In this document: positions 1 to 64,000 of the stretch, one piece after another
Numbering within the stretch: position 1 is the first letter of the stretch
Layout of the letters: each line of letters starts with the position of its first letter
Virus record (IMG/VR): IMGVR_UViG_3300006226_001702
Span: 11,064 to 75,063 of that record
Length of the DNA stretch: 64,000 nucleotides
Source of the DNA: a virus
Taxonomy: Duplodnaviria; Heunggongvirae; Uroviricota; Caudoviricetes
Reading direction: 5' to 3' (one strand)
Position numbers and translations under genes: made by a program
The notes under the pieces: model-generated
Database searches by the model: none
What the model was told of the DNA's origin: nothing
What the model saw: the letters and a program-made list of their open reading frames with translations, nothing else

Positions 1-398
1 TTTTTAATACCTTTTAATTTTTTACTTAAATGTTGTCTTTGTTCTTCTGTTCTTACTTTTCCAATATTCCATTTTCCTTTTATTTTATTAAAATCAGAAT
101 TAGAATTAACATAGTCCCAACCACCATTTCCACCTGTTGTCATGTTCAATCCATTATTTATTGTATCAAATTCTTTTATATAAAACATTTCCCAATAATC
201 TAATTCATTAGTTTCTTTTATTATTTCAAAAGAAAAATTATCAATACCATACTTTCTCATAGAATAATATAAATGACTATTTAATGTTAGATATAATTTC
301 TTATGTTCATACCATCTTTTATAAATGTTAGTTGACTTCCCAATGTACATTTTACCGTTTATTAAGTTTGTAATTTTATATATACCATTTATTTTCAT
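1..398 (-). CDS. GIY-YIG homing endonuclease (partial; 3' end runs off window start)
   Basis: Minus-strand frame open to position 1; N-terminus MKINGIYKITNLINGKMYIGKSTNIYKRWYEHK matches the GIY..YIG..R..E pattern of I-TevI-like nucleases; alternative in-frame ATG at 419; ATG at 398 lies in the conserved AACTAAATAATATG context. Confidence 0.65.
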   Translation of the reverse strand, partial: MKINGIYKITNLINGKMYIGKSTNIYKRWYEHKKLYLTLNSHLYYSMRKYGIDNFSFEIIKETNELDYWEMFYIKEFDTINNGLNMTTGGNGGWDYVNSNSDFNKIKGKWNIGKVRTEEQRQHLSKKLKGIK

Positions 399-472
399 AT
401 TATTTAGTTTTAATTCCATTTTAAGATATGTTTGTCCCAATTTAAGAATTGACGATTTAAACTCATTATATT

Positions 473-1483
473 ATGGTTAAAATAGAAAATGCAACTTTAT
501 ATAATGATGATTGCTTCAACGTTTTTAAGAAAATTCCAGATGAATCAGTAGATTTAATAGTAACAGACCCGCCTTACGGTATATCAGCAGGTAACACTTA
601 TCATAACCCAAATGAAGCTAAATGGGATAAGTTCAAAGATAGTGAGTTCATTGAGTTCACAACTAAATGGTTGTTAGAAGCTTATAGAGTTCTAAAACCA
701 ACAGGCTCATGTTGGTTCTTTTTTGGGCCCACTAAAATCCACGAGATATTTGAAGCTGTTCATTCTACTGAGTTCATCAATAATCTTGACAACTGGGCTA
801 TTTATGCTCGTGAATCAGGACGAGGCACAACTAAAAAATTGAAGTCACTTCGAGAGGATATCTTTCATTTAACTAAGAGCAAAACTTATCAATGGAATAG
901 TGTCGAATATCTTCGTAAAGTGATTGCTCCATACAAAATGAAAGGTGGGATTAAAAGAGGATGGGATTATGGCCCAGATGGAAAGACGCCATTGAGGTTC
1001 ACATCACTTGGTAACATAATGGCTTTTAGTAGCGAATGTCAATTTGATGAAAAATCTCAAAAGAAGGGAACAGTGTGTGATATAGCTTCTGGATTGCCAC
1101 TCAAGTTTGACGGCTATCCATCTGATGTAACTTTTTTCGTCAATCCATCATATAACAACAAATTTGACAAGGCAATTCATTCTTGTCAAAAACCAATTCT
1201 ATTGTTATCAATGCTAATTATGATTTCAAGTAGGGAAGGGGAAACTGTCTTGGACCCATTTTTTGGTTCTGGAAGTTGTGCAGTCGCTGCAAAAATTTGT
1301 GATAGAAAGTTCATCGGCTTTGAGCGTGAACTCGGCACATTCACATCCGCTGTCAAATTTATTAAAGATTTTCCGTATGAGACGGCAGAAAAGTATATTC
1401 AGAATCATGCGTCATCCTCTGAGAAAGGTTTTCGTTTTGGGCAGGATAAACGATTAGTGTGCAAAAAAGATTGTACCACTTAA
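473..1483 (+). CDS. DNA methyltransferase, beta-class amino-MTase (N6-adenine or N4-cytosine)
   Basis: Motif IV DPPY (LIVTDPPYG) precedes motif I FxGxG (LDPFFGSGS), the permuted order typical of beta-class N6A/N4C methylases. Confidence 0.8.
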   Translation: MVKIENATLYNDDCFNVFKKIPDESVDLIVTDPPYGISAGNTYHNPNEAKWDKFKDSEFIEFTTKWLLEAYRVLKPTGSCWFFFGPTKIHEIFEAVHSTEFINNLDNWAIYARESGRGTTKKLKSLREDIFHLTKSKTYQWNSVEYLRKVIAPYKMKGGIKRGWDYGPDGKTPLRFTSLGNIMAFSSECQFDEKSQKKGTVCDIASGLPLKFDGYPSDVTFFVNPSYNNKFDKAIHSCQKPILLLSMLIMISSREGETVLDPFFGSGSCAVAAKICDRKFIGFERELGTFTSAVKFIKDFPYETAEKYIQNHASSSEKGFRFGQDKRLVCKKDCTT

Positions 1484-1788
1484 AGCCAGTCCTCATCATC
1501 ACCAACTAAATCGTCTAATTTGATTTTTTCATTAACAGTTTCATAACCCAAGTCTTCTTCCTCTTGAGTGTTGTCAACTATGTCTTCATCATCGTCATAT
1601 AAGTCATAACTGTCATCAAACAACTCGCTATCCTCTTCAACATATTTCATGTCTTCAATGAGGGCTGATAGATTATCATTCATTATGCGGAATGCTTTTG
1701 CCTTATCAAATGAGTCTTCTACCATATCCTTGGCTATTTTTTGAATGTGTAATAGTCGATTATAGACTGTATCAATATCTCTTGTCAT
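1480..1788 (-). CDS. hypothetical acidic protein
   Basis: 102-aa ORF, ATGA overlap with methylase stop region, strongly acidic C-terminus (DDSYDLYDDDEDIVD). Confidence 0.45.
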   Translation of the reverse strand: MTRDIDTVYNRLLHIQKIAKDMVEDSFDKAKAFRIMNDNLSALIEDMKYVEEDSELFDDSYDLYDDDEDIVDNTQEEEDLGYETVNEKIKLDDLVGDDEDWL

Positions 1789-1814
1789 AGGTTTACAGAA
1801 TATAACAAAAAGTG

Positions 1815-2018
1815 TTACCTTTTGTTAACCTTCGCTCTCCCATTACATTTTTGGATTGCCTTGTCTAATACGCAAATTAAGTTGTTATAGTCGGAAGACA
1901 TTGCATCATCCATTACAACTTTAATCTCGTCAGCCGTGAACTTTTGGTCTTTCATTGCTCTTGAGGTGTAACCCATCAAAGAGAACGCATTTCCATCAAC
2001 ACCAACTAAATTATACAT
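1815..2018 (-). CDS. hypothetical protein
   Basis: 67-aa ORF packed between flanking minus-strand genes. Confidence 0.35.
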   Translation of the reverse strand: MYNLVGVDGNAFSLMGYTSRAMKDQKFTADEIKVVMDDAMSSDYNNLICVLDKAIQKCNGRAKVNKR

Positions 2019-2466
2019 TTAATTCTCCTTGCAATTTAAGATTCTCTAAACGAAAATCATTTTGGTCTCTATTTTCTTTTCTGACTCGTTCCCATTCATT
2101 TAAGTTTATGTTATTGAAATGTTCATAAATAAATCTCGCAGCTGATGTAGTTCCAAGCCAACCTTTTGAGAGGCGCCACTGAGCTGGAACAAAATAACCT
2201 TTTGAGTTTGTATATTCTTTTTGATATTTTAAGAATTGAACATTGCCTTTTATTTGAAGAGCGGCGTTTCCCCTGATAAAGTCAACCATCTCTTTTCCGA
2301 TGATTGTTATAAACCTTTCAGGATGTTTGTTAGGTGAAAGTCTAATTTGAAAGTTTTCGGCTTCATGGGATGATTGAAACATTCTAACAGTTTGAGCAGG
2401 TTCTCTTACTCTTTTACTTTTGCCTAAACTGTTCCTAATACCTTTGGCCATATTTAATGCCTCCAA
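2011..2466 (-). CDS. hypothetical protein
   Basis: 151-aa ORF, no recognisable motif. Confidence 0.5.
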   Translation of the reverse strand: MEALNMAKGIRNSLGKSKRVREPAQTVRMFQSSHEAENFQIRLSPNKHPERFITIIGKEMVDFIRGNAALQIKGNVQFLKYQKEYTNSKGYFVPAQWRLSKGWLGTTSAARFIYEHFNNINLNEWERVRKENRDQNDFRLENLKLQGELNV

Positions 2467-2476
2467 AAAAGATTAA

Positions 2477-2549
2477 AGCAGGTAAGGGGATTCGAACCCC
2501 TGACATGAAGTTTGGAAAACTCCAACTCTACCAACTGAGTTACACCTGC
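2477..2549 (-). tRNA. tRNA-Gly (anticodon UCC)
   Basis: Hand-folded cloverleaf on minus strand: acceptor GCAGGTG/TACCTGC, D-stem ACTC/GAGT, anticodon stem GGAGT/ACTTC with loop TTTCCAA (U33, anticodon TCC, A37), T-arm AGGGG-TTCGAAT-CCCCT; 73 nt, CCA not encoded. Confidence 0.8.
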
Positions 2550-2555
2550 ATCATT

Positions 2556-2837
2556 CTATTTCATGTAGAACTTGTAAGTGTTTACGTTAGAAATATCCAC
2601 AAATTTGGGGCTGGAAGGCTCCCAAGTGTAGACACTAACCCATCTTTCTACATGGCGGCGGGTAAAAATGCGAGCATTGTGATCGCAGATTTTCCAAGGG
2701 TTGTAAAGCCTTTTGTATGCCATGCCGTCTTCAACATCAGCGGTGTGGCGGACTTTTCTGTTAGCCGCTCTTTTCTGCCAAACTTTGCGGCAGTCATTGT
2801 CGCTGAATCCACCGAATTTTTTGTAGCTTCTTGCCAT
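2556..2837 (-). CDS. hypothetical basic protein
   Basis: 93-aa ORF preceded by AAGGAGAAAACTT-ATG Shine-Dalgarno. Confidence 0.5.
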   Translation of the reverse strand: MARSYKKFGGFSDNDCRKVWQKRAANRKVRHTADVEDGMAYKRLYNPWKICDHNARIFTRRHVERWVSVYTWEPSSPKFVDISNVNTYKFYMK

Positions 2838-2893
2838 AAGTTTTCTCCTTACTTACAACATATCAGCCTCCTTACGTTTTTATTTTAGATTAA

Positions 2894-3139
2894 CTATCTA
2901 CCAAAAATAGCTGCCAACGCAACCATTATGATTCCAATAAAAATTAGTAATCCCAGCCCAACTGCAGCTCCAATCCAAAGAGGGAAAAACACCCAGAACC
3001 AAGTTAACCAAGAGAAGTCGCCATTAAGCGCTCCTGCATTGTCCAAAAGTTTGAGTACAAGGAATACCACAAAGACTACTCCGCCCAAACCAATTCCACC
3101 TGACACTACGCGTGTTCTCTCTTCCATTTCAAACCTCAC
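2894..3139 (-). CDS. small membrane protein
   Basis: 81 aa with two long hydrophobic stretches (GGVVFVVFLVLKLL; FFPLWIGAAVGLGLLIFIGIIMVALAAIFG). Confidence 0.45.
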   Translation of the reverse strand: MRFEMEERTRVVSGGIGLGGVVFVVFLVLKLLDNAGALNGDFSWLTWFWVFFPLWIGAAVGLGLLIFIGIIMVALAAIFGR

Positions 3140-3284
3140 TCACTAGGAATTAGGACTTCCATCACATATATGAAATCGTCCCATGTCATCGTTTCTCCCC
3201 ATCTAAAGCTAATTTCTTTAGTGGTTCCATCATCTCGCATTATCACTAATCTGGGCTTTGGCCCATCTTGGTTTACATAAATTT

Positions 3285-3644
3285 TCATATCGCCATCAAC
3301 TCCGCAAATTGTCTCAGGTACACAATCCTGTCCTGGGTTGTCTGCTTGAATCTTGAATCACAATCCCCGCCAGTCATACCAGAAGTGCTGTACCCATCCC
3401 AATGATCCTTATAATCAAGGGTGCTGTAATAGTTGAATCCATCACCATTATCAAAAGTGAACATAATCTTAAACCAGTCAGTCCCATCAAACTTGCCTTT
3501 GCACATACTGACGGCACAGACATTTTTCCAGTCATAATTATCCCAGTCTCGCTTACCATAAAAGTTGTTATGTTCAGCAATTGACTTGAGAGCAGGGAAA
3601 AGCATTTTCGTATTTGCTGTTTTCTCTCTGATATTTAAGCCCAT
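3285..3644 (-). CDS. hypothetical protein
   Basis: 119-aa ORF. Confidence 0.4.
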   Translation of the reverse strand: MGLNIREKTANTKMLFPALKSIAEHNNFYGKRDWDNYDWKNVCAVSMCKGKFDGTDWFKIMFTFDNGDGFNYYSTLDYKDHWDGYSTSGMTGGDCDSRFKQTTQDRIVYLRQFAELMAI

Positions 3645-3787
3645 ACAAGCTCCGATTTCGCCTTGTTATTCCTTGCGGCACAGGCCTTAGCAGCAGAGTG
3701 AGATGTAAAGGCATGGCGCCTTTTACCCATCCAACATACCCACCAGATTTGCTCGTCTCTTTGCTTTCGTACGGTCCATTGGTTCAT
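3635..3787 (-). CDS. small hypothetical protein
   Basis: Track ORF 3635..3838 trimmed to internal Met (MNQWTVRK) because the upstream 50 nt is occupied by a conserved promoter element. Confidence 0.3.
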   Translation of the reverse strand: MNQWTVRKQRDEQIWWVCWMGKRRHAFTSHSAAKACAARNNKAKSELVWA

Positions 3788-3808
3788 GATAATCTCTCCC
3801 TTATGATA

Positions 3809-3838
3809 ATATATAAGATAAGGGAGATTATCGTTCAA
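3809..3838 (-). promoter_or_regulatory. sigma70-like promoter TTGAAC-N17-TATATA (copy 1)
   Basis: Minus-strand TTGAACgataatctcccttatctTATATATT; exact 17-nt spacing; shares CTTATATA and TTGAAC with four other copies. Confidence 0.5.
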
Positions 3839-3843
3839 AATAT

Positions 3844-5925
3844 CTAAGTTCTAAATTTATTCACTTCTTTAGTGAGATTGTTGATTATATCCTTATTTTT
3901 GACACTAATATCATTGAGATGATTGATAGCCTCATTTATTTGAGCTGTTCCAGAAGCCATTTCATTCATTGACTCAGTTATCTCTTGTGACATTTTCTCT
4001 AAGTTTTCACTCTCTTTGATTACTTCAACAGCACCCTCATTCATTTCATTTGAGCCTCTCATAACTTCTCCAGTGACTCCTTGAATATGGGCTGTTGATT
4101 GTAACAATTGCTTGCTTCCAACTTCTTGTTCTTCCATTGAACATTTGATATTCTCTTCCTGTTCAGCAACAGTTTGCACGCTAGAATCTATCGTTTCAAA
4201 TTTGATTAAGACATCATCGGCTGATGAGTTTATTTCGTCAATGCTTTTCTTAATGTTCTTCAATACACTACTAATCGTTTTTGATTGTCCAGAAGATTCT
4301 TCAGCTAATTTACGAATCTCATTTGCAACTACAGCGAACCCCTTACCAGCATCTCCGGCATGAGCAGCTTCAATGGCGGCATTCATTGAGAGTAAGTTAG
4401 TTTGTGAAGCAATGTCTGCCATAACTTTATTGATATCCATTAAGCTTTCTGACTCTTTTAGAATCTCTTTAGCATCTTCAACAACCTTCTGTAAGCCTGT
4501 CTTACCAATTTCAGCTGCTTCTTTTAAGTCAGTTACATTCTTTGAGTTGTTCACTAATGATGTTGTAACTGAGCGAATGTTTGCAACCATCTGTTCGATA
4601 GCAGATGAAGATTGAGCAATATCATCACTTTGACTTTCAACATGAGCATTGAGCTTTTTGATGTTAGTCACGAGTTGGTCCATTGTGGCATGTGTTTGAG
4701 AAACTGATGCCGTTTGATTTATGACTCTGTCTTTTATGCTTGTGATATTTGCTGTTATTTCATTAACAGCTGCTGCACTTTCAGTCATATTAGAAGATAA
4801 ATCACTACCAACATTTGATAGTATCTCAGCTTCTTTCTTAATGATGTTAACTAAATTACGAATCTTACCTAAAGTTTTGTTGAAATAAACAGCTAAATCA
4901 GTAATTTCATCTTTGCCCTTTTCTTCAATTGATTTAGTTAAGTCGCCTTCACCTTCTGATATATCTTTTAATGTGTTGCTAACTTTTGTTAGCGGTCTAT
5001 TTATTGATAAACTGATTAGGATTGATAAGCCAACACCAACTATGAAACAGATTAAGCCAATAGTCAACACTAAAAACAATGCTGCATTTAATTCAGCATC
5101 AATTTCTGACTCTTCCATTGTTATGAATAATAACCAAGGTCTATCTGGAACTTCTGTGAATGCTACTTTATAATTTATGTTGTTCCAAACATAATAACCA
5201 AATCCTGATTCTTCTTGAATAGCCTTTTGCATCATTTCTGATATGCTTACAAAACTTTGATTAGTTCTAGCTTCTTCAAATATGTTAACTTGATTTAACA
5301 CATAATCATTATTTCTTGGATAAGCAATAAAAGTCCCTCTTGTATCAATCATGTAAGCATAACCACTTGGAAAACGGGTACCAATACCGCTAACTAAAAA
5401 TGAAATGTCTTCTCTAGCAACTAAAAGAGCTATGAGTTCAGTTCTCTCTTCATCAGCAAACACTGGAGCAACTAACATAACTACTGCATTGTTAGTTATT
5501 CGACTAATCAATACATTTGATATGAGCGGTTGCTTTGTTCTGTATGCTTCAATAATATAATCTCTATCACCTAAGTTACTAACAGCATCATCTGAAAGAT
5601 ATCTATAGGTTCCGTCTGGCCAAACCATACCGAGTTCTAAATAGCCAATTCTATCTCTATCGTGAATTAAACTGTGTTTAATCACATCATCCCATTCCAA
5701 AGTTCTCACTGATGGCCTTGACGCAATTTCAACTAAGATATTGAGTCGTCCATAGAGTTTTTCATTTATTAGTAAAGAATAAACATCTGTTCTAGTTTTT
5801 AGTTCTTCGAAATGGTATGATTGTATGCTTTTTCTTTTCGCATTTTGAACTGGGATAACTATGCTTAACGTAGTTAAGAAGATAATTATCCCAAACAAAA
5901 TGGGTATCTTAAACTTTAATTTCAT
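3844..5925 (-). CDS. methyl-accepting chemotaxis protein (Cache-like sensor, HAMP, MCP signalling domain)
   Basis: N-terminal TM helix, ~250-aa periplasmic region, second TM ([24 protein letters not shown]), HAMP segment, and canonical signalling hairpin [34 protein letters not shown]. Confidence 0.85.
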
Positions 5926-5954
5926 CTTACTTCCTTCTTGTTAAGTGAAAAAAT

Positions 5955-7331
5955 TTAGGCTGATTGCCCAATACAACCAGTCACCTTCCTTTTGCCGTAA
6001 TGTTTCACGGCCTCTATAATGTCTTGTTTTGATAAGCTATATTTTTTGAGTATCTTAAATGCTTTATTTAAAAGCCACACTACATCTTTGCGTTTCATTT
6101 CATATTCTTCAGATAGTTCGTCTACATCTTTATAGTTTTCTTTTATCCACCAATTTAGCATATTAGCTGGGTTCGGCTTGTTTGCTGGAATCCAAAATTC
6201 CTCATCTTCAAAAGCTGATGAAAGATGTGTTAAGAAGTCAGTCTCTTTTGGAGGTTCCGCAATGGCTTCGATTTCTCTTTCAGTTTCAGCCGCTGGGCTA
6301 CTACTCATCGCATTTAGATATGATGCAACTTTACTGTTGCCCAAATGTTGAATAGCAGTCATCAACTCTTGACCAGATATGTTATAGTCAGCAAGTTTCT
6401 TTTGAGCTGTATCCATTAAAGTTGCAGCTGAATTTCTTGAAATGCCAAACTTGGCACCCATAGCTCTAAACTCAGCTTTTGGATTTTCTATTATCTCGTG
6501 AAAGATATCTGCTGCTGTAACTCCTTTTGTGTCCTTTCTAAGTGCAGGATCTTGTACATAATTTTTCCATTTTTTTAGAAACTCTGTAGCATATAGATTA
6601 TCATCTACTTCCTTAAACGAATTTTCATAAGCTGCTTCGAATGTGTCATCTTTATAACCACGAGATGTGTGTGACATTGACTCATCATCCCATTCATTAT
6701 CATCAACATCACTATCATACCAAGTTGGTTCATACTGATGTACTTTAACTGATGCACTACCACCGGAAAGTTCCTTACCAGTAATGCCACCTGTGTCCTT
6801 TGACAAATTAGAATTCACAGCTGCATTCTTCAAAAGCATCTTATATTTATTAGCAAAAACTCCCATGATACTTTCTTCGGAGTTTTTACTGACATCAAAT
6901 CCACCAGTTCTTTCTCCGTCTTTATTAGTTGTACCAAAAAGAGCACTTGTTCCTTCTTTACTATTGAACTCATCGAAACCACCAGTGAGAACCATCCATG
7001 CTATTCCAAGCCATTGTTCCCATGCACTTTCATGTTGAATACGATAACGTCGCATTTCTCCTGATGGACCAAGATAATTTTTCCAGAATGCTTGCTGAAT
7101 AACAGGCTCCATTTTGTAGAAAAGATATTCTAAAGCACCCTTATCTTTCTTTTTTGCTGCTTCAAAAACCTCTTTATTACTCTTTCCAGCCCATTTATTT
7201 ATAGAAGAAGGCAAGACTATTTTAGCTACACTAAAATCTTTGGCAGTTTTATATCCTTCTAGTAGTTTTTGATGTCTAACTCGTTCTTTTATTTGAGTAA
7301 GCATCTGAAAATTAAGTTCGTCTAAGTTCAT
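5955..7331 (-). CDS. hypothetical protein, possible sigma-70-family-like regulator
   Basis: 458 aa; C-terminal LSEEYEMKRKDVVWLLNKAFKILKK resembles a sigma region 4.2 HTH; weak region-2-like segment; first gene of a minus block with the AACTAAATAATATG start context. Confidence 0.3.
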   Translation of the reverse strand: MNLDELNFQMLTQIKERVRHQKLLEGYKTAKDFSVAKIVLPSSINKWAGKSNKEVFEAAKKKDKGALEYLFYKMEPVIQQAFWKNYLGPSGEMRRYRIQHESAWEQWLGIAWMVLTGGFDEFNSKEGTSALFGTTNKDGERTGGFDVSKNSEESIMGVFANKYKMLLKNAAVNSNLSKDTGGITGKELSGGSASVKVHQYEPTWYDSDVDDNEWDDESMSHTSRGYKDDTFEAAYENSFKEVDDNLYATEFLKKWKNYVQDPALRKDTKGVTAADIFHEIIENPKAEFRAMGAKFGISRNSAATLMDTAQKKLADYNISGQELMTAIQHLGNSKVASYLNAMSSSPAAETEREIEAIAEPPKETDFLTHLSSAFEDEEFWIPANKPNPANMLNWWIKENYKDVDELSEEYEMKRKDVVWLLNKAFKILKKYSLSKQDIIEAVKHYGKRKVTGCIGQSA

Positions 7332-7372
7332 ATTATTTAGTTAAATTGATAACTAACTATTAAGGAATAATA

Positions 7373-7909
7373 ATGAATTCACATTTTGATAACTTAAAAG
7401 AGAATAACACACTAGCTCCTGTTGATGGTGAGCAATTACAAGAATATTACAACCCAAAACATTTAACTAAACGAGATAGCGGACTATTAGCAACGATTTC
7501 TAAAAGTTCAATAACAGCAATTGAATCAACTATTGGTTCATTATCTCACTTACTTCAGAACTTAAAAATCTACAAAGAATGTATGATTGATTCAATTAAC
7601 TTACAAGCTGAAAGTGCTGATATTGCAACAAAATATGGCAATGAAATTCCACAACAAGTTAACTCACTTCCTGGCGTTATTTCAATTCCAGCATCTTATG
7701 ACTTGGGTTCAATTCGCACAGATAATGACAGAATGATGGCAATTAAAGACCAAAAAGATAAGGTGGCTAACCAGAAAGAAATCTATTTAAGAATCTCAAA
7801 TGAAGATGTTAGGTTATTCTTGTCTGCATGGAAAAGACTCAATTTGACTAATGCTGCGTTTGACGAGTTCATTGAAGGATTAAACAAGCAAATTAACCCT
7901 TCATACTAA
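7373..7909 (+). CDS. hypothetical protein
   Basis: 178-aa ORF, first gene of a plus-strand block, AGGA RBS. Confidence 0.5.
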   Translation: MNSHFDNLKENNTLAPVDGEQLQEYYNPKHLTKRDSGLLATISKSSITAIESTIGSLSHLLQNLKIYKECMIDSINLQAESADIATKYGNEIPQQVNSLPGVISIPASYDLGSIRTDNDRMMAIKDQKDKVANQKEIYLRISNEDVRLFLSAWKRLNLTNAAFDEFIEGLNKQINPSY

Positions 7910-7923
7910 GGACTAATTAAAAT

Positions 7924-10152
7924 ATGGCTAAGATAAAAGAATCACAATATGTCAGTAATGCTAAACCGCAATCCCAAATTTTTAAGTCAAGCTTCAATAA
8001 GAGATTGTCAAGCTTGTGGGGGTGGCAAGGTGTTAAGCGAAAAGATGCTCAAACTGAATTTGAAAGAGCTAATGGTTTACGTCTCGTTAAGGTAGACGTT
8101 GGTAATGATGCATATAGAGTTAAACATGCTGCTCTTGGAAGCATATTCAAATCAGCTCCGTTAGCAACAACACTCAATAAATACTTCAATGCTTATATAA
8201 ATGAAACTACACTCGTTTATTCTGATATTGCTGAAAGACAGCAACGGCTAAATGAATTACGATTCATGGTGCTTAATGACCCATTCGTATCTCGAGTTTG
8301 TCGTCTCGTTTCGGATGAAGCAACTCAATTAGATGACCAAAACAGATTACTTTCAGTAGAAAGCCCATCAATTCCATTCGTTAACAAATGTTATGAATTG
8401 TTTTCCCAGTGGGGTTTGACACAACAACGCATTTCATCTGCTTGTTATGATGTAGAACAATATGGTGAAGCGCTCTGGGCTCATAGAGTTACAGACAAAG
8501 GTGTTGAAAGAATCATCCCATTGAAAGTTCCAATGCTCAAAGAGAGATTAGAATTCTCAGCCGTTCACATGGCAGAAGTTGTAGCTCAAATGACTGGTGA
8601 ACAGGAAATGATGAAGAACAGAGATTCTAAAATTGGCAAATTAGTCGACTTACTAACGACAAAAGAAGGCAATGAAGCACTCTCTGATTTAGATGACAAT
8701 TTTGCTGATATGTTTGATACGAAACTATTAGGCTTCGAATTTGCAGATGGCATCATGGTTCCACCTTGGCTAATTACACACTTCCGCTATCAAGCTGATA
8801 ATAGTGAGTTTTTCCCTTATGGATATCCACCACTTTTAATGGCGTTAGCACCATTCAAACAATGTTACAGCACAATGGCACTCCAGGGATTAGCAAGAGC
8901 TTCTTCATTCCCAGTTCAAGTGTACAAAGTTAAGGGCACTGAAGGTGTTGGTGTTGCAACTGCTTTTGAAACTGTCAATAGTGTTCGTGAAGACTATGAG
9001 AATATTGGTGTATCTCCAATGACTAACTCTCTAGAAGTTTACACAGTCAACACAAAAGTTTGGGTGCCAGATGGTTTACTTCAAATGGAAATCATCGAAT
9101 CAAAAGTTGATATGGACTTTACTGGTGACTTAGAGTTGTACCAAGATAGAGTTGCAACAGCTTGTGGTGTTCCAAAAGGTTACCTTGACCAAGAGTTTGG
9201 CGGGTTTGGACAAAGTGGTATCGCACTCATGGAACAGTACAAACCATTTGCTAGACATGTATACACAATTCAGTCTGCTTTCCTTGAAGGGTTAGGCCAA
9301 CTTATCAGATTACATTTTGCTATTACTGGTGAATTTGACTATAATATGCCATTCGTTTTGAGCATGAGATTCCCCGCTGAAGATATGGGTGAAGAAAAAC
9401 GCGAAGCTAGATCATCTTCAGTTGAATTAGCAAACAGTATCATCGAATTGTTACAAGGTGTTTTAGGTATGGAAGAAGGCGAAGCTCTTCCAGAAGATGT
9501 TGTTGCTGATATTCTTAGCAAATACACCTTCTTAGACCCAACTGATTTACAACGCTGGTTACGACTTTCTGCTATCGCTAAAGCTGCAGCTGCAGCAGCC
9601 TCTGATGACGCCGATGCTGATGGTGAAGGCGGAGATGATATGGGTGGCGATGACATGGGCGGAGACGATATGGGTGGTGATGATATGGGAGATGATGGCG
9701 GTGAACCAATGCCTGAATCCATATCAGCTCATGAGCGCGCTTATTATCTACGAACTAAAAAACGATTAGCTGAAAACTTGAAAAGAGAAAAGCTAAAAGT
9801 CATAAAAGAAGCTAAATTAAGAAGACTAAAAGAGATAACTGAAAGATACAATGAATGCAAAAACGAAATCTATTTCAGTTGGTTAGCCGAACAAAATCTA
9901 ACTGAATGGCAAAAACCTGGCATATCACATGAGATGCTAATTCCAAAGATAAACACAGCTTCTCCATTATATGAAATGTTCCAAGTGTTAGCTGATAAAA
10001 CAACTCCAATTGGTAGCAGCGGTAGAGCTAGACTAAAAGAAATGTCAGTTCAAGACATGTTAAATGAAAAGAAAGACAATAACATGAACTTAGACCAAAT
10101 GTTGGCAACCCCATTACGTGAGATAAGTGATATAGTCAAGGACAACGAATAA
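7924..10152 (+). CDS. putative portal protein with acidic (GGDDM)n repeat
   Basis: 742-aa protein with no Walker A, upstream of other large virion-like ORFs; acidic repeat-containing C-terminus is common in portals; call rests on size and position only. Confidence 0.3.
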   Translation: MAKIKESQYVSNAKPQSQIFKSSFNKRLSSLWGWQGVKRKDAQTEFERANGLRLVKVDVGNDAYRVKHAALGSIFKSAPLATTLNKYFNAYINETTLVYSDIAERQQRLNELRFMVLNDPFVSRVCRLVSDEATQLDDQNRLLSVESPSIPFVNKCYELFSQWGLTQQRISSACYDVEQYGEALWAHRVTDKGVERIIPLKVPMLKERLEFSAVHMAEVVAQMTGEQEMMKNRDSKIGKLVDLLTTKEGNEALSDLDDNFADMFDTKLLGFEFADGIMVPPWLITHFRYQADNSEFFPYGYPPLLMALAPFKQCYSTMALQGLARASSFPVQVYKVKGTEGVGVATAFETVNSVREDYENIGVSPMTNSLEVYTVNTKVWVPDGLLQMEIIESKVDMDFTGDLELYQDRVATACGVPKGYLDQEFGGFGQSGIALMEQYKPFARHVYTIQSAFLEGLGQLIRLHFAITGEFDYNMPFVLSMRFPAEDMGEEKREARSSSVELANSIIELLQGVLGMEEGEALPEDVVADILSKYTFLDPTDLQRWLRLSAIAKAAAAAASDDADADGEGGDDMGGDDMGGDDMGGDDMGDDGGEPMPESISAHERAYYLRTKKRLAENLKREKLKVIKEAKLRRLKEITERYNECKNEIYFSWLAEQNLTEWQKPGISHEMLIPKINTASPLYEMFQVLADKTTPIGSSGRARLKEMSVQDMLNEKKDNNMNLDQMLATPLREISDIVKDNE
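9628..9702 (+). repeat. in-frame 15-bp tandem repeat x5 encoding GGDDM
   Basis: ggcggagatgatatg/ggtggcgatgacatg/ggcggagacgatatg/ggtggtgatgatatg/ggagatgatggcggt; units differ at synonymous positions. Confidence 0.8.
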
Positions 10153-10175
10153 GTTTTTCTCATACTAAATATTAA

Positions 10176-12239
10176 ATGAATGTTTTATATGAAGCAAAAA
10201 TGGACGATTTCGTCACTTCTGGAATTACTAATAAGTCAATTCATAAAAAAGGTGTAGGAAGAAGCCGTTTAGTTAAAGCAATATTAAATTATCCAAACTC
10301 ATTACATATACTTTATGAGGTAGACTCTTCAGATGATGACAACGGTGCAAAACATTTCGCAGTAAATGGTCAGTCTCTATCATTTCTAAATAAAGGTTAT
10401 GCCTCACAGTTACATTTCACTGACATTCAAAATATAGTCCCGCCAAACTTTATGCAGTTACCTTACAGTCAGCAAGAACAAATCCTTCAACAAGTGTTTG
10501 ACCAAGCTGAAATGAAAGTTCAATGTGACTGCGGTTCATTCTACTGGCAGGGAATGTGGGAAAAAGACGCTGAAAAAGATAACACTTACTCTTCATTCAC
10601 TGGACAGCACGGAAAAGACATTTGGGCTGGCAGGCATAATGCAAGTGGCAATGTGCAAGGTCAACAATTATGTAAGCACTTGTGGTCAGTTGTTGAACAG
10701 ATAGAAGAAGACATCCCAGCCATTCTAAAGCTTATGGGTTCAAACACATCTTCTGCTTCTTCAACAGTTCAAGATGATGCACTCGAAGCACCTGAAAGTC
10801 CAGCTGGTGTTCCAGACGAAAGACCAAGATCAGAAGGTGGAATCAAATCAGTCAAAGCAGCCGATACAATATCTGCCGACATTAACGAGATCAAATCACG
10901 AGCTGAACAAAATGACTTGCCAACTATGGACTTATCTGCTGTTGAAAGTAAGCCTGTTGAAGGTGATGCTGATGTTGTGGAAGGTGCTGAAGATTATGAG
11001 CCACCAATTGAAGAGCCCAACAAGGCAGAAAACTTAGATGCAGATGCTACTGAAGATAAGATGTTAGAAGAGCCACTTGACACTAAAACGAAAAGTGATA
11101 TTGGTTTAGTTGAATCTTTTGAGAGGATCTATCAACAGTCATTGAGAGAAAAGAAAGACCACATCATAAACAAATTACCTCGTTTATCTAATACTGAAAA
11201 AGAAGAAGTCATCAACTTTTTTAAGAATCATTCTAACCTCGAAAACAAAATAGATTGGAATAACAAATCACTTACTATAAATGATTTTAGGCAGGTGATG
11301 AAATCTGTTGAAACTTCTCGTTCTGCTAAAAAGGCAGAAGTTAAAGCTGACTTAAGAGTTGCTTTTGATGATTATGTCAAAAATGGGGAAGCACACGTTT
11401 GGTTCGCCAATGACAAACTTATTTTAGTGTCACCATTAAGTTGGGCTTGTGCTCAATTTATGGATTCATATAACTGTTATGGTGAAGGCGCAAAATGGTG
11501 CATTGGAAAAGAAAATGACCCGCAACATTGGAATGATTATGTTTGTGAAAAAAGACAACAATTCATTATGTTATACGATGCTGTTGAAAAAACAAAGTTC
11601 ATGATTGAGCGTTCAAACGAAGAATACTATGACATTTGGGACGCGAAAGATAATCACATTTATGCTGAATCAAAAGGATTAGTTGATGCTGTTGAGCATC
11701 TTATTGGTGATAGAATAAATGAATTCCCAATACAAGAAATTGAAGCTGATGTAAATGAAGATATTGAAGAACTTTTTTATAATTGTGATTATGAAGAACA
11801 TGTAAATAACAGAGAAGAATTGGGTGAAGAATTAAATGAATATTACATAGAGGAACTTCTAAAAGGCAGAGGCGAAAGTGAATTAGAAAGTCCAATAAAC
11901 TTATTTCCAACTTTAATGTATGAAATTAGAAAAAGAGGTGAGGGAATAGCTGATGAAGATGAAAATGAATTAGCCGATGAAGTTCTAGTTAGTGTTACTA
12001 ATACAGTTATTGCAACATTTCACAATGAAGTTAGAGCAGGTAGGCCAGTTGATGATGAATGGATGGTTGACTTGTATGCTGCCGACAAAGTTGATGTTGA
12101 TGGTGAAATATCTGAAAAGGATAGAGAGACATCACGAGAAGCTTGGTACGATAAAAAACGAACACTCTTAATGGATAAAGAAAGATCTTATGGACAACAG
12201 TTCTTGTTTGAATCTATTTACAGGAAGAGCCATGAATAA
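10176..12239 (+). CDS. hypothetical protein with SWIM-type zinc finger and acidic regions
   Basis: CDCGSFYW...CKHLW (CxCxnCxH); long acidic stretches; contains SFERIYQQSLREKK motif. Confidence 0.5.
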   Translation: MNVLYEAKMDDFVTSGITNKSIHKKGVGRSRLVKAILNYPNSLHILYEVDSSDDDNGAKHFAVNGQSLSFLNKGYASQLHFTDIQNIVPPNFMQLPYSQQEQILQQVFDQAEMKVQCDCGSFYWQGMWEKDAEKDNTYSSFTGQHGKDIWAGRHNASGNVQGQQLCKHLWSVVEQIEEDIPAILKLMGSNTSSASSTVQDDALEAPESPAGVPDERPRSEGGIKSVKAADTISADINEIKSRAEQNDLPTMDLSAVESKPVEGDADVVEGAEDYEPPIEEPNKAENLDADATEDKMLEEPLDTKTKSDIGLVESFERIYQQSLREKKDHIINKLPRLSNTEKEEVINFFKNHSNLENKIDWNNKSLTINDFRQVMKSVETSRSAKKAEVKADLRVAFDDYVKNGEAHVWFANDKLILVSPLSWACAQFMDSYNCYGEGAKWCIGKENDPQHWNDYVCEKRQQFIMLYDAVEKTKFMIERSNEEYYDIWDAKDNHIYAESKGLVDAVEHLIGDRINEFPIQEIEADVNEDIEELFYNCDYEEHVNNREELGEELNEYYIEELLKGRGESELESPINLFPTLMYEIRKRGEGIADEDENELADEVLVSVTNTVIATFHNEVRAGRPVDDEWMVDLYAADKVDVDGEISEKDRETSREAWYDKKRTLLMDKERSYGQQFLFESIYRKSHE

Positions 12240-12567
12240 TAAACAAGAAGCCGCACTTAAAATAGTTAAACTATTAAATCTCTATAATAATGAAGCATCA
12301 ACTAATAATGAAAAGATGATTGCTAAATCTAAAATAGATGAGCTCTGCGTTAAGTTCCATTTTAGAATTCAAGACAGTACTATAATTGATATTGATATAG
12401 AAAAAAGAAATGCAACACAGAATCAATATGTTGCAAAAGAAGTTGACCCATATAGAACTGGTTCATATGTTATTTACAAAGGTGTTAAATACTATCAACA
12501 AAAAGGAAAAGGACCGCCTGTCCCAAGACAAATGTTTGACAAAAGATACATTGGAGTTAGAAGATGA
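12232..12567 (+). CDS. hypothetical protein
   Basis: Track ORF 12190..12567 trimmed to ATG at 12232 (MNNKQE), 8 nt upstream of the preceding gene's stop. Confidence 0.4.
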   Translation: MNNKQEAALKIVKLLNLYNNEASTNNEKMIAKSKIDELCVKFHFRIQDSTIIDIDIEKRNATQNQYVAKEVDPYRTGSYVIYKGVKYYQQKGKGPPVPRQMFDKRYIGVRR

Positions 12568-12944
12568 AAACATTTGAACAAATATACCAATTAAGAGAAG
12601 ACAAAAAACCATTCGTTGGTGATTGTAGAGATTTAGAAGTGTCAAACAATTTACCATGGGAAGATACAACTGAATGTGCTAATGACTTAGGTTATTGGGC
12701 TAGAATGGATGAATATGATGGCAGTCCAGAAGATAGTAATTACGAAAAAATAACAAAAGAAGAATTTTGGGAAGCTTGCGAAAGACATAGAAACCCACAA
12801 TTTGATTGGGAAAGAAAAGCTAAAGATTACACAGATGACTGGGATGAATACATTGACGGAGATAAAATCTATCTCAAACGATATGACGGAAACATTTATC
12901 TAATTTATGATGAAAACGAAGACGTTCATTATTTTTGGTGGTAG
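12564..12944 (+). CDS. hypothetical protein (N-terminal MKTFEQIY motif)
   Basis: 126-aa ORF, ATGA-coupled to upstream gene. Confidence 0.5.
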   Translation: MKTFEQIYQLREDKKPFVGDCRDLEVSNNLPWEDTTECANDLGYWARMDEYDGSPEDSNYEKITKEEFWEACERHRNPQFDWERKAKDYTDDWDEYIDGDKIYLKRYDGNIYLIYDENEDVHYFWW

Positions 12945-12946
12945 TA

Positions 12947-14329
12947 ATGAAGTTATTTGAAGAAATCTACACTGGATATCGTGGAATGTCAGGTGGTAGT
13001 GATGAAGGCAAAAACTTCTGGGAGCCAGGAGAATTTGATAAGCTCACTTCAAAAAAATCAGTGGGAAAATGGTACTCATCAGACCCAGAAGTTGCTGAGT
13101 GGTACGGTGATGGGAAAGTTATTAAGAACACATTAGAATTTGACGACCCAATGATTGTTGATGCTGAAGGTTCTGACTATCACAACATACAAATTGATGG
13201 AAAAAGATACAATTCAGATAAACTATCTTTAATGGCTCATGAAGATGGCCATGATGGATTAGTTATAGAAAATGTTAAGGACCCAAAAATAGTTGCTGAT
13301 ACTTATGTTGCATTAAAACCTAACACAATTAAAGAGTCAAAATTATTTGAACAGATATATAGAAGCAGCAAATTGTACTATCACATCTCTCCAAATAAGT
13401 TTGACAAATTTGAAAGACGAAACTCTTTTAGAAAAGGAGATGGTGCTGAAGAGTTAGGTGGGACATTTTTAACTCCACAGCTTTATATGATTAATGCTTA
13501 TTTCGCTAATTATCTTTCAACTAAACATAAGAGAAAAGAATATTATCTATACTACTGCAAATTGAAAAAAGACTTAAACATCTTTAATCCATCATCTAAG
13601 AAAGATAGAACATTATTGATTGATAAAATTAGAGAAAATCCAAATCAGTTTTTCTTGAATTATTCTATTAAACAACCACGAGCTGTTCTTCCAGATTTGA
13701 AAAGAGAGTTAGCCTCAATGTTTCGCTCACATAATTGGTCTCAAATAGAAAATCCAGAACTTACTAAAATGATTAAGAGCCTTGGATTTGATGGCTATGT
13801 TTCTCAAGAAAATGAAGTGGGAAATATCATGGTGTTTGACCCAACTAATATTGAAATAGTTAGAAGCAAATCAATGAAAGCAGAAGACTTAAAAGATAGT
13901 TGGTCAGAAAAAGCTTTTTCTAAAGATGAGTACGAACAAATAAATGATAGATACAAATGGAAAGACGAAAAAGAAAATAGATGGGACTCAGTTGATGATA
14001 ATGAGTTCAACGACTTAAAATATACGACATCAGATATTTATGAGATAACTACAGACACTGACTTAGAACCATTCGATCTACTTTCTATGGTCGACAATGA
14101 TGGTAAAATAATCACTAACAAAATGAGAGACGTTTTAGACCCAGCGATTCATTATGCTAAAAAGTTTTTCTTTGACGGAAAAGAATTTGATAGCGTTAAC
14201 GAATTAGAAAAACATCTTGTCAAAACTTTTGGAAAAAGTGATAAGGAGTGGGGCGAAGTTTTCTCTGGAATGCTTGGCGAAGATGATGAAGACGAGCATG
14301 ACGCTGGTGATGGTGACTTAATCTTTTAA
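12947..14329 (+). CDS. hypothetical protein (two copies of LFE(E/Q)IY motif)
   Basis: Track ORF 12935..14329; start placed at MKLFEEIY to match the N-terminal motif pattern seen in paralogous contexts; internal second copy SKLFEQIYRSS. Confidence 0.5.
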   Translation: MKLFEEIYTGYRGMSGGSDEGKNFWEPGEFDKLTSKKSVGKWYSSDPEVAEWYGDGKVIKNTLEFDDPMIVDAEGSDYHNIQIDGKRYNSDKLSLMAHEDGHDGLVIENVKDPKIVADTYVALKPNTIKESKLFEQIYRSSKLYYHISPNKFDKFERRNSFRKGDGAEELGGTFLTPQLYMINAYFANYLSTKHKRKEYYLYYCKLKKDLNIFNPSSKKDRTLLIDKIRENPNQFFLNYSIKQPRAVLPDLKRELASMFRSHNWSQIENPELTKMIKSLGFDGYVSQENEVGNIMVFDPTNIEIVRSKSMKAEDLKDSWSEKAFSKDEYEQINDRYKWKDEKENRWDSVDDNEFNDLKYTTSDIYEITTDTDLEPFDLLSMVDNDGKIITNKMRDVLDPAIHYAKKFFFDGKEFDSVNELEKHLVKTFGKSDKEWGEVFSGMLGEDDEDEHDAGDGDLIF

Positions 14330-14332
14330 ACC

Positions 14333-14363
14333 AAAAAAAGCCCCCATTGCGGGGGCAAGTAGC
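14333..14363. terminator. bidirectional rho-independent terminator
   Basis: aaaaaaaGCCCCCATTGCGGGGGCaag; GC hairpin with A-run on plus strand, so a U-run for the convergent minus-strand gene. Confidence 0.7.
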
Positions 14364-14378
14364 AGAGTGAATTATAAA

Positions 14379-14765
14379 CTAAAAAATTTCAAGATCGGCA
14401 GGCTGGTCAGCAGGAACATCGGCTTCAACTGGAGCGGCCTCTACGACCTCGGCAGCAGCTGCGCGCTTGCGAGCAACGCGCTCGTTCACCTTGATTGCCA
14501 TCGCAGCCTTGAGCTTCGCTTCGGCTTCTGACTTGGCGGCGCGTGCCTCAGTAAGGGCAGCAGCTTTAGTCTCGCGTTTAGCGACCCGTTCGGCCTTGCG
14601 AGTTTCAACAGCGGCAGTGTACGCAGCACGTGCAGCGGGACGGAAGTCCTTCACAAGACTCTTAATGAGCTCGTCGGCTTCAACTGAAATGCCAGGGTTC
14701 TTAACCATTTCATCCTGCAGTGCGGCAAATGCCTTCGTCATTCGTTCTCTAAGTTCTTTTCTCAT
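14379..14765 (-). CDS. Ala/Lys-rich histone-H1-like / nucleoid-associated-like protein
   Basis: 128 aa dominated by KAA/AKA/AEA repeats (KAAALTEARAAKSEAEAKLKAAMAIK); gene is conspicuously GC-rich relative to flanks. Confidence 0.45.
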   Translation of the reverse strand: MRKELRERMTKAFAALQDEMVKNPGISVEADELIKSLVKDFRPAARAAYTAAVETRKAERVAKRETKAAALTEARAAKSEAEAKLKAAMAIKVNERVARKRAAAAEVVEAAPVEADVPADQPADLEIF

Positions 14766-14810
14766 CTCTTATCTCCTCAGATAGTTTTTCCAACATACGC
14801 TGGATTTAAT

Positions 14811-14841
14811 AATATATAAGAACATTCAAACGAATGTTCAA
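14811..14841 (-). promoter_or_regulatory. sigma70-like promoter TTGAAC-N17-TATATA (copy 2) with palindromic operator-like spacer
   Basis: Minus-strand TTGAACattcgtttgaatgttctTATATATT; spacer contains perfect inverted repeat GAACATTC-aaac-GAATGTTC (14820..14839). Confidence 0.5.
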
Positions 14842-14848
14842 AATCTCC

Positions 14849-15016
14849 TTAACAATCTCCACAGCCATTACATAAGTAAGGCCAGCGGTTTCCGTTGATT
14901 TCGCAGCACTGGACAGCATCATTGTTGAAACAATCGTCGCATACATATTTGAAGCTGCTATCACAATCCATATAGATATTGTCAGCTATCTCCTGTCCAC
15001 AATTTGCACAACGCAT
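14849..15016 (-). CDS. small Cys-rich (zinc-ribbon-like) protein
   Basis: 55-aa ORF below track cutoff: MRCANCGQEIADNIYMDCDSSFKYVCDDCFNNDAVQCCEINGNRWPYLCNGCGDC; GGAGA RBS. Confidence 0.35.
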   Translation of the reverse strand: MRCANCGQEIADNIYMDCDSSFKYVCDDCFNNDAVQCCEINGNRWPYLCNGCGDC

Positions 15017-15026
15017 GAGCATTCTC

Positions 15027-15176
15027 CTACCTAAAATTATTTCCGCTGGGCATGTTTTTGTTCAGCCAGCGACATAAGTCTTCAATTTGGGCTTTTGAAT
15101 CAGAGACGTTACCCCACTCTTTAGTTTTTCTGTGGTACGCTCTCCAAAGTCCTTGCCATCTCTTACATATCCACAT
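15027..15176 (-). CDS. small hypothetical protein
   Basis: Track ORF 15027..15227 trimmed to MWICKRW, which has a GGAGG RBS; upstream part is occupied by promoter copy 3. Confidence 0.35.
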   Translation of the reverse strand: MWICKRWQGLWRAYHRKTKEWGNVSDSKAQIEDLCRWLNKNMPSGNNFR

Positions 15177-15196
15177 ATAACATCCTCCGTTATAAT

Positions 15197-15227
15197 AATA
15201 TATAAGAAGAATTAGAATAGTGTTCAA
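15197..15227 (-). promoter_or_regulatory. sigma70-like promoter TTGAAC-N17-TATATA (copy 3)
   Basis: Minus-strand TTGAACactattctaattcttctTATATATT. Confidence 0.5.
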
Positions 15228-15230
15228 AAT

Positions 15231-15674
15231 CTAAAGGACTTTTCTCATTATAACACAGTCATTTACAGGTAATTCTTGATAGCCAAAACGTTGATAGTAG
15301 CTGATTAGTGAGGGATTTCTCGTTTGTAAAGTTATTGATGATAATTGAAGTGATCTAGCAATTCGTTCTAAGTCCTGCATAATAGTTGACCCAACATTTT
15401 TTCCACGAAACTCTGGGAAAACTTCAATGCATGAAAGATGTAGAGAATTTGGTAACCAATAATTGTTAGAAAGACAGATAATAGCAGTGGGGATTCCTCC
15501 AGTGTAAATGCTATCAGTTACTTCTGATAAACATTCAAACCATGAGAATTTAGTGTTGTCATAATATCCATTTCCTTTGACTCTATTTGGTCCAAGGTAC
15601 TCAAATATTAGCGGGAGTTCCTTCTCCCAATACTTCAGTTCGATGTCCGTCGCTGGAATCTTCACGTACTTCAT
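15231..15674 (-). CDS. GNAT family N-acetyltransferase
   Basis: Motif A-like VFPEFRGKNVGSTIMQDLERIA (acetyl-CoA binding R/QxxGxG/A). Confidence 0.65.
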   Translation of the reverse strand: MKYVKIPATDIELKYWEKELPLIFEYLGPNRVKGNGYYDNTKFSWFECLSEVTDSIYTGGIPTAIICLSNNYWLPNSLHLSCIEVFPEFRGKNVGSTIMQDLERIARSLQLSSITLQTRNPSLISYYQRFGYQELPVNDCVIMRKVL

Positions 15675-16086
15675 TTTCTTCCTTCAATTTGTTAATAACT
15701 TCTAATAAAATCTCTGGGTGCACTTTTTCATAAAAAGTTTGTTGCTTTAAAAAGTCACAAGCTTCTTCATATGTAAAAGTGTAAGGTTGATTATTTAGAA
15801 ATTCATACAGTTTCTCAAACGGCATGTAATTGTACTTACATAACTCAGAGGCTGCTTTAATCCTCAATTTACAATTTTCATTTTTAGTTAACTCAAATAT
15901 GCTCTGTTCTCTCTCAATAAATTTGTAAGCCATATCTGAAATTAACATAGTTTCGGATAATCTTGGTCCCCCATATTGCTCACACATTTTGATGATATCT
16001 TTTAATGCTTTGCCATATTCTTCAAAGTTATTACGATGAGAATTCAAAAGTGAGGCTTCTCTAAGTTTTAAGTCTTTTAATGTCAT
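15601..16086 (-). CDS. hypothetical protein
   Basis: 161-aa ORF; first gene of minus block with AACTAAATAATATG start context; 3' end overlaps the GNAT ORF by 74 nt. Confidence 0.45.
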   Translation of the reverse strand: MTLKDLKLREASLLNSHRNNFEEYGKALKDIIKMCEQYGGPRLSETMLISDMAYKFIEREQSIFELTKNENCKLRIKAASELCKYNYMPFEKLYEFLNNQPYTFTYEEACDFLKQQTFYEKVHPEILLEVINKLKEENEVREDSSDGHRTEVLGEGTPANI

Positions 16087-16111
16087 ATTATTTAGTTTTC
16101 TACTAACTATT

Positions 16112-16675
16112 ATGAATCTAAATAGAATCCGACATTCTACAGTTCAATCACGATTAGCAATGGTGCAAGACAGAGCTAGAAGAAAGTTAATCGATAACTC
16201 ACTCTTTTGGATAAGCAACCCAACTGACTGCATTAGAATGAGAATGAGAGAGAACTTTGAGGGAGATGCTATTTCCTGGATAGTTGAAAAGGCAGATGTC
16301 ATTTCAGCAGTTTTTCCACCTCTCACTGATGTTCCTTATAGAAAAGTCAATGTTGACCCAGTTACTAGAGCATGGAGTTTGACCTCATTAGTATCTGCTT
16401 TTGAAGATGATGCTCAAGAGAAATTCTATACGTTACAGATTCCATTTGAGTTTGATATAAATGCTAAAGATTTGTTGTTCAGAATTATGTTAGATGAAGC
16501 TCAAAAGTTTCCAATTATTATACCAATAATGTGTCAAGAATTATTAGGAACTTTTGGCGGTATGATGATAATAATGAATAAAGTAAAATGCACTATACCT
16601 ACAGATACTATACCACAGGAAATAGTTGACACTATTCATCAAATGGCGTTGCGTAGACAGATTATTAGATATTAG
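16112..16675 (+). CDS. hypothetical protein
   Basis: 187-aa ORF, start in ACTAACTATTATG context. Confidence 0.5.
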   Translation: MNLNRIRHSTVQSRLAMVQDRARRKLIDNSLFWISNPTDCIRMRMRENFEGDAISWIVEKADVISAVFPPLTDVPYRKVNVDPVTRAWSLTSLVSAFEDDAQEKFYTLQIPFEFDINAKDLLFRIMLDEAQKFPIIIPIMCQELLGTFGGMMIIMNKVKCTIPTDTIPQEIVDTIHQMALRRQIIRY

Positions 16676-17061
16676 TCAAACAGAATTTTTTCTTCTAAAA
16701 GAGCTAATCTTTTCTTTTCTAAATATCTATTATTCTTTAATTCAGTAAGCTCTTTTCTTAATACTTTAATTTGATATTTTAATTCAGCATTCTGTTCAGA
16801 TATTAAATCAACCTTCTTTTTAGCTTGATCTCTATTTAATCGTTTAATTGCTAAAACAAAGTCATTAAAAAATTGTTTTGAGTGTTTATATTTATATAGA
16901 ACTATATCTAAATCATACACAATTTTATCATATTCTTCTCTAAAACGTTCGTATGATTTAGTTCTATAAACTAGTGTGCTAAAAAAGTCACAGAAAATAG
17001 ATATTGGCGGCTTATATGCATTTTCAATAGCTTGTTCTCTGACTTGTTTCATGCTAATCAT
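16672..17061 (-). CDS. hypothetical coiled-coil protein
   Basis: 129-aa ORF, heptad-like C-terminal region. Confidence 0.4.
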   Translation of the reverse strand: MISMKQVREQAIENAYKPPISIFCDFFSTLVYRTKSYERFREEYDKIVYDLDIVLYKYKHSKQFFNDFVLAIKRLNRDQAKKKVDLISEQNAELKYQIKVLRKELTELKNNRYLEKKRLALLEEKILFD

Positions 17062-17392
17062 TGTCTGGGTCGCTTATTTCCTTTGTTTGAGATCCTAAAT
17101 CAATATTCTCTTCTAGCTCATTCCAATCCTGTCCAAGGTAAAGCGTTTCAGTATCTTTTAATTGATCATTTGGAAGTTTAGAAACATAATCAGATAACTC
17201 AATGCAACCTTTTCTCCAAAGAATGATTTCCTGAATTGCATATGCTCGTTTTAATTCATCTACTTTGAATGTGCTGTTTCGTTTTAAGTCACCATAATCA
17301 GTATCATATTTAGATTTTTTGAGAAACTTAATGTCATCAAAATATGATGAAGTTAAATACTTCTTGTTTTTCTTTTGAATTGTTCTAATCAT
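17054..17392 (-). CDS. hypothetical protein
   Basis: 112-aa ORF overlapping neighbours by 8 nt. Confidence 0.4.
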   Translation of the reverse strand: MIRTIQKKNKKYLTSSYFDDIKFLKKSKYDTDYGDLKRNSTFKVDELKRAYAIQEIILWRKGCIELSDYVSKLPNDQLKDTETLYLGQDWNELEENIDLGSQTKEISDPDND

Positions 17393-17756
17393 CTTTTACT
17401 TCCTCCAAATTTCCATCTTTATTTATGATATATGTTTTAGCAGTAACTTGACAATTGTTGGTAGTAGTCACCCATGGCACTTTTTCTTCAGTGTCTCTTG
17501 GATTACCATAGATATCAACTGGGTTGCCTTCTTTATCTATAAAGTTTCCCGCTCTAACATTCCAAACATAATGTTGTCCATCTTTAAAGCCTAACTCAAA
17601 AAGTTCACGAGCTTTTGCAACAAAGTCTGGACCTGGTTCTGAATTCCAACTATCTTTACCTTCTAAATAAAGCTCTTTAATTTTTTTGTTAATTACATTT
17701 TCTGGGTCTGTTGACCAAATTGTCTCACTCAAATAATTCTCCATCCAATGAAGCAT
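17385..17756 (-). CDS. hypothetical protein
   Basis: 123-aa ORF. Confidence 0.4.
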   Translation of the reverse strand: MLHWMENYLSETIWSTDPENVINKKIKELYLEGKDSWNSEPGPDFVAKARELFELGFKDGQHYVWNVRAGNFIDKEGNPVDIYGNPRDTEEKVPWVTTTNNCQVTAKTYIINKDGNLEEVKDD

Positions 17757-18528
17757 ATAAGCTTATTGTTTTCTTTAATTTGTCTATTTCTTCTTGTTGT
17801 TTAGATATTAACTCGTCTCTCTCATCAGTTATAGTTAAGCCTTTTTTGATTATCTCATTAAAGTCACAATTTACGTTGCATTCCCATAGACATTTTCCAC
17901 ATCCACCTTGATCAGGTTCAAATGGGTCTTTTTTCAAGTTAACTTTCCAATGAGTATGTCTTCTATGTACATCGTCAAACTTCTCTTTTCCCATTGGACA
18001 AGAACATCTTTTATGTTCTAAATCATCTATCTTAATTAAGCCATGGAATCTAATTCTCACATCAAACATTTTGAAAGTTATCCAATGTTTAATATCTTTG
18101 AAAGTTTGAGATGCTTTTATATTATCTTTTAATCTGTTTAATGGGAAAGGCAATTTACTAATTACATCTTTTCTGTCTAATGATTTGTTAATTCTTGCAG
18201 CAAACTCATCACAGTCTTCTTGTGTTAAATCATACAAACCTTTTAACCAAAAATGTAATTTATTATCATATAAAGAAGGATCTCCATGATTTGATTCAAT
18301 AACCCATTTAGTGCTTTTTGGAATGTACATCATCCAATAAAACTTATTATATTGAACTATGTTATTTGCTGTAATAAAAACCCAAGGTGTATGTTTATGA
18401 CTGCCACTTCCAAAGTGTCCACTTGATGTATAAATACCAGGATTTCTGTTTATAGCCCGAACTAATTCTCTCATTTCTGGGTCTATCTTTTCGTAATCAA
18501 TTTTCTTCTTTTTTCTTTCAAGTGTCAT
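17725..18528 (-). CDS. hypothetical protein with Cys/His-rich segment
   Basis: 267 aa; HKRCSCPMGKEKFDDVHRRHTHWK and CGKCLWECNVNC clusters. Confidence 0.45.
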   Translation of the reverse strand: MTLERKKKKIDYEKIDPEMRELVRAINRNPGIYTSSGHFGSGSHKHTPWVFITANNIVQYNKFYWMMYIPKSTKWVIESNHGDPSLYDNKLHFWLKGLYDLTQEDCDEFAARINKSLDRKDVISKLPFPLNRLKDNIKASQTFKDIKHWITFKMFDVRIRFHGLIKIDDLEHKRCSCPMGKEKFDDVHRRHTHWKVNLKKDPFEPDQGGCGKCLWECNVNCDFNEIIKKGLTITDERDELISKQQEEIDKLKKTISLYASLDGELFE

Positions 18529-18840
18529 TTCTTTTCCTTCTTGTAATTACTACATTCTGTTATAATGACTTCTAAAACTTCGTTATCAATTTCAACTTTG
18601 TCTTTGTGTTCACATTGATTCCTGCAATCTACACATTTACTTTTACTTTTCATAAATCAACCCACTTTTTTAGACAGGCATAATAAACTGGAATAGTTAA
18701 AAAATAGAAAATGAATGACCAACCAGTTTCAAACTGTAATGAAAAATGTGCGGGAGCAATTACACATAACCAAGATAAAATAATGAATCCAGACACTTTG
18801 AGCATCATTAAAAATGCTCTATAAACATTATAAATAAATA

Positions 18841-19725
18841 TCATTTTGGTATCAAGTTCCTATATTCTAAATTTGTCCCATGTTTTTTATTCCATTTTTC
18901 TAATTCAGTAGTTATATCATATTGCTCAATGTTTATTTCAACTCCATGATCATAATAATGTTCTGGATTATCCAAATCAGCTTCAACAACATCAATGTAC
19001 ATTCTTAAATCAAAATATGGTTCCCTATGTTCCAATGAAAGTTGATTTAACAGAGCATATATAACATCTTTTTCTGGTTTATAAACATAAAGAGACAAAC
19101 TATCATGAACATAATTATAGATTCTACTTTGGAATTCCCATTCAACTAATAAGTTATTCATAGCAGTAACATCTGGCATCGCTTGAAATACTTCAGCCGT
19201 TTGAATAGTTGTGTTACTTGCTTCATTCTTCATTCCAGAAAACATTTTGGAATAAAGTTTGACATCTACACCAACTAGATTATCTCTTGCATTTCTTTTT
19301 AGATAACGAAACTCTGGAAAGTGACGAACTGGCCCACTCCAAGTTCGAGCATAACCATGTTTCATCGCAAATTTTTGTTCTCTAGTTACACGCTCTAATA
19401 ATCCAGGATAAGTTTGAAAGAATAAATCTCTTAATTTATTTCCAACAATCATATACTTTAATTCAGCAATACTTTTTCCTTTTGTGTTTCCATAAATTGC
19501 ATTATCCAAAGCAGGTTTCAACTTAAATGTGTCAATAGTTAAATCACAATCATGTTCCGAGAACCCAGCCTGTTTCATTTGACGTCCAAGAGTTGGACCT
19601 GTGCAAGCAAATATTGTTGATAAGTTAACTGTCTTTCCATCAAATCTCATTTTCTTAAATGGAGGAAAACCTTTTAAGACTAGAAAATCTTGTAATGTTA
19701 TTTCTCGTTTCGTTATTTTATACAT
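18841..19725 (-). CDS. DNA polymerase I family, C-terminal fragment (motif C region)
   Basis: YNYVHDSLSLYV resembles PolA motif C (VHDE); overlaps the upstream pol ORF by ATGTATAA. Confidence 0.55.
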   Translation of the reverse strand: MYKITKREITLQDFLVLKGFPPFKKMRFDGKTVNLSTIFACTGPTLGRQMKQAGFSEHDCDLTIDTFKLKPALDNAIYGNTKGKSIAELKYMIVGNKLRDLFFQTYPGLLERVTREQKFAMKHGYARTWSGPVRHFPEFRYLKRNARDNLVGVDVKLYSKMFSGMKNEASNTTIQTAEVFQAMPDVTAMNNLLVEWEFQSRIYNYVHDSLSLYVYKPEKDVIYALLNQLSLEHREPYFDLRMYIDVVEADLDNPEHYYDHGVEINIEQYDITTELEKWNKKHGTNLEYRNLIPK

Positions 19726-21802
19726 AATCTAAAAATATGTCCTCTTCAGTAAATTCTTTTCCCTTGATAACAAGTTCTTTTTCATCATCAACTAATCCTA
19801 ATCTCTTAATCTTTATTTTCTGCTCTTCACCAAAGATAATCTTTTTTCCATTATCATCTTCAATTTCAATAACTTGCATATGAATTGGTGCACAGAATAC
19901 TCCATGAGTTGTCATTGAGTGAGCATCTTGACAACCATCGGGTCCATAAATATCATAAGCAATTTTATCAACACCATTTGGGTTTATTCCACAATCACAA
20001 AAAGCTAAGATTAACTGAAGTGACCTAAAGTCGGCATTGACTAATAGCCAATCAGATTTAGATTCTCCGACTAAATCATCTTCAATTACATTTGGTGGAA
20101 CTGTGAATAATCTTTTTATGTATGGAGCAATTTCACCACGAGATGGAATCTGTTGGAAGTTTGGATCATTCATTGCATGTCTAAATGATTCAGTACCGAA
20201 TGTGTTACAGTTTGGATGAATTCTCCAAGTTCCATCTGGATGTTCGAATAACCATTTTTTCCAACCTTCAATAAATGTTCCTAATGCTACATTATATGAA
20301 CGAAGTTTCTTTAACTCTTTTATTCCAGGTTTATTTAATAATTCATATTCAGTTAAAACGTCATCAGATGTTTTATAGCCTCCATCTTTTGCTTCGGCTA
20401 TTTTTTCCCAACCCATATCCTTAAATAATTGTCCAAGTTTTTTAGTTGATTCAAACTCAAAAGTTTCTTGAACACCCCATTCAACTGCTAATTTCTTTTT
20501 TAAGTCAACTATTTTTTCTTTAATTGCTTTTTCAGAGATATCAAATTGGTCTTTATTTACATAAACACCTTTATATTCAACATCAGTTACAACATTAGCA
20601 TTTGGAATCATTACTTCTTTATAGAATTTTTTAATTGTCCAAGTTGGGTCTTTTTCATTTGGATATTTTTTATCTAATTTTTCTACATGTTTATCTAAAG
20701 CCTTTTGTAATCTCCAAGTTACTATTGGGTCAAGGCCTGCATATTTATGTAAAATATCTTTTGGAATTTGTAGATAATTTTCGACTTTTAATCTCTTTTT
20801 TGCTAAATCTAATTCATGTTCATAACCAGTAAACTTTCCACAATAAAATATTGCACCAGATTTTAAGCTCTTCGAACGATTTGAATTAAGAGCATGAGAT
20901 AATAAAACTGTGTCATCAGTTGGTAACCAGCCAGTTACACCATTTCTCCAAATAAACTTTGTATCAAATTTTGCATTTGCTAAAGTCAATCTTTTTGCTG
21001 ACATTAAAACTTTTTTTAATAATCTTTTATCAACATTTTCCCAATCAAAAACATACCCAGTTTCACCATCATTAGATAAACTTAAAACACCAAGTCTATC
21101 TTTTAAGAATGATAATCCACTCGTTTCAGTATCTGCTGCTAATAAAACAGAGTTCTCTAAAAGTTTTAGATATCTTGATGAATCTTGTTTATCCTCAGCA
21201 TAAATTATTTTATAATCTCTCATGTCAAGATTTTTAGTTGACATATCATCTTTTTGAATACGAGCTAATTTGTCATAAAAAAATCTAGTGAGAAAATTAG
21301 TTGGGTCATTACTTAAATCAATTGGGTATAAATCTCTAATTGGAGCAACTGGATAAACCCATCTGTCTGGGCCATTAATGAATTCTTTTCCACACCAATA
21401 TCTTGGTTCATTAAAAACATCATCTAAAAAATCATAATAATTTACATCACCAGATTTATTTAAGACACGAAGTGCTGGGCCGAATGCAATTACACACTCA
21501 CATTCAGTTCCATCAAATGTTAGATATTGTCGCCAATTACTTTCTAAAGATAAGAGTTCTTCTGTTGAATCATTTTTTGGATCTTTTACTGATATTACAG
21601 AAACGATGTTATATGATTTGATGCCATATCTATCAATATCTTTACAAAGAATGTCAAGATAAACTTTATGTAGAATATTATCAACCAAGAATAAAAAATA
21701 TTTATGTCCTGGTTGATAATTTTCTTTTAATAAAGCATCAAATTTCTCTAAGTTTTGTTTTGGTCTTTCGCTTGCACGAACATTACCGAATTGAAATGCC
21801 AT
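19718..21802 (-). CDS. DNA polymerase I family, N-terminal fragment (3'-5' exonuclease + motif A)
   Basis: Exo I motif LLAADTETSGL; PolA motif A analogue NADFRSLQL (cf. DYSQIELR / T7 DASGLELR). Confidence 0.7.
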   Translation of the reverse strand: MAFQFGNVRASERPKQNLEKFDALLKENYQPGHKYFLFLVDNILHKVYLDILCKDIDRYGIKSYNIVSVISVKDPKNDSTEELLSLESNWRQYLTFDGTECECVIAFGPALRVLNKSGDVNYYDFLDDVFNEPRYWCGKEFINGPDRWVYPVAPIRDLYPIDLSNDPTNFLTRFFYDKLARIQKDDMSTKNLDMRDYKIIYAEDKQDSSRYLKLLENSVLLAADTETSGLSFLKDRLGVLSLSNDGETGYVFDWENVDKRLLKKVLMSAKRLTLANAKFDTKFIWRNGVTGWLPTDDTVLLSHALNSNRSKSLKSGAIFYCGKFTGYEHELDLAKKRLKVENYLQIPKDILHKYAGLDPIVTWRLQKALDKHVEKLDKKYPNEKDPTWTIKKFYKEVMIPNANVVTDVEYKGVYVNKDQFDISEKAIKEKIVDLKKKLAVEWGVQETFEFESTKKLGQLFKDMGWEKIAEAKDGGYKTSDDVLTEYELLNKPGIKELKKLRSYNVALGTFIEGWKKWLFEHPDGTWRIHPNCNTFGTESFRHAMNDPNFQQIPSRGEIAPYIKRLFTVPPNVIEDDLVGESKSDWLLVNADFRSLQLILAFCDCGINPNGVDKIAYDIYGPDGCQDAHSMTTHGVFCAPIHMQVIEIEDDNGKKIIFGEEQKIKIKRLGLVDDEKELVIKGKEFTEEDIFLDYV

Positions 21803-21811
21803 AATATGATA

Positions 21812-22492
21812 TTAACTGTCTTCTTCAATCTCAGTTATAGTCAGTATCTCTTTTGCACTTTTTTTCAATGGTAATATGATTCTTAGAATTCCCCTATGTA
21901 ATTCAGTTTTCATCTTTAATTTGTCATACATATCAAAATCAATAAAGAATTCTGCCTTAATTTCGTTTTTGATTCCATAACAAAGAAATTCAAAATCATC
22001 ACCAATTAAGTCATCTTCATCATCAATTTTTGCTGATAATAATAACTTATTATCTTCAGTACTTAATTTGATTTCTTCTTTTGAAAATCCCGCACAACAA
22101 ATCTCATATATCAAATTATCTTTATAATCTTTTTTGATATTGTAAGGAATTTTTGTATCAACTATTTCCTTATCAACTTTGTTTGGAAGATTTTTGATTA
22201 ACTCTCGATAATTCTTTAAGTCATCTAATTCAAGTGGCTTGTACTCATAATGACCTTTTTGCCAGCCACCTGTGTAATCATTGATATTTGGTTCAATATG
22301 CTGTGGTGTGTATGGAGCAATCCAAACTGGTTTTCCGACTTGGTAATCACCTGTTGTAAAACTTGGGTTATAGACATATTCATTTACTGCACTGTCTCCA
22401 GTGTTTGAATGATAAGTAACTTTTACAGATGAATTGACTTGTGTGTTGTGAGAAGTCCCGACTAATGCTTGAAATTTTTCTTTAGCATTCAT
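21812..22492 (-). CDS. Hsp20/alpha-crystallin family small heat-shock protein
   Basis: C-terminal AGFSKEEIKLSTEDNKLLLSAK...FxxxFxLP..IxxxxxxAxxxNGILRIILPLKK pattern; start moved to MNAKEKF, which has an AAGGAGG RBS. Confidence 0.6.
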   Translation of the reverse strand: MNAKEKFQALVGTSHNTQVNSSVKVTYHSNTGDSAVNEYVYNPSFTTGDYQVGKPVWIAPYTPQHIEPNINDYTGGWQKGHYEYKPLELDDLKNYRELIKNLPNKVDKEIVDTKIPYNIKKDYKDNLIYEICCAGFSKEEIKLSTEDNKLLLSAKIDDEDDLIGDDFEFLCYGIKNEIKAEFFIDFDMYDKLKMKTELHRGILRIILPLKKSAKEILTITEIEEDS

Positions 22493-22713
22493 AACGCAAT
22501 GCCTCCTTATATGTTTGAGTCCAGTTACGCAACTCATAATATTTAGTTAAAAAATGGGACTCCAGGTCTATATTCCGCCTCCTGAAGTTATCCCCGGACT
22601 GTTTTCCGCATCCGTTTTTAAATTCCTTACTAATTGAGCTCCCCCAAACTTTCAGGATAATTTTAGATTAACTTAAAAAAGAATTGGCATATTCTCATGA
22701 CAGATTGCTTGGA

Positions 22714-23400
22714 CTATTCATATATGTGAATTCCACCTCTATTATATAAATAAGTTCTTGATTTACAACCAATTTCTTTTAACGCTAATGTTACATTATT
22801 ATATAAAACACCATCAAATAAAAATTTTGATACCTTTTTTCTTGGTCTTAAAATTCCTTTTTGTGAACTAACATTAGTTCTTCCTCTTTTATAATTTTCA
22901 CCAGGACAATCATTTGACCATGTATCAATTTCTCCATTAGTCCACCAATGATAATTTTTATCTTTTAATGTTTCTTTTCTTTTTTTAATAGATTCATCTG
23001 TAATAATTCTATTTTTCATATAAGCCGATGCACCTGGATTAGGTTTTCCTTTATTAGGAGGTTTTCTTCCTTTATTTAATTCACTCATATATTCACTATG
23101 TTTTTCTCTTAATTCAGCATATTCATCATGACTTAATATAGTATTATTTTGTTTATCATAAATAAGTCTATTATAAGCACACCACATTCCCTTTCCATAA
23201 ATATAAGCTAATAATTTATGAGCATCAACATGCTCCTTTGCTGTTAATAAAACTATATTACTTTTTCTTTTTTCCCATAATGGAAATAAAGCCTTCGGTA
23301 AAATATGATGTTTTTCATAATAGATATTATCATTCTTTTTTCTATTTTCTAATAAAGCCTTTTTAATTATTTTTATATAATCTTGTTTAATACTTTTCAT
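22714..23400 (-). CDS. HNH homing endonuclease
   Basis: YYEKHHILPKALFP...NIVLLTAKEHVDAH (HH..P...N...H HNH core); very AT-rich gene next to thyX. Confidence 0.65.
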   Translation of the reverse strand: MKSIKQDYIKIIKKALLENRKKNDNIYYEKHHILPKALFPLWEKRKSNIVLLTAKEHVDAHKLLAYIYGKGMWCAYNRLIYDKQNNTILSHDEYAELREKHSEYMSELNKGRKPPNKGKPNPGASAYMKNRIITDESIKKRKETLKDKNYHWWTNGEIDTWSNDCPGENYKRGRTNVSSQKGILRPRKKVSKFLFDGVLYNNVTLALKEIGCKSRTYLYNRGGIHIYE

Positions 23401-23428
23401 AAATAATTAGTTATTACTTCATAACTAT

Positions 23429-24079
23429 TTATGTTTTTAATCTTTCAAAATTTAATGTAAAAATTTGCGGAAGATTTTCATGACATACATCATATATTTT
23501 TTCCATAACACTTCTAATATCAGGATGAGCTGCCTTAGATAATCTTAATTTTAATATATGTAATAATTCTCTAAAATTTGTTTTCATTACTATCTCTGTT
23601 TTGAGACTATTTGGGAGAACAGCTCTTGCTTGCTGCGGTGTGCACTGTTCATCTAACAATTTCAAATAAGCAGCTTCAGCTTTTTCCATTGCATATTTCC
23701 AATTATTTTCAGCAGCACTTCCTTCATAACCTAACACTTCAGATGGCTTAATTACAGTTATCTCATTATTGAACTTATCTTTGCCATAATTGCAATAGCG
23801 AGTTGATTCTTGCGCATAAGATGCAAGACGGTGTCTCACAAGTTCATGAGTGACACCTCTGTCAGTTATTATCTTGCAAATAAAATTACCAAACTCAATC
23901 ATAGCTCCATGCTCTTTTTCTTTGAGCATTTTAACCATCTTTTCCCAACTGTTATGTGTTATCTTATCTTCTGACTTGTAACAAGTTCGTGCTGCTAATT
24001 CAATTAGCCTCGCTTCTTTTATCCACTCTTCACTTGTTCGAGGGTAAATCATTTCAATTGAATTTTCAATTATCTTCAT
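23429..24079 (-). CDS. thyX: flavin-dependent thymidylate synthase
   Basis: Exact ThyX signature RHRx7S: LVRHRLASYAQESTRY. Confidence 0.8.
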   Translation of the reverse strand: MKIIENSIEMIYPRTSEEWIKEARLIELAARTCYKSEDKITHNSWEKMVKMLKEKEHGAMIEFGNFICKIITDRGVTHELVRHRLASYAQESTRYCNYGKDKFNNEITVIKPSEVLGYEGSAAENNWKYAMEKAEAAYLKLLDEQCTPQQARAVLPNSLKTEIVMKTNFRELLHILKLRLSKAAHPDIRSVMEKIYDVCHENLPQIFTLNFERLKT

Positions 24080-24087
24080 CGTTTCTC

Positions 24088-24324
24088 CTACAGATTCATC
24101 TTAAATATTCTACCACCAGGTTGTGGTCCTCTTTGTTGTTGCTGTTGTTGCATTCTTTCCATTCTCATTCTATCTTCTTGAGTCAAACTAACCCCAGCGG
24201 GACAACCACATTTGGTACATGCGTTTGGTGGCCCATTAGCCGAGGGATTTGCAATCATTAAAGTTTGGCACTCATCACATCTATATACTGATAATGCTAT
24301 TTGTCTAGTTATCATAATTTTCAA
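24088..24324 (-). CDS. small zinc-ribbon protein with poly-Q
   Basis: CDECQ...CTKCGC plus QQQQQQ tract. Confidence 0.4.
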   Translation of the reverse strand: MKIMITRQIALSVYRCDECQTLMIANPSANGPPNACTKCGCPAGVSLTQEDRMRMERMQQQQQQRGPQPGGRIFKMNL

Positions 24325-24661
24325 AATTGAGGGCTACTTTTGGTTTCATAGCCCTCGTACTCCTTTTTCATAGAGCACCGATGCGACAATTTATAGAGCG
24401 ATGGCACCTACCGCTTATACTCTCTACGCTTTTGACAGACTATAGAGAGTCAAAATCTACAACCTTTTAGCTTTAAACCTCTAGTTGTCAAGAGGTTGTT
24501 TTGCTTTTAATTCATTCAATAAGTTCGTTATACCATTATGATAGATAGCAACAATTTCTTCGTAAGTTTTTAAGTCATCATCATATTCTTCTTTTGCAAT
24601 AAACTCTTCCACACTGTCCATTAAATTGTTTAATCTTTCAATAATTACTCTTTTAGTCATT

Positions 24662-25036
24662 TTAGCAATCTCTTGTACCAGTTATAATCTCAATTGCAGG
24701 TGGATCATAACCAGTTATTTCCATTACCTTTTGAAGTGCTTCTGAACAACCAATGTCTTGTAGATCCGTATGGGTGAACTCTAAAAAGTCATCTCCTTCA
24801 GTAATGCATTCCCCCACGACATATAGATTATTTTCATAATCTTCCCAAACCCATATCTCATCATGAATCTTTTCTAAGAGTTCATAAAAATCAAAATCTT
24901 CATCATCAAATTCAATATTATTGTCTTTCGCATATTTCTTGAATTTGTCTAAATCATCACCTTTTCCAATTCTAAATCCTGCAACTACAAATGATGAAGT
25001 TGAACTATTGCTGACAAATCCATGTCTGATTTTCAT
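24662..25036 (-). CDS. MKIRxGFVSNSSSSSF-family protein (member 1, acidic)
   Basis: N-terminus MKIRHGFVSNSSTSSFVVAG, then divergent acidic body. Confidence 0.6.
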   Translation of the reverse strand: MKIRHGFVSNSSTSSFVVAGFRIGKGDDLDKFKKYAKDNNIEFDDEDFDFYELLEKIHDEIWVWEDYENNLYVVGECITEGDDFLEFTHTDLQDIGCSEALQKVMEITGYDPPAIEIITGTRDC

Positions 25037-25045
25037 TATATACTC

Positions 25046-26224
25046 CTAAGTGTTAACTATTTTTGCTAAAATTATATCAGCAATTTTATTTGATATTTTA
25101 ATTGCTAATCCATTTGTATCATTTACATCTGCTGAAGAATATTGAAGTTTAAAAGTTGGTTCATTCATTAAAATGTTTTCCAAAAACTTAAAATGTAAAG
25201 TTGGAATCATAAACTCGAAATCTTCAGTTGTGTCAGTTGCCGTTTTAATATCTACTGAAAGTGTATTAAACATTTCAGTTGACATATTGTCATAATGAAG
25301 TTTTAATTCTTTCTTATTTGCAAAATCAGTTGGTGTGTTAACTTTTATTTGTCCATATCTCCAAGTTCCAGACTCAAAAATATTGTCAAATTTCCCAATA
25401 GCTTCATAAAACTTTTCACTATCTATTTCTAATTCTAAAATCTTATTTGCATCTGGAACTATATCTTTTAATTCGTCATCAGTTGGATAACTCCAATTAA
25501 ATGATTTTGGTGCGAATATGATTTTAATTCCATATTTGTCAATATCAAAATAATAGTACTTTTTATCAGAAGAAATCTTAAATGTATCAACATGACGGAA
25601 AAGTGGCATTATATCTCTGTCAATTAAGATTTCATTTTCTGAAGATATCTGTTTAGTTGATTTATAGTTTATGATACAAAGAATATCAGCTGTTTTGATA
25701 CTGTTTTTATTAAGAAGAATTTCGTGATTAGTATCTTGAAACTTAGTTAAATTACCAAGTTCAACCATTACATCTTTTAAAGTTAAATCAACTTCAATTG
25801 GATTTTCAAACTCTGGTTGGCCCAAAACATCAGACACATAATCAGTCAATTCTTTAATAGCAACATCATTTATATCTGAAGTTATTATTGCTTGATTTAT
25901 AGTTGCATCTTTCGCATCACCATTTATTTTAAGTTTATCATTATTTAATTGAACTTTGATAACATCACTTTTAATCTTTTCGAGATAATTTATGAATTGC
26001 GTTAGTTGCATTTCAAATACATTCTTTCCAATTTTTCCAGTTTTAATATCAAAAGATGATTCAACATGGGAAGTTGTTGATGTACCATAAATGTTGAGCT
26101 TATCTTTATTTACGATAAAAATCTGTTTTCCACTAATTGGTGAAAAACCCTCGACCTTCTTTATATAATCAGATAACATTTTTAATCTGGATATTTGGTC
26201 TTTGTTGATTTCAAAATCAGTCAT
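25046..26224 (-). CDS. hypothetical protein, possibly a three-domain sliding-clamp-like processivity factor
   Basis: 392 aa (DnaN-like size), weak N-terminal similarity pattern to beta clamps; no decisive motif. Confidence 0.3.
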   Translation of the reverse strand: MTDFEINKDQISRLKMLSDYIKKVEGFSPISGKQIFIVNKDKLNIYGTSTTSHVESSFDIKTGKIGKNVFEMQLTQFINYLEKIKSDVIKVQLNNDKLKINGDAKDATINQAIITSDINDVAIKELTDYVSDVLGQPEFENPIEVDLTLKDVMVELGNLTKFQDTNHEILLNKNSIKTADILCIINYKSTKQISSENEILIDRDIMPLFRHVDTFKISSDKKYYYFDIDKYGIKIIFAPKSFNWSYPTDDELKDIVPDANKILELEIDSEKFYEAIGKFDNIFESGTWRYGQIKVNTPTDFANKKELKLHYDNMSTEMFNTLSVDIKTATDTTEDFEFMIPTLHFKFLENILMNEPTFKLQYSSADVNDTNGLAIKISNKIADIILAKIVNT

Positions 26225-26247
26225 ATTTTATACCTCTAGTTTTTAGA

Positions 26248-26502
26248 TTAACTAAGTGTTGCTAAAACAGCTCCAAGACTGTCTATTGGACATACGTCCC
26301 GTTTTCCATTTTGGTTTATATCAATCGTTTCTAAGATTACAGTGTCAGGAGTTTCTCTATAATCATATTCAATGAGAATAGCATTTGAACCAATAGCCCC
26401 TCTAACTTTAGAAAAGCCCTCCTCTGGAAAATCTGTAGCTTCGCTAAGCGCAAAACTATCAGGTAATGCATTTGCTAATTTTAGTCTTAATTCTTCTGGC
26501 AT
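26248..26502 (-). CDS. hypothetical protein
   Basis: 84-aa ORF. Confidence 0.4.
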   Translation of the reverse strand: MPEELRLKLANALPDSFALSEATDFPEEGFSKVRGAIGSNAILIEYDYRETPDTVILETIDINQNGKRDVCPIDSLGAVLATLS

Positions 26503-26544
26503 CTTTATTCCTTATTGTTGTTATATTAACTTCTACTAATTATT

Positions 26545-26787
26545 ATGAATAACATATATAAGGGGATTCCCGCAGTAAATCTAAATTCAGATGGCACTAT
26601 TGATGTTGGCTATGAAATCTACGCAAGAAGAATGAAAGAAGCCTATAATGAACATGTCATTGATAATATGAACATATACGACCATAACTATCATCAATAT
26701 TATAAGCATCACGAAAAACCTGGAGTTACAAGCTCTCCTGGTGCTATTCCAACTACTAGAAGTTCAACTGAGGTTGATGGTGACTAG
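26545..26787 (+). CDS. hypothetical protein
   Basis: 80-aa ORF with ACTAATTATTATG start context. Confidence 0.4.
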   Translation: MNNIYKGIPAVNLNSDGTIDVGYEIYARRMKEAYNEHVIDNMNIYDHNYHQYYKHHEKPGVTSSPGAIPTTRSSTEVDGD

Positions 26788-27103
26788 TAGATATGATTTG
26801 ATGCAAGAATCTCTCGTTCTTGATGAAGACGGACAAAAATGGCCTGACCCATTACTTGACTTTAATACAGGCTCAATGTCTAAAATTCCAACTGAATATC
26901 AAATTACTAATAGAGATTTGCAGCGTTTCTGGGTTTGTATGTATGAACAATATGGAATGACTGAATTAGATGATATGTGGCTTAACATAAATGGAATCAA
27001 ATATCTAATGGATCTCAAACCTGGAGATATCCTATATAAAGTCTCTCAAAATGAATTAACAAGTTTCTTATCTAATAAGCAAATTGGATATGAAGACGAT
27101 TAA
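26741..27103 (+). CDS. hypothetical protein
   Basis: 120-aa ORF; true start may be the internal Met after the upstream stop. Confidence 0.4.
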   Translation: MLFQLLEVQLRLMVTSRYDLMQESLVLDEDGQKWPDPLLDFNTGSMSKIPTEYQITNRDLQRFWVCMYEQYGMTELDDMWLNINGIKYLMDLKPGDILYKVSQNELTSFLSNKQIGYEDD

Positions 27104-27116
27104 TTTGGATTAGATT

Positions 27117-27539
27117 TTAATTTCCAATTTCATCTAATATGTGCTTGAACTCTTTTTCTAAATGCTGTTCCATATAACGATAATATCTCAATGAAGGTGT
27201 TTTAGTTCTTGAAGAAACACCACTTCCATTTCCTGCGCCATATCCAGTTTCAGTTTGAAGATACCATTGCTGTTTCTGTGAAACTCCATGTCCTTGGTCA
27301 TAACCACCAGTGTAATAAGCCCAATTATTTATGACTCTTTTTCCACCAGGACCTTCAAATACTAAATCAAAGCCATGGCCTGGTCTTTCGTCTTTATTTC
27401 GTCGGCAGTATGCTTTAACACCACGGGCTAATTTAACGCCATCATTTTTAACAGCATCTGGATTTGGTGGGTGCCTCATACATTTTGGCATCCCGGCTTC
27501 ATTTAATTTGTAAATATCTTCAAAGGATTTTATTCTCAT
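27117..27539 (-). CDS. hypothetical protein (N-terminal IKSFEDIY motif)
   Basis: 140-aa ORF, Gly-rich. Confidence 0.45.
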   Translation of the reverse strand: MRIKSFEDIYKLNEAGMPKCMRHPPNPDAVKNDGVKLARGVKAYCRRNKDERPGHGFDLVFEGPGGKRVINNWAYYTGGYDQGHGVSQKQQWYLQTETGYGAGNGSGVSSRTKTPSLRYYRYMEQHLEKEFKHILDEIGN

Positions 27540-28117
27540 TTTCTAGTCCTAAATTTTCCTAATGATGTTGTTTCTAATATTTCACATTGAACACTATCCA
27601 TTCTTTTTCCATATATGCTAACAATATCACCAACTTGAGCTCTTGCAATTTTTGACATTATTTCTTTAGTGGATTCTTGAAAACCTTCATAATCGTCATC
27701 ATCACCAAAAAGGTCACCCTCTTTAATGAGATTAGCAAAATCTAAAATGTTACCAGTAAACTCATAATCATCATCACCTAATTCTATCCAGTCGCCTTCA
27801 CGATACATTAAACTTGGTGGTAATAAACAATTTGGGTCCATAACTCTAATTCTTGCTTCAACATCTCTCATTCTTTGAGGTTTAGATTCTCTTAATGATT
27901 TCTGATAAACTTTTTCAAAGTCCATAGATTCTCCTAAATAGTCTTCACCAAACATTTCTCTACCTTTTGATACACCAGCTTTGAGATACTGTAAAACTCC
28001 AATAAGCTTCATTATATCATCATCAGATAAATCTGGGTCATCTAAAGCATTTTCAATTACATCAAGAGCATCATTTGAATCTTTTGCTAATTTGATATAC
28101 TCTTCTACTGATTTCAT
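27536..28117 (-). CDS. hypothetical acidic protein (MDFEKVYQKSLRE motif)
   Basis: 193-aa ORF, ATGA-coupled. Confidence 0.45.
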   Translation of the reverse strand: MKSVEEYIKLAKDSNDALDVIENALDDPDLSDDDIMKLIGVLQYLKAGVSKGREMFGEDYLGESMDFEKVYQKSLRESKPQRMRDVEARIRVMDPNCLLPPSLMYREGDWIELGDDDYEFTGNILDFANLIKEGDLFGDDDDYEGFQESTKEIMSKIARAQVGDIVSIYGKRMDSVQCEILETTSLGKFRTRK

Positions 28118-29487
28118 TATTTGTTAGCCTTATAGTCATCACATCTACATGGGTCATGTCCACAATCTTCACAATCTTTTCCAGTTGGCTTTTTAGCTTT
28201 TTTCTCTTTTTTGCCAGCTTTGTAATATTCTTCATATTCCTTACATCTACAAGGACTGTGTCCACAATTATCACATTCTTTACTTTCAGTAAGAGGTGCA
28301 GTTGCTACTTGATTGGCTGCCTGATTTGCAACTTTCGCTGCTTTTTTAGCTTCCTTAGCAGCTTCTTTTGCATTTTTTTCTGCAATTAAAGCAAATAATT
28401 TATCGCATGCTTCTTGCCTAGCAACTGGGTCTTTAATTAAACAGAATTGATGAGCTATTCCTTCGTAATCAATATTCTTACGAGGACCGCCTTCTCTTAA
28501 ACTATCATTATATATCTCATTAAAGTTTATGCTTTCATTATATTTTTGCTCATTATCAAAATTAGCTGCATATGTACATTTAATATTTGCACCTGGTCTA
28601 CCACCAATGTATCTTAAAGCTTTTTGTATTTTGTCTTTATTATCTGGGTCTTTTATGTTGCCTGCAAATTCTGGGCCTCTTGTGCTTCCATCAACAAAAA
28701 CTTGGAAAGTGTTTGCTCGCTTAACAGATGCCTTTTTCGGTATAATGTCTTCTTTTAATTGATTTTGATTTATGATTTTTTCTAAGAGTTTATCTTGTTT
28801 TTCAGTAAGTTTACCAACAATTTTTGCGCTGTCTTCACCCTCGCCTGTTGCCTTTGCAAGAAGTCCCAATGCTTTTGAAACTGATGCATCATCAACTGGA
28901 CTAAATGGTGCTGTTAAGTCTCTACCACCAGCCTTTGCTTTGAAAATTCCAAATTCATGAAGTTGTCTCTCACCTAATGGAGTTAAACCTTCTTCAGCAG
29001 CAGCTGCATCCATTTCTGACCAGTCTTCTTCGTCATCATCGTAATATTCAAATTCGGCTTCGTCATCTTCATCATCCCATTCAAAATCACCATCATGACC
29101 ACCAGTTGCAAAATACTCTTCTTCGTCTTCATCAGTTGGGTAATCTCCACCCATTTCATCGAAGTCATCATCGTCATCAAATGGGCCAATTCCTACACCA
29201 TTCTGTCTATCATCGTAAATTTCTGGATATAAGTCAGCATCAGATTCTTCATCATCTTCGTCATCACCATAACCACGATAAGACTGCTCACTCTCATAAG
29301 CTGCTCTTTGGTCTGGGTTCATCCATCCTATATCGCTTGCGTCATAAGACATTTCATCATCATCTTCAAATAATTCAGGTGCATCAAATTCTTTTGCTGC
29401 GGAAGGAACGTCATAAGTTTCTAACTCATCTTCGAAGGTCATATCGTCAAGGGCAGGATCCCAATCTTCTTTTAAAGGTTTCATCAT
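28117..29487 (-). CDS. highly acidic protein with two C-terminal CxxCGHxPCRC repeats
   Basis: N-terminal 170 aa very rich in D/E/Y; C-terminus CDNCGHSPCRC ... CEDCGHDPCRC. Confidence 0.5.
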   Translation of the reverse strand: MMKPLKEDWDPALDDMTFEDELETYDVPSAAKEFDAPELFEDDDEMSYDASDIGWMNPDQRAAYESEQSYRGYGDDEDDEESDADLYPEIYDDRQNGVGIGPFDDDDDFDEMGGDYPTDEDEEEYFATGGHDGDFEWDDEDDEAEFEYYDDDEEDWSEMDAAAAEEGLTPLGERQLHEFGIFKAKAGGRDLTAPFSPVDDASVSKALGLLAKATGEGEDSAKIVGKLTEKQDKLLEKIINQNQLKEDIIPKKASVKRANTFQVFVDGSTRGPEFAGNIKDPDNKDKIQKALRYIGGRPGANIKCTYAANFDNEQKYNESINFNEIYNDSLREGGPRKNIDYEGIAHQFCLIKDPVARQEACDKLFALIAEKNAKEAAKEAKKAAKVANQAANQVATAPLTESKECDNCGHSPCRCKEYEEYYKAGKKEKKAKKPTGKDCEDCGHDPCRCDDYKANK

Positions 29488-29496
29488 ATTATTTAG

Positions 29497-30393
29497 TTAT
29501 GATTGTTGTTTTTCTTTCTTTAATATGTCAAGCTGCTCTTTTGTCATTATTTTGTTAGATCTAGCAAATCTAACACCCGCTTTATATGTAGTTGGGCAAT
29601 AATCAGGATGTCCGGCAAATGAGCACCAATTACAATGATATGCCATACTTGCATTTTGTTCTAAATCTAAATTGTCCCAGTCCTCATTTTCGGATGCTTT
29701 AATTAATGAAGTGTATTCACTAATCATATCTTTAACTTGATCTTCAGTAAAAATTAGCTGCTTAAAAGTTTTGAGCATAAACTTTCTAGTTGATTCAATA
29801 TCATCAACATCTTCATCTTTTAATCCAGCCATTGGAAAAAATGCATAAGTTTTAATTTTATCATATTTAGTTTTGAGCTTATTTTTAATCATATAAGCAT
29901 ACAACATTAATTGATTTTCATAACCATTTATTTTAGCAGTACTACCAGTTTTAAAGTCGATAATTACAGCTTCTTTTGTGACTTCATTAATCAATAATAA
30001 GTCCATTGCCCCAACTACTGATTTCTTATTTATTGCACTATATTCCCAAGACTCTTTAGTTACAGTAAAACCTTGCTCTTCGTATGGTTTAATTATTTCA
30101 TTCCAAAACAAATAAAACCTGGGAATTGCTTTAATGACTGGATATTTTTCTTGATCAAAATCATATCCTTCTAATATTGTTGCTGCATGATTTTTTAAGT
30201 CTTCTAAAGTTTTAGTTGAATCCATAAATTCAGCAATTTGGTGGAATGCTAAACCTTTTTCTTGAACATCAATATCTTTGCCAATTACTACCAATTGCCA
30301 AATGTAAGTTAACAGATACTTTGTTCTACAACTGTTGTAAGCTCCAAACCTAGATGCACTCCACCTGGGATTCTGTTTTTCAGATTTTAACAT
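29497..30393 (-). CDS. Cas4/RecB-like PD-(D/E)xK exonuclease with Fe-S cysteine cluster
   Basis: IIDFK (D/ExK), QLMLY (QxxxY), and one N-terminal Cys plus CNWCSFAGHPDYC. Confidence 0.65.
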   Translation of the reverse strand: MLKSEKQNPRWSASRFGAYNSCRTKYLLTYIWQLVVIGKDIDVQEKGLAFHQIAEFMDSTKTLEDLKNHAATILEGYDFDQEKYPVIKAIPRFYLFWNEIIKPYEEQGFTVTKESWEYSAINKKSVVGAMDLLLINEVTKEAVIIDFKTGSTAKINGYENQLMLYAYMIKNKLKTKYDKIKTYAFFPMAGLKDEDVDDIESTRKFMLKTFKQLIFTEDQVKDMISEYTSLIKASENEDWDNLDLEQNASMAYHCNWCSFAGHPDYCPTTYKAGVRFARSNKIMTKEQLDILKKEKQQS

Positions 30394-30401
30394 AAAATTC
30401 C

Positions 30402-30761
30402 TTAAGAGGGATAAGTTTCCTCATGATAATCAAATTTGTCTTCGGATATATTAACTTTAGTTTTGGCGTTTATTTCATCCCTAATTTGCTTCTTAAAGTC
30501 ACCCATAGTTTGGTCATCAGCACATTCTGATAGTGACTCACCAAAATAATAGCCGTCCCACATTTCACTTGGGCCATAATAAGACAAACCAATGGCTTCT
30601 ACTTTTTCCCAAATTTCATCTTCATCATAATCTTCATCGTCTGGGTCAGAAACACAATCAATGCCAAAGTGTTTGATAACTTCTTCTTCTTCGAGATAAA
30701 CACCATAAATTAAGAATGAAGAGCTGCTACTATTACTTACGAATCCATTTCTAATCTTCAT
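30402..30761 (-). CDS. MKIRxGFVSNSSSSSF-family protein (member 2)
   Basis: MKIRNGFVSNSSSSSFLIYG then acidic divergent body. Confidence 0.6.
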   Translation of the reverse strand: MKIRNGFVSNSSSSSFLIYGVYLEEEEVIKHFGIDCVSDPDDEDYDEDEIWEKVEAIGLSYYGPSEMWDGYYFGESLSECADDQTMGDFKKQIRDEINAKTKVNISEDKFDYHEETYPS

Positions 30762-30911
30762 GTTTCACTCTCCTGAAAACAATGACACATTTCATAATGC
30801 TCGCAAGTTTCTGCAAATCTGCGCAAATCACCACTAACATCTCCGCCATGAGGACAGAACGGAGTGTGTTCAACTCCTTCACAAGTTCCTTTACAATTTC
30901 CACATTCTTTC
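30758..30911 (-). CDS. small Cys/His-rich protein coupled to family member 2
   Basis: 50 aa, MKECGNCKGTCEGVEHTPFCPHGGDVSGDLRRFAETCEHYEMCHCFQESET; its stop overlaps the next ATG (ATGA). Confidence 0.35.
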
Positions 30912-30912
30912 A

Positions 30913-31419
30913 TTAGTTGTACTCCACTCTAATATGTGAGTCTGGGCTATAAAGCCAGTTTCTCAAAGTTTCAGCACTCTCAAAGATTTCCTTACCAAGA
31001 TTTTCTGCTGAATTATGACCGAAGAAACTATCAACATAAACACACATTGGGTCCATATAAGCATATTGTGTGCTTCCGTTATCCCATCTAAAGTTGATCT
31101 TGACATCATCAAATTCTTCAAAATCTTCCAGTAAAGTTTCTTCTAACAATGAAGTGTAATGAAAGTTTGACATATCAGAACCCTCAGGTCCTTCCTTCAT
31201 GTAACACAACATTGCAGCGGCATTCAATCTTTCTTCAAATGAGTTGTACTTTTCTTGAGTGCTATCAAATTCATAATTTCCGCCAAAAGTTTGGGGAATC
31301 ATTAGCGTATCATTTCTCATATAAGCACGATGTATCACTGGCTGTTTCCATTCTTCTTTTCCAATTATGAGAAAAGAGCTTGATGATGAATTACTGACAA
31401 ATCCATTTCTAATTTTCAT
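30913..31419 (-). CDS. MKIRxGFVSNSSSSSF-family protein (member 3)
   Basis: MKIRNGFVSNSSSSSFLIIG; body shares PxTFGG..F....Y..F..RLN segment with member at 49750..50478. Confidence 0.6.
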   Translation of the reverse strand: MKIRNGFVSNSSSSSFLIIGKEEWKQPVIHRAYMRNDTLMIPQTFGGNYEFDSTQEKYNSFEERLNAAAMLCYMKEGPEGSDMSNFHYTSLLEETLLEDFEEFDDVKINFRWDNGSTQYAYMDPMCVYVDSFFGHNSAENLGKEIFESAETLRNWLYSPDSHIRVEYN

Positions 31420-31484
31420 TTTATTTCCTCTTATATAGATAGATTAACTATGGCGGGAAAGTTTCCCTTCCCGCTCAAGTTAAG

Positions 31485-32486
31485 TTATCTATTACCAGAG
31501 TTTGGTACGTTAACTATACCACCCGCTGCTGTAAGCGGCAGATATTCAGTAACACGACGGCCATCCCAACGCTCTGCTTCAGTTTGCGCAATAGTTAAAT
31601 TACGCAACTGGATTTCAACATTCAAGTTCTGTGCAATAAGTCTGTTGGCTTCGTTACGAGCCTGAGCTGCAACTCTAACTGCTTCTGCATCAAGTTCTGC
31701 TGCTGCAAGTCTACCACGAGCTTCCGCTTCAACTGCTTGTGCCTGAGCTTCAGCACGGATTCTAGCCTGTTGTGCTTCCTGTTCAATCATTCTCAATTCT
31801 GCTTCTGCTCTCTGAGCTGACTGCTGCATTTCAACAGTTCGCTGTATCATCTGGTCATATCCTTCTGACCAATCCCAGTTGTTCAACTGCAACTGAGTTA
31901 TTTCAACAGGTATGCGAGCATTAATTAGCTGCCTCTGTGCTTGTTCTCTTGCCTCTGCTGATATTTTTTCCTGCTCTGGGACAATGTTTGCAATATCATA
32001 ACGGCCAACTACTTGGCGAATGGCTGAGTTTATTTCACGAGTTACTTGGTCAGTCAATCTTGATATACTACTAAAGTTTCTAGCAATATCTAAGATTCTC
32101 GTTTCATCATAACGCCATGCATAAAATCCGCCAATACCAATCGTCTGTCTGTCTCTTGAAAGAGCACCATCATCACCAACTGGTATGCGAACATTGACAG
32201 TTGTCGGTGTCAAGTCGTAAGTTTCAATCGTCTGAGCAATTGGAACTCTAAACTTCAGACCTGGTTCAAGCACCACTTCCTGTACTTCACCAAACGTTTT
32301 AAGAACACCGCGCTCAGTTGCGCCAATAGTTCTCAATGGCCATGCAACAATTAGGAAGATAATTGCAGCCACAATTCCAACAGTCAACTTGACAATATTG
32401 CCAACGTTAACTTCCGTCTCCGTGTACTCACCAGACCTACCTTGGCGAGTTACTTCTTTTGTGAAAAAGCTTTTCTTTTCACTCAT
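31485..32486 (-). CDS. SPFH/band-7 (prohibitin/HflKC-like) membrane protein
   Basis: TM helix then ERGVLKTFGEVQEVVLEPGLKFRVPIAQTIETYDL, then Ala/Gln/Glu-rich coiled coil. Confidence 0.65.
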   Translation of the reverse strand: MSEKKSFFTKEVTRQGRSGEYTETEVNVGNIVKLTVGIVAAIIFLIVAWPLRTIGATERGVLKTFGEVQEVVLEPGLKFRVPIAQTIETYDLTPTTVNVRIPVGDDGALSRDRQTIGIGGFYAWRYDETRILDIARNFSSISRLTDQVTREINSAIRQVVGRYDIANIVPEQEKISAEAREQAQRQLINARIPVEITQLQLNNWDWSEGYDQMIQRTVEMQQSAQRAEAELRMIEQEAQQARIRAEAQAQAVEAEARGRLAAAELDAEAVRVAAQARNEANRLIAQNLNVEIQLRNLTIAQTEAERWDGRRVTEYLPLTAAGGIVNVPNSGNR

Positions 32487-32722
32487 TCTTCGTTCTCCTT
32501 GAGAAATAGTTTGTTATATTCATTTTCAGTGAATAACTCAGATTCTTTGAGTTTAGCAGTTCGCCATTCTTCTTCACGACGACTTAATTCTGCTTTCTCT
32601 TCGTCAATAATAGCCCGTTTGATCATATCATCTAAAGTGAATGACTGTCCACCATAATGGCCGCCCATCATAGTTTGCATAATCGCATTAAAGTTTTCTA
32701 AAGTTGCTTTATTCTCGGGCAT
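32483..32722 (-). CDS. hypothetical protein
   Basis: 79-aa ORF, coupled. Confidence 0.4.
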   Translation of the reverse strand: MPENKATLENFNAIMQTMMGGHYGGQSFTLDDMIKRAIIDEEKAELSRREEEWRTAKLKESELFTENEYNKLFLKENEE

Positions 32723-32916
32723 ATCTTTTCAAATTCCTTTTCAGAAAATAGTTCAACCTCATTCTGTTTTTCTTCAAACATATCACCATGCTTTTCTAGC
32801 ATAGTTCCAACCCACTCTTCAAATGATGGCGGTTTTGGTTTTGGCACTTCAACTGAACCTTTGTAATATCTGTCAAGTTTATTCTCGAACAGTTTGTGTA
32901 GCCAATCTTGTGCCAT
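32698..32916 (-). CDS. hypothetical protein
   Basis: 72-aa ORF. Confidence 0.35.
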   Translation of the reverse strand: MAQDWLHKLFENKLDRYYKGSVEVPKPKPPSFEEWVGTMLEKHGDMFEEKQNEVELFSEKEFEKICPRIKQL

Positions 32917-33067
32917 TTAATTCCAACCATTCATCATCAGAAAATAAAAGTTCCTCTCTTCTTTCTTCTTTTCTTTTAGCATCATATCTCCTGGCAGCCT
33001 CAAAAAGAGCCTGCCATTCAGGAGTTGTTTTGTCAATTTCAAACATCAGTCGCCATTTTTTATGCAC
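32879..33067 (-). CDS. hypothetical protein
   Basis: 62-aa ORF. Confidence 0.3.
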   Translation of the reverse strand: MHKKWRLMFEIDKTTPEWQALFEAARRYDAKRKEERREELLFSDDEWLELNGTRLATQTVRE

Positions 33068-34356
33068 TTAAACACTGGGAAGCGAAGAGACTTAACACCA
33101 GCTGCATTTTGACTTTCCTCGAAATAAACTATTTCAGCAACTCTTCCTTTGAGATTGTTTCTGTTTTTCCAGAACTCATCTCTCTGTGCATCTGAAAAGC
33201 CGCTTCCGCATTTTACGATATTCCCTTTGTAACCAAGTTCAAAAGCTCCGAGGCGACCTTTGTGTCTGCCACGACCTTCTTGAAAACCAAGGATTTGCAA
33301 ATCAATATCAAAAAAGCTCTTCACTTTTGCACAAGCTATAGTGCGGTCCCATTCATAAAAACCATCCATGTCTTTTACGATGACGCCTTCCTTTTCGTTT
33401 TCCTTTGCCCACTCGAGGCCTTTTTCAATTTGACCAACATCATCACCGATGTAAAGACAAGGAAGGGGAAACAAGTAATCATATTTTGCAACACCGGGAC
33501 TTGAAGTTAAAGTTGCCTGGTATGCAGAATAACGCTCGCTGTATGTCATTGTGCATTTGCGATTTTCCCACTGCTTGAGCGGCATGTAATCATAAACGGC
33601 GAGACATACTTCCTTCGAACCACCTTTGCGAGTTGAATTGGAAACAAGTTTGTACTGCTGTTTGGAATCCATCTCCATAAAACCCACCGGCATCCTTTCA
33701 CCATCGAGCACAACATCTTGACCTTTATAAGCCTCAAGCACATCCTGTTCGATAAGCGGGAAGTTTCCAGTTTGGTCTTTTCCAGAGCGGGACAACACAG
33801 TAATTTTGTTTCCCTTTTTGAATATCGTCATTCGGAATCCGTCAAGCTTAACTTGATAACCGAACTTAGTTCCAACATAATAGTCGGGATTGGAAAAATA
33901 GTCAGCACAGAGCATCACTTCATGAATTGGAATAAAGTCATCACCAAAAACAGCGTTACAAGTTGTGCGGCCAATTCCCAGGCCCTTATCCCATGATTTT
34001 GAAGCAATGCGAAGAATTCCAATTTCAGTCTGTTCATCATATTGAGAAGCAAAGGCTTGGATAACTGCGGCATCAATATCACGCCCAGTGTTATTTTCAT
34101 TGAGGTACTCTAACATATCAATGAGGCCCCAATCTGCCCAGTCAATTGAATCAATGGCAGCAAGCTTAATCTGCTTTTGGAGCTTTCGTTCTTTGAGACC
34201 AGTTACTATGAGATTATCAAAATACCATTGAAGAGTGTGAATGAAAGCGCCGTCATCCTTGTACTTTCTGAGGACATCTTTCTTCGCATTCGTTCCTTGT
34301 GTGTTCTGAATTTCATAGAACATATCAATAACTTTTGAAGTGTGCTTATTTCCCAT
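33046..34356 (-). CDS. ATP-dependent DNA ligase
   Basis: Nucleotidyltransferase motif I KxDGxR: YQVKLDGFRMTIF. Confidence 0.75.
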   Translation of the reverse strand: MGNKHTSKVIDMFYEIQNTQGTNAKKDVLRKYKDDGAFIHTLQWYFDNLIVTGLKERKLQKQIKLAAIDSIDWADWGLIDMLEYLNENNTGRDIDAAVIQAFASQYDEQTEIGILRIASKSWDKGLGIGRTTCNAVFGDDFIPIHEVMLCADYFSNPDYYVGTKFGYQVKLDGFRMTIFKKGNKITVLSRSGKDQTGNFPLIEQDVLEAYKGQDVVLDGERMPVGFMEMDSKQQYKLVSNSTRKGGSKEVCLAVYDYMPLKQWENRKCTMTYSERYSAYQATLTSSPGVAKYDYLFPLPCLYIGDDVGQIEKGLEWAKENEKEGVIVKDMDGFYEWDRTIACAKVKSFFDIDLQILGFQEGRGRHKGRLGAFELGYKGNIVKCGSGFSDAQRDEFWKNRNNLKGRVAEIVYFEESQNAAGVKSLRFPVFKCIKNGD

Positions 34357-34368
34357 TTTAATCTCCCT

Positions 34369-34638
34369 TTATAAATTAACTCCGTAGCATTTCTTAGCTA
34401 CAGTTTTCGTTTTATTGTCAATGGGCCAAGTTTTAGCATCTTGGACCTTATCCATTGCATCATTCCAAGAGAGAGAATTACCCTCTTCTTTTGCAGCTCT
34501 GGTGAAATACCAAGCCAAATTGTTATCGGACATATATCCGCGTTGATTTAGAAAGACTGCAAGATTAGCCTGCAAAGCATCCTCCTCTGGGGTGTTCCGA
34601 TTTGATGAATTCAACGAGGTCAGTATCATCATCACCAC
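34369..34638 (-). CDS. hypothetical protein
   Basis: 89-aa ORF. Confidence 0.35.
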   Translation of the reverse strand: MVMMILTSLNSSNRNTPEEDALQANLAVFLNQRGYMSDNNLAWYFTRAAKEEGNSLSWNDAMDKVQDAKTWPIDNKTKTVAKKCYGVNL

Positions 34639-35026
34639 AATCAGAAAGCCTCATGTCAAGACGGGGAAATTGATCCAGATAACTGAAAATGAGCTCCTGA
34701 ATGGCATGATTCCGTTCAGCCAAGCCAAGACCTAAATCACGACCATAGTTGTAGAAAAGATCCTTAAACTTGGGTTCATCAATACAATCGTGAGCCCAAT
34801 GATACATATCAGTTGGAACCTTGAAGCCACAAAGACCAGAAGTGTTGCGTTCGCCATTCCGGAGATAACGGCGCCGATAAATGAAGTTACCAGAAGAGTA
34901 TCCTACATCAATTATTCCGTTTGACCACATTTGTCCAGTCATTCTGGAAGTTGTGACATTCCGAAAGCCCCACTTCGTGCAGAAGTCCACAGCAGACATT
35001 GTAGTTGGTTCCCATTCTGATCTCAT
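34565..35026 (-). CDS. hypothetical protein
   Basis: 153-aa ORF downstream of promoter copy 4. Confidence 0.45.
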   Translation of the reverse strand: MRSEWEPTTMSAVDFCTKWGFRNVTTSRMTGQMWSNGIIDVGYSSGNFIYRRRYLRNGERNTSGLCGFKVPTDMYHWAHDCIDEPKFKDLFYNYGRDLGLGLAERNHAIQELIFSYLDQFPRLDMRLSDCGDDDTDLVEFIKSEHPRGGCFAG

Positions 35027-35053
35027 ATTATCTCCCTTAATCTCGTTATAATG

Positions 35054-35083
35054 TTATATAAGATCGTTTAGAGAGCTGTTCAA
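35054..35083 (-). promoter_or_regulatory. sigma70-like promoter TTGAAC-N17-TATATA (copy 4)
   Basis: Minus-strand TTGAACagctctctaaacgatctTATATAAC. Confidence 0.5.
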
Positions 35084-35174
35084 AATCTTAGAATTGTCCA
35101 AAGTTAGTTAGAACTATGTTAGATATAAATATCTTGACCTATGAAAACTCTTTCATGTTTAAAGATAAATTTAG

Positions 35175-35786
35175 CTATGAAAGAAAAGCGGGTGGTCGAG
35201 CTAACTTTTCTAATAAGTTATTGTCTCGATCAAATTTTAAGTGTATGTATTTTCTGCTTGCTAAATAGTCTGCTAAATGTAACATTTGTTCATCGAATTC
35301 TTGTGGTGTGGGAGTATTACCTGATTTGTCTCTTGCTGCGTCCCATCTTCCCATGTGGCTTGCGCATAATCTTGCTTCTTCAGATAGACCAACTTCATCT
35401 AATTTGTCGGCTATATCTTTGGCATGATGTTTTGATGTATATTCACTTTCATCAGTTGCATATTTGTAAGCATCATGAGCAATTGCTGCAATTACGAGTG
35501 AGTCTTGATTTAGTTGTGGGAATGCATCACATATCGTCATTACGAATTTGACTACAGCTTTAGTGTGTCGTGATAGACCAAAATCTCCTTGTGAGTATTC
35601 TGGGTGGTATTTTCCAGTAGAAGAAGCTTGACCTGCAATATTTTTATATGCAGCTGTTCTCAAAACGTTCTCTAATTTTGCTCTTTTTTCTTTTGATTGA
35701 ATTAAGTCTAATTCTTTCATGTAAATTTTAACATTTGGTGACTCAAGCATGAGTGCTTCTTCATAGATTCTCTGGAACGTTTTCAT
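35175..35786 (-). CDS. HD-domain phosphohydrolase (paralog A)
   Basis: SSTGKYHPEY...LSRHTKAV...AAIAHDAYKY (H, HD, D metal ligands); N-terminal MKTFQRIY. Confidence 0.65.
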   Translation of the reverse strand: MKTFQRIYEEALMLESPNVKIYMKELDLIQSKEKRAKLENVLRTAAYKNIAGQASSTGKYHPEYSQGDFGLSRHTKAVVKFVMTICDAFPQLNQDSLVIAAIAHDAYKYATDESEYTSKHHAKDIADKLDEVGLSEEARLCASHMGRWDAARDKSGNTPTPQEFDEQMLHLADYLASRKYIHLKFDRDNNLLEKLARPPAFLS

Positions 35787-35813
35787 ATTAGTTAGTAGAC
35801 TTAACTAAATAAT

Positions 35814-38800
35814 ATGAACTTTTTAAATGAGCTCGTTTCACTATCTAGAGATGAAATGGTCGATGAATATAATAAGACTAATAGAGATCCCATAGAAAAT
35901 GTTAAATTTGATAAAAGGGCAGCAAGTAGTTTTTCAGCCTCAAGAAAAGCTACTAGACATAAAATAACGGATAAACTCTTTCCAGATGGTTTTAATGAGT
36001 TTGATTTGCATAGTGCAGGAATTGCTATTCAAAGATTGATGAACACTGGGGAATTTGACCCAGATTACGATATAAAAGATGATATTGAAAAACTAACTGG
36101 CGCAGATAGAGACTTAATTAAAGCAGTTTTAGTCAAATCACAATATCATATTGATAAAGAAAACGTTAAGGGAAGTGTTGAACGAAATTATCCACATCTT
36201 GACATATCACAATTTGATGATATTTACGAAGTCTTTACTGATATAATTGGCCCAAACCATGGTGATACATCTTTATATGGAATTGAAGCCGAAATTGAAT
36301 TGTTGACTTGCATTGCTTTAAGAAAGATGGGATATCATACATCAAATGTTTATGACAACTTTTATTCAGAAGCTAGTGAGGCTCAAATTAAGGAGACTTT
36401 AATTAAAGTGGCTAAAGCATATTATCAAAGCAAACAGCATAAATTAGAAGAAAGTTTCAAACTTAGAATTCAGAACTTGAGGGAAGGTAAAACTTCCACA
36501 ATGCATTTAGAAGATTCAATAATTCGTGGTCCAGCGACTATGAATAAAATGATTGAATTTTTTAATTATCTCTATGGATTATTAGAAGGAACTTATACTG
36601 GAGATAATCCACCAATTTCACAAAAGATTGATGGTGGTCCAGTTATCTTTATGTGGTCGTCATTCCCAGGTCTTCCAGGCCCAGGATGTGCGGGCAAAGG
36701 ACTCCTTAATAAGACTCCAGTTCATTACACAACTCATGAACAAATAGATGCTGATGACAAACCACAAGGTTATAAAGACAAATTACATTACGTTTTGAAA
36801 TTAGCACAAGCTGTTAAAATCCCAGCAAATCAAGTTTGGATGGGCGACATGCTCTTCTCAAAAGGTGACGCCAAAACTTATGAGCAAGACGGTGAGAAAT
36901 TCGTTTATGTTAAGCCTGTAACTATTGCGTATGCAGCTCCATTTGATTCAGATATTGGTAAGAAGTTTTTGAATTGTGAAGTTGGAGCTGTTTTTCATAC
37001 GAGATTTAGAGATAACTTAACTAACAAGACTAATGATATTTCAATTTCAGAATTGGGAGATATTCCAGATTGGGCATTCGTTAAAGATGCTCAAATAAAT
37101 AACTTAAGTGGTAAGGTATCATTCAATAAGCAAGAATCCGCTTTCGTAAAACGTGAGATTGATAAACTTAAAAAGCTTGTAAACGAGCTAAACAATAATG
37201 AAGCATATCATGAGTTAACTAAAAATCAGAAGTTTATTGACTCATACGTTACAACATTACAGAATAATAAGATTGATAGACAAAGTAAAATTGACCCAAA
37301 TGAATTCGTAAATGAATTAGTGAGTTGGATTGGCACTAAAATGGATAATAATAGATCCAAATTGGATAGCCTCAAAACAGAAGCAGGCCGAATTAAAAAG
37401 GCAGCCTCATTAGATACGACTCAAAAAGAGTTAAATTATCTCGTAACTAACAATAAAGATGTAATTCAAAAAATAGCAACTTGTCTCAAACTTGCAACTG
37501 ACATTAAAGAGTACATGGTTGAAAAGATAAACGAAGCAGATGAATGGATATCTCAAATAGAAACTAAAGACGGTTTTTCTAAAACTGGTGGGGAAGGTTT
37601 TATCGCATCAGATGTTGATGGTGATTTCGTTAAGCTTGTAGACAGAGCAGCATTCACTTATTTTGCTCGCTCACCTGACATCATCAAAGGCGGGGCACAT
37701 TCAGCTTCTCGTGAAAACACTGAGAAGAAAACTGCGGTAGTAAACTTTGGCAGACTTAATCCTGTTTCAATTGGCCACAGAAAAATGGCAGAAGCAATTA
37801 GAGCTAAAGCAGATGAACTTGGTGGTGAAGCATTCATCTATCTTTCTCATTCATATGATGGTGTTGACTCTAAGAAGTTCAAGAAAGGAACAACTAAGAA
37901 TCCGCTCAAGTATGAAGACAAGATAACTTTCGTACAGGATGCTATTGGTGATATTGTAACAGTTGTAAATAGCAAAGCAGACCAAGCATTTGCTGTTTAT
38001 GGTGAACTCTATCGAAAAGGATTTACTGACCTCGTTATAATTGCTGGTGAAGATAGAATTGAAGTCTTTGAAAGAGATGCTCAGAACCACAATGGAAAGT
38101 ATGATGCTGAACCAATGAGATGTTTTGATTTTGATAGCATTAAAGCGGTGAATGCTGGTGTTAGAGATGAAGATAGTGATGATGAAGCTGAGCAGGCAAG
38201 TGCATCATTGTTACGTAGAGCTGTTAGTGATAATGATTTTGAAACTTTTGAGAAGTTTGTTGGTGCAAAGTCATATGCTCAAGAAATGTTTGATCTTCTT
38301 AAGTATGAGATGGGTTTATCTGAAAAATTAAAAGAAAATGAAGAACTAACAATAGATGAACTCATAAATAGATTAGACAATGAAGATAATAATATTGAAA
38401 TAGAAATCGATGTGAATCCTGATCCAAATGAAGAAACAAATTTTAATATAATAGAAGAACCTGAAAATAAAAATGAAGTAAATGATTCTACTGAAAATAG
38501 AGAAAGTTCTCCAGAGGAAATTAGTAGTGAAATAAATTCAGCAATTGATTCCTATATGAATGAATCAATAAATATTTTTAATAAAATATTTTATAAAAGT
38601 TTAAAAGAAGAGACAAAAAGAGGAAAAACTTATACAGTAAAAGGTAAAGAAAATATAAAGAAAGTTTTATTTAATATAAAGAAAAGACACAAAGATTTAA
38701 CTTTTTATAATGCAAAGCATCTTGGTGGCGGTAAGTGGGAAATAAAAACATCATATGCTAAGAGTAGATCAAACTTAAGTAATCGTGAGATTGAATGGAA

Positions 38801-40409
38801 TGATTTTGATATTGAGGAAGAAGCTATTTCTGAAAAACAAATAAAAGGAAGCTTATTAAATAAAATAGCTTTATATTTAGAAAATAAAATAAATTATAAA
38901 GACACACCCGAGAAAGAATATATAAGATTTAGTTTTAAAATTAGCCCAAAAGGTTCAGGACAATTAAAAATCGGATTTAATTTTAAAGGAAGTGGTAATA
39001 AAGCTTTAATTGGAAATAGAATAAATAAAGATAAAATAAAAGATCTAATTGATGAAATTAATATCTCACAAGATAACGAAAAAGTTATTTGTACTGGTAA
39101 TATAACAAATTTTATTGTTTATCAAAAAGGTGATACTCAAATTGATTTTAAATATCATCCATCAGACCAAGCTATAAATGAATCAGGGGCTTCAAAAATA
39201 GTAAATGAAACTGATATTCAAGAAGCTTTATTTGCTTATATTTTAAGTAGATATAATGAAGTAAGAAGTGGTAAATTGAATATTGAAAATATTTTAAATT
39301 TTAATAATTTTGATAATATTTTAATAGATCATTTTAATTCTGAAGAAGAATTTAATAATTTCTTTGCACCAAAATCAACAACTGGTAAAGAATTTAGTCA
39401 ATATGGTACTGACGGTAAAAATTGGGTGTTCTTTTTCAATACATTAATTAATGAAATAAAAAGTGATGAATTTTTGAATAAAATAAAAGATTGCTATAAT
39501 AATAAAATAAAAAATCAAATAGATTTAAATCAATATAAAGTTTATCATCCTAATTTAAAAAACTCTGAAAATCAAAAACATGATTTTTTAATTAGACAAT
39601 TTGGTGCTACTCAAGGATCATTTTTTAAAGATACTATTAATCCAACAGATGTAATTTTGTATAAAGATTTAAAAGAATTTGATTTATTATATAAAAGTTT
39701 TGATAATGTCGATGAATATAAAAAAAATTGGAATAAACATATAGAAAATTTAAATATTATAGGATTATCATTAAAGAAAAATACGAAAAGTAATTTAAAA
39801 ATATATAGAACAAATCCTGAACCAATAGGCACGAGTAAAGCATTTGATGAGAAAAGATTAGTTTGTTTTAGATTTAATAATGAAAATCCAGAGGTTTGTA
39901 CAGTAAAAATAAATGAAAAAACTATAAATAAAAATTATAGTTTGATGAGAAATAAAAATGATATTCCTACAGGAATTATGATTGAAATACCTGTTGATGA
40001 AAAACATATTCATATGAATGCAATAGGCTTAACATTTAGAAGTTCTTTAGGAAATGACAAATTAAAACCTGGTATTAAAGTAGGTCTTGATTTTAGACAA
40101 AAAGGTGGTAGTCCTGAGGCACAATTAGGAAGAGCTTCTGATTCTTTAGAATATCTATTTAAAAATAATAGAAAAGCTTATGATGAGTGTTCTACACTAA
40201 TATCAGTAGATGATAATGGTTGGAATAATATTAAAAATAATTTTATAAAAAATTTATCATTATTAGGAGATAAAAATTTAAAATTAAACATCACAAAACT
40301 TTTAGCTTTTGGATGTAAATATGCAATTTTATTTGTTGATAGCAATGGAAATATAGATAAAAATAGACCAAGTGAATCACTTGCTGTTGATTATATAAAA
40401 ATATCATAA
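35814..40409 (+). CDS. giant multidomain protein: Rnl1-like RNA ligase domain + HxGH nucleotidyltransferase domain + Asn/Lys/Ile-rich low-complexity C-terminal half
   Basis: Motif I KIDGG; motif IV/V EGFIASDVDGDFVKLVDR (cf. T4 Rnl1 EGYVAVMKDGSHFKIKSDW); GRLNPVSIGH = (T/H)xGH adenylyl/cytidylyltransferase signature; sharp composition shift near 38330. Confidence 0.5.
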   Translation: MNFLNELVSLSRDEMVDEYNKTNRDPIENVKFDKRAASSFSASRKATRHKITDKLFPDGFNEFDLHSAGIAIQRLMNTGEFDPDYDIKDDIEKLTGADRDLIKAVLVKSQYHIDKENVKGSVERNYPHLDISQFDDIYEVFTDIIGPNHGDTSLYGIEAEIELLTCIALRKMGYHTSNVYDNFYSEASEAQIKETLIKVAKAYYQSKQHKLEESFKLRIQNLREGKTSTMHLEDSIIRGPATMNKMIEFFNYLYGLLEGTYTGDNPPISQKIDGGPVIFMWSSFPGLPGPGCAGKGLLNKTPVHYTTHEQIDADDKPQGYKDKLHYVLKLAQAVKIPANQVWMGDMLFSKGDAKTYEQDGEKFVYVKPVTIAYAAPFDSDIGKKFLNCEVGAVFHTRFRDNLTNKTNDISISELGDIPDWAFVKDAQINNLSGKVSFNKQESAFVKREIDKLKKLVNELNNNEAYHELTKNQKFIDSYVTTLQNNKIDRQSKIDPNEFVNELVSWIGTKMDNNRSKLDSLKTEAGRIKKAASLDTTQKELNYLVTNNKDVIQKIATCLKLATDIKEYMVEKINEADEWISQIETKDGFSKTGGEGFIASDVDGDFVKLVDRAAFTYFARSPDIIKGGAHSASRENTEKKTAVVNFGRLNPVSIGHRKMAEAIRAKADELGGEAFIYLSHSYDGVDSKKFKKGTTKNPLKYEDKITFVQDAIGDIVTVVNSKADQAFAVYGELYRKGFTDLVIIAGEDRIEVFERDAQNHNGKYDAEPMRCFDFDSIKAVNAGVRDEDSDDEAEQASASLLRRAVSDNDFETFEKFVGAKSYAQEMFDLLKYEMGLSEKLKENEELTIDELINRLDNEDNNIEIEIDVNPDPNEETNFNIIEEPENKNEVNDSTENRESSPEEISSEINSAIDSYMNESINIFNKIFYKSLKEETKRGKTYTVKGKENIKKVLFNIKKRHKDLTFYNAKHLGGGKWEIKTSYAKSRSNLSNREIEWNDFDIEEEAISEKQIKGSLLNKIALYLENKINYKDTPEKEYIRFSFKISPKGSGQLKIGFNFKGSGNKALIGNRINKDKIKDLIDEINISQDNEKVICTGNITNFIVYQKGDTQIDFKYHPSDQAINESGASKIVNETDIQEALFAYILSRYNEVRSGKLNIENILNFNNFDNILIDHFNSEEEFNNFFAPKSTTGKEFSQYGTDGKNWVFFFNTLINEIKSDEFLNKIKDCYNNKIKNQIDLNQYKVYHPNLKNSENQKHDFLIRQFGATQGSFFKDTINPTDVILYKDLKEFDLLYKSFDNVDEYKKNWNKHIENLNIIGLSLKKNTKSNLKIYRTNPEPIGTSKAFDEKRLVCFRFNNENPEVCTVKINEKTINKNYSLMRNKNDIPTGIMIEIPVDEKHIHMNAIGLTFRSSLGNDKLKPGIKVGLDFRQKGGSPEAQLGRASDSLEYLFKNNRKAYDECSTLISVDDNGWNNIKNNFIKNLSLLGDKNLKLNITKLLAFGCKYAILFVDSNGNIDKNRPSESLAVDYIKIS

Positions 40410-40419
40410 AGGAAATATA

Positions 40420-41106
40420 ATGAATAAATTAAAAGAAGGATATCCAATTTTTCCAAAAAATTCATCTATAGGTGGTTGGGATAAATATGAAAAAGAAACT
40501 ATTTATGACCCAATAAGAAAAAAAGTTAGTTGGATAATAGATAAACTTGATTACACTGGAGATGAGAGTGACCTTAGGAAATTACTTCATAAATATTTCT
40601 TGCCTCAAAGTAGAAAATCTTCAATATGGGATGAAAGACTAGCTGAATTTGACCTCACAAGAGAAGATGTGAGCAAAGTTAATTATGATTATAGTGTTTG
40701 GCAAGCTAAACAAAAAGATAAAATAGAGGAAAGCAACATGAATAAATTATTTGAAGAAGTTTATAAAAAATCACTAAAAGAAGAAATAGAAATATGCGAT
40801 AGTTGTGGTGACCCAACCTCTGATAATTATAGTCAAGATGAAGGAAAGGTTCTTTGTCATGATTGTGCTGTTGAAGAAGATTATGAAAATGACCCAGGTT
40901 GGATTAGTTGTGAATTATGCGGACAAGATTTTGATTCAACTGAAGAAGGTGAAGAATGCGGTCATATACCAGATTCTAAATATTGGCTTTGTGATGAATG
41001 TTACAATGATGAAGATAATTGGTGCCCAGAATGCAATGGTATTATAGGCCTCGAAGTTGAGAATGAAGATGGGGAATGTTCAGGCTGTGGTTGCCCATTA
41101 GAATAA
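40420..41106 (+). CDS. Cys-rich multi-zinc-finger protein
   Basis: C-terminal CDSCG...CHDCA...CELCG...CGH...CDECY...CPECNG...CSGCGC; internal MNKLFEEVYKKSLKEE motif. Confidence 0.5.
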   Translation: MNKLKEGYPIFPKNSSIGGWDKYEKETIYDPIRKKVSWIIDKLDYTGDESDLRKLLHKYFLPQSRKSSIWDERLAEFDLTREDVSKVNYDYSVWQAKQKDKIEESNMNKLFEEVYKKSLKEEIEICDSCGDPTSDNYSQDEGKVLCHDCAVEEDYENDPGWISCELCGQDFDSTEEGEECGHIPDSKYWLCDECYNDEDNWCPECNGIIGLEVENEDGECSGCGCPLE

Positions 41107-41107
41107 A

Positions 41108-41272
41108 ATGAAATCATTTGATGAGATTTATATAATAAACAAAATAGAAGACGATTATAAAGCAGGTGAGATATCAAAAGAAGAAGCTATTAAAAGCCTC
41201 AGAAAAATTTGGGGACAATTAGGTTATTCTGTTGATAATGAAAATACTGAAATATATTTAGATGCTCTTTAA
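41108..41272 (+). CDS. small protein starting MKSFDEIY
   Basis: 54-aa ORF below track cutoff; N-terminus carries the recurrent motif. Confidence 0.3.
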   Translation: MKSFDEIYIINKIEDDYKAGEISKEEAIKSLRKIWGQLGYSVDNENTEIYLDAL

Positions 41273-41808
41273 TCAATATAATGAAAATAGTATCTAGGTT
41301 TTCCTTCATGTGGGACTTCAACTCGAATCATAACAGTATGATTTTCCCCATCTAATTCCACATCACTAGAGAAAGTTACATACTTCTCTATATCAGGTTT
41401 TTTGAATTGTTTGTAATTTGGTTTCTGATACTCAAAATCCATATCACCAATTATGTCATCAAGTTCTACAACTATAGATAGGACATCATACCAATAATTT
41501 TCGTCATCAGCACGAGATTTGAACACATTAGCGGCCCCCTTATCACCACCTCTCATTGCTTCAGCAATAGAAAAGAAAAGCTCTTTGAATCCTCGCTCAG
41601 TTATTTTAATATCACGACCTTCTTTAGTTTTGAAAGTTCTATCGAGAAAATTACGCTTAAAATAGTTTTGGGCAAACTTATACACATCTCTAACAGGCTT
41701 TTTGTAATCACCTTCGCCTTCTAAAGATTTAGCATACACTCTTTCAAATAGGCTATTCACGTGATTTGAAGTAATCCTTAATGTCGCTAATTTCTCTTTG
41801 AACTCCAA
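41269..41808 (-). CDS. hypothetical protein
   Basis: 179-aa ORF; contains SLFERVYAKSLEGE. Confidence 0.45.
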   Translation of the reverse strand: MEFKEKLATLRITSNHVNSLFERVYAKSLEGEGDYKKPVRDVYKFAQNYFKRNFLDRTFKTKEGRDIKITERGFKELFFSIAEAMRGGDKGAANVFKSRADDENYWYDVLSIVVELDDIIGDMDFEYQKPNYKQFKKPDIEKYVTFSSDVELDGENHTVMIRVEVPHEGKPRYYFHYID

Positions 41809-41941
41809 TTAGAGCATTAAACACATCAGAATTAGCATCAATATCAGTGAGTCGTTGCATTAACTTCAATGCATCCATAACATTCTTTGAAGCACCATTT
41901 ATGCTTGTAATAATATCGCCAATGATTATATCGTCATCCAT
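41753..41941 (-). CDS. small hypothetical protein
   Basis: 62-aa ORF with ACTAATTATTATG start context. Confidence 0.35.
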   Translation of the reverse strand: MDDDIIIGDIITSINGASKNVMDALKLMQRLTDIDANSDVFNALIGVQREISDIKDYFKSRE

Positions 41942-41966
41942 AATAATTAGTAACTCACTAAATAAT

Positions 41967-42578
41967 ATGGATAAATCTACTTATATACTACGACAATCAC
42001 TTGGCTGGTTGGGAGCAGCACTTCCCTTCATGTGTCTCATCTTTGGGGCACTTGGAATGTACAATGAACCAACATGGTTTCACACTATGTCACAAACATT
42101 TTACACTCCAGCAATAACTCCATTCGTTGGTGTTCTTTGGGCAGTTGGAATCTTCCTCATTGCTTATGGAGCAGCAAATCTTTATGACTATTGGGGTGAC
42201 AGAGTAGTCAACATTGCCTCTGGTATCTTTGCTATTGGCGTTGCTGTTTTCCCATGTCAAACGGCTCTATTCACACACGTTGGAATGTTCATGTTACCAG
42301 TTGGCACATCAGCAATCCTTCACTATATATCAGCAGGCGGGCTATTCATTATGCTTGCCATCAACATTCTTTGGCTCTTTAGAAAAGGCAAATCAGAAGT
42401 TCATAATAGAATCTATCTAATATGTGGGCTCGGCATTGTGTTCGGGTTCCTCCTCATTGGCGCAACTGTTCTATTTGGCTTGTGGGGCTTTTTGGGTTGG
42501 ATTGCTGAAGCAATTATGTTGCTATGTTTCTCCTTCGCTTGGTTGGTGAAAGGAAAAGCATTCAAGTTAATATCATAG
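41967..42578 (+). CDS. polytopic membrane protein
   Basis: Track ORF trimmed to MDKSTYIL (CACTAAATAATATG context); about 6 hydrophobic helices. Confidence 0.5.
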   Translation: MDKSTYILRQSLGWLGAALPFMCLIFGALGMYNEPTWFHTMSQTFYTPAITPFVGVLWAVGIFLIAYGAANLYDYWGDRVVNIASGIFAIGVAVFPCQTALFTHVGMFMLPVGTSAILHYISAGGLFIMLAINILWLFRKGKSEVHNRIYLICGLGIVFGFLLIGATVLFGLWGFLGWIAEAIMLLCFSFAWLVKGKAFKLIS

Positions 42579-42579
42579 A

Positions 42580-42972
42580 GTGTGCATGCCTGGAAGAAGA
42601 AGTAGTGATGACCCAAAATGGAAGCTGACAAAAGCTGCAGTTGATAAGAGGGATAAAAGAAGGTGTCAATTTGATAGATGTTTGTTGGCAAAAGAAGCCC
42701 ACTCTTTAAGAAATGGCGGGCCAACGACATTAGACAGAGCCCATATTTTTGCAGCATCCACTTGGCCTGAACAGATTTACAACACTAAGAACATAGTCAC
42801 ATTGAAACGATTCCTTCACAGAAGATTAGATGATTATCAGTCCCCATTAGATGGAACGCCAATATCTCACAATGAAAGAATGTGGTGGTTCTATCGGATA
42901 TATACAAAAAGTCACTTACATTATGATGAAAATGAGGACTATGAGCTTAAACTTAAAACCGAAATCTTCTAA
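42580..42972 (+). CDS. possible HNH-like nuclease
   Basis: RRCQFDRC...EAHSL...LDRAHIF...N...LHRRLDD; loose CxxC..H..N..H pattern. Confidence 0.3.
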   Translation: MCMPGRRSSDDPKWKLTKAAVDKRDKRRCQFDRCLLAKEAHSLRNGGPTTLDRAHIFAASTWPEQIYNTKNIVTLKRFLHRRLDDYQSPLDGTPISHNERMWWFYRIYTKSHLHYDENEDYELKLKTEIF

Positions 42973-42987
42973 AACTTACTAATTATT

Positions 42988-45975
42988 ATGTCTGATGGAA
43001 TTAGCCAAATAGTTGGCAGTGTTAGCGACGGAGCCCAACAAGTAACTGGTGGGCTTAATGCTGTTAATGCTACACTTGGCGCAATCAATGAGAAAATAGA
43101 AGGTCTCCATGAAACTAAAACTGAACAACTACAGGTCGAGGTAACAGCTCTTCCTGATTTTGTTCGTGACATTTATGACAAAGTTGCGCAAATAACTGAT
43201 GGCTTAACTGATAGTAAAGATATCCTTTCAGACATTCGTGACACTGGAGATGAACCATTAGAAGTTGGTGAAGGCCCAATTTACATTGGCGAGACTTTAG
43301 ATAGATTATTAGGTGACCAATCAATACTTGTCACTTCAATCAATGATATCCTTCAAAACTTAACTGGTGAACAAGCTGTAGCAGGAAATGCAACTGGGCC
43401 ATCGTTGGACTTTCAAGATGAGGGTTGGCAATCATTAGCTCAAACTATAGTTGCATTCGTTGATACGGCATCAGCAGCAGGCGCATCTGACATTCAGGCA
43501 GGGCTAACTGCCATTCAAAATGTGTCGCAATTCATTGATGAAGCTCAAGCTATTTTTGCTGATTTTACTGTTCCGGGTTCAGTGTTAGAACTTTCCACAT
43601 TCATTGGCCAAATTGAACCATTACTAAGTTCCATTCAAGAAGTAGCTGATTTTGCTGCAACTATTCCTGACTTTGAAGTTCCATCATTTGACAATGTGTC
43701 TCTGTTGTTTCAATCACTACAGACGATTACGACAGAAGCAAGCAATATATCAGCCATCTCAAGTGAGGCAATAGAAGGTTTGGGTTCAATTGACACATTC
43801 GTTGAAGCTGTACAACTTATTGCTAATGAACTACAAGATGTGGCTATTCCAGACATTGATGTTAGTGGACTATTTAGCGGGATAAATGAAGCAGCTGAAC
43901 TTGCTGCCAATATGAACTCACTTATATCAGATGCAAACAACACAGTAACTCAACTTGGCGGTTTTGTAACTGCCGTTAACGAAATAAGCGAACAATTTAT
44001 AGACTACTCAGATGCTGGTGCTGCCTCTACAATGATGGCTTCATTCATAACTGACTTGTCAACAGCTATAACAAGCATATCGGCAACTGGAGAATTAGCT
44101 GCATCATCAGTAGACAATCTTGCGGCTATCGCTGACTTTGTTGGTGGTATGAACCAACTATTTGGCACTTTAGCAATAGTTGAAGTTAGTGATGCTGTTG
44201 CAGTGTCTGATGAGATTCGTTCATTCTTCACTGACATCGCCGGCACATTTGAGTCGCTCAATGCTATTCAAGATCTAGTCACGGACGCAAGTGGAACTTT
44301 ACAGAACATTTCATCTTTCATTGTTGGAGTAGCCGAACTAACTGGTGCTGCCGATACATTGGAATTAGACGACTTTACTGAGTCAATGGTTGGCATTGCT
44401 AACTCATTGACATCATTAAGTACAACTCTATCAGCTCTTCAAGAAATCGATGAAACTCAAATAGAAGAAGCCGGCTCAATTCTCACTGAGGTTGCAGGAC
44501 TATTCACAACAGTTAGCGGACTATCATTAGCAGCAGAAGAAGCTCTATCATCAGTGCCTGCTTTAACAGATGCAGCTAGCCAAATAGCTGCTGTTTCAAC
44601 ATCACTCACTACGATGTTAAGTGCTGTTGATATGCTAAATGAAAGTGAGATAGATAGTGGCTCATTAGAACAGATAGCAAGCTTAATCACAACTTTCCAA
44701 TCACTGTCAATGGTAGCAGCAGAAAGCTTAAGTACCATGTCAGATTTAGACGACTTTGCAACAACAGCTACTGCCACATTAGCTCCGCTTCTTGGAGTTG
44801 TTGACTTACTAAATGACACTACAGACATACCAGCCAATCGCATTGGCGAACTTCAACAAATCATAGCATCGCTTGGCGAGCTTGGAGAAGTTGCAACACT
44901 ATCAGCAGCTCCATTAGATGACTTGAGTTCATTCTCAGAGCAAGCACAAGCAGCATTGGGCCCGCTACTTAATGTACTTCCAATAGTTAACGAACTATCA
45001 GACATAGTTCAAGAAGTGGACTTGAGCCAATTGAACAGGATAGGCGACATTTTTGGCAGGCTTTCAGCATTGGGAGAAGATACGACTCTAACTGGCAACA
45101 TCGAGAATTTAGCCGACATCACCTCATCAGTCAACACATCAATGGCCTCAGTAGCAGAAGCATTCAGTGCGGTGCAAGAACTTTCAATGTTCAGCGAGCA
45201 AGTCAACATGGGCGGTATCGCTGGAATGTTTGAGCAGTTGGGTGAGCTTGGAGATGTTGCATCCGAAAGCATGAACAGCATTGGCGATGTGAATGCAGTA
45301 GCAACTGAAATAGCTCAGGCTTTCCAATCAATGGGCGCAATCACTGACTCACTAGAAGTAGTTGGTGAACTCACTGAGCAGTCAGGCGTCATAATTGATG
45401 GCTTCAAAATGATGGATGATATGATGGATGTGCTTGGCAATCTTGCCGGAAAGAGTGAGATGCTTGGCGGAGTTGCTGGCTCATTGTCAAACATTGAACA
45501 GTTTACTGCATTGGGTGATTTGTTTGGCCAACTCGCATTGAACCAAGATGCATTAGCAGATAGCAAATCACTCACACAGGATATGATGGGCGCCATTCAG
45601 AACTTGATAGTCGTTGGCGAATTTGCTGATGAATTGGGCGACTTCAAATTGAACCTTGAAGAGAACTTAATCACACCGTTGTCTGGATTAGCAGAAGGGG
45701 CTGAGAACCTTCGCAACATTGCAAGTAGTGTGCGCGAGATCAATTCAGAATTGACTAAATTATCAAGTGATAATGCAGATACGTTAAAGTCACTGAACGT
45801 TGAAGATAGTGATAGCGTGTTTGGTTCACGAGGTGATAGTTTTGGAATGGAGCCTCAACAGCAGCAGAATGAGCAGCAAGGGAATGACCCACAGTTGGCA
45901 GCTATATTGCAGGAGTTGAGTGCGATTAAAGAAGTTTTAAGTAAGGAAGAAAGTTCCTCATGGTTGGAGAATTAA
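42988..45975 (+). CDS. tape-measure-like or internal virion protein (Ala/Ser/Leu/Thr-rich, 995 aa)
   Basis: Low-complexity helical composition with recurring LGELGEVA-like segments and a Gln-rich C-terminus; call rests on size and composition. Confidence 0.35.
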   Translation: MSDGISQIVGSVSDGAQQVTGGLNAVNATLGAINEKIEGLHETKTEQLQVEVTALPDFVRDIYDKVAQITDGLTDSKDILSDIRDTGDEPLEVGEGPIYIGETLDRLLGDQSILVTSINDILQNLTGEQAVAGNATGPSLDFQDEGWQSLAQTIVAFVDTASAAGASDIQAGLTAIQNVSQFIDEAQAIFADFTVPGSVLELSTFIGQIEPLLSSIQEVADFAATIPDFEVPSFDNVSLLFQSLQTITTEASNISAISSEAIEGLGSIDTFVEAVQLIANELQDVAIPDIDVSGLFSGINEAAELAANMNSLISDANNTVTQLGGFVTAVNEISEQFIDYSDAGAASTMMASFITDLSTAITSISATGELAASSVDNLAAIADFVGGMNQLFGTLAIVEVSDAVAVSDEIRSFFTDIAGTFESLNAIQDLVTDASGTLQNISSFIVGVAELTGAADTLELDDFTESMVGIANSLTSLSTTLSALQEIDETQIEEAGSILTEVAGLFTTVSGLSLAAEEALSSVPALTDAASQIAAVSTSLTTMLSAVDMLNESEIDSGSLEQIASLITTFQSLSMVAAESLSTMSDLDDFATTATATLAPLLGVVDLLNDTTDIPANRIGELQQIIASLGELGEVATLSAAPLDDLSSFSEQAQAALGPLLNVLPIVNELSDIVQEVDLSQLNRIGDIFGRLSALGEDTTLTGNIENLADITSSVNTSMASVAEAFSAVQELSMFSEQVNMGGIAGMFEQLGELGDVASESMNSIGDVNAVATEIAQAFQSMGAITDSLEVVGELTEQSGVIIDGFKMMDDMMDVLGNLAGKSEMLGGVAGSLSNIEQFTALGDLFGQLALNQDALADSKSLTQDMMGAIQNLIVVGEFADELGDFKLNLEENLITPLSGLAEGAENLRNIASSVREINSELTKLSSDNADTLKSLNVEDSDSVFGSRGDSFGMEPQQQQNEQQGNDPQLAAILQELSAIKEVLSKEESSSWLEN

Positions 45976-45976
45976 A

Positions 45977-47281
45977 ATGAGTTATGGTAGTACTAGAGTA
46001 GCAATAAATAGTGAAGGATTTGCAAATGCAGGAAAAATAACTGATGCTGTTTATACTTCAGATTCAGATGCAACTAGAATACTCCCAAGTGATAGTGGAG
46101 TGGCTATGACTAACCCAGTTTGGGAAACTTATGGCCAAAGTAAATATACAGATGAAAGAAATCATGCATATCAATATATAAATAAATATAAGGTAGTTGA
46201 AATAGCATTAGTAAATGCAAGTAGAAAATTTCCTCCTGATCTTACAAGTAATGAATGGGGGAATTGGAGAGAAACTAATGCTGGAGCAACACAACCAATA
46301 AAAGTTGATAAAAGTGTTTTATTATTAAAACAAGGACAAGGAGAAGGGGGAGACCAGAAGTTTAAATTTCGTTATACGAATGAATATGGAGATAAAATTT
46401 TTGATACTTTTTCAGGTGGATTTGCTCAAAATTTAAAAGGTGGGTTTGAATTACTTAGAAATATCGCTGATAAGTTTAAAGATAAAAAAGTTGATGCAGC
46501 TTCTGAGGCTGGAGAAGATGATGGTTCTTCAATGTCGACCGGCGGGAAATTTATGTCATTATATCATAAAACACCATCATGGGAAGGAATAACTCCATTA
46601 AGTTTTGAAGATACAATGGCTTTTGATTTTAATTTTGGACAGGCTGGTATTTTTTCTGCTGAACACGAGGTGGTTAGACCAATTTTAGCATTAGCTTTAA
46701 TATTTCTCCCATATTCTCCAGAAGGAGATAATTATTTTCTTGGCCCATTACCCACTGCACCTCATTTTTATTCAAATTATCTTTTAACTTTTGGACAACA
46801 AGAAGACACAACGGAAAAAAGAGAAGATTTTGGTAGAAGTTTTCTTCAAGAAACAAAACGAGCTGAAGCTTTTATGCTAGCAAAACAGGTTACAGCTGTA
46901 GAAAAGTCATTAGAAGGCCCTCTTCATAAAGGTAATACTAAAAGTTCAGATGGTTTTTCAACAGCTATATGTTTCAAAATTGGAAGAATGACTATCGGTC
47001 CTTTTATTGCTTCTACCATAGATTGGACTTTTGATTATAAACAAGTTGATGAGTTTGGTTTTCCATATAAAGGTTCTATTACATTTGGTGGTCTTAAATC
47101 AAATATAATTCCAACAGAAAAATTTGTTGGGTCATTTTTTCAAGGTCTAGATTTCACAGATAAATTAAATGACCCAGGTAATTCTGAAGTAGGTAGAGAC
47201 CCATCTTTATCTCCAGATGAAATATTAATGAATATGAATAATAATAGTGGTCATGATGCTAGATTAATGTCAATGTCTTAA
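45977..47281 (+). CDS. hypothetical protein (possible distal tail/baseplate protein)
   Basis: 434 aa, ATGA-coupled to the preceding large ORF. Confidence 0.4.
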   Translation: MSYGSTRVAINSEGFANAGKITDAVYTSDSDATRILPSDSGVAMTNPVWETYGQSKYTDERNHAYQYINKYKVVEIALVNASRKFPPDLTSNEWGNWRETNAGATQPIKVDKSVLLLKQGQGEGGDQKFKFRYTNEYGDKIFDTFSGGFAQNLKGGFELLRNIADKFKDKKVDAASEAGEDDGSSMSTGGKFMSLYHKTPSWEGITPLSFEDTMAFDFNFGQAGIFSAEHEVVRPILALALIFLPYSPEGDNYFLGPLPTAPHFYSNYLLTFGQQEDTTEKREDFGRSFLQETKRAEAFMLAKQVTAVEKSLEGPLHKGNTKSSDGFSTAICFKIGRMTIGPFIASTIDWTFDYKQVDEFGFPYKGSITFGGLKSNIIPTEKFVGSFFQGLDFTDKLNDPGNSEVGRDPSLSPDEILMNMNNNSGHDARLMSMS

Positions 47282-47507
47282 CGCTCAAATAAAGGTTCCA
47301 AATCATTAATGTAAGTCATCGTAATAACATCATGATTCTTTCCCCTTAACAGGACAATATTCTTATTAAAGATATCTTCAACAATCAAAGGAATTCCTCT
47401 CTTGAGGTGGCAAGGACAAATCAATAGCGGGCTATATCGTAAATAGGATCTAAAGAGATAGTAACTTGGTTTTGATAAATTTGCTATTCGAACTACAGTC
47501 CCAGGAA

Positions 47508-47699
47508 TTAGTAGTGCCTTCGTCTTCTTCGCTCACTATGCTGGTCAGTCATAAAATCATCAACAACTCGACGAACAGTTTCAAAATCTTCTATTCCTTC
47601 AAGTTGGTCAACAACTTCTTGCCAACCCTCATATAGTTTGTACATGTCAGTTTCAGAATGCTTATATTCGGACTGTAGATAGTTATATGCTATTTCCAT
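47508..47699 (-). CDS. small hypothetical protein
   Basis: 63-aa ORF with ACTAATTATTATG start context. Confidence 0.35.
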   Translation of the reverse strand: MEIAYNYLQSEYKHSETDMYKLYEGWQEVVDQLEGIEDFETVRRVVDDFMTDQHSERRRRRHY

Positions 47700-47704
47700 A
47701 ATAA

Positions 47705-48292
47705 TTAGTCCACAATTATTTGGTTCAAATCATCGAACTTAATTGTGATTACCTTTTTAGCACAAAGATAATCAGCATATGCAACAATATAGTGCTCGGG
47801 TTTAGTGGGTGGCTTGCCTAACTCTTTTCCATTCTTATCAGTGTGCCAACGACTCATGTGCGTGTCAACTATATCGGCTATCAATGGCCAATAAATAGAA
47901 TCAGCAAACTTGCTTCTAATAGCATCACCCATCATAATAGCATGTTCATTGTGAATGTACTTCTGATCTTTTTCAGTGTACTTTTTCATATCGTGAAGAA
48001 GAGCACCAATGTAAATGATGTCCCATTCTATGTCATTGTCATACTTTGGGTCTTGCTGTAACATTAGTTCAGTCAATTTACAAACGGCTCTCGTGTGTCT
48101 TAAAAGACCACCCACCCCGTTTGACCAAGGTGGGTGATATTTCCCGCTGCTACTTGCCGGCGCATCACAAATGTAATCAGAACATTCCATTAGAAGTGCT
48201 TTACAATCGATGCGTAGATATTCTGTTTTGATTTTTTCAATTTCAGTCTTAAAACAGTTTAGTATTCTTCTTCCCATAAGTCTGGATGGCAA
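47705..48292 (-). CDS. HD-domain phosphohydrolase (paralog B), candidate RNA 3'-end healing enzyme
   Basis: SSSGKYHPPWS...LLRHTRAV...ALLHDMKKY; paralogous to 35175..35786. Confidence 0.65.
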   Translation of the reverse strand: MPSRLMGRRILNCFKTEIEKIKTEYLRIDCKALLMECSDYICDAPASSSGKYHPPWSNGVGGLLRHTRAVCKLTELMLQQDPKYDNDIEWDIIYIGALLHDMKKYTEKDQKYIHNEHAIMMGDAIRSKFADSIYWPLIADIVDTHMSRWHTDKNGKELGKPPTKPEHYIVAYADYLCAKKVITIKFDDLNQIIVD

Positions 48293-48591
48293 CCAATTGG
48301 TCCGTCATTTGTAGATAATTCTTGATCTTCAAATGGGAAGACACCATTTCTTGCCGCTATCTCCTTCTCGCTTCTCAACTTCATCCAAGTTGGTTTTGGT
48401 GCAATCACTTTGAAACAACATATTGGTACGTTGTTCAAATGGAGATATTCAGCTGCTGCTCTATAATCCTCAGGAAAACGAGATACATATATTTGATAGT
48501 TCAACCTAACGTCTTCTGAGAAATAAAAATATACAATTTCATCTGCGTATTCTAGGTAAACAGACTCTTCATTAAGTCGTTCTATAATCAT
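48259..48591 (-). CDS. hypothetical protein
   Basis: 110-aa ORF within the RNA-repair operon. Confidence 0.4.
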   Translation of the reverse strand: MIIERLNEESVYLEYADEIVYFYFSEDVRLNYQIYVSRFPEDYRAAAEYLHLNNVPICCFKVIAPKPTWMKLRSEKEIAARNGVFPFEDQELSTNDGPIGCHPDLWEEEY

Positions 48592-48618
48592 TTTAGGCTC
48601 CTATTCATTTAGTTCAAT

Positions 48619-49131
48619 TTACCTATTTACGTTAATGAAATCAATCAGCTTTTCTATATCTCCATCATATTTATGATACACCAAATCACTATTTTCAATT
48701 CTATCAATACAGTTGTGATATTTAATGAACTTATTCTCGATGATACTATCAGTCAAAGCTGATCTATCCTTTCCCTTTTCTAAATCAGTTGCTACGCGCT
48801 TCTGACAAAGCTTCAAATCTTTACTGTCTTCCATTAAGATGAAAATGACTTTACATGGAAAAATCGCTTTGTATCTAACGAGATTCTTAAACGATATATT
48901 CATCGCATTAAAGTACACTGTCTTATCATCGATGATAGCATCTAAAGCTCTTTCCTCAGCAATCTTGAATATCTTATGTCCGTCACGCTGTTCATTCACA
49001 TCACCGAAAACTTCTCTTCTAATATCGTCTGGTTCTATATTAACGAGATCGTCTAATCGTTTTTCCAACTGCTCTTTTAAGTGGCTTTTCCCACTACCAG
49101 GAATTCCCACAGTCATAACTACTAATGCCAT
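48619..49131 (-). CDS. polynucleotide 5'-kinase (T4 Pnk kinase-domain-like P-loop protein)
   Basis: MTVGIPGSGKSHL...IEPDDIRREV parallels the T4 Pnk N-terminus LTIGCPGSGKST...NINRDDYRQS; no DxDGT phosphatase domain. Confidence 0.6.
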   Translation of the reverse strand: MALVVMTVGIPGSGKSHLKEQLEKRLDDLVNIEPDDIRREVFGDVNEQRDGHKIFKIAEERALDAIIDDKTVYFNAMNISFKNLVRYKAIFPCKVIFILMEDSKDLKLCQKRVATDLEKGKDRSALTDSIIENKFIKYHNCIDRIENSDLVYHKYDGDIEKLIDFINVNR

Positions 49132-49799
49132 TTATCTACTCCACTAACATATACTTCGTTCTTTTCCCATTTTTTAGTCCAATGCTCATCCGTTTGAACA
49201 TGATTAGCTCTAACGTACTTAGCGATATTTTCATCCCAATCAGCTTCAAGAAACTCATCGGCATTTCTTAACACATAACCTTCATGATGCTCTTCATTAA
49301 ATGCATCTTTCCAAACTCTTTCAGGCAAACCTCTTGGCATTGCGCTATTTAGAATAACAGGCACAGTTTCCAAATTAAGCAATTCACACCATTCCATCGT
49401 TTCTTCCCAAGATAGAACGCCAAACTTATCCGTAATCATAAACACTTGAAATAGCGGAACATGAGAATATCTAATCGAATGACAGGCATACAAGTTTTCA
49501 CCAATGATTCTCATTTCAGGTGGAATGTTACAGAACAATTTTCTCGCTATGTAATTGATGTCCCGTCTCCATTTGGCTGATTGATCACTGTCTAAACTTC
49601 GAGCATGAACGTAATCATAACCAATTACAGTGCATTCTCCATCCATTTTTTCAGTCATTAGAATTGGCCCAGAAGGACAGAAGATGTCATTCTTTCTATC
49701 ATCTTTAGTCAATCCCTTCGAGTTCGGTAAGTGTCCAATGCGAGGAAACTTACGCTTGTACTTTAGTGCTATCTCCGAGGAAGTTTCCGTCTTCATCAA
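49122..49799 (-). CDS. ATP-dependent RNA ligase (Rnl2/Rnl5-like adenylyltransferase domain)
   Basis: Motif I TEKMDGE (KxDG) and motif IV HHEGYVLR. Confidence 0.6.
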   Translation of the reverse strand: MMKTETSSEIALKYKRKFPRIGHLPNSKGLTKDDRKNDIFCPSGPILMTEKMDGECTVIGYDYVHARSLDSDQSAKWRRDINYIARKLFCNIPPEMRIIGENLYACHSIRYSHVPLFQVFMITDKFGVLSWEETMEWCELLNLETVPVILNSAMPRGLPERVWKDAFNEEHHEGYVLRNADEFLEADWDENIAKYVRANHVQTDEHWTKKWEKNEVYVSGVDKWH

Positions 49800-50478
49800 A
49801 CTTTTCAGGATTATCCCACCTGCTCCAATATAAGTCTACATATTTTCCATCATCATCTTGTAAATCGTATGAATAGTCCATGCGATGATCCACTTCTAAT
49901 TCGTCGGCATCACCATACTCATCAGAACGATTTGCAACATAATTTCCTTCACCAAATAACCAATGGAAAATTGAGTCATTGTCTTCAAAAATCATCCAGT
50001 AATTATCAGTTCTATCAAACCACTGTGACTGATGATCGATATGCCCGCTCATTTTGGCCTTATTCATTGAATAGTTTTCTTCAGTTAAAAGCCAATTGAT
50101 GTTAGTCACATTTGGAATGTTGTCTTTAATCACAGTTTCAAGCATCAATACTTCATCAACATCTCTGTCATAAATCTTTCTAACATCATCACTCATATTC
50201 TTAACGAAGTCTTTATGAAAATCAGCAGCTTTATTTATCCTAACTCTTTGAAGTCTTTCCGCTAAAAGCCAAGCAAAGTTTAGTCGGCTACCGAAGTCTT
50301 TGTAGTTTTCTCGCTGCCTACCAAAATCAACCTCACCACCAAATGTGAAAGGCACATATAAAGTGCTTGGGTCTTTATACATCTTTGGCATGTGAGGAAT
50401 TACATAAATACCTTCTCCACCAAAAACGAGAAACGAACTACTTGAACTGTTACTAACGAAACCTGCTCTAACTTTCAT
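49750..50478 (-). CDS. MKIRxGFVSNSSSSSF-family protein (member 4, 242 aa)
   Basis: MKVRAGFVSNSSSSSFLVFG; body homologous to member 3 over the TFGG..F...Y..F..RLN segment; acidic C-terminus. Confidence 0.6.
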   Translation of the reverse strand: MKVRAGFVSNSSSSSFLVFGGEGIYVIPHMPKMYKDPSTLYVPFTFGGEVDFGRQRENYKDFGSRLNFAWLLAERLQRVRINKAADFHKDFVKNMSDDVRKIYDRDVDEVLMLETVIKDNIPNVTNINWLLTEENYSMNKAKMSGHIDHQSQWFDRTDNYWMIFEDNDSIFHWLFGEGNYVANRSDEYGDADELEVDHRMDYSYDLQDDDGKYVDLYWSRWDNPEKFDEDGNFLGDSTKVQA

Positions 50479-50479
50479 C

Positions 50480-50722
50480 TTAATCTCCTATATAAGAAAA
50501 TCGGCTAACCCATTCTCCATTAACATTTACTTTTTCAGTCCACATTTCAATTGGACGAGCCCAAATTTGTCCACCTTCAGACTGATATATGACTAACCAG
50601 TCATCAGTTTCCGTGTGTCGTGCTGTATGAATGGCTGTGTAAATGCCACCCTTATAATGTTTATACTTGCCCATTTTCAGCATTTTTAGCCTCCTCATAT
50701 TGTTCGGCCGAAGTGTACACAT
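50480..50722 (-). CDS. DUF1653-like small protein
   Basis: KYKHYKGGIYTAIHTARHTETDDWLVIYQSEGGQIWARPIEMW pattern; true start probably MGKYKHYK. Confidence 0.45.
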   Translation of the reverse strand: MCTLRPNNMRRLKMLKMGKYKHYKGGIYTAIHTARHTETDDWLVIYQSEGGQIWARPIEMWTEKVNVNGEWVSRFSYIGD

Positions 50723-50848
50723 TTACTTCTAAGCCAGTTTTACCACAGACGTTCTCACTGAGAAAATCACACATCACACCTTCTAAATGTCCCCAAGACT
50801 TTCCATTTTCAAAGCAGGGCTCTTTACAACCACACAGCATAAATTCTC

Positions 50849-51157
50849 CTAATCAAATAATTCTCCATTTTCAGAATCAACATATTCACTAAATTGGTCA
50901 CCCTTAAAATGAATAGTCATTCTATCTTTTTGACGCTGAAACATTTCAATCATCTCTTCAAAAGATGATGTCACATTTTGTACTCTAATTTGCCAATAGT
51001 AGTCTGGTTTGTATCTCACTTGAATGTCAGCATTCTTTTTGTCGGCAAAAGCATTTGCATCCTCTCTAGTCAAGAACACATGAAAATGCTCAGGCTTAAC
51101 GCCAAATCCTGCTTCACATTCAAAATCAATTGCAACGACATACATAATCAATTCCAA
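50849..51157 (-). CDS. hypothetical protein
   Basis: 102-aa ORF. Confidence 0.4.
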   Translation of the reverse strand: MELIMYVVAIDFECEAGFGVKPEHFHVFLTREDANAFADKKNADIQVRYKPDYYWQIRVQNVTSSFEEMIEMFQRQKDRMTIHFKGDQFSEYVDSENGELFD

Positions 51158-51567
51158 AATTTGATTTCAATATTCTTGTCTTTGAACTCTTTTGGCATAG
51201 CAGTTCTCAATGCGCCTTCAATTCTGCCGCCACCATCACCACCATCTTTAATCGTAACTTCATGCACAAACTTCCAGTTGTCAAAGAATGGCTTCCAAAT
51301 TGCTTCGCATTCCTCAGTTAGTCCTTCACTCCACCAGTTGTTCTTGACATGAACTAAAAAGCTATTCCAATCAGGCCAAGTGTTGTGGTCCTCAAGTTCA
51401 TAAACGGCGTATCGTCTAAGCTCTCTGATGAGCATACGAGCCGCACCATGTGCTGGAAAGATCTCTTCCCAGTTGTCTTCAATCGTTTGCTCAAATGAGC
51501 TACAATTTGAACCAACTATAAACGAGCTGCTTGAACTGTTACTAACAAAACTTGTCCTAATCTTCAT
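51148..51567 (-). CDS. MKIRxGFVSNSSSSSF-family protein (member 5)
   Basis: Start set at MKIRTSFVSNSSSSSFIVG; stop of the upstream member lies 2 nt before this ATG. Confidence 0.6.
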   Translation of the reverse strand: MKIRTSFVSNSSSSSFIVGSNCSSFEQTIEDNWEEIFPAHGAARMLIRELRRYAVYELEDHNTWPDWNSFLVHVKNNWWSEGLTEECEAIWKPFFDNWKFVHEVTIKDGGDGGGRIEGALRTAMPKEFKDKNIEIKFWN

Positions 51568-51568
51568 T

Positions 51569-51952
51569 TTAGCCTTCCTCAATACCCATAAACAATTTGA
51601 TGGGCCATTTCTTCTTAATCAACTTAATTGCCGGAGTTTCAGCTTGTAATTGGCTGATAAACTCTTTTGGGTCAATTTCACTAACTTCATCAAATCCATA
51701 GAATCCTTTCAAGCTAATGTTTTCCCCAACGTAAACTGAATCACCATCAGGTGCCACCTCACATGATATATAAGATAATTCACCCTCATCAGCAAATGCA
51801 ATCATATCATAGAGATCAATATCGTCTAATTCTTCATCTTCTTTTAACTGGTAATCTATCAATTCGGCAAAGTCCGCCTTAGTGATATGCGCACCAAGAA
51901 TTAGAAAAGAGCTTGAAGAACTGTTACTAACGAATCCATTTCTAATTTTCAT
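51569..51952 (-). CDS. MKIRxGFVSNSSSSSF-family protein (member 6)
   Basis: MKIRNGFVSNSSSSSFLILG; ATG overlaps the upstream stop (TGATG). Confidence 0.6.
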   Translation of the reverse strand: MKIRNGFVSNSSSSSFLILGAHITKADFAELIDYQLKEDEELDDIDLYDMIAFADEGELSYISCEVAPDGDSVYVGENISLKGFYGFDEVSEIDPKEFISQLQAETPAIKLIKKKWPIKLFMGIEEG

Positions 51953-52359
51953 CAATATCCTCCTTCTTGTTTTAACACGAGTTCATGATCAGAATAATGA
52001 ATGTCCGAGTTACATAGGATGTAATCTTCTGGTTCTCCGCCATCATCTGAAAAACTACAGAATCTAACTGTAAAGCCTTTGTCAAGAAGATCTAAAATCT
52101 CCTCATCACCATCATCCCAATCTTCATAAGAATCATATCCTTCATATTCAGCATAATCATCTCTCGTCTTTATTTCATCTTCATTTCTAATAGTGTCATA
52201 AATATGTTTTGAAAAATCGGGAAGCTTAATCGGGTAATCTTTCGGCCATTCACCAAATATTTTCTTAATCTTTTGTTCCAAATCTTTCCCATGAATTCTA
52301 TGAGCAACTAAAAATGAGCTACTACTTGAATTACTGACAAATCCGCTTCTTATCTTCAT
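51952..52359 (-). CDS. MKIRxGFVSNSSSSSF-family protein (member 7)
   Basis: MKIRSGFVSNSSSSSFLVAH, acidic body. Confidence 0.6.
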   Translation of the reverse strand: MKIRSGFVSNSSSSSFLVAHRIHGKDLEQKIKKIFGEWPKDYPIKLPDFSKHIYDTIRNEDEIKTRDDYAEYEGYDSYEDWDDGDEEILDLLDKGFTVRFCSFSDDGGEPEDYILCNSDIHYSDHELVLKQEGGY

Positions 52360-52364
52360 ATTTA

Positions 52365-52652
52365 TTACCCATCATACCATGCATTACTGAGAATGCTTGG
52401 ATTACTTTCTATCCCAAGCTCATCGAAGAGCTTTTTAGCTCTTTCAGAAAACTGATTTTTAGTTTCATCTCCACCCATTTTGGAGATGTCTAAACCAATA
52501 TAAACGCCATCCATTTCTGGTGGTGAATAAATGTCAAGACCTAATTTATAAGCCTTGCTTTCGAGTTCTTCATTAAACTCTTCTAACCATTCACCCATTA
52601 TGCAGAATGAACATGAAGAGCTATTACTAACGAATCCGCTTCTTATTTTCAT
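52365..52652 (-). CDS. MKIRxGFVSNSSSSSF-family protein (member 8)
   Basis: MKIRSGFVSNSSSCSFCIMG; ATG overlaps the stop of the membrane-protein gene (TAATG). Confidence 0.6.
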   Translation of the reverse strand: MKIRSGFVSNSSSCSFCIMGEWLEEFNEELESKAYKLGLDIYSPPEMDGVYIGLDISKMGGDETKNQFSERAKKLFDELGIESNPSILSNAWYDG

Positions 52653-53152
52653 TATCGTCTCCTCTCAGCATCTCGTAAACGCTGCTCTAATTCGGCCCTA
52701 CTTAACTCTTCAATTGGCCTTTCAGCTATAGGCCTCGTCATTACTTCAAGTCCGGAAGCCAATCTGTTTATATATTCTGGTAGATTAACTGCTGTGTTGA
52801 CTATACCTTTGATAGTTGAATCTAACGCTGTCAATGCAATATCAGGATTGTAGACACTCTCTGGATTTCTCTCAGCATAATCATCCAACACTATCGCTAC
52901 TTGTCTTGCCACAACTACTTCCTCTTTCAAATGAGGTATGTTGTAAACTGATATACAGAAGATACATAGTAAAGTCAAAAATATTGAACTTGAAACTGGA
53001 AAAAGCTTCTTGTAATTTTGATAAGTGCTCGTTCCATAACCAATACGAATCCATAAGATAATTGACCCGATAGCAGCTACCCATCCAACTGCAGTTATGG
53101 CGATGCGGAGCATCCCGATAGTAATGATAGTTTCAATAAGTTGACTATACAT
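52652..53152 (-). CDS. membrane protein (2-3 TM helices)
   Basis: Hydrophobic N-terminal half (IITIGMLRIAITAVGWVAAIGSIILWI; VSSSIFLTLLCIFCISV), charged C-terminus. Confidence 0.5.
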   Translation of the reverse strand: MYSQLIETIITIGMLRIAITAVGWVAAIGSIILWIRIGYGTSTYQNYKKLFPVSSSIFLTLLCIFCISVYNIPHLKEEVVVARQVAIVLDDYAERNPESVYNPDIALTALDSTIKGIVNTAVNLPEYINRLASGLEVMTRPIAERPIEELSRAELEQRLRDAERRR

Positions 53153-53161
53153 TATTTCCTC

Positions 53162-53251
53162 CTACTTAATTTTTAAGCATCTCAATATAATTCCCGCTAT
53201 CATTCCAGCACAGAATATCAAGATGCAAACTGTAATAAACACACCACTCAT
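53162..53251 (-). CDS. very small hydrophobic peptide
   Basis: 29 aa, MSGVFITVCILIFCAGMIAGIILRCLKIK, with GGAGA RBS at 6-nt spacing. Confidence 0.25.
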   Translation of the reverse strand: MSGVFITVCILIFCAGMIAGIILRCLKIK

Positions 53252-53420
53252 AAATGTCTCCACATATATCCTAATCCATAAGCACAAAGGCAAAGGATCA
53301 TATAAATTACTGCGAGCCACATTAGTTACCCCCGTTGCCTAACCCAATACAGAATGCGACAATACAAGCTAATATAAACAAAATGAAAATCACCATCCAA
53401 TGCATGGGCTCTCCAATTCA

Positions 53421-54647
53421 CTATACTTCGTATTCCGGGCAGCTTCTTTTTGATTCACGCAGTTTCATTCTCCATAATTCTAATCCAAAATCCCAATGAT
53501 GTTTGAAACGAACAGGCTTGTCTTTGAAATCTTCCAATGATTCACCGTTGATAACATCAAATTTGTAGCAAGGTTTCTCATTAAAGCTACAGGGATAAAA
53601 GTTTCCGTTAACATCTACATAAGAACTGAATAACCCGCTTTCACATGGTTCAATCATCTGAATCAATTCTTTCAGTCTTTCTTCTTGCATTTCGATATAA
53701 GCATTTCTGGCAAAGCTTCCACCATCTCTATCTGGGTCAGAATCTTTTTCCCATCTTTTGCCAATCTTTTCTGACACATCATCTCGTGCCCAAGCTTCAA
53801 AACGATTTGCACTACAGGAATCAAATCCAAAACCAATTGAGTTTGACATAAATAGATTAACGAGATTAGAAAAGTGTTCATCACTAAGCCGGTTGAATCC
53901 CTTTTCAGCTCGACCGCACTTTTTGAGCCCGAGCAAGACGACTGCATTTAGTCCTTCAAATCGAGCATCAGTCTTAATCATTTCGACTAACTTAAGACAT
54001 TCCTCATAAGTTTCTTCGGATATCATAAAGTGAATGTTTATTTGTTGTAGCGTTTTCTTTATGAGATAAAAGGGGGATGAATCATCCCTTTCAGTTTTAA
54101 GTTTGTTAAGCAAATCCACAGTGTCAGCAAGCACTTCAAAATCAGAATGGTAGCTTATTGCAACCCCACCAAAGTTCTGGACTATCTTAACTGCATTTGC
54201 CATAGTGAGTTGTGCAACTGTTCCATTTGGTATGATGTGATTTTCTCTGAGGTAGTCACACATTGCCCACAAGTCTGGGTTGGCTTCTGCTGTGCTGTCT
54301 AAACCAAAAGCAACTTGAGTTAGTTGCTGATTAAAGTTGACTTCATCTATCACCTTTTTGAAAGTTTCAAGAGACATATTAGTTCCCTTGGGTGTGTTTG
54401 ACTTGTAGCAGTAAGCGCAGAGTTTTCCATCAATTCCGTTGCACTTAGTTGTGACTTCAATGTCGAGGATCTCTGGCCCATAAATTGACATCTCTGGGTC
54501 ATCTTCTTCTTTTTCTCCCCAGCGAGCAAAATAGCCATTCTTTAAGTTGAAGTCATAGTTGTAGTTTTTTGACCTAAAACATTTTCTGCTTCCTTCAAGA
54601 AAGACAGTGTAATCAGTTGCTCTTTTTAAGAAATTCATTTCCGCCAT
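53421..54647 (-). CDS. radical SAM enzyme with C-terminal SPASM/twitch-like Cys-rich domain (non-canonical Cx7CxxC)
   Basis: ILDIEVTTKCNGIDGKLCAYCYK resembles the radical-SAM cluster loop (canonical CxxxCxxC with a 4-residue insertion); C-terminal CGRAEKG...DSCSANRF...EPCESG...VDVNGNFYPCSF...PCYKF includes the SPASM-type GxxxPC motif. Confidence 0.55.
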   Translation of the reverse strand: MAEMNFLKRATDYTVFLEGSRKCFRSKNYNYDFNLKNGYFARWGEKEEDDPEMSIYGPEILDIEVTTKCNGIDGKLCAYCYKSNTPKGTNMSLETFKKVIDEVNFNQQLTQVAFGLDSTAEANPDLWAMCDYLRENHIIPNGTVAQLTMANAVKIVQNFGGVAISYHSDFEVLADTVDLLNKLKTERDDSSPFYLIKKTLQQINIHFMISEETYEECLKLVEMIKTDARFEGLNAVVLLGLKKCGRAEKGFNRLSDEHFSNLVNLFMSNSIGFGFDSCSANRFEAWARDDVSEKIGKRWEKDSDPDRDGGSFARNAYIEMQEERLKELIQMIEPCESGLFSSYVDVNGNFYPCSFNEKPCYKFDVINGESLEDFKDKPVRFKHHWDFGLELWRMKLRESKRSCPEYEV

Positions 54648-54856
54648 CCTTCATTATAGAAGTCCATCTTTTGAAGAAGAGCTTCCACAGCCTCATCAAT
54701 GTTTGGTCCTTCACCCGTTATGTATTGTGATTTTTCATCCTGAACGTACATCTCAACTCGGGCTTTGTAACTATGTTTCCCTCTCAAGATATCAACATCA
54801 AATGTCATCTTATTTGAATGTGGTAAGTTGAGTTTAACTTCTACCTGTGTTTTCAT
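54635..54856 (-). CDS. hypothetical protein
   Basis: 73-aa ORF overlapping the radical SAM start by 13 nt. Confidence 0.4.
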   Translation of the reverse strand: MKTQVEVKLNLPHSNKMTFDVDILRGKHSYKARVEMYVQDEKSQYITGEGPNIDEAVEALLQKMDFYNEGWRK

Positions 54857-54994
54857 TTTGTTTCCTCATGTATAATATAAGACGGTATGCGCAAGCTTTC
54901 CAGTACAACGTGTGTGGCCGCTTGCAAAAATTTAGAAGGGAAATGATTTGATGATTCATATTCCATAATTCTCCCTAAAATTATGTTTTTGTAG

Positions 54995-55067
54995 CTCCCC
55001 AGGGAGGGTTCGAACCTCCATCAGCAGAGTCAAAGTCTGCTGTGATAACCAATTTCACTACCGGGGA
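54995..55067 (-). tRNA. tRNA-Gln (anticodon UUG)
   Basis: Acceptor TCCCCGG/CTGGGGA, D-stem GTGA/TCAC, anticodon stem GCAGA/TCTGC with loop CTTTGAC, T-arm GGAGG-TTCGAAC-CCTCC; 73 nt. Confidence 0.8.
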
Positions 55068-55070
55068 ATG

Positions 55071-55274
55071 TTACCACACTTGATTCTTAATCTGTGTTAC
55101 AGCAGCATCAAGTGCGCTTGACATTACGTCCTCTCTCGTTTCAATGTACTTCTGCATCACACTGGCGATTGCATCCTTGAAGTCATCAGTAATTTCATCA
55201 AAGATTTTATCGTCCATTTCGTACTTGATATAATCCTTAATCACACTTTTACTTGTGTCCATTCTCCATCCCAC
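55071..55274 (-). CDS. hypothetical protein
   Basis: 67-aa ORF. Confidence 0.35.
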   Translation of the reverse strand: MGWRMDTSKSVIKDYIKYEMDDKIFDEITDDFKDAIASVMQKYIETREDVMSSALDAAVTQIKNQVW

Positions 55275-55696
55275 TCATAAATGAACTGCTGTCCTCGATC
55301 TTGCCTGCGTGCTGCATTTAGCGAATGAAACTCACGATATCCAGAGCCATTTCTCCGGGGCGGGTTCCACCAAGGCGAGCCGTCTTTTTCTTTGGCTACT
55401 CTGTCAAAAAAGGAAAGTCCAGGTTTATCTTCATCCCAGGGTTCACCACGATCTCGACAGTATGAAACACACACGCCCTTGATTGGGCTTTCAAAATCAT
55501 GATGCTCTCCCATACGAGGTGATGGCCGTTCTCCTAATGAGGACAAATCACCAAGTGAAACGAGTGTATCTGCTAATTCCTGTGAATTGTAATGTTCCTG
55601 AAGAATGGGAAGATGGCCATAACCATCCCAATGACAGTAAATTGATCTGATTTTATCATCAGAACACTTAACATTTATCAGTGATCTTGTTGCCAT
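55241..55696 (-). CDS. hypothetical protein
   Basis: 151-aa ORF. Confidence 0.45.
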   Translation of the reverse strand: MATRSLINVKCSDDKIRSIYCHWDGYGHLPILQEHYNSQELADTLVSLGDLSSLGERPSPRMGEHHDFESPIKGVCVSYCRDRGEPWDEDKPGLSFFDRVAKEKDGSPWWNPPRRNGSGYREFHSLNAARRQDRGQQFIYEWDGEWTQVKV

Positions 55697-55721
55697 ATTT
55701 TAGCTCCCTTAAAAGTGATAG

Positions 55722-55794
55722 TCGGGAATCCCGGACTCGAACCGGGGACATCTTGGTCCCAAACCAAGCGGTATAGCCACTAACCTAATTCCCG
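55722..55794 (-). tRNA. tRNA-Pro (anticodon UGG)
   Basis: Acceptor CGGGAAT/ATTCCCG, anticodon stem CTTGG/CCAAG with loop TTTGGGA, T-arm CCCGG-TTCGAGT-CCGGG; 73 nt. Confidence 0.8.
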
Positions 55795-55795
55795 A

Positions 55796-55831
55796 TAAAA
55801 ATGGGCTAATCTTTAACCAGGTTAGCCCGAA
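55796..55831 (-). terminator. rho-independent terminator
   Basis: Minus-strand GGGCTAACCTGGTTAAAGATTAGCCC hairpin followed by ATTTTTAT. Confidence 0.5.
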
Positions 55832-56032
55832 TCCTTTTACTTTCATAAATGCTCTACATTTGTTATCGAAGTTTTCTCTCCGCGATTCGGCAATTCATTT
55901 CTGGTGGCAGCGCGATTCCCACTTAGCCATCTTATAATCCAGCCCGTTACCGTAGCTTTCACCCATGATCTTATTCCTCATAAACCCGGGAAGGATCGGC
56001 ATTGGTAACACAGAATAGGAAGTGGCTTCCTT

Positions 56033-56215
56033 TTATTTAGTTATATTAACATCCTCTTTTGCATCTTCCTCCATCACTCGGAAAAATTCCCGAAGTGACA
56101 TATTTCCAGCCATACGCTCTGGATAGAATGGCCTCTCAACTCTGAGCTCATTTTCTTTCCAGTTGGCCTTAAAGCCTTCATGTGCTAATCCAATGATAGC
56201 AGATATCGCCATCAT
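56033..56215 (-). CDS. hypothetical protein
   Basis: 60-aa ORF, coupled. Confidence 0.3.
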   Translation of the reverse strand: MMAISAIIGLAHEGFKANWKENELRVERPFYPERMAGNMSLREFFRVMEEDAKEDVNITK

Positions 56216-56619
56216 AGAAAAGCCTTAATCGTCATTGGAGAAGTGCGGTACTTCGCACCTGTTGTAGTCTCAACGATGAAAGGCACTTTGCTCGCTCGAC
56301 TATTGAAGTCGATAATCTTTGCCTCGCCAATTCCGAGGACATCAACCAGCGAACCAATGACTGGGCCAGTATGAAAAGTCGCACCATGGTTGACTCTAAT
56401 TGATCGAGCCGCCTTCGCTTCTTTTACTGGACACACCGTCATTTCGCCGGCGTAATCTAATCTTTTAACTGTCATCTTTGTGGAGAATTCGTTCTCAGTG
56501 AACCGGATATTACCAAGCTCAATTTTAATGCCGGCATGCTTTTCAAGTGTTTTAACTGCCTGCATAATTTCTTTTCTTAGATATGAAACTTCGTAATTAT
56601 TAAACTTTGATACTCCCAT
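56212..56619 (-). CDS. hypothetical protein
   Basis: 135-aa ORF downstream of promoter copy 5. Confidence 0.45.
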   Translation of the reverse strand: MGVSKFNNYEVSYLRKEIMQAVKTLEKHAGIKIELGNIRFTENEFSTKMTVKRLDYAGEMTVCPVKEAKAARSIRVNHGATFHTGPVIGSLVDVLGIGEAKIIDFNSRASKVPFIVETTTGAKYRTSPMTIKAFL

Positions 56620-56642
56620 TTAACTCTCCTTCCGTTATAATA

Positions 56643-56672
56643 TAATATAAGAAGAGCTCAAATATCGTTCAA
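56643..56672 (-). promoter_or_regulatory. sigma70-like promoter TTGAAC-N17-TATATT (copy 5)
   Basis: Minus-strand TTGAACgatatttgagctcttctTATATTAT. Confidence 0.5.
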
Positions 56673-56676
56673 ATAT

Positions 56677-56895
56677 CTAATCGAAAAGCTCAGAATCTGT
56701 GGGTGCATACGTTGCTTTTTTGTTGCCTCTAACTTTAACCATGAATCCATGATCGCTTATTATCTCAATAAGTTCATCAAAAGTCTTAGTTTTAGCAAGC
56801 TCAACCATTTCCGTTTGACTGATCTTTTTCTTGAGCCAAAGCCACCTAGCAAGAAAGAATGTGTCTGAACGGTTGCTAATGTACAACGTTTCCAT
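56677..56895 (-). CDS. hypothetical protein
   Basis: 72-aa ORF. Confidence 0.35.
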   Translation of the reverse strand: METLYISNRSDTFFLARWLWLKKKISQTEMVELAKTKTFDELIEIISDHGFMVKVRGNKKATYAPTDSELFD

Positions 56896-56909
56896 ACAAT
56901 TATATTAAC

Positions 56910-56942
56910 CAAAAAAAAGAGGTAGCCTTTCGACTACCTCTG
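56910..56942 (-). terminator. rho-independent terminator
   Basis: Minus-strand AGAGGTAGTCGAAAGGCTACCTCT hairpin followed by TTTTTTTTGG. Confidence 0.65.
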
Positions 56943-56966
56943 TAAACTTTTTAGAAGGTTATTAAA

Positions 56967-59054
56967 TTAGGCTTGCCATCTTCCTTGATTAAGAACGAAG
57001 TTCTCATGAATTCTCAAATATCCTTCGTTATCAAATTCAGTTGTAACACCATCAGGAACATTAACTCTGTCAGCCATATATTGCCAATCCATATAAAATG
57101 GTCTACCTGTTGTTGGGTCTATTGCATCACTAGAGTTGTACCAAATACGACCTTGTCTATGTTCATCACCTGGTTCTTCCCAATAATTAGCTACTCTTAC
57201 TTCTAATTTATTAGCAAAAGTAACTATATCTTCCATTTCAACAGTTGCTGTTGTGCCACCTGCGCCAGTTGAATAACTTAATTTTCCACCTGGTCTTTGA
57301 TCTCCAAAAATAACGCCATAACGTCTTTTAATGTATGCATCTAGAGTTGTTGATTTAAAACCATTTTGTGTTCCTACTAAATCACTCCTATCTTTTCCAA
57401 AATCCCATGTCCAATATTTCCAAACATGATCTTTGTAACTTTTTGTTGATGATTCTCTATCTAAACCAATTTTATATAATCCCTTAAGAGATGGAACATT
57501 GAATTGAGTACCATTTCGTGGTCTCCATACAATCTCTTCTTGATTATCAAAATGTTCAATTATTGCTTCTACTATAACTTTATCTAATGAACCTGAAGGA
57601 GCATTCATTGCATCTTGATATGCTTTATAATTCTCAAAGTTTTTTCTAATACTATCACCTTTGATTACACCACTAACCCAGTTTTGGTCATTAATATCTG
57701 TAACTTTTGGTGTTGTTAAGGTACTTTCATAATTAAATCCAGCAGGCATCCAAGCTTCACGATTATAAACCCAAGAAGGATTTGTTGTTGGATTAGTGGG
57801 GAAACCATCTTGCCCAGTTGGACCACCAATATTTTCATAGAAGAATGGATTGTAGTAAAAACTTCCTGGTAGTGCTTCAATTTCAGCAAATGTATTTCTC
57901 TTAAATGCTACAAATGTTGCTTCAGAAGCTAAACCAAATAATTTTAATATTTGACTATCATGTTTTGATAATCTATTGTCAACAGTTATTTCAAGATCTT
58001 CGCCTCTAACATGGTCTTCTAAATCTTTAAATTGTCCATAAGTAACAGCTGTATCATTGGGTCTTTCAGTTGTTCCGCCAGGAGCACCCAACCAAATTTG
58101 GCCACCAGCTACTTCAAATACTGCTCCATCATTAGTAGGACCAGTACCACCTTTTGAAAAAATTATATTTTCAGAAGACATACTTATGCTTCTAGCATTA
58201 GCATTACTGATTCTTTTTGTTGTAAGTCTTTGACCACCATTACTTAAAATAATTTCATTAAGTAAATCGTCAAATTCTGTGCTCATTTCAACACCAGTAC
58301 TATTTTGTTTATGGAAATGTTTTGTATTTCCATGTTCTACTTCTTGTCTAACGAATGTATTTCCAAAATATTCTGCTGTCCATGTTTTTGTTAATTGATT
58401 ACAAATTTCTTCAAATCTATCATCAACATATTCTTGTCTAGCATAATTATAATCAATCCAACCACTAATAGTTTTGTCATTTGAATAATCTACATTTGGT
58501 CCAAAATTACCGCTAGTTGTTGTGTAATCATCAATTTCTTTCTTTTCCCATGTTTTTGGGATTTGATCTCCAATAGGAGCCCAGCCAGGAAGTTTTCCGT
58601 ATCTTTCCCAGTCTACAAAAGATCTTCTTAAAACTTCAAATAAGTTTCTATAATCACTTTGTGGGGCATCAGGCTCCGCGCCAAAATTAATAGTGCCGTC
58701 TGGATTAAATGTAACAGTACCTTGGGTTCTATTTAAGTAATCAGTAACAATTTGAGTAACGCGTCGTTTACCTTTATGTATGCCTTCAGCATCTGTTCTT
58801 TGATATAAATTATCATCACCGAGCCAATCAAAAATTGCATCATTAGTAAAGCCATGTCCTGCAAAACGAACAACATTACTATCAATAAAACTGTTTATAT
58901 AACCAGTTGCATCCTTATCACCAATAAAAAGATCTTTTCTACGTAAGTCAAATCCTAATTGTCCATCATAGATACTGTTATCAGTTAAGTAATTGCCAGC
59001 AACTTGTGATAAATAACCAGGAGCACCTTCGCCTCGTTTTATTTGTACAATCAT
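56967..59054 (-). CDS. putative tail fibre / structural protein
   Basis: 695 aa, Gly/Asn/Thr-rich, in a block of large virion-like ORFs. Confidence 0.4.
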   Translation of the reverse strand: MIVQIKRGEGAPGYLSQVAGNYLTDNSIYDGQLGFDLRRKDLFIGDKDATGYINSFIDSNVVRFAGHGFTNDAIFDWLGDDNLYQRTDAEGIHKGKRRVTQIVTDYLNRTQGTVTFNPDGTINFGAEPDAPQSDYRNLFEVLRRSFVDWERYGKLPGWAPIGDQIPKTWEKKEIDDYTTTSGNFGPNVDYSNDKTISGWIDYNYARQEYVDDRFEEICNQLTKTWTAEYFGNTFVRQEVEHGNTKHFHKQNSTGVEMSTEFDDLLNEIILSNGGQRLTTKRISNANARSISMSSENIIFSKGGTGPTNDGAVFEVAGGQIWLGAPGGTTERPNDTAVTYGQFKDLEDHVRGEDLEITVDNRLSKHDSQILKLFGLASEATFVAFKRNTFAEIEALPGSFYYNPFFYENIGGPTGQDGFPTNPTTNPSWVYNREAWMPAGFNYESTLTTPKVTDINDQNWVSGVIKGDSIRKNFENYKAYQDAMNAPSGSLDKVIVEAIIEHFDNQEEIVWRPRNGTQFNVPSLKGLYKIGLDRESSTKSYKDHVWKYWTWDFGKDRSDLVGTQNGFKSTTLDAYIKRRYGVIFGDQRPGGKLSYSTGAGGTTATVEMEDIVTFANKLEVRVANYWEEPGDEHRQGRIWYNSSDAIDPTTGRPFYMDWQYMADRVNVPDGVTTEFDNEGYLRIHENFVLNQGRWQA

Positions 59055-59080
59055 TTTATATTTTTCTCCTTCAAAAAAGT

Positions 59081-59740
59081 TTAACCATTAGTTGGTGGAA
59101 CCATAAATGGAAATAAGCCATTAATTGAAGATATTTCTCCAACAAACTCAATTACATTTGGTCTCATATATCTCACCTTAGCGTTTGGATTATTAAAAAT
59201 CTCAACGTTATTTATTCGGCAATATCCACCTCTGCATTTATCTGCAACGAAATATAAAGTTATCTTATCTGTAGCAGCTTGTGGGCCGTTAATGCAGATA
59301 TGAAGGTCCTTATTTAATAAATTAGTAATGGCTCCGTAGATATTTATATCTCGTTGCTCATTTTCTATATCAATTGATGTGAACACTGTTCCAATCATCA
59401 TTTCAGTAGTGAACTCAGCATCAAGAGGATTTGAATTTGAACGTACTTTATGATAATAAGTTACATCAAATTTTAACGTTATATTCTTCGTAAAGTCAAC
59501 ATTATTGATGGTTGCTAACTCATAAAATCTTGGTTCATCATTCTCTTCTGGAAGATTTATAGTTACTTCACCAAAATCTAACCAATGTTCAGGTCTACCT
59601 TTTGTTAAGTTTATAATTCTATCATCGCCATCTTTTATATACAACTCATTAGTTGTAGTACAAAATCCTAATTGAAATCTTTCGAGATCATCAGGTTGAG
59701 GCACCGTTGGTCCATATCTAGTTGTTGCTACCATTGCCAT
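59081..59740 (-). CDS. putative structural protein
   Basis: 219-aa ORF in the tail block. Confidence 0.35.
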   Translation of the reverse strand: MAMVATTRYGPTVPQPDDLERFQLGFCTTTNELYIKDGDDRIINLTKGRPEHWLDFGEVTINLPEENDEPRFYELATINNVDFTKNITLKFDVTYYHKVRSNSNPLDAEFTTEMMIGTVFTSIDIENEQRDINIYGAITNLLNKDLHICINGPQAATDKITLYFVADKCRGGYCRINNVEIFNNPNAKVRYMRPNVIEFVGEISSINGLFPFMVPPTNG

Positions 59741-59743
59741 ATT

Positions 59744-60427
59744 TTACCATCTTCCTAAATCTATTTTGTCACCAAAGAGAATCATTCTTTGGGATGCTTC
59801 TAATTCATTAAGGTACACATTATCGGGTGTGAAAATGAGTCTTCCATTATCACCACTAATAAAAATTGTATCTCCACTTATATAATTTACTTCACCAGTT
59901 AATTCTAAAATAATTCCAGAAATTGCTTTTAATGTGCCAGAGACTGCTTCAAGCTTTCCGCTAACCTCATCAATTCGTTTCTGGATTTTAGTATCATCAA
60001 AAAGCTCACCACATTCCAATGTAGCGATAGTTCTGTTTTTATCTCTTGAAATAGTTATGCTAAGAATTAAGTTTGTTCCAGCCTCACAAAAGAGTTCTGG
60101 CTTTTTCCTGTTGTATAAGAATGTTTCAACAGGAAGACGAATCTTTGTGTTAACTAAAGCTTTGAAGATAATCTTATATTCTCTATTCTGAGCTTCATCA
60201 TAGAGAATTTGATATTCAGGTCTATCTGCTTCTATTAGAGTGACTTCTTTTCTGAGTTGTGCTAATCTAATAATTGGTCTTTGTTTATGTATGACATCAT
60301 TTTCAAAGAGAACCTTGTTATTCAAAATATAGACAGGTCTTTTTTCACTCTCTTTATGTTTTGGTGTTCTCTCAAAATCGTCTTGAACATATATTGTATT
60401 ATCAACAAGATAATATTCAGGTTGCAT
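59744..60427 (-). CDS. putative structural protein
   Basis: 227-aa ORF in the tail block. Confidence 0.35.
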   Translation of the reverse strand: MQPEYYLVDNTIYVQDDFERTPKHKESEKRPVYILNNKVLFENDVIHKQRPIIRLAQLRKEVTLIEADRPEYQILYDEAQNREYKIIFKALVNTKIRLPVETFLYNRKKPELFCEAGTNLILSITISRDKNRTIATLECGELFDDTKIQKRIDEVSGKLEAVSGTLKAISGIILELTGEVNYISGDTIFISGDNGRLIFTPDNVYLNELEASQRMILFGDKIDLGRW

Positions 60428-60449
60428 CTATATTTATCTCCTTATTAAA

Positions 60450-62867
60450 TTAGTTTAAATATTGGTCATTTATGGTAGCACTTAAATCTTCTGTATAAAT
60501 CAAATTAATGACTTTTCTAAAATCTGTTTTACCAATTTTATCACCACGATTCTCATCAATTGCCACAATAGTTATTATGTCGCCTTCTTCAGCAGAATCA
60601 GCAACTATTAAATTATAAATGTTACCACCTAAAATATCTAAAGTTGCGCCTTTCTTAGTGAGTAATTTCCATTTAATAACATCTGTGATAGAACTAACGT
60701 TGGAATTATCCATAAAACAAACTCTTTCAAAAACTTCATTTAAATTTATAGTTCCTGATGTTACATAATTATAACAAATAAGTGGATGTGTTGAACTTTC
60801 CCCGCCTGCTTCTAATTTATTTCTAATGTCTATTGTGTAATTTCTGAAATAATTTAATGTAACTCTTTTTAGCCATTTATTATTTTTTGATCTTAATCTA
60901 TATGAACCTTTGCCATATCCAAGAAGATCAGCAGCACGAAGACCAGCAATATCAGTTGGAATATTGATTATATTTCCATGACTTGAATCCCATTCAGCTA
61001 ATTCATGAACTATATTATTTTCGGTATAAGGTGATGGTAAGAAAACAGTTGACCATAAATCAAAATTAGTTATTCCATCCACATTAACGTCAAATATAAC
61101 TTGTTGTGGAAGTATATATTCCTGTTCATCAGTCCAATGAATTCCTTCTGATTTCTTAAAATTAGTTCTATAAAATCTATCATCATCTAAGCCAGCAGGA
61201 TCTTTGAACTCAACTTCATCAAATAAAGTTAGTGAATCTGTAACTGTTAAATTCTTAATAGTTGCTGTTTTTTCAGCAATAAGATTCTCAGTAAATCTAC
61301 CATTTTCAGCTGCTAATTCATTTTCATCAATTACTAAATCTGGACTATCTGATATTTTAATTCGTTTAACTTCTAATAAATCATTTACTTTCACATTACT
61401 AGCAGTTACATCTTTAATAGTAATGTCACATTTTTCAGCATCAATTTCTCCGCCTTCAGTCATTGTAAACTTGCCACTAATATCAATATGTTCAGTTGTT
61501 AATTTTTCTTCTATTTCAATTTCTTTAGCTACAATTTTATTTGAAGTGACATCAGCTACAGTTAAATCTCCACCAATTGAAACGTTTGCATTTACATCAA
61601 TTTCATCAGCATTAAGTTTGCTTAAAGTTAAGTCACTTAATTCATCATCAGTATCTCGTAAAGCTAATCCAGCAGTTATAATTCTATCAGTTTTAACTTC
61701 ATCCGTTTGTAATGTGCCATTTACTTCAACAGTTCCAATGAACTCAGCATCTTCACCACGAAGTTTTGCTCCAGAAGATAATTCTAATAAACCAGTGTTG
61801 CCATCAATAACTAAACTGTTGTTGACTGTAATGTCATCTGAAGTGAACTCTTTAATTTCCCCTTCATCAAAATCAGCTCTTTCCCCAACAATGCTTCCTC
61901 TAATAGTTGCATTATCCATTATTAAGTCTTCAGTTAAAGTGAGTTCTTGTTGCAAAGTAACTTTCTCTTGAACTGTTAAATCTTTGGTTGTTATGAGATT
62001 ATCAACTGTTAAATTTTCTATTTCAGTTGCAGCTTCATCACCATCTTTTTCATCGTTAACCCAAAGTCTTCCAGTTACATGAATATTTTCAAATTGAGCA
62101 TAATTACCAACTACATCTGCCCCAATAGTTATTCGTCCATCTTTATTTTCATCAGCATTTGGCTCATATCTAAGTTCATCATTTATGTTTACATTACCGT
62201 TTAGTGTAGTATCACCATCAACTGTTAAATCACCAGTTAAATCACTATCCCCAATTACTTTAAATGTACCAGTTACTTGAGTGTTAGCAAGACTCGTTTG
62301 CCCTCCCACTGTAAGATTTTGGCTTATATTTACTGATGTGAAACCTGATGTAGTAAATGTTGTGGCTCCTTTGAACTCAGTAATACCGTGTACAATTAAG
62401 TCATCATATAATTCTGTTTTACCAAGAACTTCTAAATATGATAGATGTGTTACATCAATCTCATCTTTTAATTCATGAATTGCTACATTATCAGTTTCTT
62501 TGTCATTTAATCTCCAGCGTTGTATAGCTGTTAAGTATTTAACAACTTGTTCTTCTCCGCTTAAGTCTTCATAAGTTCTACTACCGTCAAAAACTGGTCG
62601 TAATTCATCATCCCAACCAACTTTTACCACATTACCCATCCAAACTTCTTTGTTGCTTTCTGGGTCTAACACACCATAACCAAGTTCATTTGTGTTTCTA
62701 TTATAAATCAATCTATAATGTGGTAAGCCGACTTTTATATCGAGCTGATCTTTGTCAGTAAAAACAAGTCTAAATCTATCAGAATTAGGTTCCTGTTCAA
62801 TTGTGAATGTGAGATCATCAATAGTAAAAATATGTTTTCTATCAGCTTCTGTTATTCTATAACTCAT
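60450..62867 (-). CDS. putative tail fibre protein with beta-helix-like repeats
   Basis: 805 aa with repeated T/D/N/G-rich segments (TVDGDTTLNGNVNINDEL; GTFKVIGDSDLTGDLTVDGD). Confidence 0.45.
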   Translation of the reverse strand: MSYRITEADRKHIFTIDDLTFTIEQEPNSDRFRLVFTDKDQLDIKVGLPHYRLIYNRNTNELGYGVLDPESNKEVWMGNVVKVGWDDELRPVFDGSRTYEDLSGEEQVVKYLTAIQRWRLNDKETDNVAIHELKDEIDVTHLSYLEVLGKTELYDDLIVHGITEFKGATTFTTSGFTSVNISQNLTVGGQTSLANTQVTGTFKVIGDSDLTGDLTVDGDTTLNGNVNINDELRYEPNADENKDGRITIGADVVGNYAQFENIHVTGRLWVNDEKDGDEAATEIENLTVDNLITTKDLTVQEKVTLQQELTLTEDLIMDNATIRGSIVGERADFDEGEIKEFTSDDITVNNSLVIDGNTGLLELSSGAKLRGEDAEFIGTVEVNGTLQTDEVKTDRIITAGLALRDTDDELSDLTLSKLNADEIDVNANVSIGGDLTVADVTSNKIVAKEIEIEEKLTTEHIDISGKFTMTEGGEIDAEKCDITIKDVTASNVKVNDLLEVKRIKISDSPDLVIDENELAAENGRFTENLIAEKTATIKNLTVTDSLTLFDEVEFKDPAGLDDDRFYRTNFKKSEGIHWTDEQEYILPQQVIFDVNVDGITNFDLWSTVFLPSPYTENNIVHELAEWDSSHGNIINIPTDIAGLRAADLLGYGKGSYRLRSKNNKWLKRVTLNYFRNYTIDIRNKLEAGGESSTHPLICYNYVTSGTINLNEVFERVCFMDNSNVSSITDVIKWKLLTKKGATLDILGGNIYNLIVADSAEEGDIITIVAIDENRGDKIGKTDFRKVINLIYTEDLSATINDQYLN

Positions 62868-62882
62868 TTAAGTTGTTCTCCT

Positions 62883-64000
62883 TTATATTTTCTGTGCCTT
62901 AATATCGAGACTTAAATTACGATATGGCATCTTAAACACGAATCTAAATACACTTTCAGATGAGATATTACCAGGTGTTGACACAAGTTCCTCATAATGT
63001 GGAAGTGCTCTAATTATTGCTAATGTATCATCATGAACTCTATAATTCATCGCAAATGTAACTGTTATTACTATGTTTGATTCAGCCATAACAAGTTTAT
63101 TTGCTGGGTTTGCTGAAACATTAAGAATTGTTGTTTCATCTACGTCATCTTTAAATACTTCAAAATCATAGAATTTATTTCCAACAGTTATGTAAGAATG
63201 GTCATGTTTAACTTCTGGTATCAATGTAATTCCACCAACATTAGTACTTGTTCTAAATTCTAATGATTTATTTGCTGTGTTAAATCTTGGTGATTTTGGT
63301 TGGAATTGTAAGTTGAAGTTATCCAATTGGCTAACACCCATTGTTCCTAAGAAATTACTCATAATTACAGGCTCTTCAGTTACATAAACATTAATACTAC
63401 TATCTTCATTAGATAATGCTGGTCCTTTTACAGGTTCAAAGAAACTATTTTCTTCAAAATGTTTCATACCAGGTTTTACAAATCTAGCTCTAGTACATAG
63501 GTCTCCAATTTTTAATCCAAATTGTGAAAGATAACGTTCATCAATTGCACCAGCATCTTGACTTGGGTCTAATCCTAATGGACCATAAGTTTTTCTATCA
63601 ACAGGAACATCATAAGTCCAATTTCCTGTAGTATCATCAATTTCTAAGTAGTTAATTGGTGTATTAGCATCAGACTCAAAGCCGCCCTTTTGCCAAATAA
63701 TTTCTGGTGTATAAGTTTGTCCAATTGTTGTAGTAACAGGAGCAACCATTACAGCTGCTTCAGGATGTACTTCAACCCTAATGTCTTGATAAACAGTTTG
63801 TGATGGGTCAAATGCATTAGTAAATTTAAGTGTAAATGTTCCTCTTCTTTCAACATAGATATCAACTCTTTCCATTGCGTCTCTGTTTTTTTCATCATTC
63901 CAAGTATCATTAGATGGAATAGTTTCTTTAATTGTTGCTACAGCTCCATCACCACCAGCATAAGGAACTTGATTAATGATTTCCCATGTTCCATCTCTAT
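62883..64000 (-). CDS. putative structural protein (5' end runs off window end)
   Basis: Frame of ORF 62883..63875 stays open upstream through position 64000 (…NDEKNRDAMERVDIYV…), so the listed Met is probably internal. Confidence 0.4.
   Translation of the reverse strand, partial: RDGTWEIINQVPYAGGDGAVATIKETIPSNDTWNDEKNRDAMERVDIYVERRGTFTLKFTNAFDPSQTVYQDIRVEVHPEAAVMVAPVTTTIGQTYTPEIIWQKGGFESDANTPINYLEIDDTTGNWTYDVPVDRKTYGPLGLDPSQDAGAIDERYLSQFGLKIGDLCTRARFVKPGMKHFEENSFFEPVKGPALSNEDSSINVYVTEEPVIMSNFLGTMGVSQLDNFNLQFQPKSPRFNTANKSLEFRTSTNVGGITLIPEVKHDHSYITVGNKFYDFEVFKDDVDETTILNVSANPANKLVMAESNIVITVTFAMNYRVHDDTLAIIRALPHYEELVSTPGNISSESVFRFVFKMPYRNLSLDIKAQKI

Follow-up and report, generated by a model that had tools for sequence, protein, structure and literature searches.

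The window analyzed here, a 64,000-nucleotide stretch of DNA, derives from an uncultivated jumbo myovirus of the termite gut whose portal and baseplate genes are T4-like. A short element of the general form ACTAANTANTATG (ACTAA-N-TA-N-T-ATG) occurs 13 times in the window (Table 1), as against 0–0.02 copies of the exact words in shuffled sequences. The initial annotation had reported an identical 14-mer, AACTAAATAATATG, at 396–409(-), 7329–7342(-), 16084–16097(-), 29485–29498(-), and 35803–35816(+), and had considered five copies implausible by chance; its coordinates and strands are all correct, and the shuffle mean is 0.00. The second variant that it described, ACTAATTATTATG, likewise ends in start codons at 26535(+), 41939(-), 42978(+), and 47697(-) (shuffle mean 0.02), and the related forms at 16102(+), 35784(-), and 41957(+) exist, together with an additional one at 22535(-). 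Permitting one mismatch in the 13-mer recovers just one extra site in the window. The consensus of the window's clade is T-A-A-C-T-A-A-n-T-A-w-T immediately 5' of the ATG. The exact paired element was found in four IMG/VR contigs, all within this clade, and a search of 185,579 GTDB species genomes returned the paired motif only as chance palindromes.

Table 1. Copies of the element and of its core in the window, with the genes that they head
Positions	Strand	Form	Gene headed	Arrangement
396..408	-	canonical, ACTAAATAATATG	GIY-YIG-like gene, ATG 398-396, exits window at left end	divergent from methylase gene at 473 (+)
7329..7341	-	canonical	458-aa ORF 5955-7331	divergent junction
7352..7361	+	variant ACTAACTATT then AAGGAATAATAATG; core with 12-nt SD leader, no fused ATG	operon 7373-7909, continuing into portal gene	
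7912..7918	+	core ACTAATT, 7-nt gap, ATG	T4 gp20-like portal gene 7924-10152	
10164..10173	+	ACTAAATATT then AAATG, ATG at +3	687-aa ORF 10176-12239	
16084..16096	-	canonical	ORF 15601-16086	back to back with 16102, 5-nt spacer
16102..16114	+	canonical, ACTAACTATTATG	ORF 16112-16675	back to back with 16084
22535..22547	-	canonical, ACTAAATATTATG	ORF 21812-22537, Hsp20-like domain	co-directional
23402..23411	-	ACTAATTATT then TATG, ATG at +2	ORF 22714-23400	
26535..26547	+	canonical	ORF 26545-26787	divergent junction
29485..29497	-	canonical	456-aa ORF 28117-29487	co-directional; overlaps stop codon of upstream ORF 29497-30393
35784..35796	-	canonical, ACTAACTAATATG	ORF 35175-35786	back to back with 35804, 7-nt spacer
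35804..35816	+	canonical	1531-aa polyvalent protein gene 35814-40409	back to back with 35784
41939..41951	-	canonical	62-codon ORF	back to back with 41957, 5-nt spacer
41957..41969	+	canonical	203-codon ORF 41967-42578	back to back with 41939
42978..42990	+	canonical	995-aa ORF 42988-45975, weak tail-protein match	co-directional
47697..47709	-	canonical	63-codon ORF 47508-47699	co-directional
48607..48613	-	core ACTAAAT then GAATAGGAGCCTAAAATG, short SD leader	ORF 48259-48591	
60448..60454	-	core ACTAATT then TAATAAGGAG...ATG, short SD leader	ORF 59744-60427, tail/baseplate block	

The element is closely tied to gene starts. All 16 copies of the 10-mer ACTAANTANT in the window lie at gene starts and none elsewhere (3.9 ± 1.9 copies in shuffles), while over 192 kb its depletion outside gene starts is weak (8 observed versus approximately 12–17 expected). 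In all 40 non-redundant instances from the window and its close relatives, the ATG of the element opens an in-frame ORF of 61 codons or more. As the initial annotation had noted, genes headed by the element lack a Shine-Dalgarno (SD) sequence; internal genes possess strong AGGAG-type SDs. Its further statement, that every copy stands at the first gene following a strand switch, applies to nine of the 13 canonical sites, which lie at divergent junctions, but not to the four that are co-directional with the upstream gene. At one of these, 22535, an imperfect hairpin and a T run can be read by eye before the element. Regarding the genes themselves, we infer that the LPD3 and ART-PolyVal Pfam matches belong to the polyvalent protein gene.

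A comparison of 54 related phage loci (878 ORFs) places the element within a larger family, represented by over 500 portal homologues that lie on contigs as long as 375 kb. In these loci, enrichment upstream of genes is strongest for two signals, the SD and an ACTAA-N-T core, and the top upstream hexamers comprise SD words along with ACTAAT, CTAATT, AACTAA, and GACTAA (12–13-fold). The family-wide core, (A)ACTAA-N-T, is a single oriented 7-mer and not a palindrome. It is present 5' of the portal gene in all clades, with portal identities of 50–82% and a changing leader architecture, and it also precedes baseplate and tail genes, the 995-aa tail-like ORF, and genes of other or unassigned class. 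Its retention in phage loci of 28–55% G+C argues that the specificity factor travels with the phage.

The relation of the core to the SD depends on its distance from the start codon. When ACTAA lies 4–9 nt from the ATG, 111 of 115 genes have no SD, compared with 270 genes without and 493 with an SD among the remainder of the family (Fisher p = 2e-39). When it lies 10–25 nt upstream, 91 of 107 genes carry an SD that begins 6–12 nt past ACTAA, and the core therefore functions whether or not an ATG is fused to it. Within the fused class, the gap between ACTAA and ATG has a sharp, clade-dependent peak at 5, 6, or 7 nt, and a T immediately precedes the ATG in 85% of genes versus 31–38% of SD genes. 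The fused class starts with ATG in 104 cases, TTG in four, and GTG in none, against 369 ATG and 44 GTG/TTG among SD genes (p = 0.025). Two characteristics of leaderless genes are thus found in this class, namely the lack of an SD combined with a fixed spacing between a putative promoter element and the start codon, and a strong preference for AUG over GUG and UUG.

No other signal is conserved upstream. Across positions -13 to -32 of 20 unpaired copies, information content is at most 0.4 bit at each position, and thus neither a -35 box nor a TATA box is present. A profile anchored on the ATG would miss promoters at variable distances. In back-to-back pairs the two ATGs are separated by 25–33 bp, and in several relatives a terminator hairpin with its T run ends 3–10 nt before ACTAA, arrangements that leave a further promoter no space; the enrichment of terminators next to the core is only about 2-fold (18/222 versus 24/653). 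Two bacterial-type polymerases cannot simultaneously occupy starts 25–27 bp apart, which counts against a promoter reading. Consensus scans for sigma-70-like sites did not rise above shuffles. A class of early promoters (class B) resembles host sigma-A promoters, and its presence alongside the element suggests that host RNA polymerase is used at least early in infection.

We consider it probable, at roughly 60%, that the element is a compact, -35-less promoter of the phage family from which, in the window's clade, transcription would most likely begin at the A of the AUG. The observations behind this reading are the position and conservation of the element, its exclusion of the SD, its independence from the ATG, and the absence of other upstream signal; action on DNA as a promoter would account for them. 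Transcription start sites prefer a pyrimidine at -1 and a purine at +1, and the T before the ATG matches this preference. The frequency of T(-1)A(+1), 85% among fused genes, lends indirect support to the A of the AUG as the probable 5' end of the mRNA. In the window's clade, the core would have become fixed directly before the ATG, so that T(-1) is followed by A(+1) and the mRNA lacks a leader. As the mRNA would be leaderless, the opening gene of a unit would be translated without an SD, and downstream genes within the unit keep their strong SDs. In other clades, either an ATG stands 6 or 7 nt beyond the core or the core leads into a short leader with an SD; the variation of the gap among clades (5, 6, or 7 nt) implies either that the distance shifts or that some clades have 1–2-nt leaders. 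Such a promoter would serve mainly late or structural genes (portal, baseplate, and tail), among others. The initial annotation had offered two options, a phage promoter giving leaderless or very-short-leader mRNAs and a dedicated translation-initiation signal. The former is favored, because in relatives the core stands 6–12 nt before an SD leader, independent of the ATG, and because copies of it immediately follow terminators or stand back to back at divergent junctions.

A resemblance to the late promoters of T4 had also been suggested, and part of it stands. T4 late promoters (TATAAATA) are recognized by gp55, which acts together with gp33 and the gp45 clamp on the host core polymerase. Like them, the element spans approximately 8 bp in the -10 region without a conserved -35 and precedes late structural genes in a myovirus whose portal and baseplate resemble those of T4, which makes the analogy to a -35-less late promoter reasonable; the sequence, ACTAAnTA, agrees in part. 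However, an invariant AC replaces the TA of T4, and the sixth position, the third A of the CTAAATA on which the comparison had been built, is free (A, T, or C). T4 late mRNAs have SD leaders, whereas the genes of the window element do not. The T4 8-mer spans -13 to -6, 5 nt before +1 (PMC7892883), and this geometry also fails, since on the window element it would place +1 after the ATG. We rejected a T4-type TATAAATA at -13 to -6, the consensus here being (T)(A)ACTAA-N-T-A. The replicative polymerase is of family A, unlike that of T4, and in the part of the genome covered, no gp55, gp33, or sliding clamp (gp45) homologue was found by Pfam, PHROGs, or NCBIfam match in the window, flanks, and relatives.

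Other jumbo phages, AR9 and phiKZ, likewise use very short promoters without a -35 box. The late promoter of the AR9 non-virion polymerase is A(-11)ACA-N6-T(-1)-A/G(+1) (PMC7598289). If +1 is the A of the ATG, the element shares A-10, C-9, T-1, and A+1 with this register, and A-11 in 14 of 20 unpaired copies (about 70%), but an invariant T stands at -8 in place of A. AR9 also needs uracil-containing DNA and gp226, whereas the presence of ThyX here suggests thymine DNA, and AR9 5' UTRs measure 26–491 nt (PMC5312081). The phiKZ counterpart, T(-3)ATG(+1), recalls the invariant TATG of the window element, but its +1 is G, which would leave out the AUG. The early promoters here look like sigma-A promoters and not like the virion-polymerase type, unlike those of AR9 and phiKZ.

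The promoters of leaderless mRNAs in Deinococcus, actinobacteria, and haloarchaea also place an element at a short fixed distance with the AUG at +1, and Thermus phages phiYS40 and P23-45 provide phage examples. The absence of an SD at the first cistron and its presence at internal cistrons are shared with these systems. They rely on the host -10 box (TANNNT), in contrast to the phage-family-specific ACTAA-N-T, and leaderless mRNAs are uncommon in a setting such as the SD-rich, Firmicute-like host here. The T7-type single-subunit polymerase promoter (TAATACGACTCACTATAG) is also compact, contiguous, and ends at +1, sharing A(-10)C(-9)T(-8), A(-6), and T(-4)A(-3). Unlike that promoter, which covers approximately 23 bp (-17 to +6) with strict spacing, the element is conserved from -12 to +3 only, its +1 is A, and its spacing is 5 to 7 nt between clades. 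A sigma-70/sigma-A promoter (TTGACA, 17 ± 1 bp, TATAAT, 5–8 nt to +1) was rejected, as no -35 box is present and no register fits A-11 and T-7 to conserved bases with +1 at or before the ATG. Taking the conserved T of ACTAA-N-T as position -7 would leave a 3–5-nt discriminator, short for a sigma-70-type holoenzyme.

The reader of the proposed promoter would be a phage-encoded specificity factor, either a sigma-like protein on the host core enzyme, comparable to T4 gp55, or an unrecognized phage polymerase. No homologue of an RNA polymerase, a sigma factor, or gp55, gp33, or gp45 was detected in the window, its flanks, approximately 190 kb of the close clade, or 1.2 Mb around portal genes of the family, a search that covered about one-fifth of a genome of probably ~330 kb. 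Within these incomplete genomes, the 1.2 Mb yielded no NADFDGD-type or other polymerase signature, split beta/beta' genes were not found, and the sequence covered gave no match to PF00940 (T7-like polymerase).

Could the element instead act in RNA, as an SD-independent translation enhancer or a T4 RegA-like repressor operator, with non-aligning promoters further upstream? It adjoins or includes the start codon of genes without an SD, its ACTAA sits 5–7 nt from the AUG where an SD is usually located, and promoters at variable distances would be invisible in an ATG-anchored profile. Nevertheless, this is unlikely: the 91 family genes with the core before a normal SD hold it too far from the AUG for a substitute, ACUAA is by inspection not complementary to the 3' end of 16S rRNA, divergent pairs and post-terminator copies are too tightly placed to admit a separate promoter upstream, and an RNA-level role gives no account of the T at -1. 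Cleavage of polycistronic transcripts at ACUAA-N-U by a phage or host endoribonuclease, freeing leaderless or short-leader mRNAs, would account for both the ATG-fused and the SD-preceding configurations and for co-directional sites, including the stop-codon overlap at 29485. We regard such processing as very unlikely, given that most canonical copies (9/13) occupy divergent junctions, at which a sense transcript from upstream would not be expected, that some directly follow terminators, and that unit heads have no other promoter motif.

There is similarly little probability that the element is the DNA site of a phage repressor or activator overlapping gene starts, with a weak host-type signal nearby as the true promoter. 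Paired copies do form an inverted repeat like dimeric operators, and by inspection their complements hold -10-like hexamers (e.g., CATAAT and TATTAT) about 21–26 nt from the partner ATG; however, the unpaired copies, which make up half of the total, lack a -10-like consensus at -21 to -26, the family core is oriented and non-palindromic, and such a site would account neither for the fixed ATG distance nor for the missing SD and the T at -1. Least probable is a host alternative sigma factor as the reader; host polymerase is in use at the sigma-A-like early class B promoters and no phage factor was found, but the core is conserved over a range of G+C that presumably spans different hosts, we know of no Firmicute sigma consensus that it matches, and the paired motif is absent, chance palindromes aside, from the species genomes searched.

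The promoter reading extends to a broader proposal, which we regard as possible but doubtful: ACTAA-N-T may be the promoter of an unrecognized specificity system, a new sigma-like factor or phage RNA polymerase, common to a large family of uncultivated jumbo myoviruses and welded to the start codon in one clade, where late mRNAs would be obligately leaderless. Such expression could be coupled to a phage-induced shift of host translation towards leaderless initiation. The motif offers a handle for finding the factor that reads ACTAA-N-T and a straightforward way to annotate gene starts and transcription units in these phage genomes, and a compact promoter-plus-start module may possibly be of use in engineering. 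If the promoter reading is true, the element would be the principal and probably late promoter of a widespread phage family whose only records are metagenomic, and the window's clade would display leaderless expression on a systematic scale, unusual in a host otherwise dependent on strong Shine-Dalgarno sequences.

Two exact words, AACTAAATAATATG (five copies) and ACTAATTATTATG (four copies), are present in the window at the coordinates reported in the initial annotation, and the general form of the 13-mer element, ACTAA-N-TA-N-T-ATG, is found 13 times. Dinucleotide-preserving shuffles of the window yielded 0.00 and 0.02 matches for the two words, respectively, and 3.9 ± 1.9 matches for the 10-mer ACTAANTANT, in which the ATG is left off and which occurs 16 times in the window. 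Chance or AT-richness is thus ruled out, as the initial annotation had supposed, and the element is almost certainly real and functional. When the motif was enumerated against ORF starts, all 16 copies of ACTAANTANT in the window were located immediately upstream of a gene and 13 were directly followed by ATG. Permitting one mismatch in the 13-mer gained a single window site, at 7352(+), which makes the motif nearly all-or-none. Every one of the 40 non-redundant ATGs in the window and close relatives opens an ORF of at least 61 codons, and the ATG of the element is therefore a genuine start codon. As originally described, the genes that follow the element lack a Shine-Dalgarno sequence (SD); internal genes carry strong AGGAG-type SDs. 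The proposal that each copy heads the first gene after a strand switch is correct for nine of the canonical 13. The other four (22535, 29485, 42978, and 47697) run in the same direction as the gene upstream of them, and one of these overlaps the stop codon of that gene.

The same 13-mer is found at gene starts in relatives of 77%–82% portal identity. More distant relatives do not have the 13-mer, but carry (A/G)ACTAA-N-T upstream of many genes. In a hexamer count that assumed no motif, covering positions -25 to -1 of 878 family ORFs, the most enriched words were SD words (AGGAGA, 21-fold) and ACTAAT, CTAATT, AACTAA, and GACTAA (12- to 13-fold). The distance from ACTAA to ATG has a sharp peak that depends on the clade, at 5 nt in the clade of the window, 6 nt in many others, and 7 nt in the family loci L033 and L040. 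A T two bases after ACTAA is present in 33/36, 45/45, and 16/16 genes of these classes, respectively. An SD is absent from 111 of the 115 genes with ACTAA 4–9 nt from ATG, compared with 270 without and 493 with an SD among the remaining genes (Fisher p = 2e-39). ACTAA lies 10–25 nt upstream in a further 107 genes, 91 of which have an SD starting 6–12 nt after it. In the window, the sites at 7352, 48613, and 60454 carry an SD leader. The ACTAA and SD signals are complementary, and the two ACTAA groups together make up a quarter of all genes. The portal gene start has the core in every clade examined, with varying leader architecture around it.

The initial annotation offered two functions, a promoter or a translation-initiation signal, and we favor the former, assigning a probability of about 0.7 to a DNA-level promoter. 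The core occurs with or without a fused ATG and, where an SD is present, it is too far from the AUG to stand in for one, which argues for a promoter rather than a translation signal. Moreover, the divergent pairs, together with terminator hairpins and T runs that end 3–10 nt before ACTAA, leave no room for another promoter, and no other motif was found at the divergent pairs and post-terminator sites. Two lines of evidence are weak, in that adjacency to terminators is only about 2-fold enriched and the 10-mer is only marginally rarer away from starts than expected (8 sites observed vs about 12–17). Transcription starts generally follow a pyrimidine(-1)/purine(+1) rule. Immediately before ATG, the fused class (core 5–7 nt before ATG, without SD) has a T in 85% of cases vs 31%–38% for SD genes, which fits this rule, has no obvious translational reason, and again suggests a promoter. 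GTG or TTG starts are used by 4/108 genes of the fused class vs 44/413 SD genes (p = 0.025), and this near-absence is expected of leaderless translation. In the clade of the window, transcription probably starts at the AUG or no more than 2 nt from it.

Half of the copies form back-to-back pairs at divergent junctions with a spacer of 5–10 nt, which places the two ATGs of a pair 25–33 bp apart. A profile built from 20 unpaired copies revealed added conservation at -12 (T, 16/20) and -11 (A, 14/20) and no conserved position from -13 to -32, so neither a -35 box nor a TATA box is present. A host sigma-70-type promoter can be rejected: the element lacks a -35 box, no -10 register is workable, and sigma-70-like consensus sites are not more frequent than in shuffles. 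An archaeal TATA box and initiator with leaderless mRNA would find a partner element near -26 in the pairs, but no TATA box is present at this position in the unpaired copies, and bacterial gene content and bacterial SDs also counter this reading. Stop-restart coupling would be served by the TAA in up to three frames of the element, but most copies stand at divergent junctions without an upstream ORF, which excludes it as a general function. Finally, a repeat or mobile element is rejected because the flanks are not conserved, and Rfam matches no RNA family other than the three tRNAs.

The window is gene-dense, with about 35% G+C and three tRNA genes. Its 742-aa ORF is a T4 gp20-like portal with more than 500 homologues, all metagenomic and on contigs as long as 375 kb, and its last ORF encodes the C-terminal portion of a gp5-like baseplate hub/tail lysozyme protein of 2218 aa that runs past the right end, where a gp6-like wedge protein follows. 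A single sample provided the two ENA contigs, of 50.7 and 183 kb, on which the halves of the window are found. The genome continues on the 183-kb contig, and near-identical relatives of 329 kb exist. Together with the portal and baseplate genes, these data indicate that the source is a jumbo myovirus, probably of about 330 kb. From their identifiers, the samples are presumably termite gut. A DNA search found no close isolated phage, the portal protein gave no match to one, and the DNA polymerase reached only about 25% identity. A prophage in a sequenced genome was also sought, and the paired pattern matched only four unrelated perfect palindromes of 33–34 nt (L009–L012, on GTDB contigs of unrelated metagenome-assembled genomes; e.g., CATATTATTTAGTTAGTCTAACTAAATAATATG) with no ORFs behind their ATGs, which we take as chance or unrelated hairpins. 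The DNA polymerase is called as the same two ORFs on an independent ENA contig, and this split could be natural or a programmed frameshift. The window encodes a methyl-accepting chemotaxis protein of full length, with dCache, HAMP, and MCP signalling domains. Flagellin and GGDEF genes are found in relatives, whose large ORFs also include matches to histidine-kinase, response-regulator, and Cache domains. Motility and signalling genes like those of hosts are thus a recurrent feature of the phage family. The 408-aa ORF, which adjoins two tRNA genes, strongly matches an uncharacterised PHROG family and weakly an Fe-S oxidoreductase family.

The core is kept in phage loci of 28%–55% G+C that presumably infect different hosts, and for this reason the factor that reads it is likely phage-encoded. 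It is tentatively possible that this reader is specifically sigma-like and acts on the host core enzyme, and the geometry would be compatible if ACTAA lay at about -11 to -7 with a 5–7-nt discriminator. Genes for gp55, gp33, a clamp, a sigma factor, or a relevant polymerase were not found in the sequence examined, which is only a fraction of the genome. Pfam, PHROGs, and NCBIfam searches of 72 window ORFs returned no relevant polymerase or sigma match, nor did 31 large and 80 medium ORFs of relatives and the flanks of the window, and the three largest ORFs of no known function matched no solved structure. The 742-aa ORF was dismissed as a polymerase candidate because it is the portal. The sole match in searches for polymerase catalytic motifs, A-S-D-V-D-G-D in a 1531-aa protein, was judged spurious, as its context is like ligase nucleotidyltransferase motifs. 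Pfam hits to LPD3 and ART-PolyVal (ADP-ribosyltransferase) are assigned to this protein by inference, and it also matches a PHROGs nucleotidyltransferase family, with one stretch resembling ligase motifs. Reminiscent of T4 Alt, a modifier of host RNA polymerase, it is a candidate for a protein injected to take over the host. Matches to TET-associated glycosyltransferase (PF20691) come from three ORFs in relatives L001–L008 and L018–L019 (alignment A4), and a C5 cytosine methylase is found among large ORFs of relatives, so these phages may hypermodify cytosine. Such a modification might bear on how the one C of ACTAA is recognised.

The T7 promoter coincides with the element at -10, -9, -8, -6, -4, and -3. 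The register of the AR9 non-virion polymerase also coincides with it (A-11 A-10 C-9 ... T-1 R+1; PMC7598289, PMC5312081). These likenesses are leads, not evidence of membership, and do not suffice to place the element in the AR9/phiKZ or T7 systems. The element differs from the T4 late promoter TATAAATA in both sequence and geometry. The T4 8-mer spans -13 to -6 (PMC7892883), a placement that would put +1 after the ATG here. By analogy, the element would behave like a -35-less phage late promoter joined to a leaderless start.

Two further classes accompany the putative ACTAA promoter (class A). Class B, ATTTTGAAC-N15-CTTATAT(A/T)AT, has sigma-A architecture (TTGAAC, 17 bp, TATATT) with SD leaders after it, heads the DNA ligase operon in one copy, and is also conserved in the distant relatives L015–L017. 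Its presence suggests early use of host polymerase, and these are probably early promoters. Class C, GTTAAT-N-T followed by 6–7 nt and ATG, has 20 family instances (L015–L062), 19 without SD, and precedes DNA polymerase in the window and primase and methylase genes in L015. Its geometry is exactly that of a sigma-70 promoter when the A of ATG is taken as +1, which puts TAATAT at -12 to -7, and this would make it a second kind of leaderless start.

Positions of promoter-class sites, genes, and related features (window coordinates unless a locus is named)
Feature	Position	Strand	Remark
10-mer site	23411	-	ATG one base later than in canonical copies
10-mer site	10164	+	ATG two bases later than in canonical copies
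10-mer site	7352	+	AAGGA next, ATG 12 nt on
Class B, CTTATAT 5' ends	56651, 35062, 15206, 14820, 3817	-	Five strong copies
Class B, weaker upstream halves	54881, 50496	-	
Class C, fused to ATG	21816, 56909	-	
Class C, fused to ATG	42566	+	
Class C with SD leaders	26530, 26252, 31448, 2894	-	
Terminator hairpin + T run before ACTAA	L027, L033, L036, L047		Examples, 3–10 nt
Family A DNA polymerase	18841-19725, 19718-21802	-	Two ORFs, overlapping by 8 nt
ThyX, DNA ligase, RNA ligase domains, N6 methylase			Other recognisable genes
Chemotaxis protein	3844-5925	-	
1531-aa protein	35814-40409	+	
408-aa ORF	53421-54647	-	
tRNA-Gln	54994-55067		
tRNA-Pro	55721-55794		
Baseplate hub, C-terminal part	62883-63875	-	Continues past window (L074 3329-9985)
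Motility/signalling matches in relatives	L017 5132-5980, 8278-9327		More among large ORFs of alignment A2

Class A stands before genes for the portal, baseplate, and tail, and the three classes resemble an early (B), middle (C), and late (A) programme. ACTAA would then mark the late genes, as in T4, where gp55 reads a -10-only promoter. A literature search for the motif or a similar system returned no specific description. What would be new is a promoter specificity that is shared family-wide in an uncultivated jumbo-phage lineage and has, in one clade, become fused to the start codon.

Follow-up and report, generated by a model that had tools for sequence, protein, structure and literature searches.

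A phage-borne, full-length chemoreceptor gene in a clade of large phages with putative Treponema-like hosts

We analysed a 64,000-nucleotide stretch (hereafter the window) of the viral record IMGVR_UViG_3300006226_001702, in which an intact gene for a methyl-accepting chemotaxis protein (MCP) lies between a conserved phage gene and a copy of a repeated promoter motif (Table 1). The open reading frame, Pfam matches, hydropathy and an AlphaFold2 model agree on a complete receptor with two transmembrane helices, a large periplasmic Cache-like sensor, a HAMP domain and a signalling hairpin, as an earlier note made from the sequence had described it. This is the topology of class I transmembrane MCPs, in which two transmembrane helices enclose the periplasmic sensor and HAMP follows. 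Pfam recognises both the MCPsignal domain (PF00015; 107.7 bits, cut-off 34.6) and HAMP (44.3 bits, cut-off 25); the MCPsignal domain also matches the Tsr and TM1143 chains.

Table 1. Position and basis of the features at the MCP locus, in window coordinates
Feature	Position	Strand	Basis or remark
MCP gene, phage-borne, intact, 693 aa	3844..5925	-	ATG-to-stop ORF; Pfam MCPsignal, HAMP, dCache_1
TM1, about residues 7-27	5845..5907	-	Kyte-Doolittle hydropathy (segment 2-29); aligns with N-terminal TM of Treponema MCPs
Periplasmic dCache_1 ligand-binding domain (predicted), residues 28-282	5080..5844	-	AlphaFold2, Foldseek, profile matches
TM2, about residues 283-305	5011..5079	-	Hydropathy (segment 275-312)
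HAMP domain, residues 304-356	4858..5016	-	Pfam PF00672
Cytoplasmic signalling hairpin, residues 357-693	3847..4857	-	Collinear with Treponema MCPs; matches Tsr, TM1143 chains
Hairpin tip, CheA/CheW-binding region, residues 505-541	4303..4413	-	Invariant columns of alignment A1
Methylation-consensus site SAIEQMVA, residues 441-448, N-arm	4582..4605	-	Motif [ASTG]xx[EQ][EQ]xx[ASTG]
Methylation-consensus site SMEEQEVG, residues 596-603, C-arm	4117..4140	-	Motif [ASTG]xx[EQ][EQ]xx[ASTG]
Spacer, 29 nt, 458-aa gene to MCP	5926..5954	-	Shine-Dalgarno-like AAGGAAG 7 nt before ATG
Conserved phage gene, 458 aa	5955..7331	-	Directly upstream of MCP, same orientation
Sigma70-like promoter motif copy	3796..3841	-	TTGAAC 3833-3838, 17-nt spacer, TATATA 3810-3815; repeat families D2, D3
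Stem-loop, 15 bp	3788..3832	-	Just 3' of MCP stop; RNA fold -17.4 kcal/mol, z -2.47
Portal protein gene, 742 aa	7924..10152	+	T4-like; 2 kb from MCP

The sensor scores 40.7 bits against the Pfam dCache_1 profile, just under the cut-off of 45, and PF02743 is listed in the precomputed annotation of an identical protein (P0001). Residues 25-285 were modelled by AlphaFold2 with a mean pLDDT of 95.3 in a double-PDC (dCache) topology with a long N-terminal helix. The best PDB matches of this model in Foldseek are the dCache domains of Mlp24, Mlp37, Tlp3 and PctA (E about 1e-12), KinD being also among the matches, and a profile search with the sensor likewise matches PctA and KinD. The family-invariant residues D96-R97-x-Y99 (numbered in the fragment of residues 25-285, alignment A4) are retained. 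A dCache fold is thus predicted. The structural neighbours include the amino-acid dCache_1 receptors Mlp24 and Mlp37 of Vibrio cholerae, PctA of Pseudomonas aeruginosa and Tlp3 of Campylobacter jejuni, which have the same double-PDC fold (TM-scores about 0.6-0.75) but share only 15-19% identity with the window sensor. Amino-acid-binding dCache_1AA domains are defined by an AA_motif of Y121, R126, W128, Y144 and D173 in PctA numbering (PMC8915833); the residues aligned here are S, R and Y, with no Tyr at the fourth position and an uncertain Asp, so an amino-acid ligand is not predicted. The stretch compared with the motif includes ISNVLISR and AREDI.

The signalling hairpin comprises 24 heptads on each side of a tip at D525 (48 in all), with an N-side arm of 169 residues and a C-side arm of 168. 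Nearly all tip positions are invariant across 19 aligned MCPs (alignment A1), the variable ones being A506, D525, A526 and N535. The domain aligns collinearly and without gaps with those of Treponema MCPs; gapless alignment and equal arm lengths place it in the length register of the Treponema receptors. Each arm carries one motif match that we take as a putative CheR/CheB methylation site. Around SAIEQMVA, residues S440, A442, I443, E444, M446 and A448 are invariant or at least 90% conserved in A1, and around SMEEQEVG, M597 is invariant while E599 and Q600 are at least 90% conserved.

The surroundings of the gene are those of a phage, as the earlier note had held, with the portal gene close by and a phage-type gene content. 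Homologues that share 48-54% identity with the portal protein score above the Portal_T4 cut-off of Pfam, and the top 50 PDB matches of its AlphaFold2 model (pLDDT 59.5) are all tailed-phage portals, T4 gp20 being first (E 8e-9); by sequence, neither a single-sequence nor a profile search with it matched the PDB. The rest of the window encodes a split PolA, ThyX, DNA and RNA ligases, PNK, homing endonucleases and three tRNAs, and phage genes extend for tens of kb on both sides of the MCP. Most of the large open reading frames in the window have no Pfam or PHROG assignment, one of 695 aa has no PDB sequence match, and megablast of positions 1-25000 found no match among GenBank phages. Identical junctions of the MCP locus (100%) occur in two other independent assemblies, from ENA and JGI, making three assemblies in total, and the ENA and JGI contigs encode a protein identical to the window MCP. 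Synteny with the window reaches viral contigs of 329 kb and 108 kb. Contigs of relatives measure 329,018, 329,032, 328,413, 334,541 and 374,982 bp, those of about 329 kb having been recovered at nearly equal length in separate assemblies. The documented contiguous sequence of the window phage amounts to about 75 kb; we place this phage in a jumbo-phage clade because its relatives are contigs of about 329 kb, and its own genome is probably about 330 kb long. A genome scan also found distant portal relatives in metagenome-assembled genomes (MAGs) binned as Clostridia and Acholeplasmatales, which are not informative on the host.

These observations bear on the suggestion, also made in the earlier note, that the window might be partly host-derived. 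Neither an att site nor an integrase was found, and cellular housekeeping genes are absent from the window and from at least 75 kb of contiguous sequence; together with the nearby portal gene, the identical junctions, the viral synteny and a codon usage that is the phage's own (see below), this leads us to reject a partly host-derived window. The region might still be considered chromosomal DNA of the host, part of a plasmid or an assembly chimera of phage and host, given that no major capsid protein or terminase was recognised among the window's open reading frames with Pfam or PHROGs, and that many MCP matches labelled viral in IMG/VR are probably host genes beside prophages. The window may not include the capsid and terminase genes, or their divergence may exceed what these profiles recognise. 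The portal gene 2 kb from the MCP, junctions shared by three assemblies, long contiguity free of housekeeping genes, uniform composition and codon usage, and synteny with viral contigs of near-equal length from separate assemblies have already largely refuted such an origin, which we regard as exceedingly unlikely.

The 458-aa gene directly upstream is present in relatives both with and without an MCP, and a metagenome scan with its protein returned three loci only. The protein has no Pfam match and no PDB assignment. A by-eye impression that it might be a sigma or helix-turn-helix (HTH) factor was dropped, there being no Pfam match and, in a PDB profile search, only a hit at E 0.12 to an HTH regulator. 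No promoter motif was seen in the 29-nt spacer, and a hairpin scanned there as a candidate terminator was no better than shuffles (z -0.38); the MCP therefore appears to be co-transcribed with the 458-aa gene. The repeated promoter motif, (A)GATTTTGAAC-N17-TATATATTAT, occurs in five copies in the window, all on the minus strand, one of which begins at the MCP stop codon, where the earlier note had placed a phage promoter; this copy is predicted to drive the downstream genes rather than the MCP. That the MCP has no direct promoter, and that the repeated promoter lies downstream and not upstream of it, was counted against its expression. The stem-loop takes in both the spacer of the promoter and the ribosome-binding site that belongs to the following small open reading frame, its palindrome occurs a single time in the window, and it may act as a 3'-end or insulator hairpin.

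This arrangement raises the possibility that the receptor is a sensor for the phage, relaying an environmental cue (for lysis timing, for example) by way of host CheY-P or of some partner encoded by the phage, since it directly follows a conserved protein with the faint HTH-like similarity just described. The window yielded no gene for a response regulator, a CheW-like protein or a kinase, and the presence of the 458-aa gene in relatives devoid of an MCP argues that it is no dedicated partner. We know of no pathway of such kind and consider this reading very improbable.

The homologue search proposed in the earlier note, in hosts and in related phages, returned chromosomal Treponema MCPs as well as other MCPs in related phages. 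The closest cellular homologues are the Treponema proteins, at 55% identity over the full length, and the gene for the best of them, in a Treponema MAG, adjoins those for S15, PNPase and LptFG. Chromosomal dCache MCPs of Treponema share with the window protein the hairpin tip, the methylation motifs and D96-R97-x-Y99, and one of them (P0002; MAG GCA_009777735.1, contig WRLF01000009.1) has the same domain order and 695 aa against 693. Whereas the Treponema genes lie in a housekeeping context with a GC3 of about 0.47, the window MCP lies in a phage context, with phage codons. Its GC of 0.340 and GC3 of 0.256 are near the means for 63 window genes (0.353 and 0.269), in keeping with the AT-rich composition that it had been said to share with its neighbours. 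The comparison of codon usage, also proposed at the outset, assigns it to the phage, its relative synonymous codon usage (RSCU) correlating with that of phage genes at r 0.93 and with that of Treponema genes at 0.01. A recent capture is argued against by this phage-like codon usage, and the gene appears to have been acquired from the host lineage long ago and then adapted. That the hosts are Treponema-like spirochetes is suggested by the homology of the MCP, from which this assignment is wholly drawn; the prediction is of a Treponema with an F2 chemotaxis system, whose receptors would share the heptad class of the window MCP. The window protein deviates at 25 conserved columns, about three times as many as a typical cellular homologue (mean 7.6, sd 6.3). 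None of these deviations falls in the hairpin tip and most are conservative, several Gly substitutions within helices being among them; the excess could reflect relaxed or altered constraint.

Relatives of the phage show what the locus looks like in other states. One of them, L035, has no MCP, and its promoter motif directly follows a 455-aa gene; given this empty site, the window MCP can be read as an insertion between the conserved 458-aa gene and the conserved promoter. In several close relatives no MCP lies 10 kb or less from the portal gene, which indicates that the MCP is dispensable for the phage. The slot of the MCP holds a TAGT-like glycosyltransferase, small open reading frames or nothing in relatives. 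When viral contigs were scanned, a single MCP query (patterns from variable stretches) gave no match and an alignment query gave matches. In related phages, a different slot is occupied by an sCache_3 MCP (L004, L027 and L031), whose position is kept across three metagenomes, and two more types of MCP occur on L014 and L016. The C-arm is 168 residues long in each of the four phage MCP types, which also share the tip motif. Sensor modules number at least four in the clade: dCache_1 and sCache_3, together with a polytopic membrane domain and an unassigned periplasmic one. Treponema-type MCPs of 35-59% identity on L010, L011 and L013 were considered as further phage-borne copies and dropped as uncertain: those on L010 and L011 lie at a contig edge beyond lambda-like tail genes and that on L013 beside an integrase, which makes host sequence flanking prophages their likely origin.

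The sCache_3 receptor is best represented by P0121 (L004:966-2786; IMGVR_UViG_3300010167_000010, a 329-kb phage), from the same clade as the window phage, with a portal protein 77% identical. Its signalling domain is of the same type as that of the window MCP (55% identity, with the same C-arm length and tip), and a 78%-identical counterpart, P0123, is present in the related phage contig L027. P0121 differs from the window MCP in its sensor (sCache_3_3 / Cache_3-Cache_2), in its site, between an MTase and a 5'-3' exonuclease, and in its closest cellular relatives, which are Treponema primitia, Pillotina and others; this last difference points to a separate acquisition. Treponema primitia and Pillotina sp. 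are termite-gut spirochetes, and it is from the names of these cellular homologues that a termite-gut origin is suggested. From the sequences compared, MCPs appear to have been acquired several times within the phage clade. The window MCP is known only as identical copies; dN/dS was taken from the different, sCache_3-type MCP of the sister phages L004 and L027, where it is 0.19 overall, with values of 0.10 for the cytoplasmic part and 0.38 for the sensor. This sister-phage MCP is under purifying selection.

It could nonetheless be argued that the window MCP is a passenger, a host gene brought by illegitimate recombination into a variable cargo slot and without selected function, or, in a variant of this idea, useful only in an undescribed carrier state. 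The variability of the slot, the lack of a portal-proximal MCP in several close relatives and the lack of a promoter of its own would all be expected of such a gene. Its fully phage-like codon usage and GC3 would require long residence, however, its reading frame is intact with every invariant residue present, the sister lineage has kept its own MCP in position under the constraint just described, and the clade has made several such acquisitions. We judge a mere passenger to be unlikely.

No CheA, CheW, CheY, CheR or CheB was found among the window open reading frames scanned and, there being no other che gene in the window, the receptor could act only through host CheA and CheW. The idea in the earlier note that the receptor reprogrammes host taxis through CheA/CheW arrays fits all the findings: the invariant tip, the host length register, the methylation motifs and the lack of phage che genes, as well as the purifying selection in sister phages and the repeated acquisition. 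That note's interpretation stands as to a phage-borne, full-length receptor with a Cache-type sensor, on the evidence of the reading frame, Pfam, AlphaFold2 and the portal gene, and falls as to a partly host-derived window, on that of junctions and synteny. The carrier would be an uncultivated large phage of lytic type infecting Treponema-like spirochetes. During infection the MCP would probably be transcribed last in a two-gene unit with the conserved 458-aa gene, and its product would insert in the inner membrane and join the polar CheA/CheW arrays of the host, as proposed from the tip conserved at all but four positions and the equal length. Through its periplasmic dCache domain the receptor would make the cell responsive, or more responsive, to a single small-molecule ligand. 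The swimming of the infected cell would thereby be biased, either to or from a niche in which phage yield is higher or the progeny are released among new hosts.

Compatibility of tip and length with host arrays would also suit a dominant-negative or kinase-locking subunit that jams them, abolishing or fixing motility behaviour. Its purpose might be, for instance, to save energy or to hold the cell in place and not to guide it along a gradient. The divergence at conserved columns above that of cellular homologues, with its several helix Gly substitutions, and the lack of phage adaptation enzymes lean the same way. Such a subunit would have little need of the family-invariant sensor residues or the methylation sites, both of which are kept, or of the purifying selection seen on the sensor of the sister-phage MCP, and four different sensor modules in related phages are hard to explain without a sensing role; we think jamming improbable. 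Biasing the taxis of infected spirochetes is, we infer, the most likely function of the window MCP. The fuller account, in which a working transmembrane chemoreceptor, acquired long ago by a large phage of Treponema-like spirochetes, biases the taxis of the infected cell, has in our estimate about an even chance of being right. The intact gene near the portal gene, together with the other chemoreceptors in related phages, suggests that these viruses steer the swimming of the spirochetes that they infect. More tentative, and in our view somewhat doubtful, is the extension that a clade of gut-spirochete phages of about 330 kb pilots infected cells with interchangeable chemoreceptors on one host-compatible signalling scaffold.

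Virus-encoded MCPs have been reported before. They were described as auxiliary genes on viral scaffolds of Desulfovibrio vulgaris (PMC9448743), and CheR, CheY and MCP genes in phages of ammonia oxidisers (bioRxiv 10.64898/2026.05.02.722434); host substrate sensing was proposed in both cases. As here, these are Cache-type MCPs on viral sequence, but they are in silico listings from (pro)viral scaffolds of Proteobacteria, without analysis of insertion site, selection or recurrence, whereas the present case concerns a spirochete jumbo-phage clade with a portal gene near the MCP and several independent MCP types. An MCP signalling region is also recognisable in phrog_8572 (E 6e-44 to the window MCP), and an open reading frame of Vibrio phage vB_VmeM-Yong XC31, annotated as hypothetical (QAX96201.1), is 28% identical over residues 244-580. 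These jumbo-phage proteins are distantly similar and uncharacterised, with other sensors and hosts, and the jumbo-phage reviews covered hold no discussion of such MCP-like reading frames. The motA and motB genes of glacier-ice viruses (PMC8290583) are likewise host motility or taxis genes turned viral auxiliary genes, although they encode stators and not sensors, and come from another host and environment. Since virus-encoded MCPs are already listed in metagenomic surveys, the window MCP is a new and unusually well-supported member of a rare kind.

The prevailing view of phage auxiliary genes is that they boost metabolism. A sensor with input into the navigation system of the host would represent a different form of manipulation, namely behavioural control of the infected cell, and this locus is among the cleanest cases, with an unambiguous phage carrier, a relative with an empty site and a phage-adapted gene. 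The separation of MCPs truly inside phage genomes from host MCPs that flank prophages gives surveys of viral chemotaxis genes a criterion that can be applied in practice. The locus also supplies testable material, in the form of a 255-residue sensor for ligand screening and a receptor that could be expressed in Treponema or as an E. coli chimera. Related phages have repeatedly acquired receptors, and the others all fit the same type of host array. If such phages do pilot their hosts, it would be the virus, and not the bacterium, that picks the gradient followed over a jumbo phage's long latent period.

The gene at issue encodes an ordinary member of the methyl-accepting chemotaxis protein (MCP) family. 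Pfam recovers an MCPsignal domain (residues 465-618, 107.7 bits), a HAMP domain (304-356, 44.3 bits) and a dCache_1 sensor (48-268, 40.7 bits, slightly below the cut-off of 45), while hydropathy places two membrane segments at approximately residues 7-27 and 283-305. The sensor (residues 25-285), modelled with AlphaFold2 from 62 homologues at a mean pLDDT of 95.3, has a long helix at its N-terminus and then two PAS-like modules; in the PDB it best matches the ligand-binding dCache domains of Mlp24, Mlp37, Tlp3 and PctA (E ~1e-12, TM-scores 0.6-0.75). D525 is the tip of the signalling hairpin, with 169 residues leading to it from the end of HAMP and 168 beyond, hence approximately 24 + 24 heptads; the methylation consensus could be fitted at two sites, SAIEQMVA (441) and SMEEQEVG (596). 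The earlier note had described this protein correctly in every point, and the sensor classes as dCache_1 rather than a four-helix bundle.

The same note allowed that the window might be partly host-derived, which would place the MCP in a non-phage context. No capsid or terminase gene could be recognised in the window, and no ribosomal, metabolic or other housekeeping gene and no integrase was found there. All recognisable genes are of phage type (Pfam, PHROGs): an N6/N4 DNA methylase, a split family-A DNA polymerase, ThyX with an adjoining homing endonuclease, an ATP-dependent DNA ligase, two RNA ligases with a polynucleotide kinase, a PD-(D/E)XK exonuclease, HD proteins, Hsp20, an SPFH protein, a radical-SAM protein, the polyvalent-protein domains ART-PolyVal and LPD3, weak tail-like matches and three tRNAs. 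The portal gene lies 2 kb from the MCP: homologues 48-54% identical to the 742-aa product pass the Pfam threshold for Portal_T4, and the best 50 PDB matches of its AlphaFold2 model (pLDDT 59.5, modest) are tailed-phage portals only, headed by T4 gp20 (E 8e-9). Independent assemblies yielded the same sequence, as an ENA metagenome contig of 50,743 bp and a JGI metagenome contig of 11,937 bp, both 100% identical over the MCP and its junctions; the former has 11 kb more at the left, 6 kb of which was read and holds further phage-type genes (GIY-YIG, 5'-3' exonuclease). The flanks of the MCP are phage, not host, and the suggestion of host-derived sequence falls.

Coordinates of features in the window and, where a contig is named, in related phage contigs
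Feature	Position	Strand	Remarks
MCP	3844..5925	-	693 codons
458-aa gene	5955-7331	-	
Portal	7924-10152		742-aa ORF; from homologues' Pfam and fold search
Portal segment	9628-9697		low model confidence; length varies among homologues
Sigma70-like motif, (A)GATTTTGAAC-N17-TATATATTATTATAACGGAG	3796-3841, 14800-14846, 15185-15230, 35041-35086, 56630-56675	-	also L035:3740-3770
AATAGTTAGT...AACTAAATAATATG sites	385-409, 7318-7342, 16073-16097		
Split family-A DNA polymerase	18841-19725 + 19718-21802	-	694 aa (exonuclease + part polymerase) and 294 aa; in relative, L035:19996-22262
RNA-repair-like set	47705-49799 + 35175-35786		
tRNA-Gln and tRNA-Pro	54994-55067, 55721-55794		
ART-PolyVal	12935-14329	+	
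Shared 5' ends	24978-25036, 30703-30761, 31361-31419, 50420-50478, 51509-51567, 51894-51952, 52301-52359, 52594-52652	-	
Relatives' cargo loci	L005:1134-2417, L005:5613-6422, L035:14264-15322, L037:17255-18135		

Several features of these phage genes may be recorded separately. The two polymerase frames overlap by 8 nt in the window; in a relative, small ORFs lie between them. Near two of the tRNAs is an RNA-repair-like set that may counter host anticodon nucleases, made up of two RNA ligase domains, a polynucleotide kinase-like AAA_33 protein and a pair of paralogous phrog_5889 proteins. ART-PolyVal, the ADP-ribosyltransferase of polyvalent proteins, and LPD3, found in one ORF, are characteristic of proteins that large phages and plasmids inject along with their DNA. 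Eight ORFs begin with an identical 5' end of ~59 nt encoding MKIRNGFVSNSSSSSF..., and constitute a paralogous family in which the N-terminus is conserved and the remainder diverges, five of them tandemly clustered at 50.4-52.7 kb; phrog_7397 matches over the first 19 residues only.

The window phage belongs to an uncultivated clade of jumbo phages, a size class read from the contigs of its relatives. Strongly syntenic IMG/VR contigs measure 329,018 and 108,437 bp, portal homologues occur on contigs of 213-375 kb, and one relative, which separate assemblies recovered at 329,018 and 329,032 bp, would seem to have a complete genome of ~329 kb. Polymerase identity to the nearest isolated phages is only ~25%, and megablast of window positions 1-25000 returned no nucleotide match to GenBank phages. 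Judged from MCP homology alone, the hosts would be spirochetes, and the source is presumably the termite gut, given the names of the cellular homologues and what is generally known of those organisms. The clade also reaches other gut bacteria, and its contigs are being binned into bacterial MAGs: portal homologues ~52% identical lie on contigs in a 'Candidatus Fimenecus' MAG (L032, JAZNWZ010000130.1, 306 kb) and an Acholeplasmatales MAG (L033, JAITXV010000065.1).

On the minus strand, the conserved 458-aa gene is followed after 29 nt by the MCP and immediately by a repeated sigma70-like motif, (A)GATTTTGAAC-N17-TATATATTAT, present in five copies in the window, all on this strand. The motif precedes minus-strand gene blocks, is conserved in a relative, and probably represents a class of phage promoters that host RNA polymerase reads. 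In a close relative without the MCP (L035/L036, contigs of 328 and 261 kb, portal 77% identical), the homologous 455-aa gene has the same motif directly behind its stop codon; the MCP is therefore an insertion between the 458-aa gene and the promoter motif. Another relative, L005, has a TAGT-like glycosyltransferase in this slot. The promoter copy that the earlier note saw behind the MCP is real, but it serves the genes downstream rather than the MCP itself. No such motif lies upstream of the MCP, and where the 458-aa gene ends, a candidate terminator hairpin folds no better than shuffled sequences, so that co-transcription with the 458-aa gene is the simplest reading. Just past the MCP stop codon is a 15-bp stem-loop (-17.4 kcal/mol, z -2.5), overlapping both the promoter spacer and the next small ORF's ribosome-binding site. 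In three intergenic regions, all divergent and very short, AATAGTTAGT...AACTAAATAATATG stands right before a minus-strand start codon, without a Shine-Dalgarno sequence; this may point to a second class of promoters or to leaderless starts, and one copy stands ahead of the 458-aa gene, which would head the MCP transcription unit. The 458-aa protein has two helix-turn-helix-looking stretches, GISRNSAATL... and KDVVWLLNKAFKILKKY; neither Pfam nor the PDB gave a significant match, an HTH regulator at E 0.12 being the best.

The closest non-identical homologues of the MCP are full-length proteins of equal size from Treponema MAGs, at no more than 55% identity, the nearest in a chromosomal setting of S15, PNPase and LptF/G. 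As the earlier note had it, the gene shares its neighbours' composition: GC is 0.340 and GC3 0.256, against window-gene means of 0.353 and 0.269, and for RSCU the correlation with the remaining window genes is 0.93, and with those of the closest homologue's Treponema contig 0.01. With such phage-like composition and codon usage, the acquisition is old.

Related phages have chemoreceptors as well. The 329-kb relative (L004) carries a different MCP of 606 aa (sCache_3_3 / Cache_3-Cache_2, HAMP, MCPsignal) between the 5'-3' exonuclease and the methylase; at that junction the window phage has a GIY-YIG gene, and L035 nothing. The identity of this MCP to the window MCP, 50%, is restricted to TM2 onwards, and among cellular proteins it is nearest to other Treponema MCPs, those of Treponema primitia and Pillotina sp. 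among them. The signalling domain of the window MCP is up to 67% identical to cellular MCPs versus 55% to this phage MCP, which points to separate acquisitions (trees were neighbour-joining, from a sample of homologues). More distant relatives have an MCP with a polytopic N-terminus (L014, sharing a 1531-aa protein) and one with an unrecognised periplasmic domain (L016, sharing the polymerase). In all four types the C-arm measures exactly 168 residues, the tip motif is QTNLL[SA][13 protein letters not shown][KR]GFAVVA.EIRKLA, and the GC content is like that of their own phage. The gene is accessory, since no MCP lies within 10 kb of the portal in several close relatives. In relatives, the same variable regions also hold an MFS_2 sugar transporter, a TAGT-like glycosyltransferase, an SBP_bac_1 extracellular solute-binding protein and Macro + RNase H; together with the MCPs, this cargo suggests a theme of envelope sensing and uptake.

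Such a receptor might be a mere passenger. The sCache MCP keeps its position in contigs from other samples (L027 and L031) and has a dN/dS of 0.19 between L004 and L027 (cytoplasmic part 0.10, sensor 0.38; approximate, dS being high at 0.8); it is under purifying selection while resident in phage genomes. The window MCP deviates at 25 of 196 columns conserved at >=90% in 77 cellular homologues, which themselves deviate at a mean of 7.6 (sd 6.3); these changes are mostly conservative, or glycine losses expected under AT pressure, and none falls within the hairpin tip. Its sensor retains the cellular family's invariants D96, R97, Y99, P130 and W240 (numbered in the residue 25-285 fragment), which argues that it may still bind that family's ligand; sequence comparison did not find the dCache_1AA amino-acid motif.

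A further alternative is a sensor reporting to the phage. An ORF scan found none of CheA, CheW, CheY, CheR or CheB encoded in the window, so the receptor can signal only via host proteins. Its tip, matching Treponema MCPs except at A506, D525, A526 and N535, its gap-free signalling-domain alignment with them and its methylation motifs fit that route. Receptors of equal length class and tip sequence mix in one chemoreceptor array, where the phage protein might instead act as a jammer. The chemotaxis system of Spirochaetia is F2, with CheW and a CheW-CheR-like protein (PMC7666581). The preferred reading, to which we give about an even chance, is a functional receptor that would shift the taxis of the infected cell.

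Virus-borne MCPs have been noticed before, and the phenomenon itself is not new. One list of auxiliary genes places them on viral scaffolds of Desulfovibrio vulgaris (PMC9448743, a paper that credits only one earlier study with reporting such viral genes), and another in phages of ammonia oxidisers (bioRxiv 10.64898/2026.05.02.722434). Vibrio jumbo phages in GenBank have distant MCP-like ORFs annotated as hypothetical, and the uncharacterised PHROGs family phrog_8572 matches the MCP signalling region (E 6e-44); the jumbo-phage reviews and surveys checked make no mention of chemotaxis. Three IMG/VR 'viral' Treponema-type MCPs (L010, L011, L013) were set aside as uncertain, lying at a contig edge past lambda-like tail genes or adjoining an integrase. 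Probably they belong to the host and merely flank prophages; cases of this kind supply surveys with false 'viral chemotaxis genes' and show that genomic context matters. What is new here is the quality of the case, with a defined insertion, adaptation to the phage and purifying selection, and the picture of one clade of apparently spirochete-infecting jumbo phages that seems repeatedly to have acquired receptors with different sensors.

Follow-up and report, generated by a model that had tools for sequence, protein, structure and literature searches.

The portal gene and a recurrent leader peptide

The stretch of DNA analysed here (64,000 nucleotides, the window) comes from a jumbo phage, at least 234 kb in size, which encodes a family A DNA polymerase and is not a relative of T4. 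Its portal protein is T4-like: the portal gene has more than 500 homologues, many of them from contigs of 200-375 kb, PF07230 (Portal_T4) was matched above cut-off in a relative (P0091) that is 54% identical to the window portal, and the 12 best Foldseek matches of the AF2 model were all T4 gp20. A block of leader-bearing genes (10176-14329) lies directly downstream of the portal gene. The head module (prohead protease, scaffold and major capsid protein) lies outside the window and all flanks examined; judging from the portal alone, the prohead protease would be of the T4-like type.

A leader peptide of 12-15 residues with the consensus MK-x-F-E-x-I-Y-x-K-S-L-K/R-E was found on about 12 otherwise unrelated proteins. 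Written as h-F-[EDNQ]-x-[IV]-Y(-x-K-S-L-[KR]-E), the motif has 13 clear copies and one weak copy, which are spread from 11.1 to 42.9 kb over 11-12 ORFs. The features are as follows.

7924..10152, + strand: portal protein, T4 gp20 type (from homologues, the PF07230 match in a relative, and Foldseek)
11109..11150, + strand: internal copy VESFERIYQQSLRE, ORF 10176-12239 (687 aa), between an acidic linker and the 'KKDH' domain
12198..12239, + strand: C-terminal copy QFLFESIYRKSHE, extreme C-terminus of ORF 10176-12239, followed by the stop codon
12564..12599, + strand: N-terminal leader MKTFEQIYQLRE, ORF 12564-12944 (126 aa)
12947..12991, + strand: N-terminal leader MKLFEEIYTGYRGMS, ORF 12947-14329 (460 aa), before an ART-PolyVal domain (aa 29-130)
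13337..13372, + strand: internal copy SKLFEQIYRSSK, ORF 12947-14329, directly before a second, ART-like domain
27498..27539, - strand: N-terminal leader MRIKSFEDIYKLNE, ORF 27117-27539 (140 aa)
27887..27925, - strand: internal copy MDFEKVYQKSLRE, ORF 27536-28117 (193 aa)
28492..28539, - strand: internal copy NESINFNEIYNDSLRE, ORF 28117-29487 (456 aa)
35742..35786, - strand: N-terminal leader MKTFQRIYEEALMLE, HD-domain protein, ORF 35175-35786
38556..38609, + strand: internal copy MNESINIFNKIFYKSLKE, 1531-aa ORF 35814-40409, junction of acidic linker and basic C-terminal module
40738..40782, + strand: internal copy MNKLFEEVYKKSLKE, ORF 40420-41106 (228 aa), junction to the Cys-rich half
41108..41149, + strand: N-terminal leader MKSFDEIYIINKIE, small ORF 41108-41272 (54 aa)
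41713..41760, - strand: copy (V)NSLFERVYAKSLEGE, ORF 41269-41808, before an LPD3 domain (aa 43-174)
42880..42924, + strand: weak, doubtful copy MWWFYRIYTKSHLHY, ORF 42586-42972, containing WWFYRIYTKSH

All eleven copies listed in the initial annotation were found in the ORFs named there. These occupy 10 ORFs, because 12947-14329 holds two, and the count of at least 11 proteins given there holds once the copy in ORF 28117-29487, absent from that list, is added. The C-terminal copy of ORF 10176-12239 and the doubtful copy are likewise additions to the list. The doubtful copy had an HMM score of 6.3, against at least 12 for the others, and its ORF gave a weak PHROG match to HNH endonuclease families.

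The motif is conserved as a peptide

The enrichment of the motif was determined with 2000 per-protein shuffles of 95 crude genes. F[ED].[IV]Y was observed 11 times against 0.72 expected (shuffle maximum 7), the motif core followed by ..SL five times against 0.01, and SL[KR]E seven times against 0.92. The genome is AT-rich (30-40% GC), as would suit a motif arising by chance from K/E/F/I/Y-rich composition or from translation of a repeated DNA element (a promoter or a recombination site, for example); however, the observed counts were reached in 0 of the 2000 shuffles, a control set beforehand, and every extended copy, on either strand, is in frame with a crude ORF call. Moreover, synonymous positions are free to vary among the copies (ATC/ATA/ATT, TAT/TAC, TCA/AGT/TCT, TTG/TTA/CTA), so that the motif is conserved as a peptide and not as a DNA repeat. 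Shuffles and codon comparison together refute such an origin, which we regard as extremely improbable.

When the segments before and after the motif were compared all-against-all by blastp, no match below E = 0.1 was obtained; the flanks are thus unrelated and the module is portable, as had been claimed for a unit of 8-14 residues. In eight of the 13 copies an [LIVM]xE ends 5-10 residues past the Phe and accompanies the leader onto unrelated cargos, and a clean aliphatic-x-Glu site is absent from the other five.

Leaders and domain junctions in the window

In ORF 10176-12239, a cut is predicted at SLRE/KKDH (a slash marks a predicted cut). The stop codon after its C-terminal copy overlaps the start (ATG) of the gene that follows (12232-12567), and a C-terminal copy is also present in a relative (L016, ..IFNDIYSSRKI and stop). 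For the leader of ORF 12564-12944 a cut is predicted after LRE, and this leader recurs before other domains in relatives (MKTFEEIYQLRE/NKDH in P0132, MKTFKQIYQLSE/ in P0005). No clean [LI]xE follows MKLFEEIYTGYRGMS in ORF 12947-14329, the N-terminal leader of which is kept in two relatives (P0002 and L015). The second domain of this protein begins at LYYHIS (aa 143) in the alignment, and in the AF2 model the fold likewise starts from residue 143, with the internal motif in a low-confidence linker. Foldseek matched this domain to the ART fold and to the cyanophage A4 pre-ejectosome protein 9k3a_B, while its ART-PolyVal match was weak.

Between 27 and 43 kb, a cut is predicted after LNE in the leader of ORF 27117-27539, and NESINFNEIYNDSLRE divides ORF 28117-29487 into a very acidic N-terminal part and a basic, Cys-rich C-terminal part. 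For the HD-domain protein, alignment with its homologues (SPO1-like and Clostridium phages) begins no earlier than about residue 19-22, and its leader is therefore an add-on. The C-terminal module of the 1531-aa ORF is basic and of very low GC. Its copy had been placed exactly at the composition break, which actually precedes the motif (at 38577) by 200-300 nt: GC drops from 0.38 to 0.23 at about 38250-38400, where the acidic linker begins. The copy in ORF 41269-41808 had been taken as internal but is probably the true N-terminus, because a GTG start lies four codons before the F. The carriers at 27117-29487 and 35175 sit on the - strand amid replication genes, with no structural module there; the ip genes of T4 are said to be scattered as well.

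Leaders in relatives and at the KKDH domain

Comparison of the leader-bearing genes with relatives was restricted to the 10-14 kb block. Related jumbo phages, with portals 61-82% identical, carry the leader as MKTFDNILEE, MKILTFDQILQE/, MHLFEQIYRT or MSKLFEKVLRE, with 18 matches against 3.8 expected; the first 8 residues account for nine of these, where 0.14 would be expected. The motif is thus kept in relatives with a strong N-terminal bias, as the suggested positional preference implied.

The domain behind the internal copy of ORF 10176-12239 ("KKDHIINK...IDWNN") had 566 representatives in an exhaustive search. It starts 3-25 residues from the N-terminus (mostly 9-16) in 66 of 83 located cases; the N-terminal position of this domain in most relatives upholds the suggestion of former independent starts. 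In most of them a lineage-specific leader ending in L-x-E comes before it, for example MKSFKEYLLE/KKDH among T4-like phages and, among relatives of the window's phage, MKTFEEIYQLRE/NKDH, so that the motif is collinear with T4-like phage leaders at the same domain boundary. Among 65 N-terminal leaders of this domain, P1 was Glu in 60, and P3 was Leu in 53, Phe in five, Ile in three and Val in one; the ten-residue class reads M-K-S/T-F-x-E-Y-L-x-E. In five IMG/VR phages, three of which have T4-like neck or tail genes at the locus, the domain directly follows a Glu-ended leader of about 10 aa (MKSYKELLIE/KKDH, MKSWIKYI[SA]E/KKDH, MRIQFSELLE/KKDH), and the same phage-specific leader is common to adjacent non-homologous ORFs: MKSYKKYLTE/ and MKYFNQFLIE/ on neighbouring ORFs of L007, and M.I.FS.L[LF]E on five ORFs of L005. 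Judged by sequence, these leaders are built like the T4 capsid targeting sequence (CTS), MKTYQEFIAE, although the L-x-E at this junction could be part of the domain instead of a cleavage site.

The modules behind internal copies appear in relatives as separate genes with N-terminal leaders. This would suit internal copies that, instead of being cleavage sites, mark places where translation starts internally or where genes were fused very recently, the downstream module being also made separately with an ordinary N-terminal leader. A Met directly precedes three internal copies (MDFEKVY, MNKLFEEVY and MNESINIF), which bears out the earlier remark on Met-preceded copies, and AGGAG or GAGGA lies 6-8 nt upstream in two of them (AGGAG at 6 nt in ORF 27536-28117, GAGGA in ORF 40420-41106); in L016 as in the window, the C-terminal copy directly adjoins the following gene, whose start overlaps. 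However, neither a Met nor an alternative start lies near three of the internal copies, and K/E-rich coding sequence yields purine-rich stretches anyway. We consider this account decidedly unlikely, and it would complement the leader explanation, not exclude it.

Modules have also been visibly exchanged at the leader: P0004 has another N-terminal module in place of the ART domain, the leader and the KKDH domain of L011 are separated by a ParB-like insert, and the C-terminal module of the 1531-aa ORF differs in GC and is far more diverged from relative P0009, which retains ..NLVESFHLQE/K at the matching junction, than the N-terminal part. The copies might accordingly be inert scars, left over from former gene starts or recombination joints and functionless today. 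Such linkers would be expected to drift, whereas the residues are kept though the codons differ, in relatives with portals only 61-82% identical and, at the KKDH junction, in hundreds of clusters. Functionless scars are therefore very unlikely in our judgement.

A putative capsid targeting leader

We favour, as the probable explanation, that the motif serves as a capsid targeting leader (propeptide) of the T4 type with a prohead-protease site, present also at internal fusion junctions. In T4, residues 4 and 7 of the CTS are needed for targeting and 8 and 10 for processing (PMC9026906), a single cleavage takes place beside the CTS (PMC8442874), Alt is trimmed at its C-terminus too (PMC9026906), and the proteases of T4, phiKZ and SPN3US all cleave after Glu (PMC5694885). 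The hydrophobic/aromatic face of F-x-x-[IV]-Y would be the counterpart of Tyr4 and Phe7/Ile8 of MKTYQEFIAE, and the leader would dock its carrier to the scaffolding core during prohead assembly on the gp20-like portal. The maturation protease would then cleave after the Glu of [L/I]-x-E (..QLRE/, ..KLNE/, ..KSL[KR]E/), and the cargo would remain in the head and be ejected together with the DNA into the host. Cargo would include the ART-fold ADP-ribosyltransferase-like protein, the HD phosphohydrolase, the LPD3 protein, a nucleotidyltransferase fusion protein and small Cys-rich proteins. Two cargo modules would be joined at internal copies, which would be either cut, making the ORF a small polyprotein, or placed ahead of internal starts; the leader would also serve as an evolutionary joint for fusing, splitting and exchanging modules.

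Docking, cleavage, packaging and ejection of the carriers are what we infer from several lines: the enrichment, peptide-level conservation and unrelated flanks; the collinearity at the KKDH junction with its P1 Glu and P3 Leu, and L-x-E on unrelated cargos; the N-terminal bias in relatives, the gp20-type portal, and the HD-protein leader outside the homologous part. The ART-PolyVal and LPD3 cargo also belongs to a class for which packaging and injection are predicted, polyvalent proteins with these domains being predicted to be delivered with DNA (PMC5512222), and the ART-like domain is similar to a cyanophage pre-ejectosome protein of solved structure. Counted against the leader are the five of 13 copies without a clean site, the carriers among replication genes and the mostly acidic predicted mature products.

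The same points, with the one C-terminal copy and no protease seen in the window and flanks examined, would fit a docking motif for a non-capsid partner (a chaperone, replisome hub, phage-compartment import system or host target), in which the Glu-ended tail is part of a binding helix and no cleavage site. However, T4-like phages bear the exact T4 CTS grammar at the same domain boundary (PMC9026906), the cargo domains are of the injected-effector type, and the main leader-gene block comes after the portal gene; we find a non-capsid partner unlikely. The initial annotation had offered a protease site, a docking peptide or a fusion scar, and the comparative data point to a combination of all three: a T4-type leader docking the protein in the prohead, a predicted protease site at its end, and a module joint. 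As a tag that would load proteins into the virus head and then be cut off, the leader may mark the proteins that this phage injects into its host.

Comparison with known systems

The closest likeness is to the CTS of T4 IPI/IPII/IPIII and Alt (Mullaney and Black 1996, as reviewed in PMC9026906, PMC8442874 and PMC5694885), which was not named in the initial annotation. In both, one short leader is common to otherwise unrelated proteins of one phage, with an M-K-S/T start, an aromatic at 4, a hydrophobic pair three later and an aliphatic-x-Glu end (MKTYQEFIAE in T4, MKTFEQIYQLRE in the window). Both phages have a gp20-type portal, and the cargos are host-directed effectors, the Alt ADP-ribosyltransferase in T4 and putatively the ART-PolyVal carrier here. 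The window leader is longer than the 10 residues of T4, often with an extra K-S-L-[KR]-E tail, and unlike the CTS it is found also at junctions between domains inside proteins and, in one case, at a C-terminus; its carriers are mostly acidic, whereas the T4 internal proteins are basic. The CTS was defined experimentally, the window leader by sequence, in an uncultivated phage.

phiKZ, 201phi2-1 and SPN3US are likewise jumbo phages with many predicted head-internal or ejected proteins, and their gp175/gp245-type prohead proteases cleave after Glu, as predicted for the window (PMC5694885). The conserved N-terminal propeptide sequences of the SPN3US paralogues gp53 and gp54 can be likened to the window leader, and the internal and multiple cleavage sites of giant-phage propeptides to the predicted sites here (PMC5694885). 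In contrast, phiKZ-type proteases prefer Ala/Ser/Gly at P3, which is Leu in the window as in T4, and giant-phage propeptides mostly have 100-275 residues against the short, portable leader here (PMC5694885).

Encapsulin cargo-loading peptides, short tags that steer unrelated cargo into an HK97-fold shell, are an analogy only: they usually sit at the C-terminus, attach to the shell protein itself and stay on, and have no sequence relationship to the window leader.

Polyvalent proteins (Iyer, Burroughs, Anand, de Souza and Aravind 2017, PMC5512222) share ART-PolyVal and LPD3 domains with the window carriers and join effector modules in one polypeptide predicted to enter the host with DNA; the ParB-like module inserted in a relative of the window phage is a further likeness. 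Unlike them, the window domains occur mostly in solo or 2-3 module proteins, and no zincin-type processing peptidase domain was found here. A short shared leader at module boundaries, absent from the part of that description consulted, is a feature of the window.

Occurrence and constraint of the leader motif

To follow up the recurrent peptide h-F-[EDNQ]-x-[IV]-Y(-x-K-S-L-[KR]-E), hereafter the leader, a six-frame scan of the window was combined with translations of its ORFs. Every copy listed in the initial annotation was recovered, and three were added, namely an internal copy in ORF 28117-29487, a copy at the extreme C-terminus of ORF 10176-12239 and a weak copy in ORF 42586-42972. Altogether 13 clear copies in 11 ORFs were counted over the range 11.1-41.8 kb, six of them N-terminal, with the GTG start of ORF 41269-41808 included. 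Phe was invariant (13/13) and was residue 4 in the N-terminal copies (MKTF.., MKLF.., MKSF..); it was followed by Glu, Asp, Asn or Gln at +1, by Ile or Val at +3 (13/13) and by Tyr at +4 (12/13), and Ser at +7, Leu at +8 and Glu at +10 were frequent. The flanks of the window (10 kb upstream, 9 kb downstream) yielded no additional copy in a scan with an HMM of the motif.

The frequency of the motif was then compared with 2000 per-protein shuffles, in which F[ED].[IV]Y was expected 0.72 times and observed 11 times, and the core plus ..SL was expected 0.01 times and observed five times; none of the shuffles attained the observed counts. Among 154 ORFs from five loci of related phages, a relaxed expression gave 18 matches against 3.8 expected, and nine of these, against an expectation of 0.14, lay in the first eight residues, so that the proposed positional bias was found in relatives as well. 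An origin of the motif by composition or chance was thus excluded by the shuffles in the window and in the relatives' loci. Synonymous codons differed among the DNA of the copies, which excluded a DNA repeat and points to selection on the peptide; a rival reading takes the copies for inert scars. The segments before and after the motif showed no mutual similarity, in agreement with the earlier view that it is not a domain family, and the domain-family explanation was rejected. The statement that one copy lies exactly at the composition break of the 1531-aa ORF (35814-40409) had to be corrected, since the GC drop began 200-300 nt upstream, at an acidic linker.

The leader precedes one domain family in many phages

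ORF 10176-12239 (687 aa) was used as query against IMG/VR, and five loci were matched, each from about residue 315-323 onwards, which is exactly where the internal motif copy lies (window junction SFERIYQQSLRE/KKDH, in which the slash marks the predicted cut after Glu). The matched region, the KKDH domain, had the pattern KKDH[IL]I.K...ENKIDWNN...GKWC[IV]AY at the five loci and was N-terminal there, behind a leader of about ten residues ending in Glu: MKIKFTSLLE/, MRIQFSELLE/, MKSWIKYI[SA]E/ (three tandem paralogues), MKSYKELLIE/ and ..MLNLMIE/. At three of the five loci, genes of T4-like type for the neck, head completion or sheath stabilisation were present. Non-homologous neighbours at locus L007 shared one leader type (MKSYKELLIE/KKDH, MKSYKKYLTE/SDY, MKYFNQFLIE/NYK), and M.I.FS.L[LF]E stood at the start of five ORFs of locus L005, some of which (..VVAYHRT..GFYAT..) were putatively ART-like on reading by eye.

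The KKDH domain was searched exhaustively with HMMER in 1.84 billion representatives, which gave 566 matches; tblastn against INPHARED gave none. The first helix of the domain could be placed in 83 of the best 150 of these 566 matches; it started 3-25 residues from the N-terminus in 66 of the 83 and more than 60 residues into the protein in 11. The residue preceding the domain (P1) was Glu in 60 of 65 N-terminal leaders, and the third-last residue (P3) was Leu in 53 and Leu, Ile, Val or Phe in 62; the consensus of the ten-residue class was M-K-S/T-F-x-E-Y-L-x-E. Leaders of the window type were also found before this domain, both as MKTFEEIYQLRE/NKDH and internally as ..LFEEIYKLRE/KKDH and ..NFKEIYQLRE/KKDH. 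An ending [LIVM]-x-E was located 5-10 residues past Phe in 8 of the 13 window copies. This L-x-E tail occurred with the leader on unrelated window cargos (..SLRE/S, ..SLRE/G, ..SLKE/E, ..QLRE/D, ..KLNE/A), which argues that it is part of the leader and not of the KKDH domain.

Module exchange at the leader

The homologous protein P0145 carried a tandem double leader, MKTFEEIYLLE-SLLSFEDIYQLRE/KKDH, which fits leader duplication as a possible route to gene fission or fusion. In homologues of the 460-aa ART protein (ORF 12947-14329), the conserved domain started directly after the second motif copy, and relatives had it directly behind an N-terminal leader, for example MKTFKQIYQLSE/QIYDKKKIYYHIS; in P0004 the first ART domain was swapped for a different N-terminal module. 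A ParB-like module lay between the leader and ..HLQE/KKDH in locus L011. A homologue of the 1531-aa ORF was 65% identical upstream of the leader and about 28% downstream, with the junction ..ESFHLQE/K. Fusion, fission and exchange at the leader are evident from such cases. According to another reading the internal copies are internal translation starts; the C-terminal copy adjoins the overlapping start of the next gene, in locus L016 as well as in the window.

It was also observed that the 687-aa gene has a divided orthologue in L011 (4220-7843), a relative of 329 kb (JGI 3300010167 Ga0123353_10000003): an opposite-strand ORF (4695-5276, 193 aa), putatively endonuclease-like, splits it into ORFs of 161 and 832 aa, and the split point lies inside a CxC...CxH zinc-finger-like region. 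In the window, the conserved N-terminal domain of this gene (10176-10775), directly 3' of the portal gene, has a SWIM-like C-x-C...C-x-H pattern with no family match, and it keeps its position after the portal in all relatives examined (L011, L015, L016).

Proteins that carry the leader

ORF 12947-14329 contained ART-PolyVal (PF18760; 34.4 bits, cut-off 31.2). Its second domain had an ART fold in an AlphaFold model beginning at residue 143, just past the motif; the best structural match was the cyanophage A4 pre-ejectosome protein 9k3a_B (E = 2e-4; PMC12002296), followed by MbcT and PARP catalytic domains. LPD3 (PF18798; 42.9 bits, cut-off 27) was found in ORF 41269-41808. In the HD protein (ORF 35175-35786) the leader lay outside the region common to SPO1-like and Clostridium phage homologues. 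No relatives were found in IMG/VR for the ART protein, ORF 27536 and the 1531-aa-ORF alignment, nor in JGI metagenomes for ORF 40420 or for the 1531-aa ORF's N-terminal part.

No significant Pfam match was obtained for the first 630 residues of the 1531-aa ORF (35814-37700); they show a K-I-D-G-G motif and ligase-type nucleotidyltransferase-like features, and are followed by an H-x-G-H cytidylyltransferase-like domain. The C-terminal module (38350-40400) has a GC content of 0.19-0.27 against 0.35-0.40 upstream. Two ENA assembly contigs end inside this stretch, at about 39685 and 40286; the assembly was thus broken by it.

Genome context and portal

PHROG and Pfam scans of the window identified a family A DNA polymerase (19718-21802), an ATP-dependent DNA ligase (33046-34356), an exonuclease, tail-like proteins and the cytidylyltransferase-like segment of the 1531-aa ORF. 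Three tRNA genes were present:

2477-2549, minus strand, tRNA Gly-TCC
54994-55067, minus strand, tRNA Gln-TTG
55721-55794, minus strand, tRNA Pro-TGG

Genes identical to those of the window were found on two contigs (k141_647176, 183 kb, and k141_1331966, 50.7 kb) of one ENA metagenome (ERZ27257348), and the genome is therefore at least about 234 kb, that of a jumbo phage. With 25 kb of the window as query, INPHARED gave no near-identity DNA match, and the DNA polymerase was only about 25% identical to known ones; by these comparisons the phage has no close relative among cultivated or sequenced isolates.

Over 500 homologues of the portal ORF (7924-10152) were found, and the contigs of many of them measured 200-375 kb; a homologue of 54% identity passed the cut-off of PF07230 (Portal_T4). 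The portal family profile had no match among PDB sequences, and T4 gp20 was identified by fold comparison only: the best 12 Foldseek matches of the AlphaFold model (35 homologues, pLDDT 59.8, moderate confidence) were all gp20. Four loci of related phages were compared:

Identity of portal proteins of related phages to that of the window
L015, 82%
L011, 77%
L016, 73%
L017, 61%

Near the relatives' portal genes, for example, the leaders MKTFDNILEE, MKSFEKILEA, MLRTFEEILKE/, MKILTFDQILQE/ and MIKTFNEILQE/ were found, together with MHLFEQIYRT, MNLFERIYRS and MSKLFEKVLRE.

At least seven small ORFs of the window, all on the minus strand, begin with another recurrent module, MKIR[NSH]GFVSNSSSSSF, and an eighth ORF probably does so too:

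24662-25036, MKIR module ORF
30402-30761, MKIR module ORF
30913-31419, MKIR module ORF
49750-50478, MKIR module ORF
51569-51952, MKIR module ORF
51952-52359, MKIR module ORF
52365-52652, MKIR module ORF
51148-51567, probable further MKIR module ORF

They match phrog_7397 only over residues 1-18/37, and past residue 18 only two pairs stay similar; the module also occurs in relatives (e.g. L016 4609-6014). Separately, positions 3844-5925 (minus strand) encode a full methyl-accepting chemotaxis protein (dCache-HAMP-MCPsignal), and relatives have a hybrid sensor kinase (dCache-HisKA-HATPase-REC) or a solute-binding protein at comparable places (L011 7887-10004; L015 16290-17078). Sensory proteins of the chemotaxis-receptor or sensor-kinase kind are rare in phage genomes.

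Interpretation of the leader

We consider it fairly probable that the motif combines a targeting leader of the T4 type and a protease site, and that it is used in this way at N-termini and at fusion junctions. Several points stand against this. No protease, scaffold or capsid protein was seen in the sequence reached, that is, in the flanks past both window ends (L002, L009) or around the relatives' portal genes (L011, L015-L018; PHROG and Pfam scans). Five of the 13 copies are without a clean protease site, several carriers are located among replication genes, and the predicted mature products are mostly acidic, with no clear pattern of net charge. As a rival to the targeting leader, the motif may dock to a partner other than the capsid.

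A bolder proposal, which we regard as rather doubtful, is that the leader serves as a position-independent loading tag (N-terminal, C-terminal or internal). Combined with cuts at [L/I]-x-E, such a tag would make capsid-delivered polyproteins out of fused genes, and it would also act as a recombination joint that shuffles effector modules. One domain family is preceded by the same grammar in hundreds of protein clusters, which come from many lineages of phages; on this proposal, the ejected-effector repertoire of uncultivated phages could therefore be read from sequence alone.

If the targeting-leader reading is correct, the tag would list the proteins that an uncultivated jumbo-phage clade packs into its heads and injects before gene expression starts, as first-strike tools against host defences, and it could provide a compact, lineage-matched means to load foreign proteins into capsids of non-model phages. 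For a single cargo domain, 566 representative clusters were found, which suggests that targeting in the style of T4 is common among metagenomic phages. The main value of the motif would be this handle on the injected proteins of uncultivated phages. The tag would also join two fields so far kept apart, the capsid targeting sequence (CTS) of T4 and "polyvalent" effector domains.

Comparison with known systems

The proteases of T4, phiKZ and SPN3US all cleave after Glu, and propeptides of the phiKZ/SPN3US type have Ala, Ser or Gly at P3, Glu at P1 and mostly more than 100 residues (PMC5694885). The motif does not fit this type, as Leu occupied P3 both in the window copies and in 53 of the 65 related leaders, and as the leaders here have 5-25 residues.

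ART-PolyVal and LPD3, both present in window carriers, belong to the polyvalent protein set with predicted delivery alongside the invading DNA, whose members join 2-15 biochemically disparate domains in one polypeptide and release them by their own zincin-like MPTase peptidase (Iyer et al. 2017; PMC5512222). The 687-aa, 460-aa and 1531-aa ORFs have two to three modules each, and the other carriers are single-module. The window carriers differ in having no processing peptidase domain of their own, as no peptidase family was found in any of them by Pfam at E up to 0.01-0.5.

The internal proteins of T4 carry the leader MKTYQEFIAE with one cleavage adjoining it (PMC8442874). Mutagenesis of the CTS of IPIII assigned targeting to residues 4 and 7 and processing to residues 8 and 10, and Asp at position 10 blocked cleavage but kept targeting; T4 Alt is trimmed at the C-terminus too, and in other T-even phages CTS-like sequences are followed by different cargo (PMC9026906). 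The window leader differs from the CTS in being longer, with a K-S-L-[KR]-E tail, in standing also at internal and C-terminal positions, in a cargo that includes polyvalent-type domains, and in belonging to a jumbo phage whose polymerase is of family A. Both are short peptides common to otherwise unrelated proteins of one phage and often N-terminal, and both phages have a gp20-like portal. In the window motif, position 4 is aromatic and position 7 hydrophobic or aromatic, and its consensus MKTFEQIYQLRE shares the M-K-T start, the aromatic residue 4, the hydrophobic pair three later and the aliphatic-x-Glu end, the last of which is clear in 8 of the 13 copies. On the sequence-level criteria other than this end, the putative leader matches the T4 CTS.
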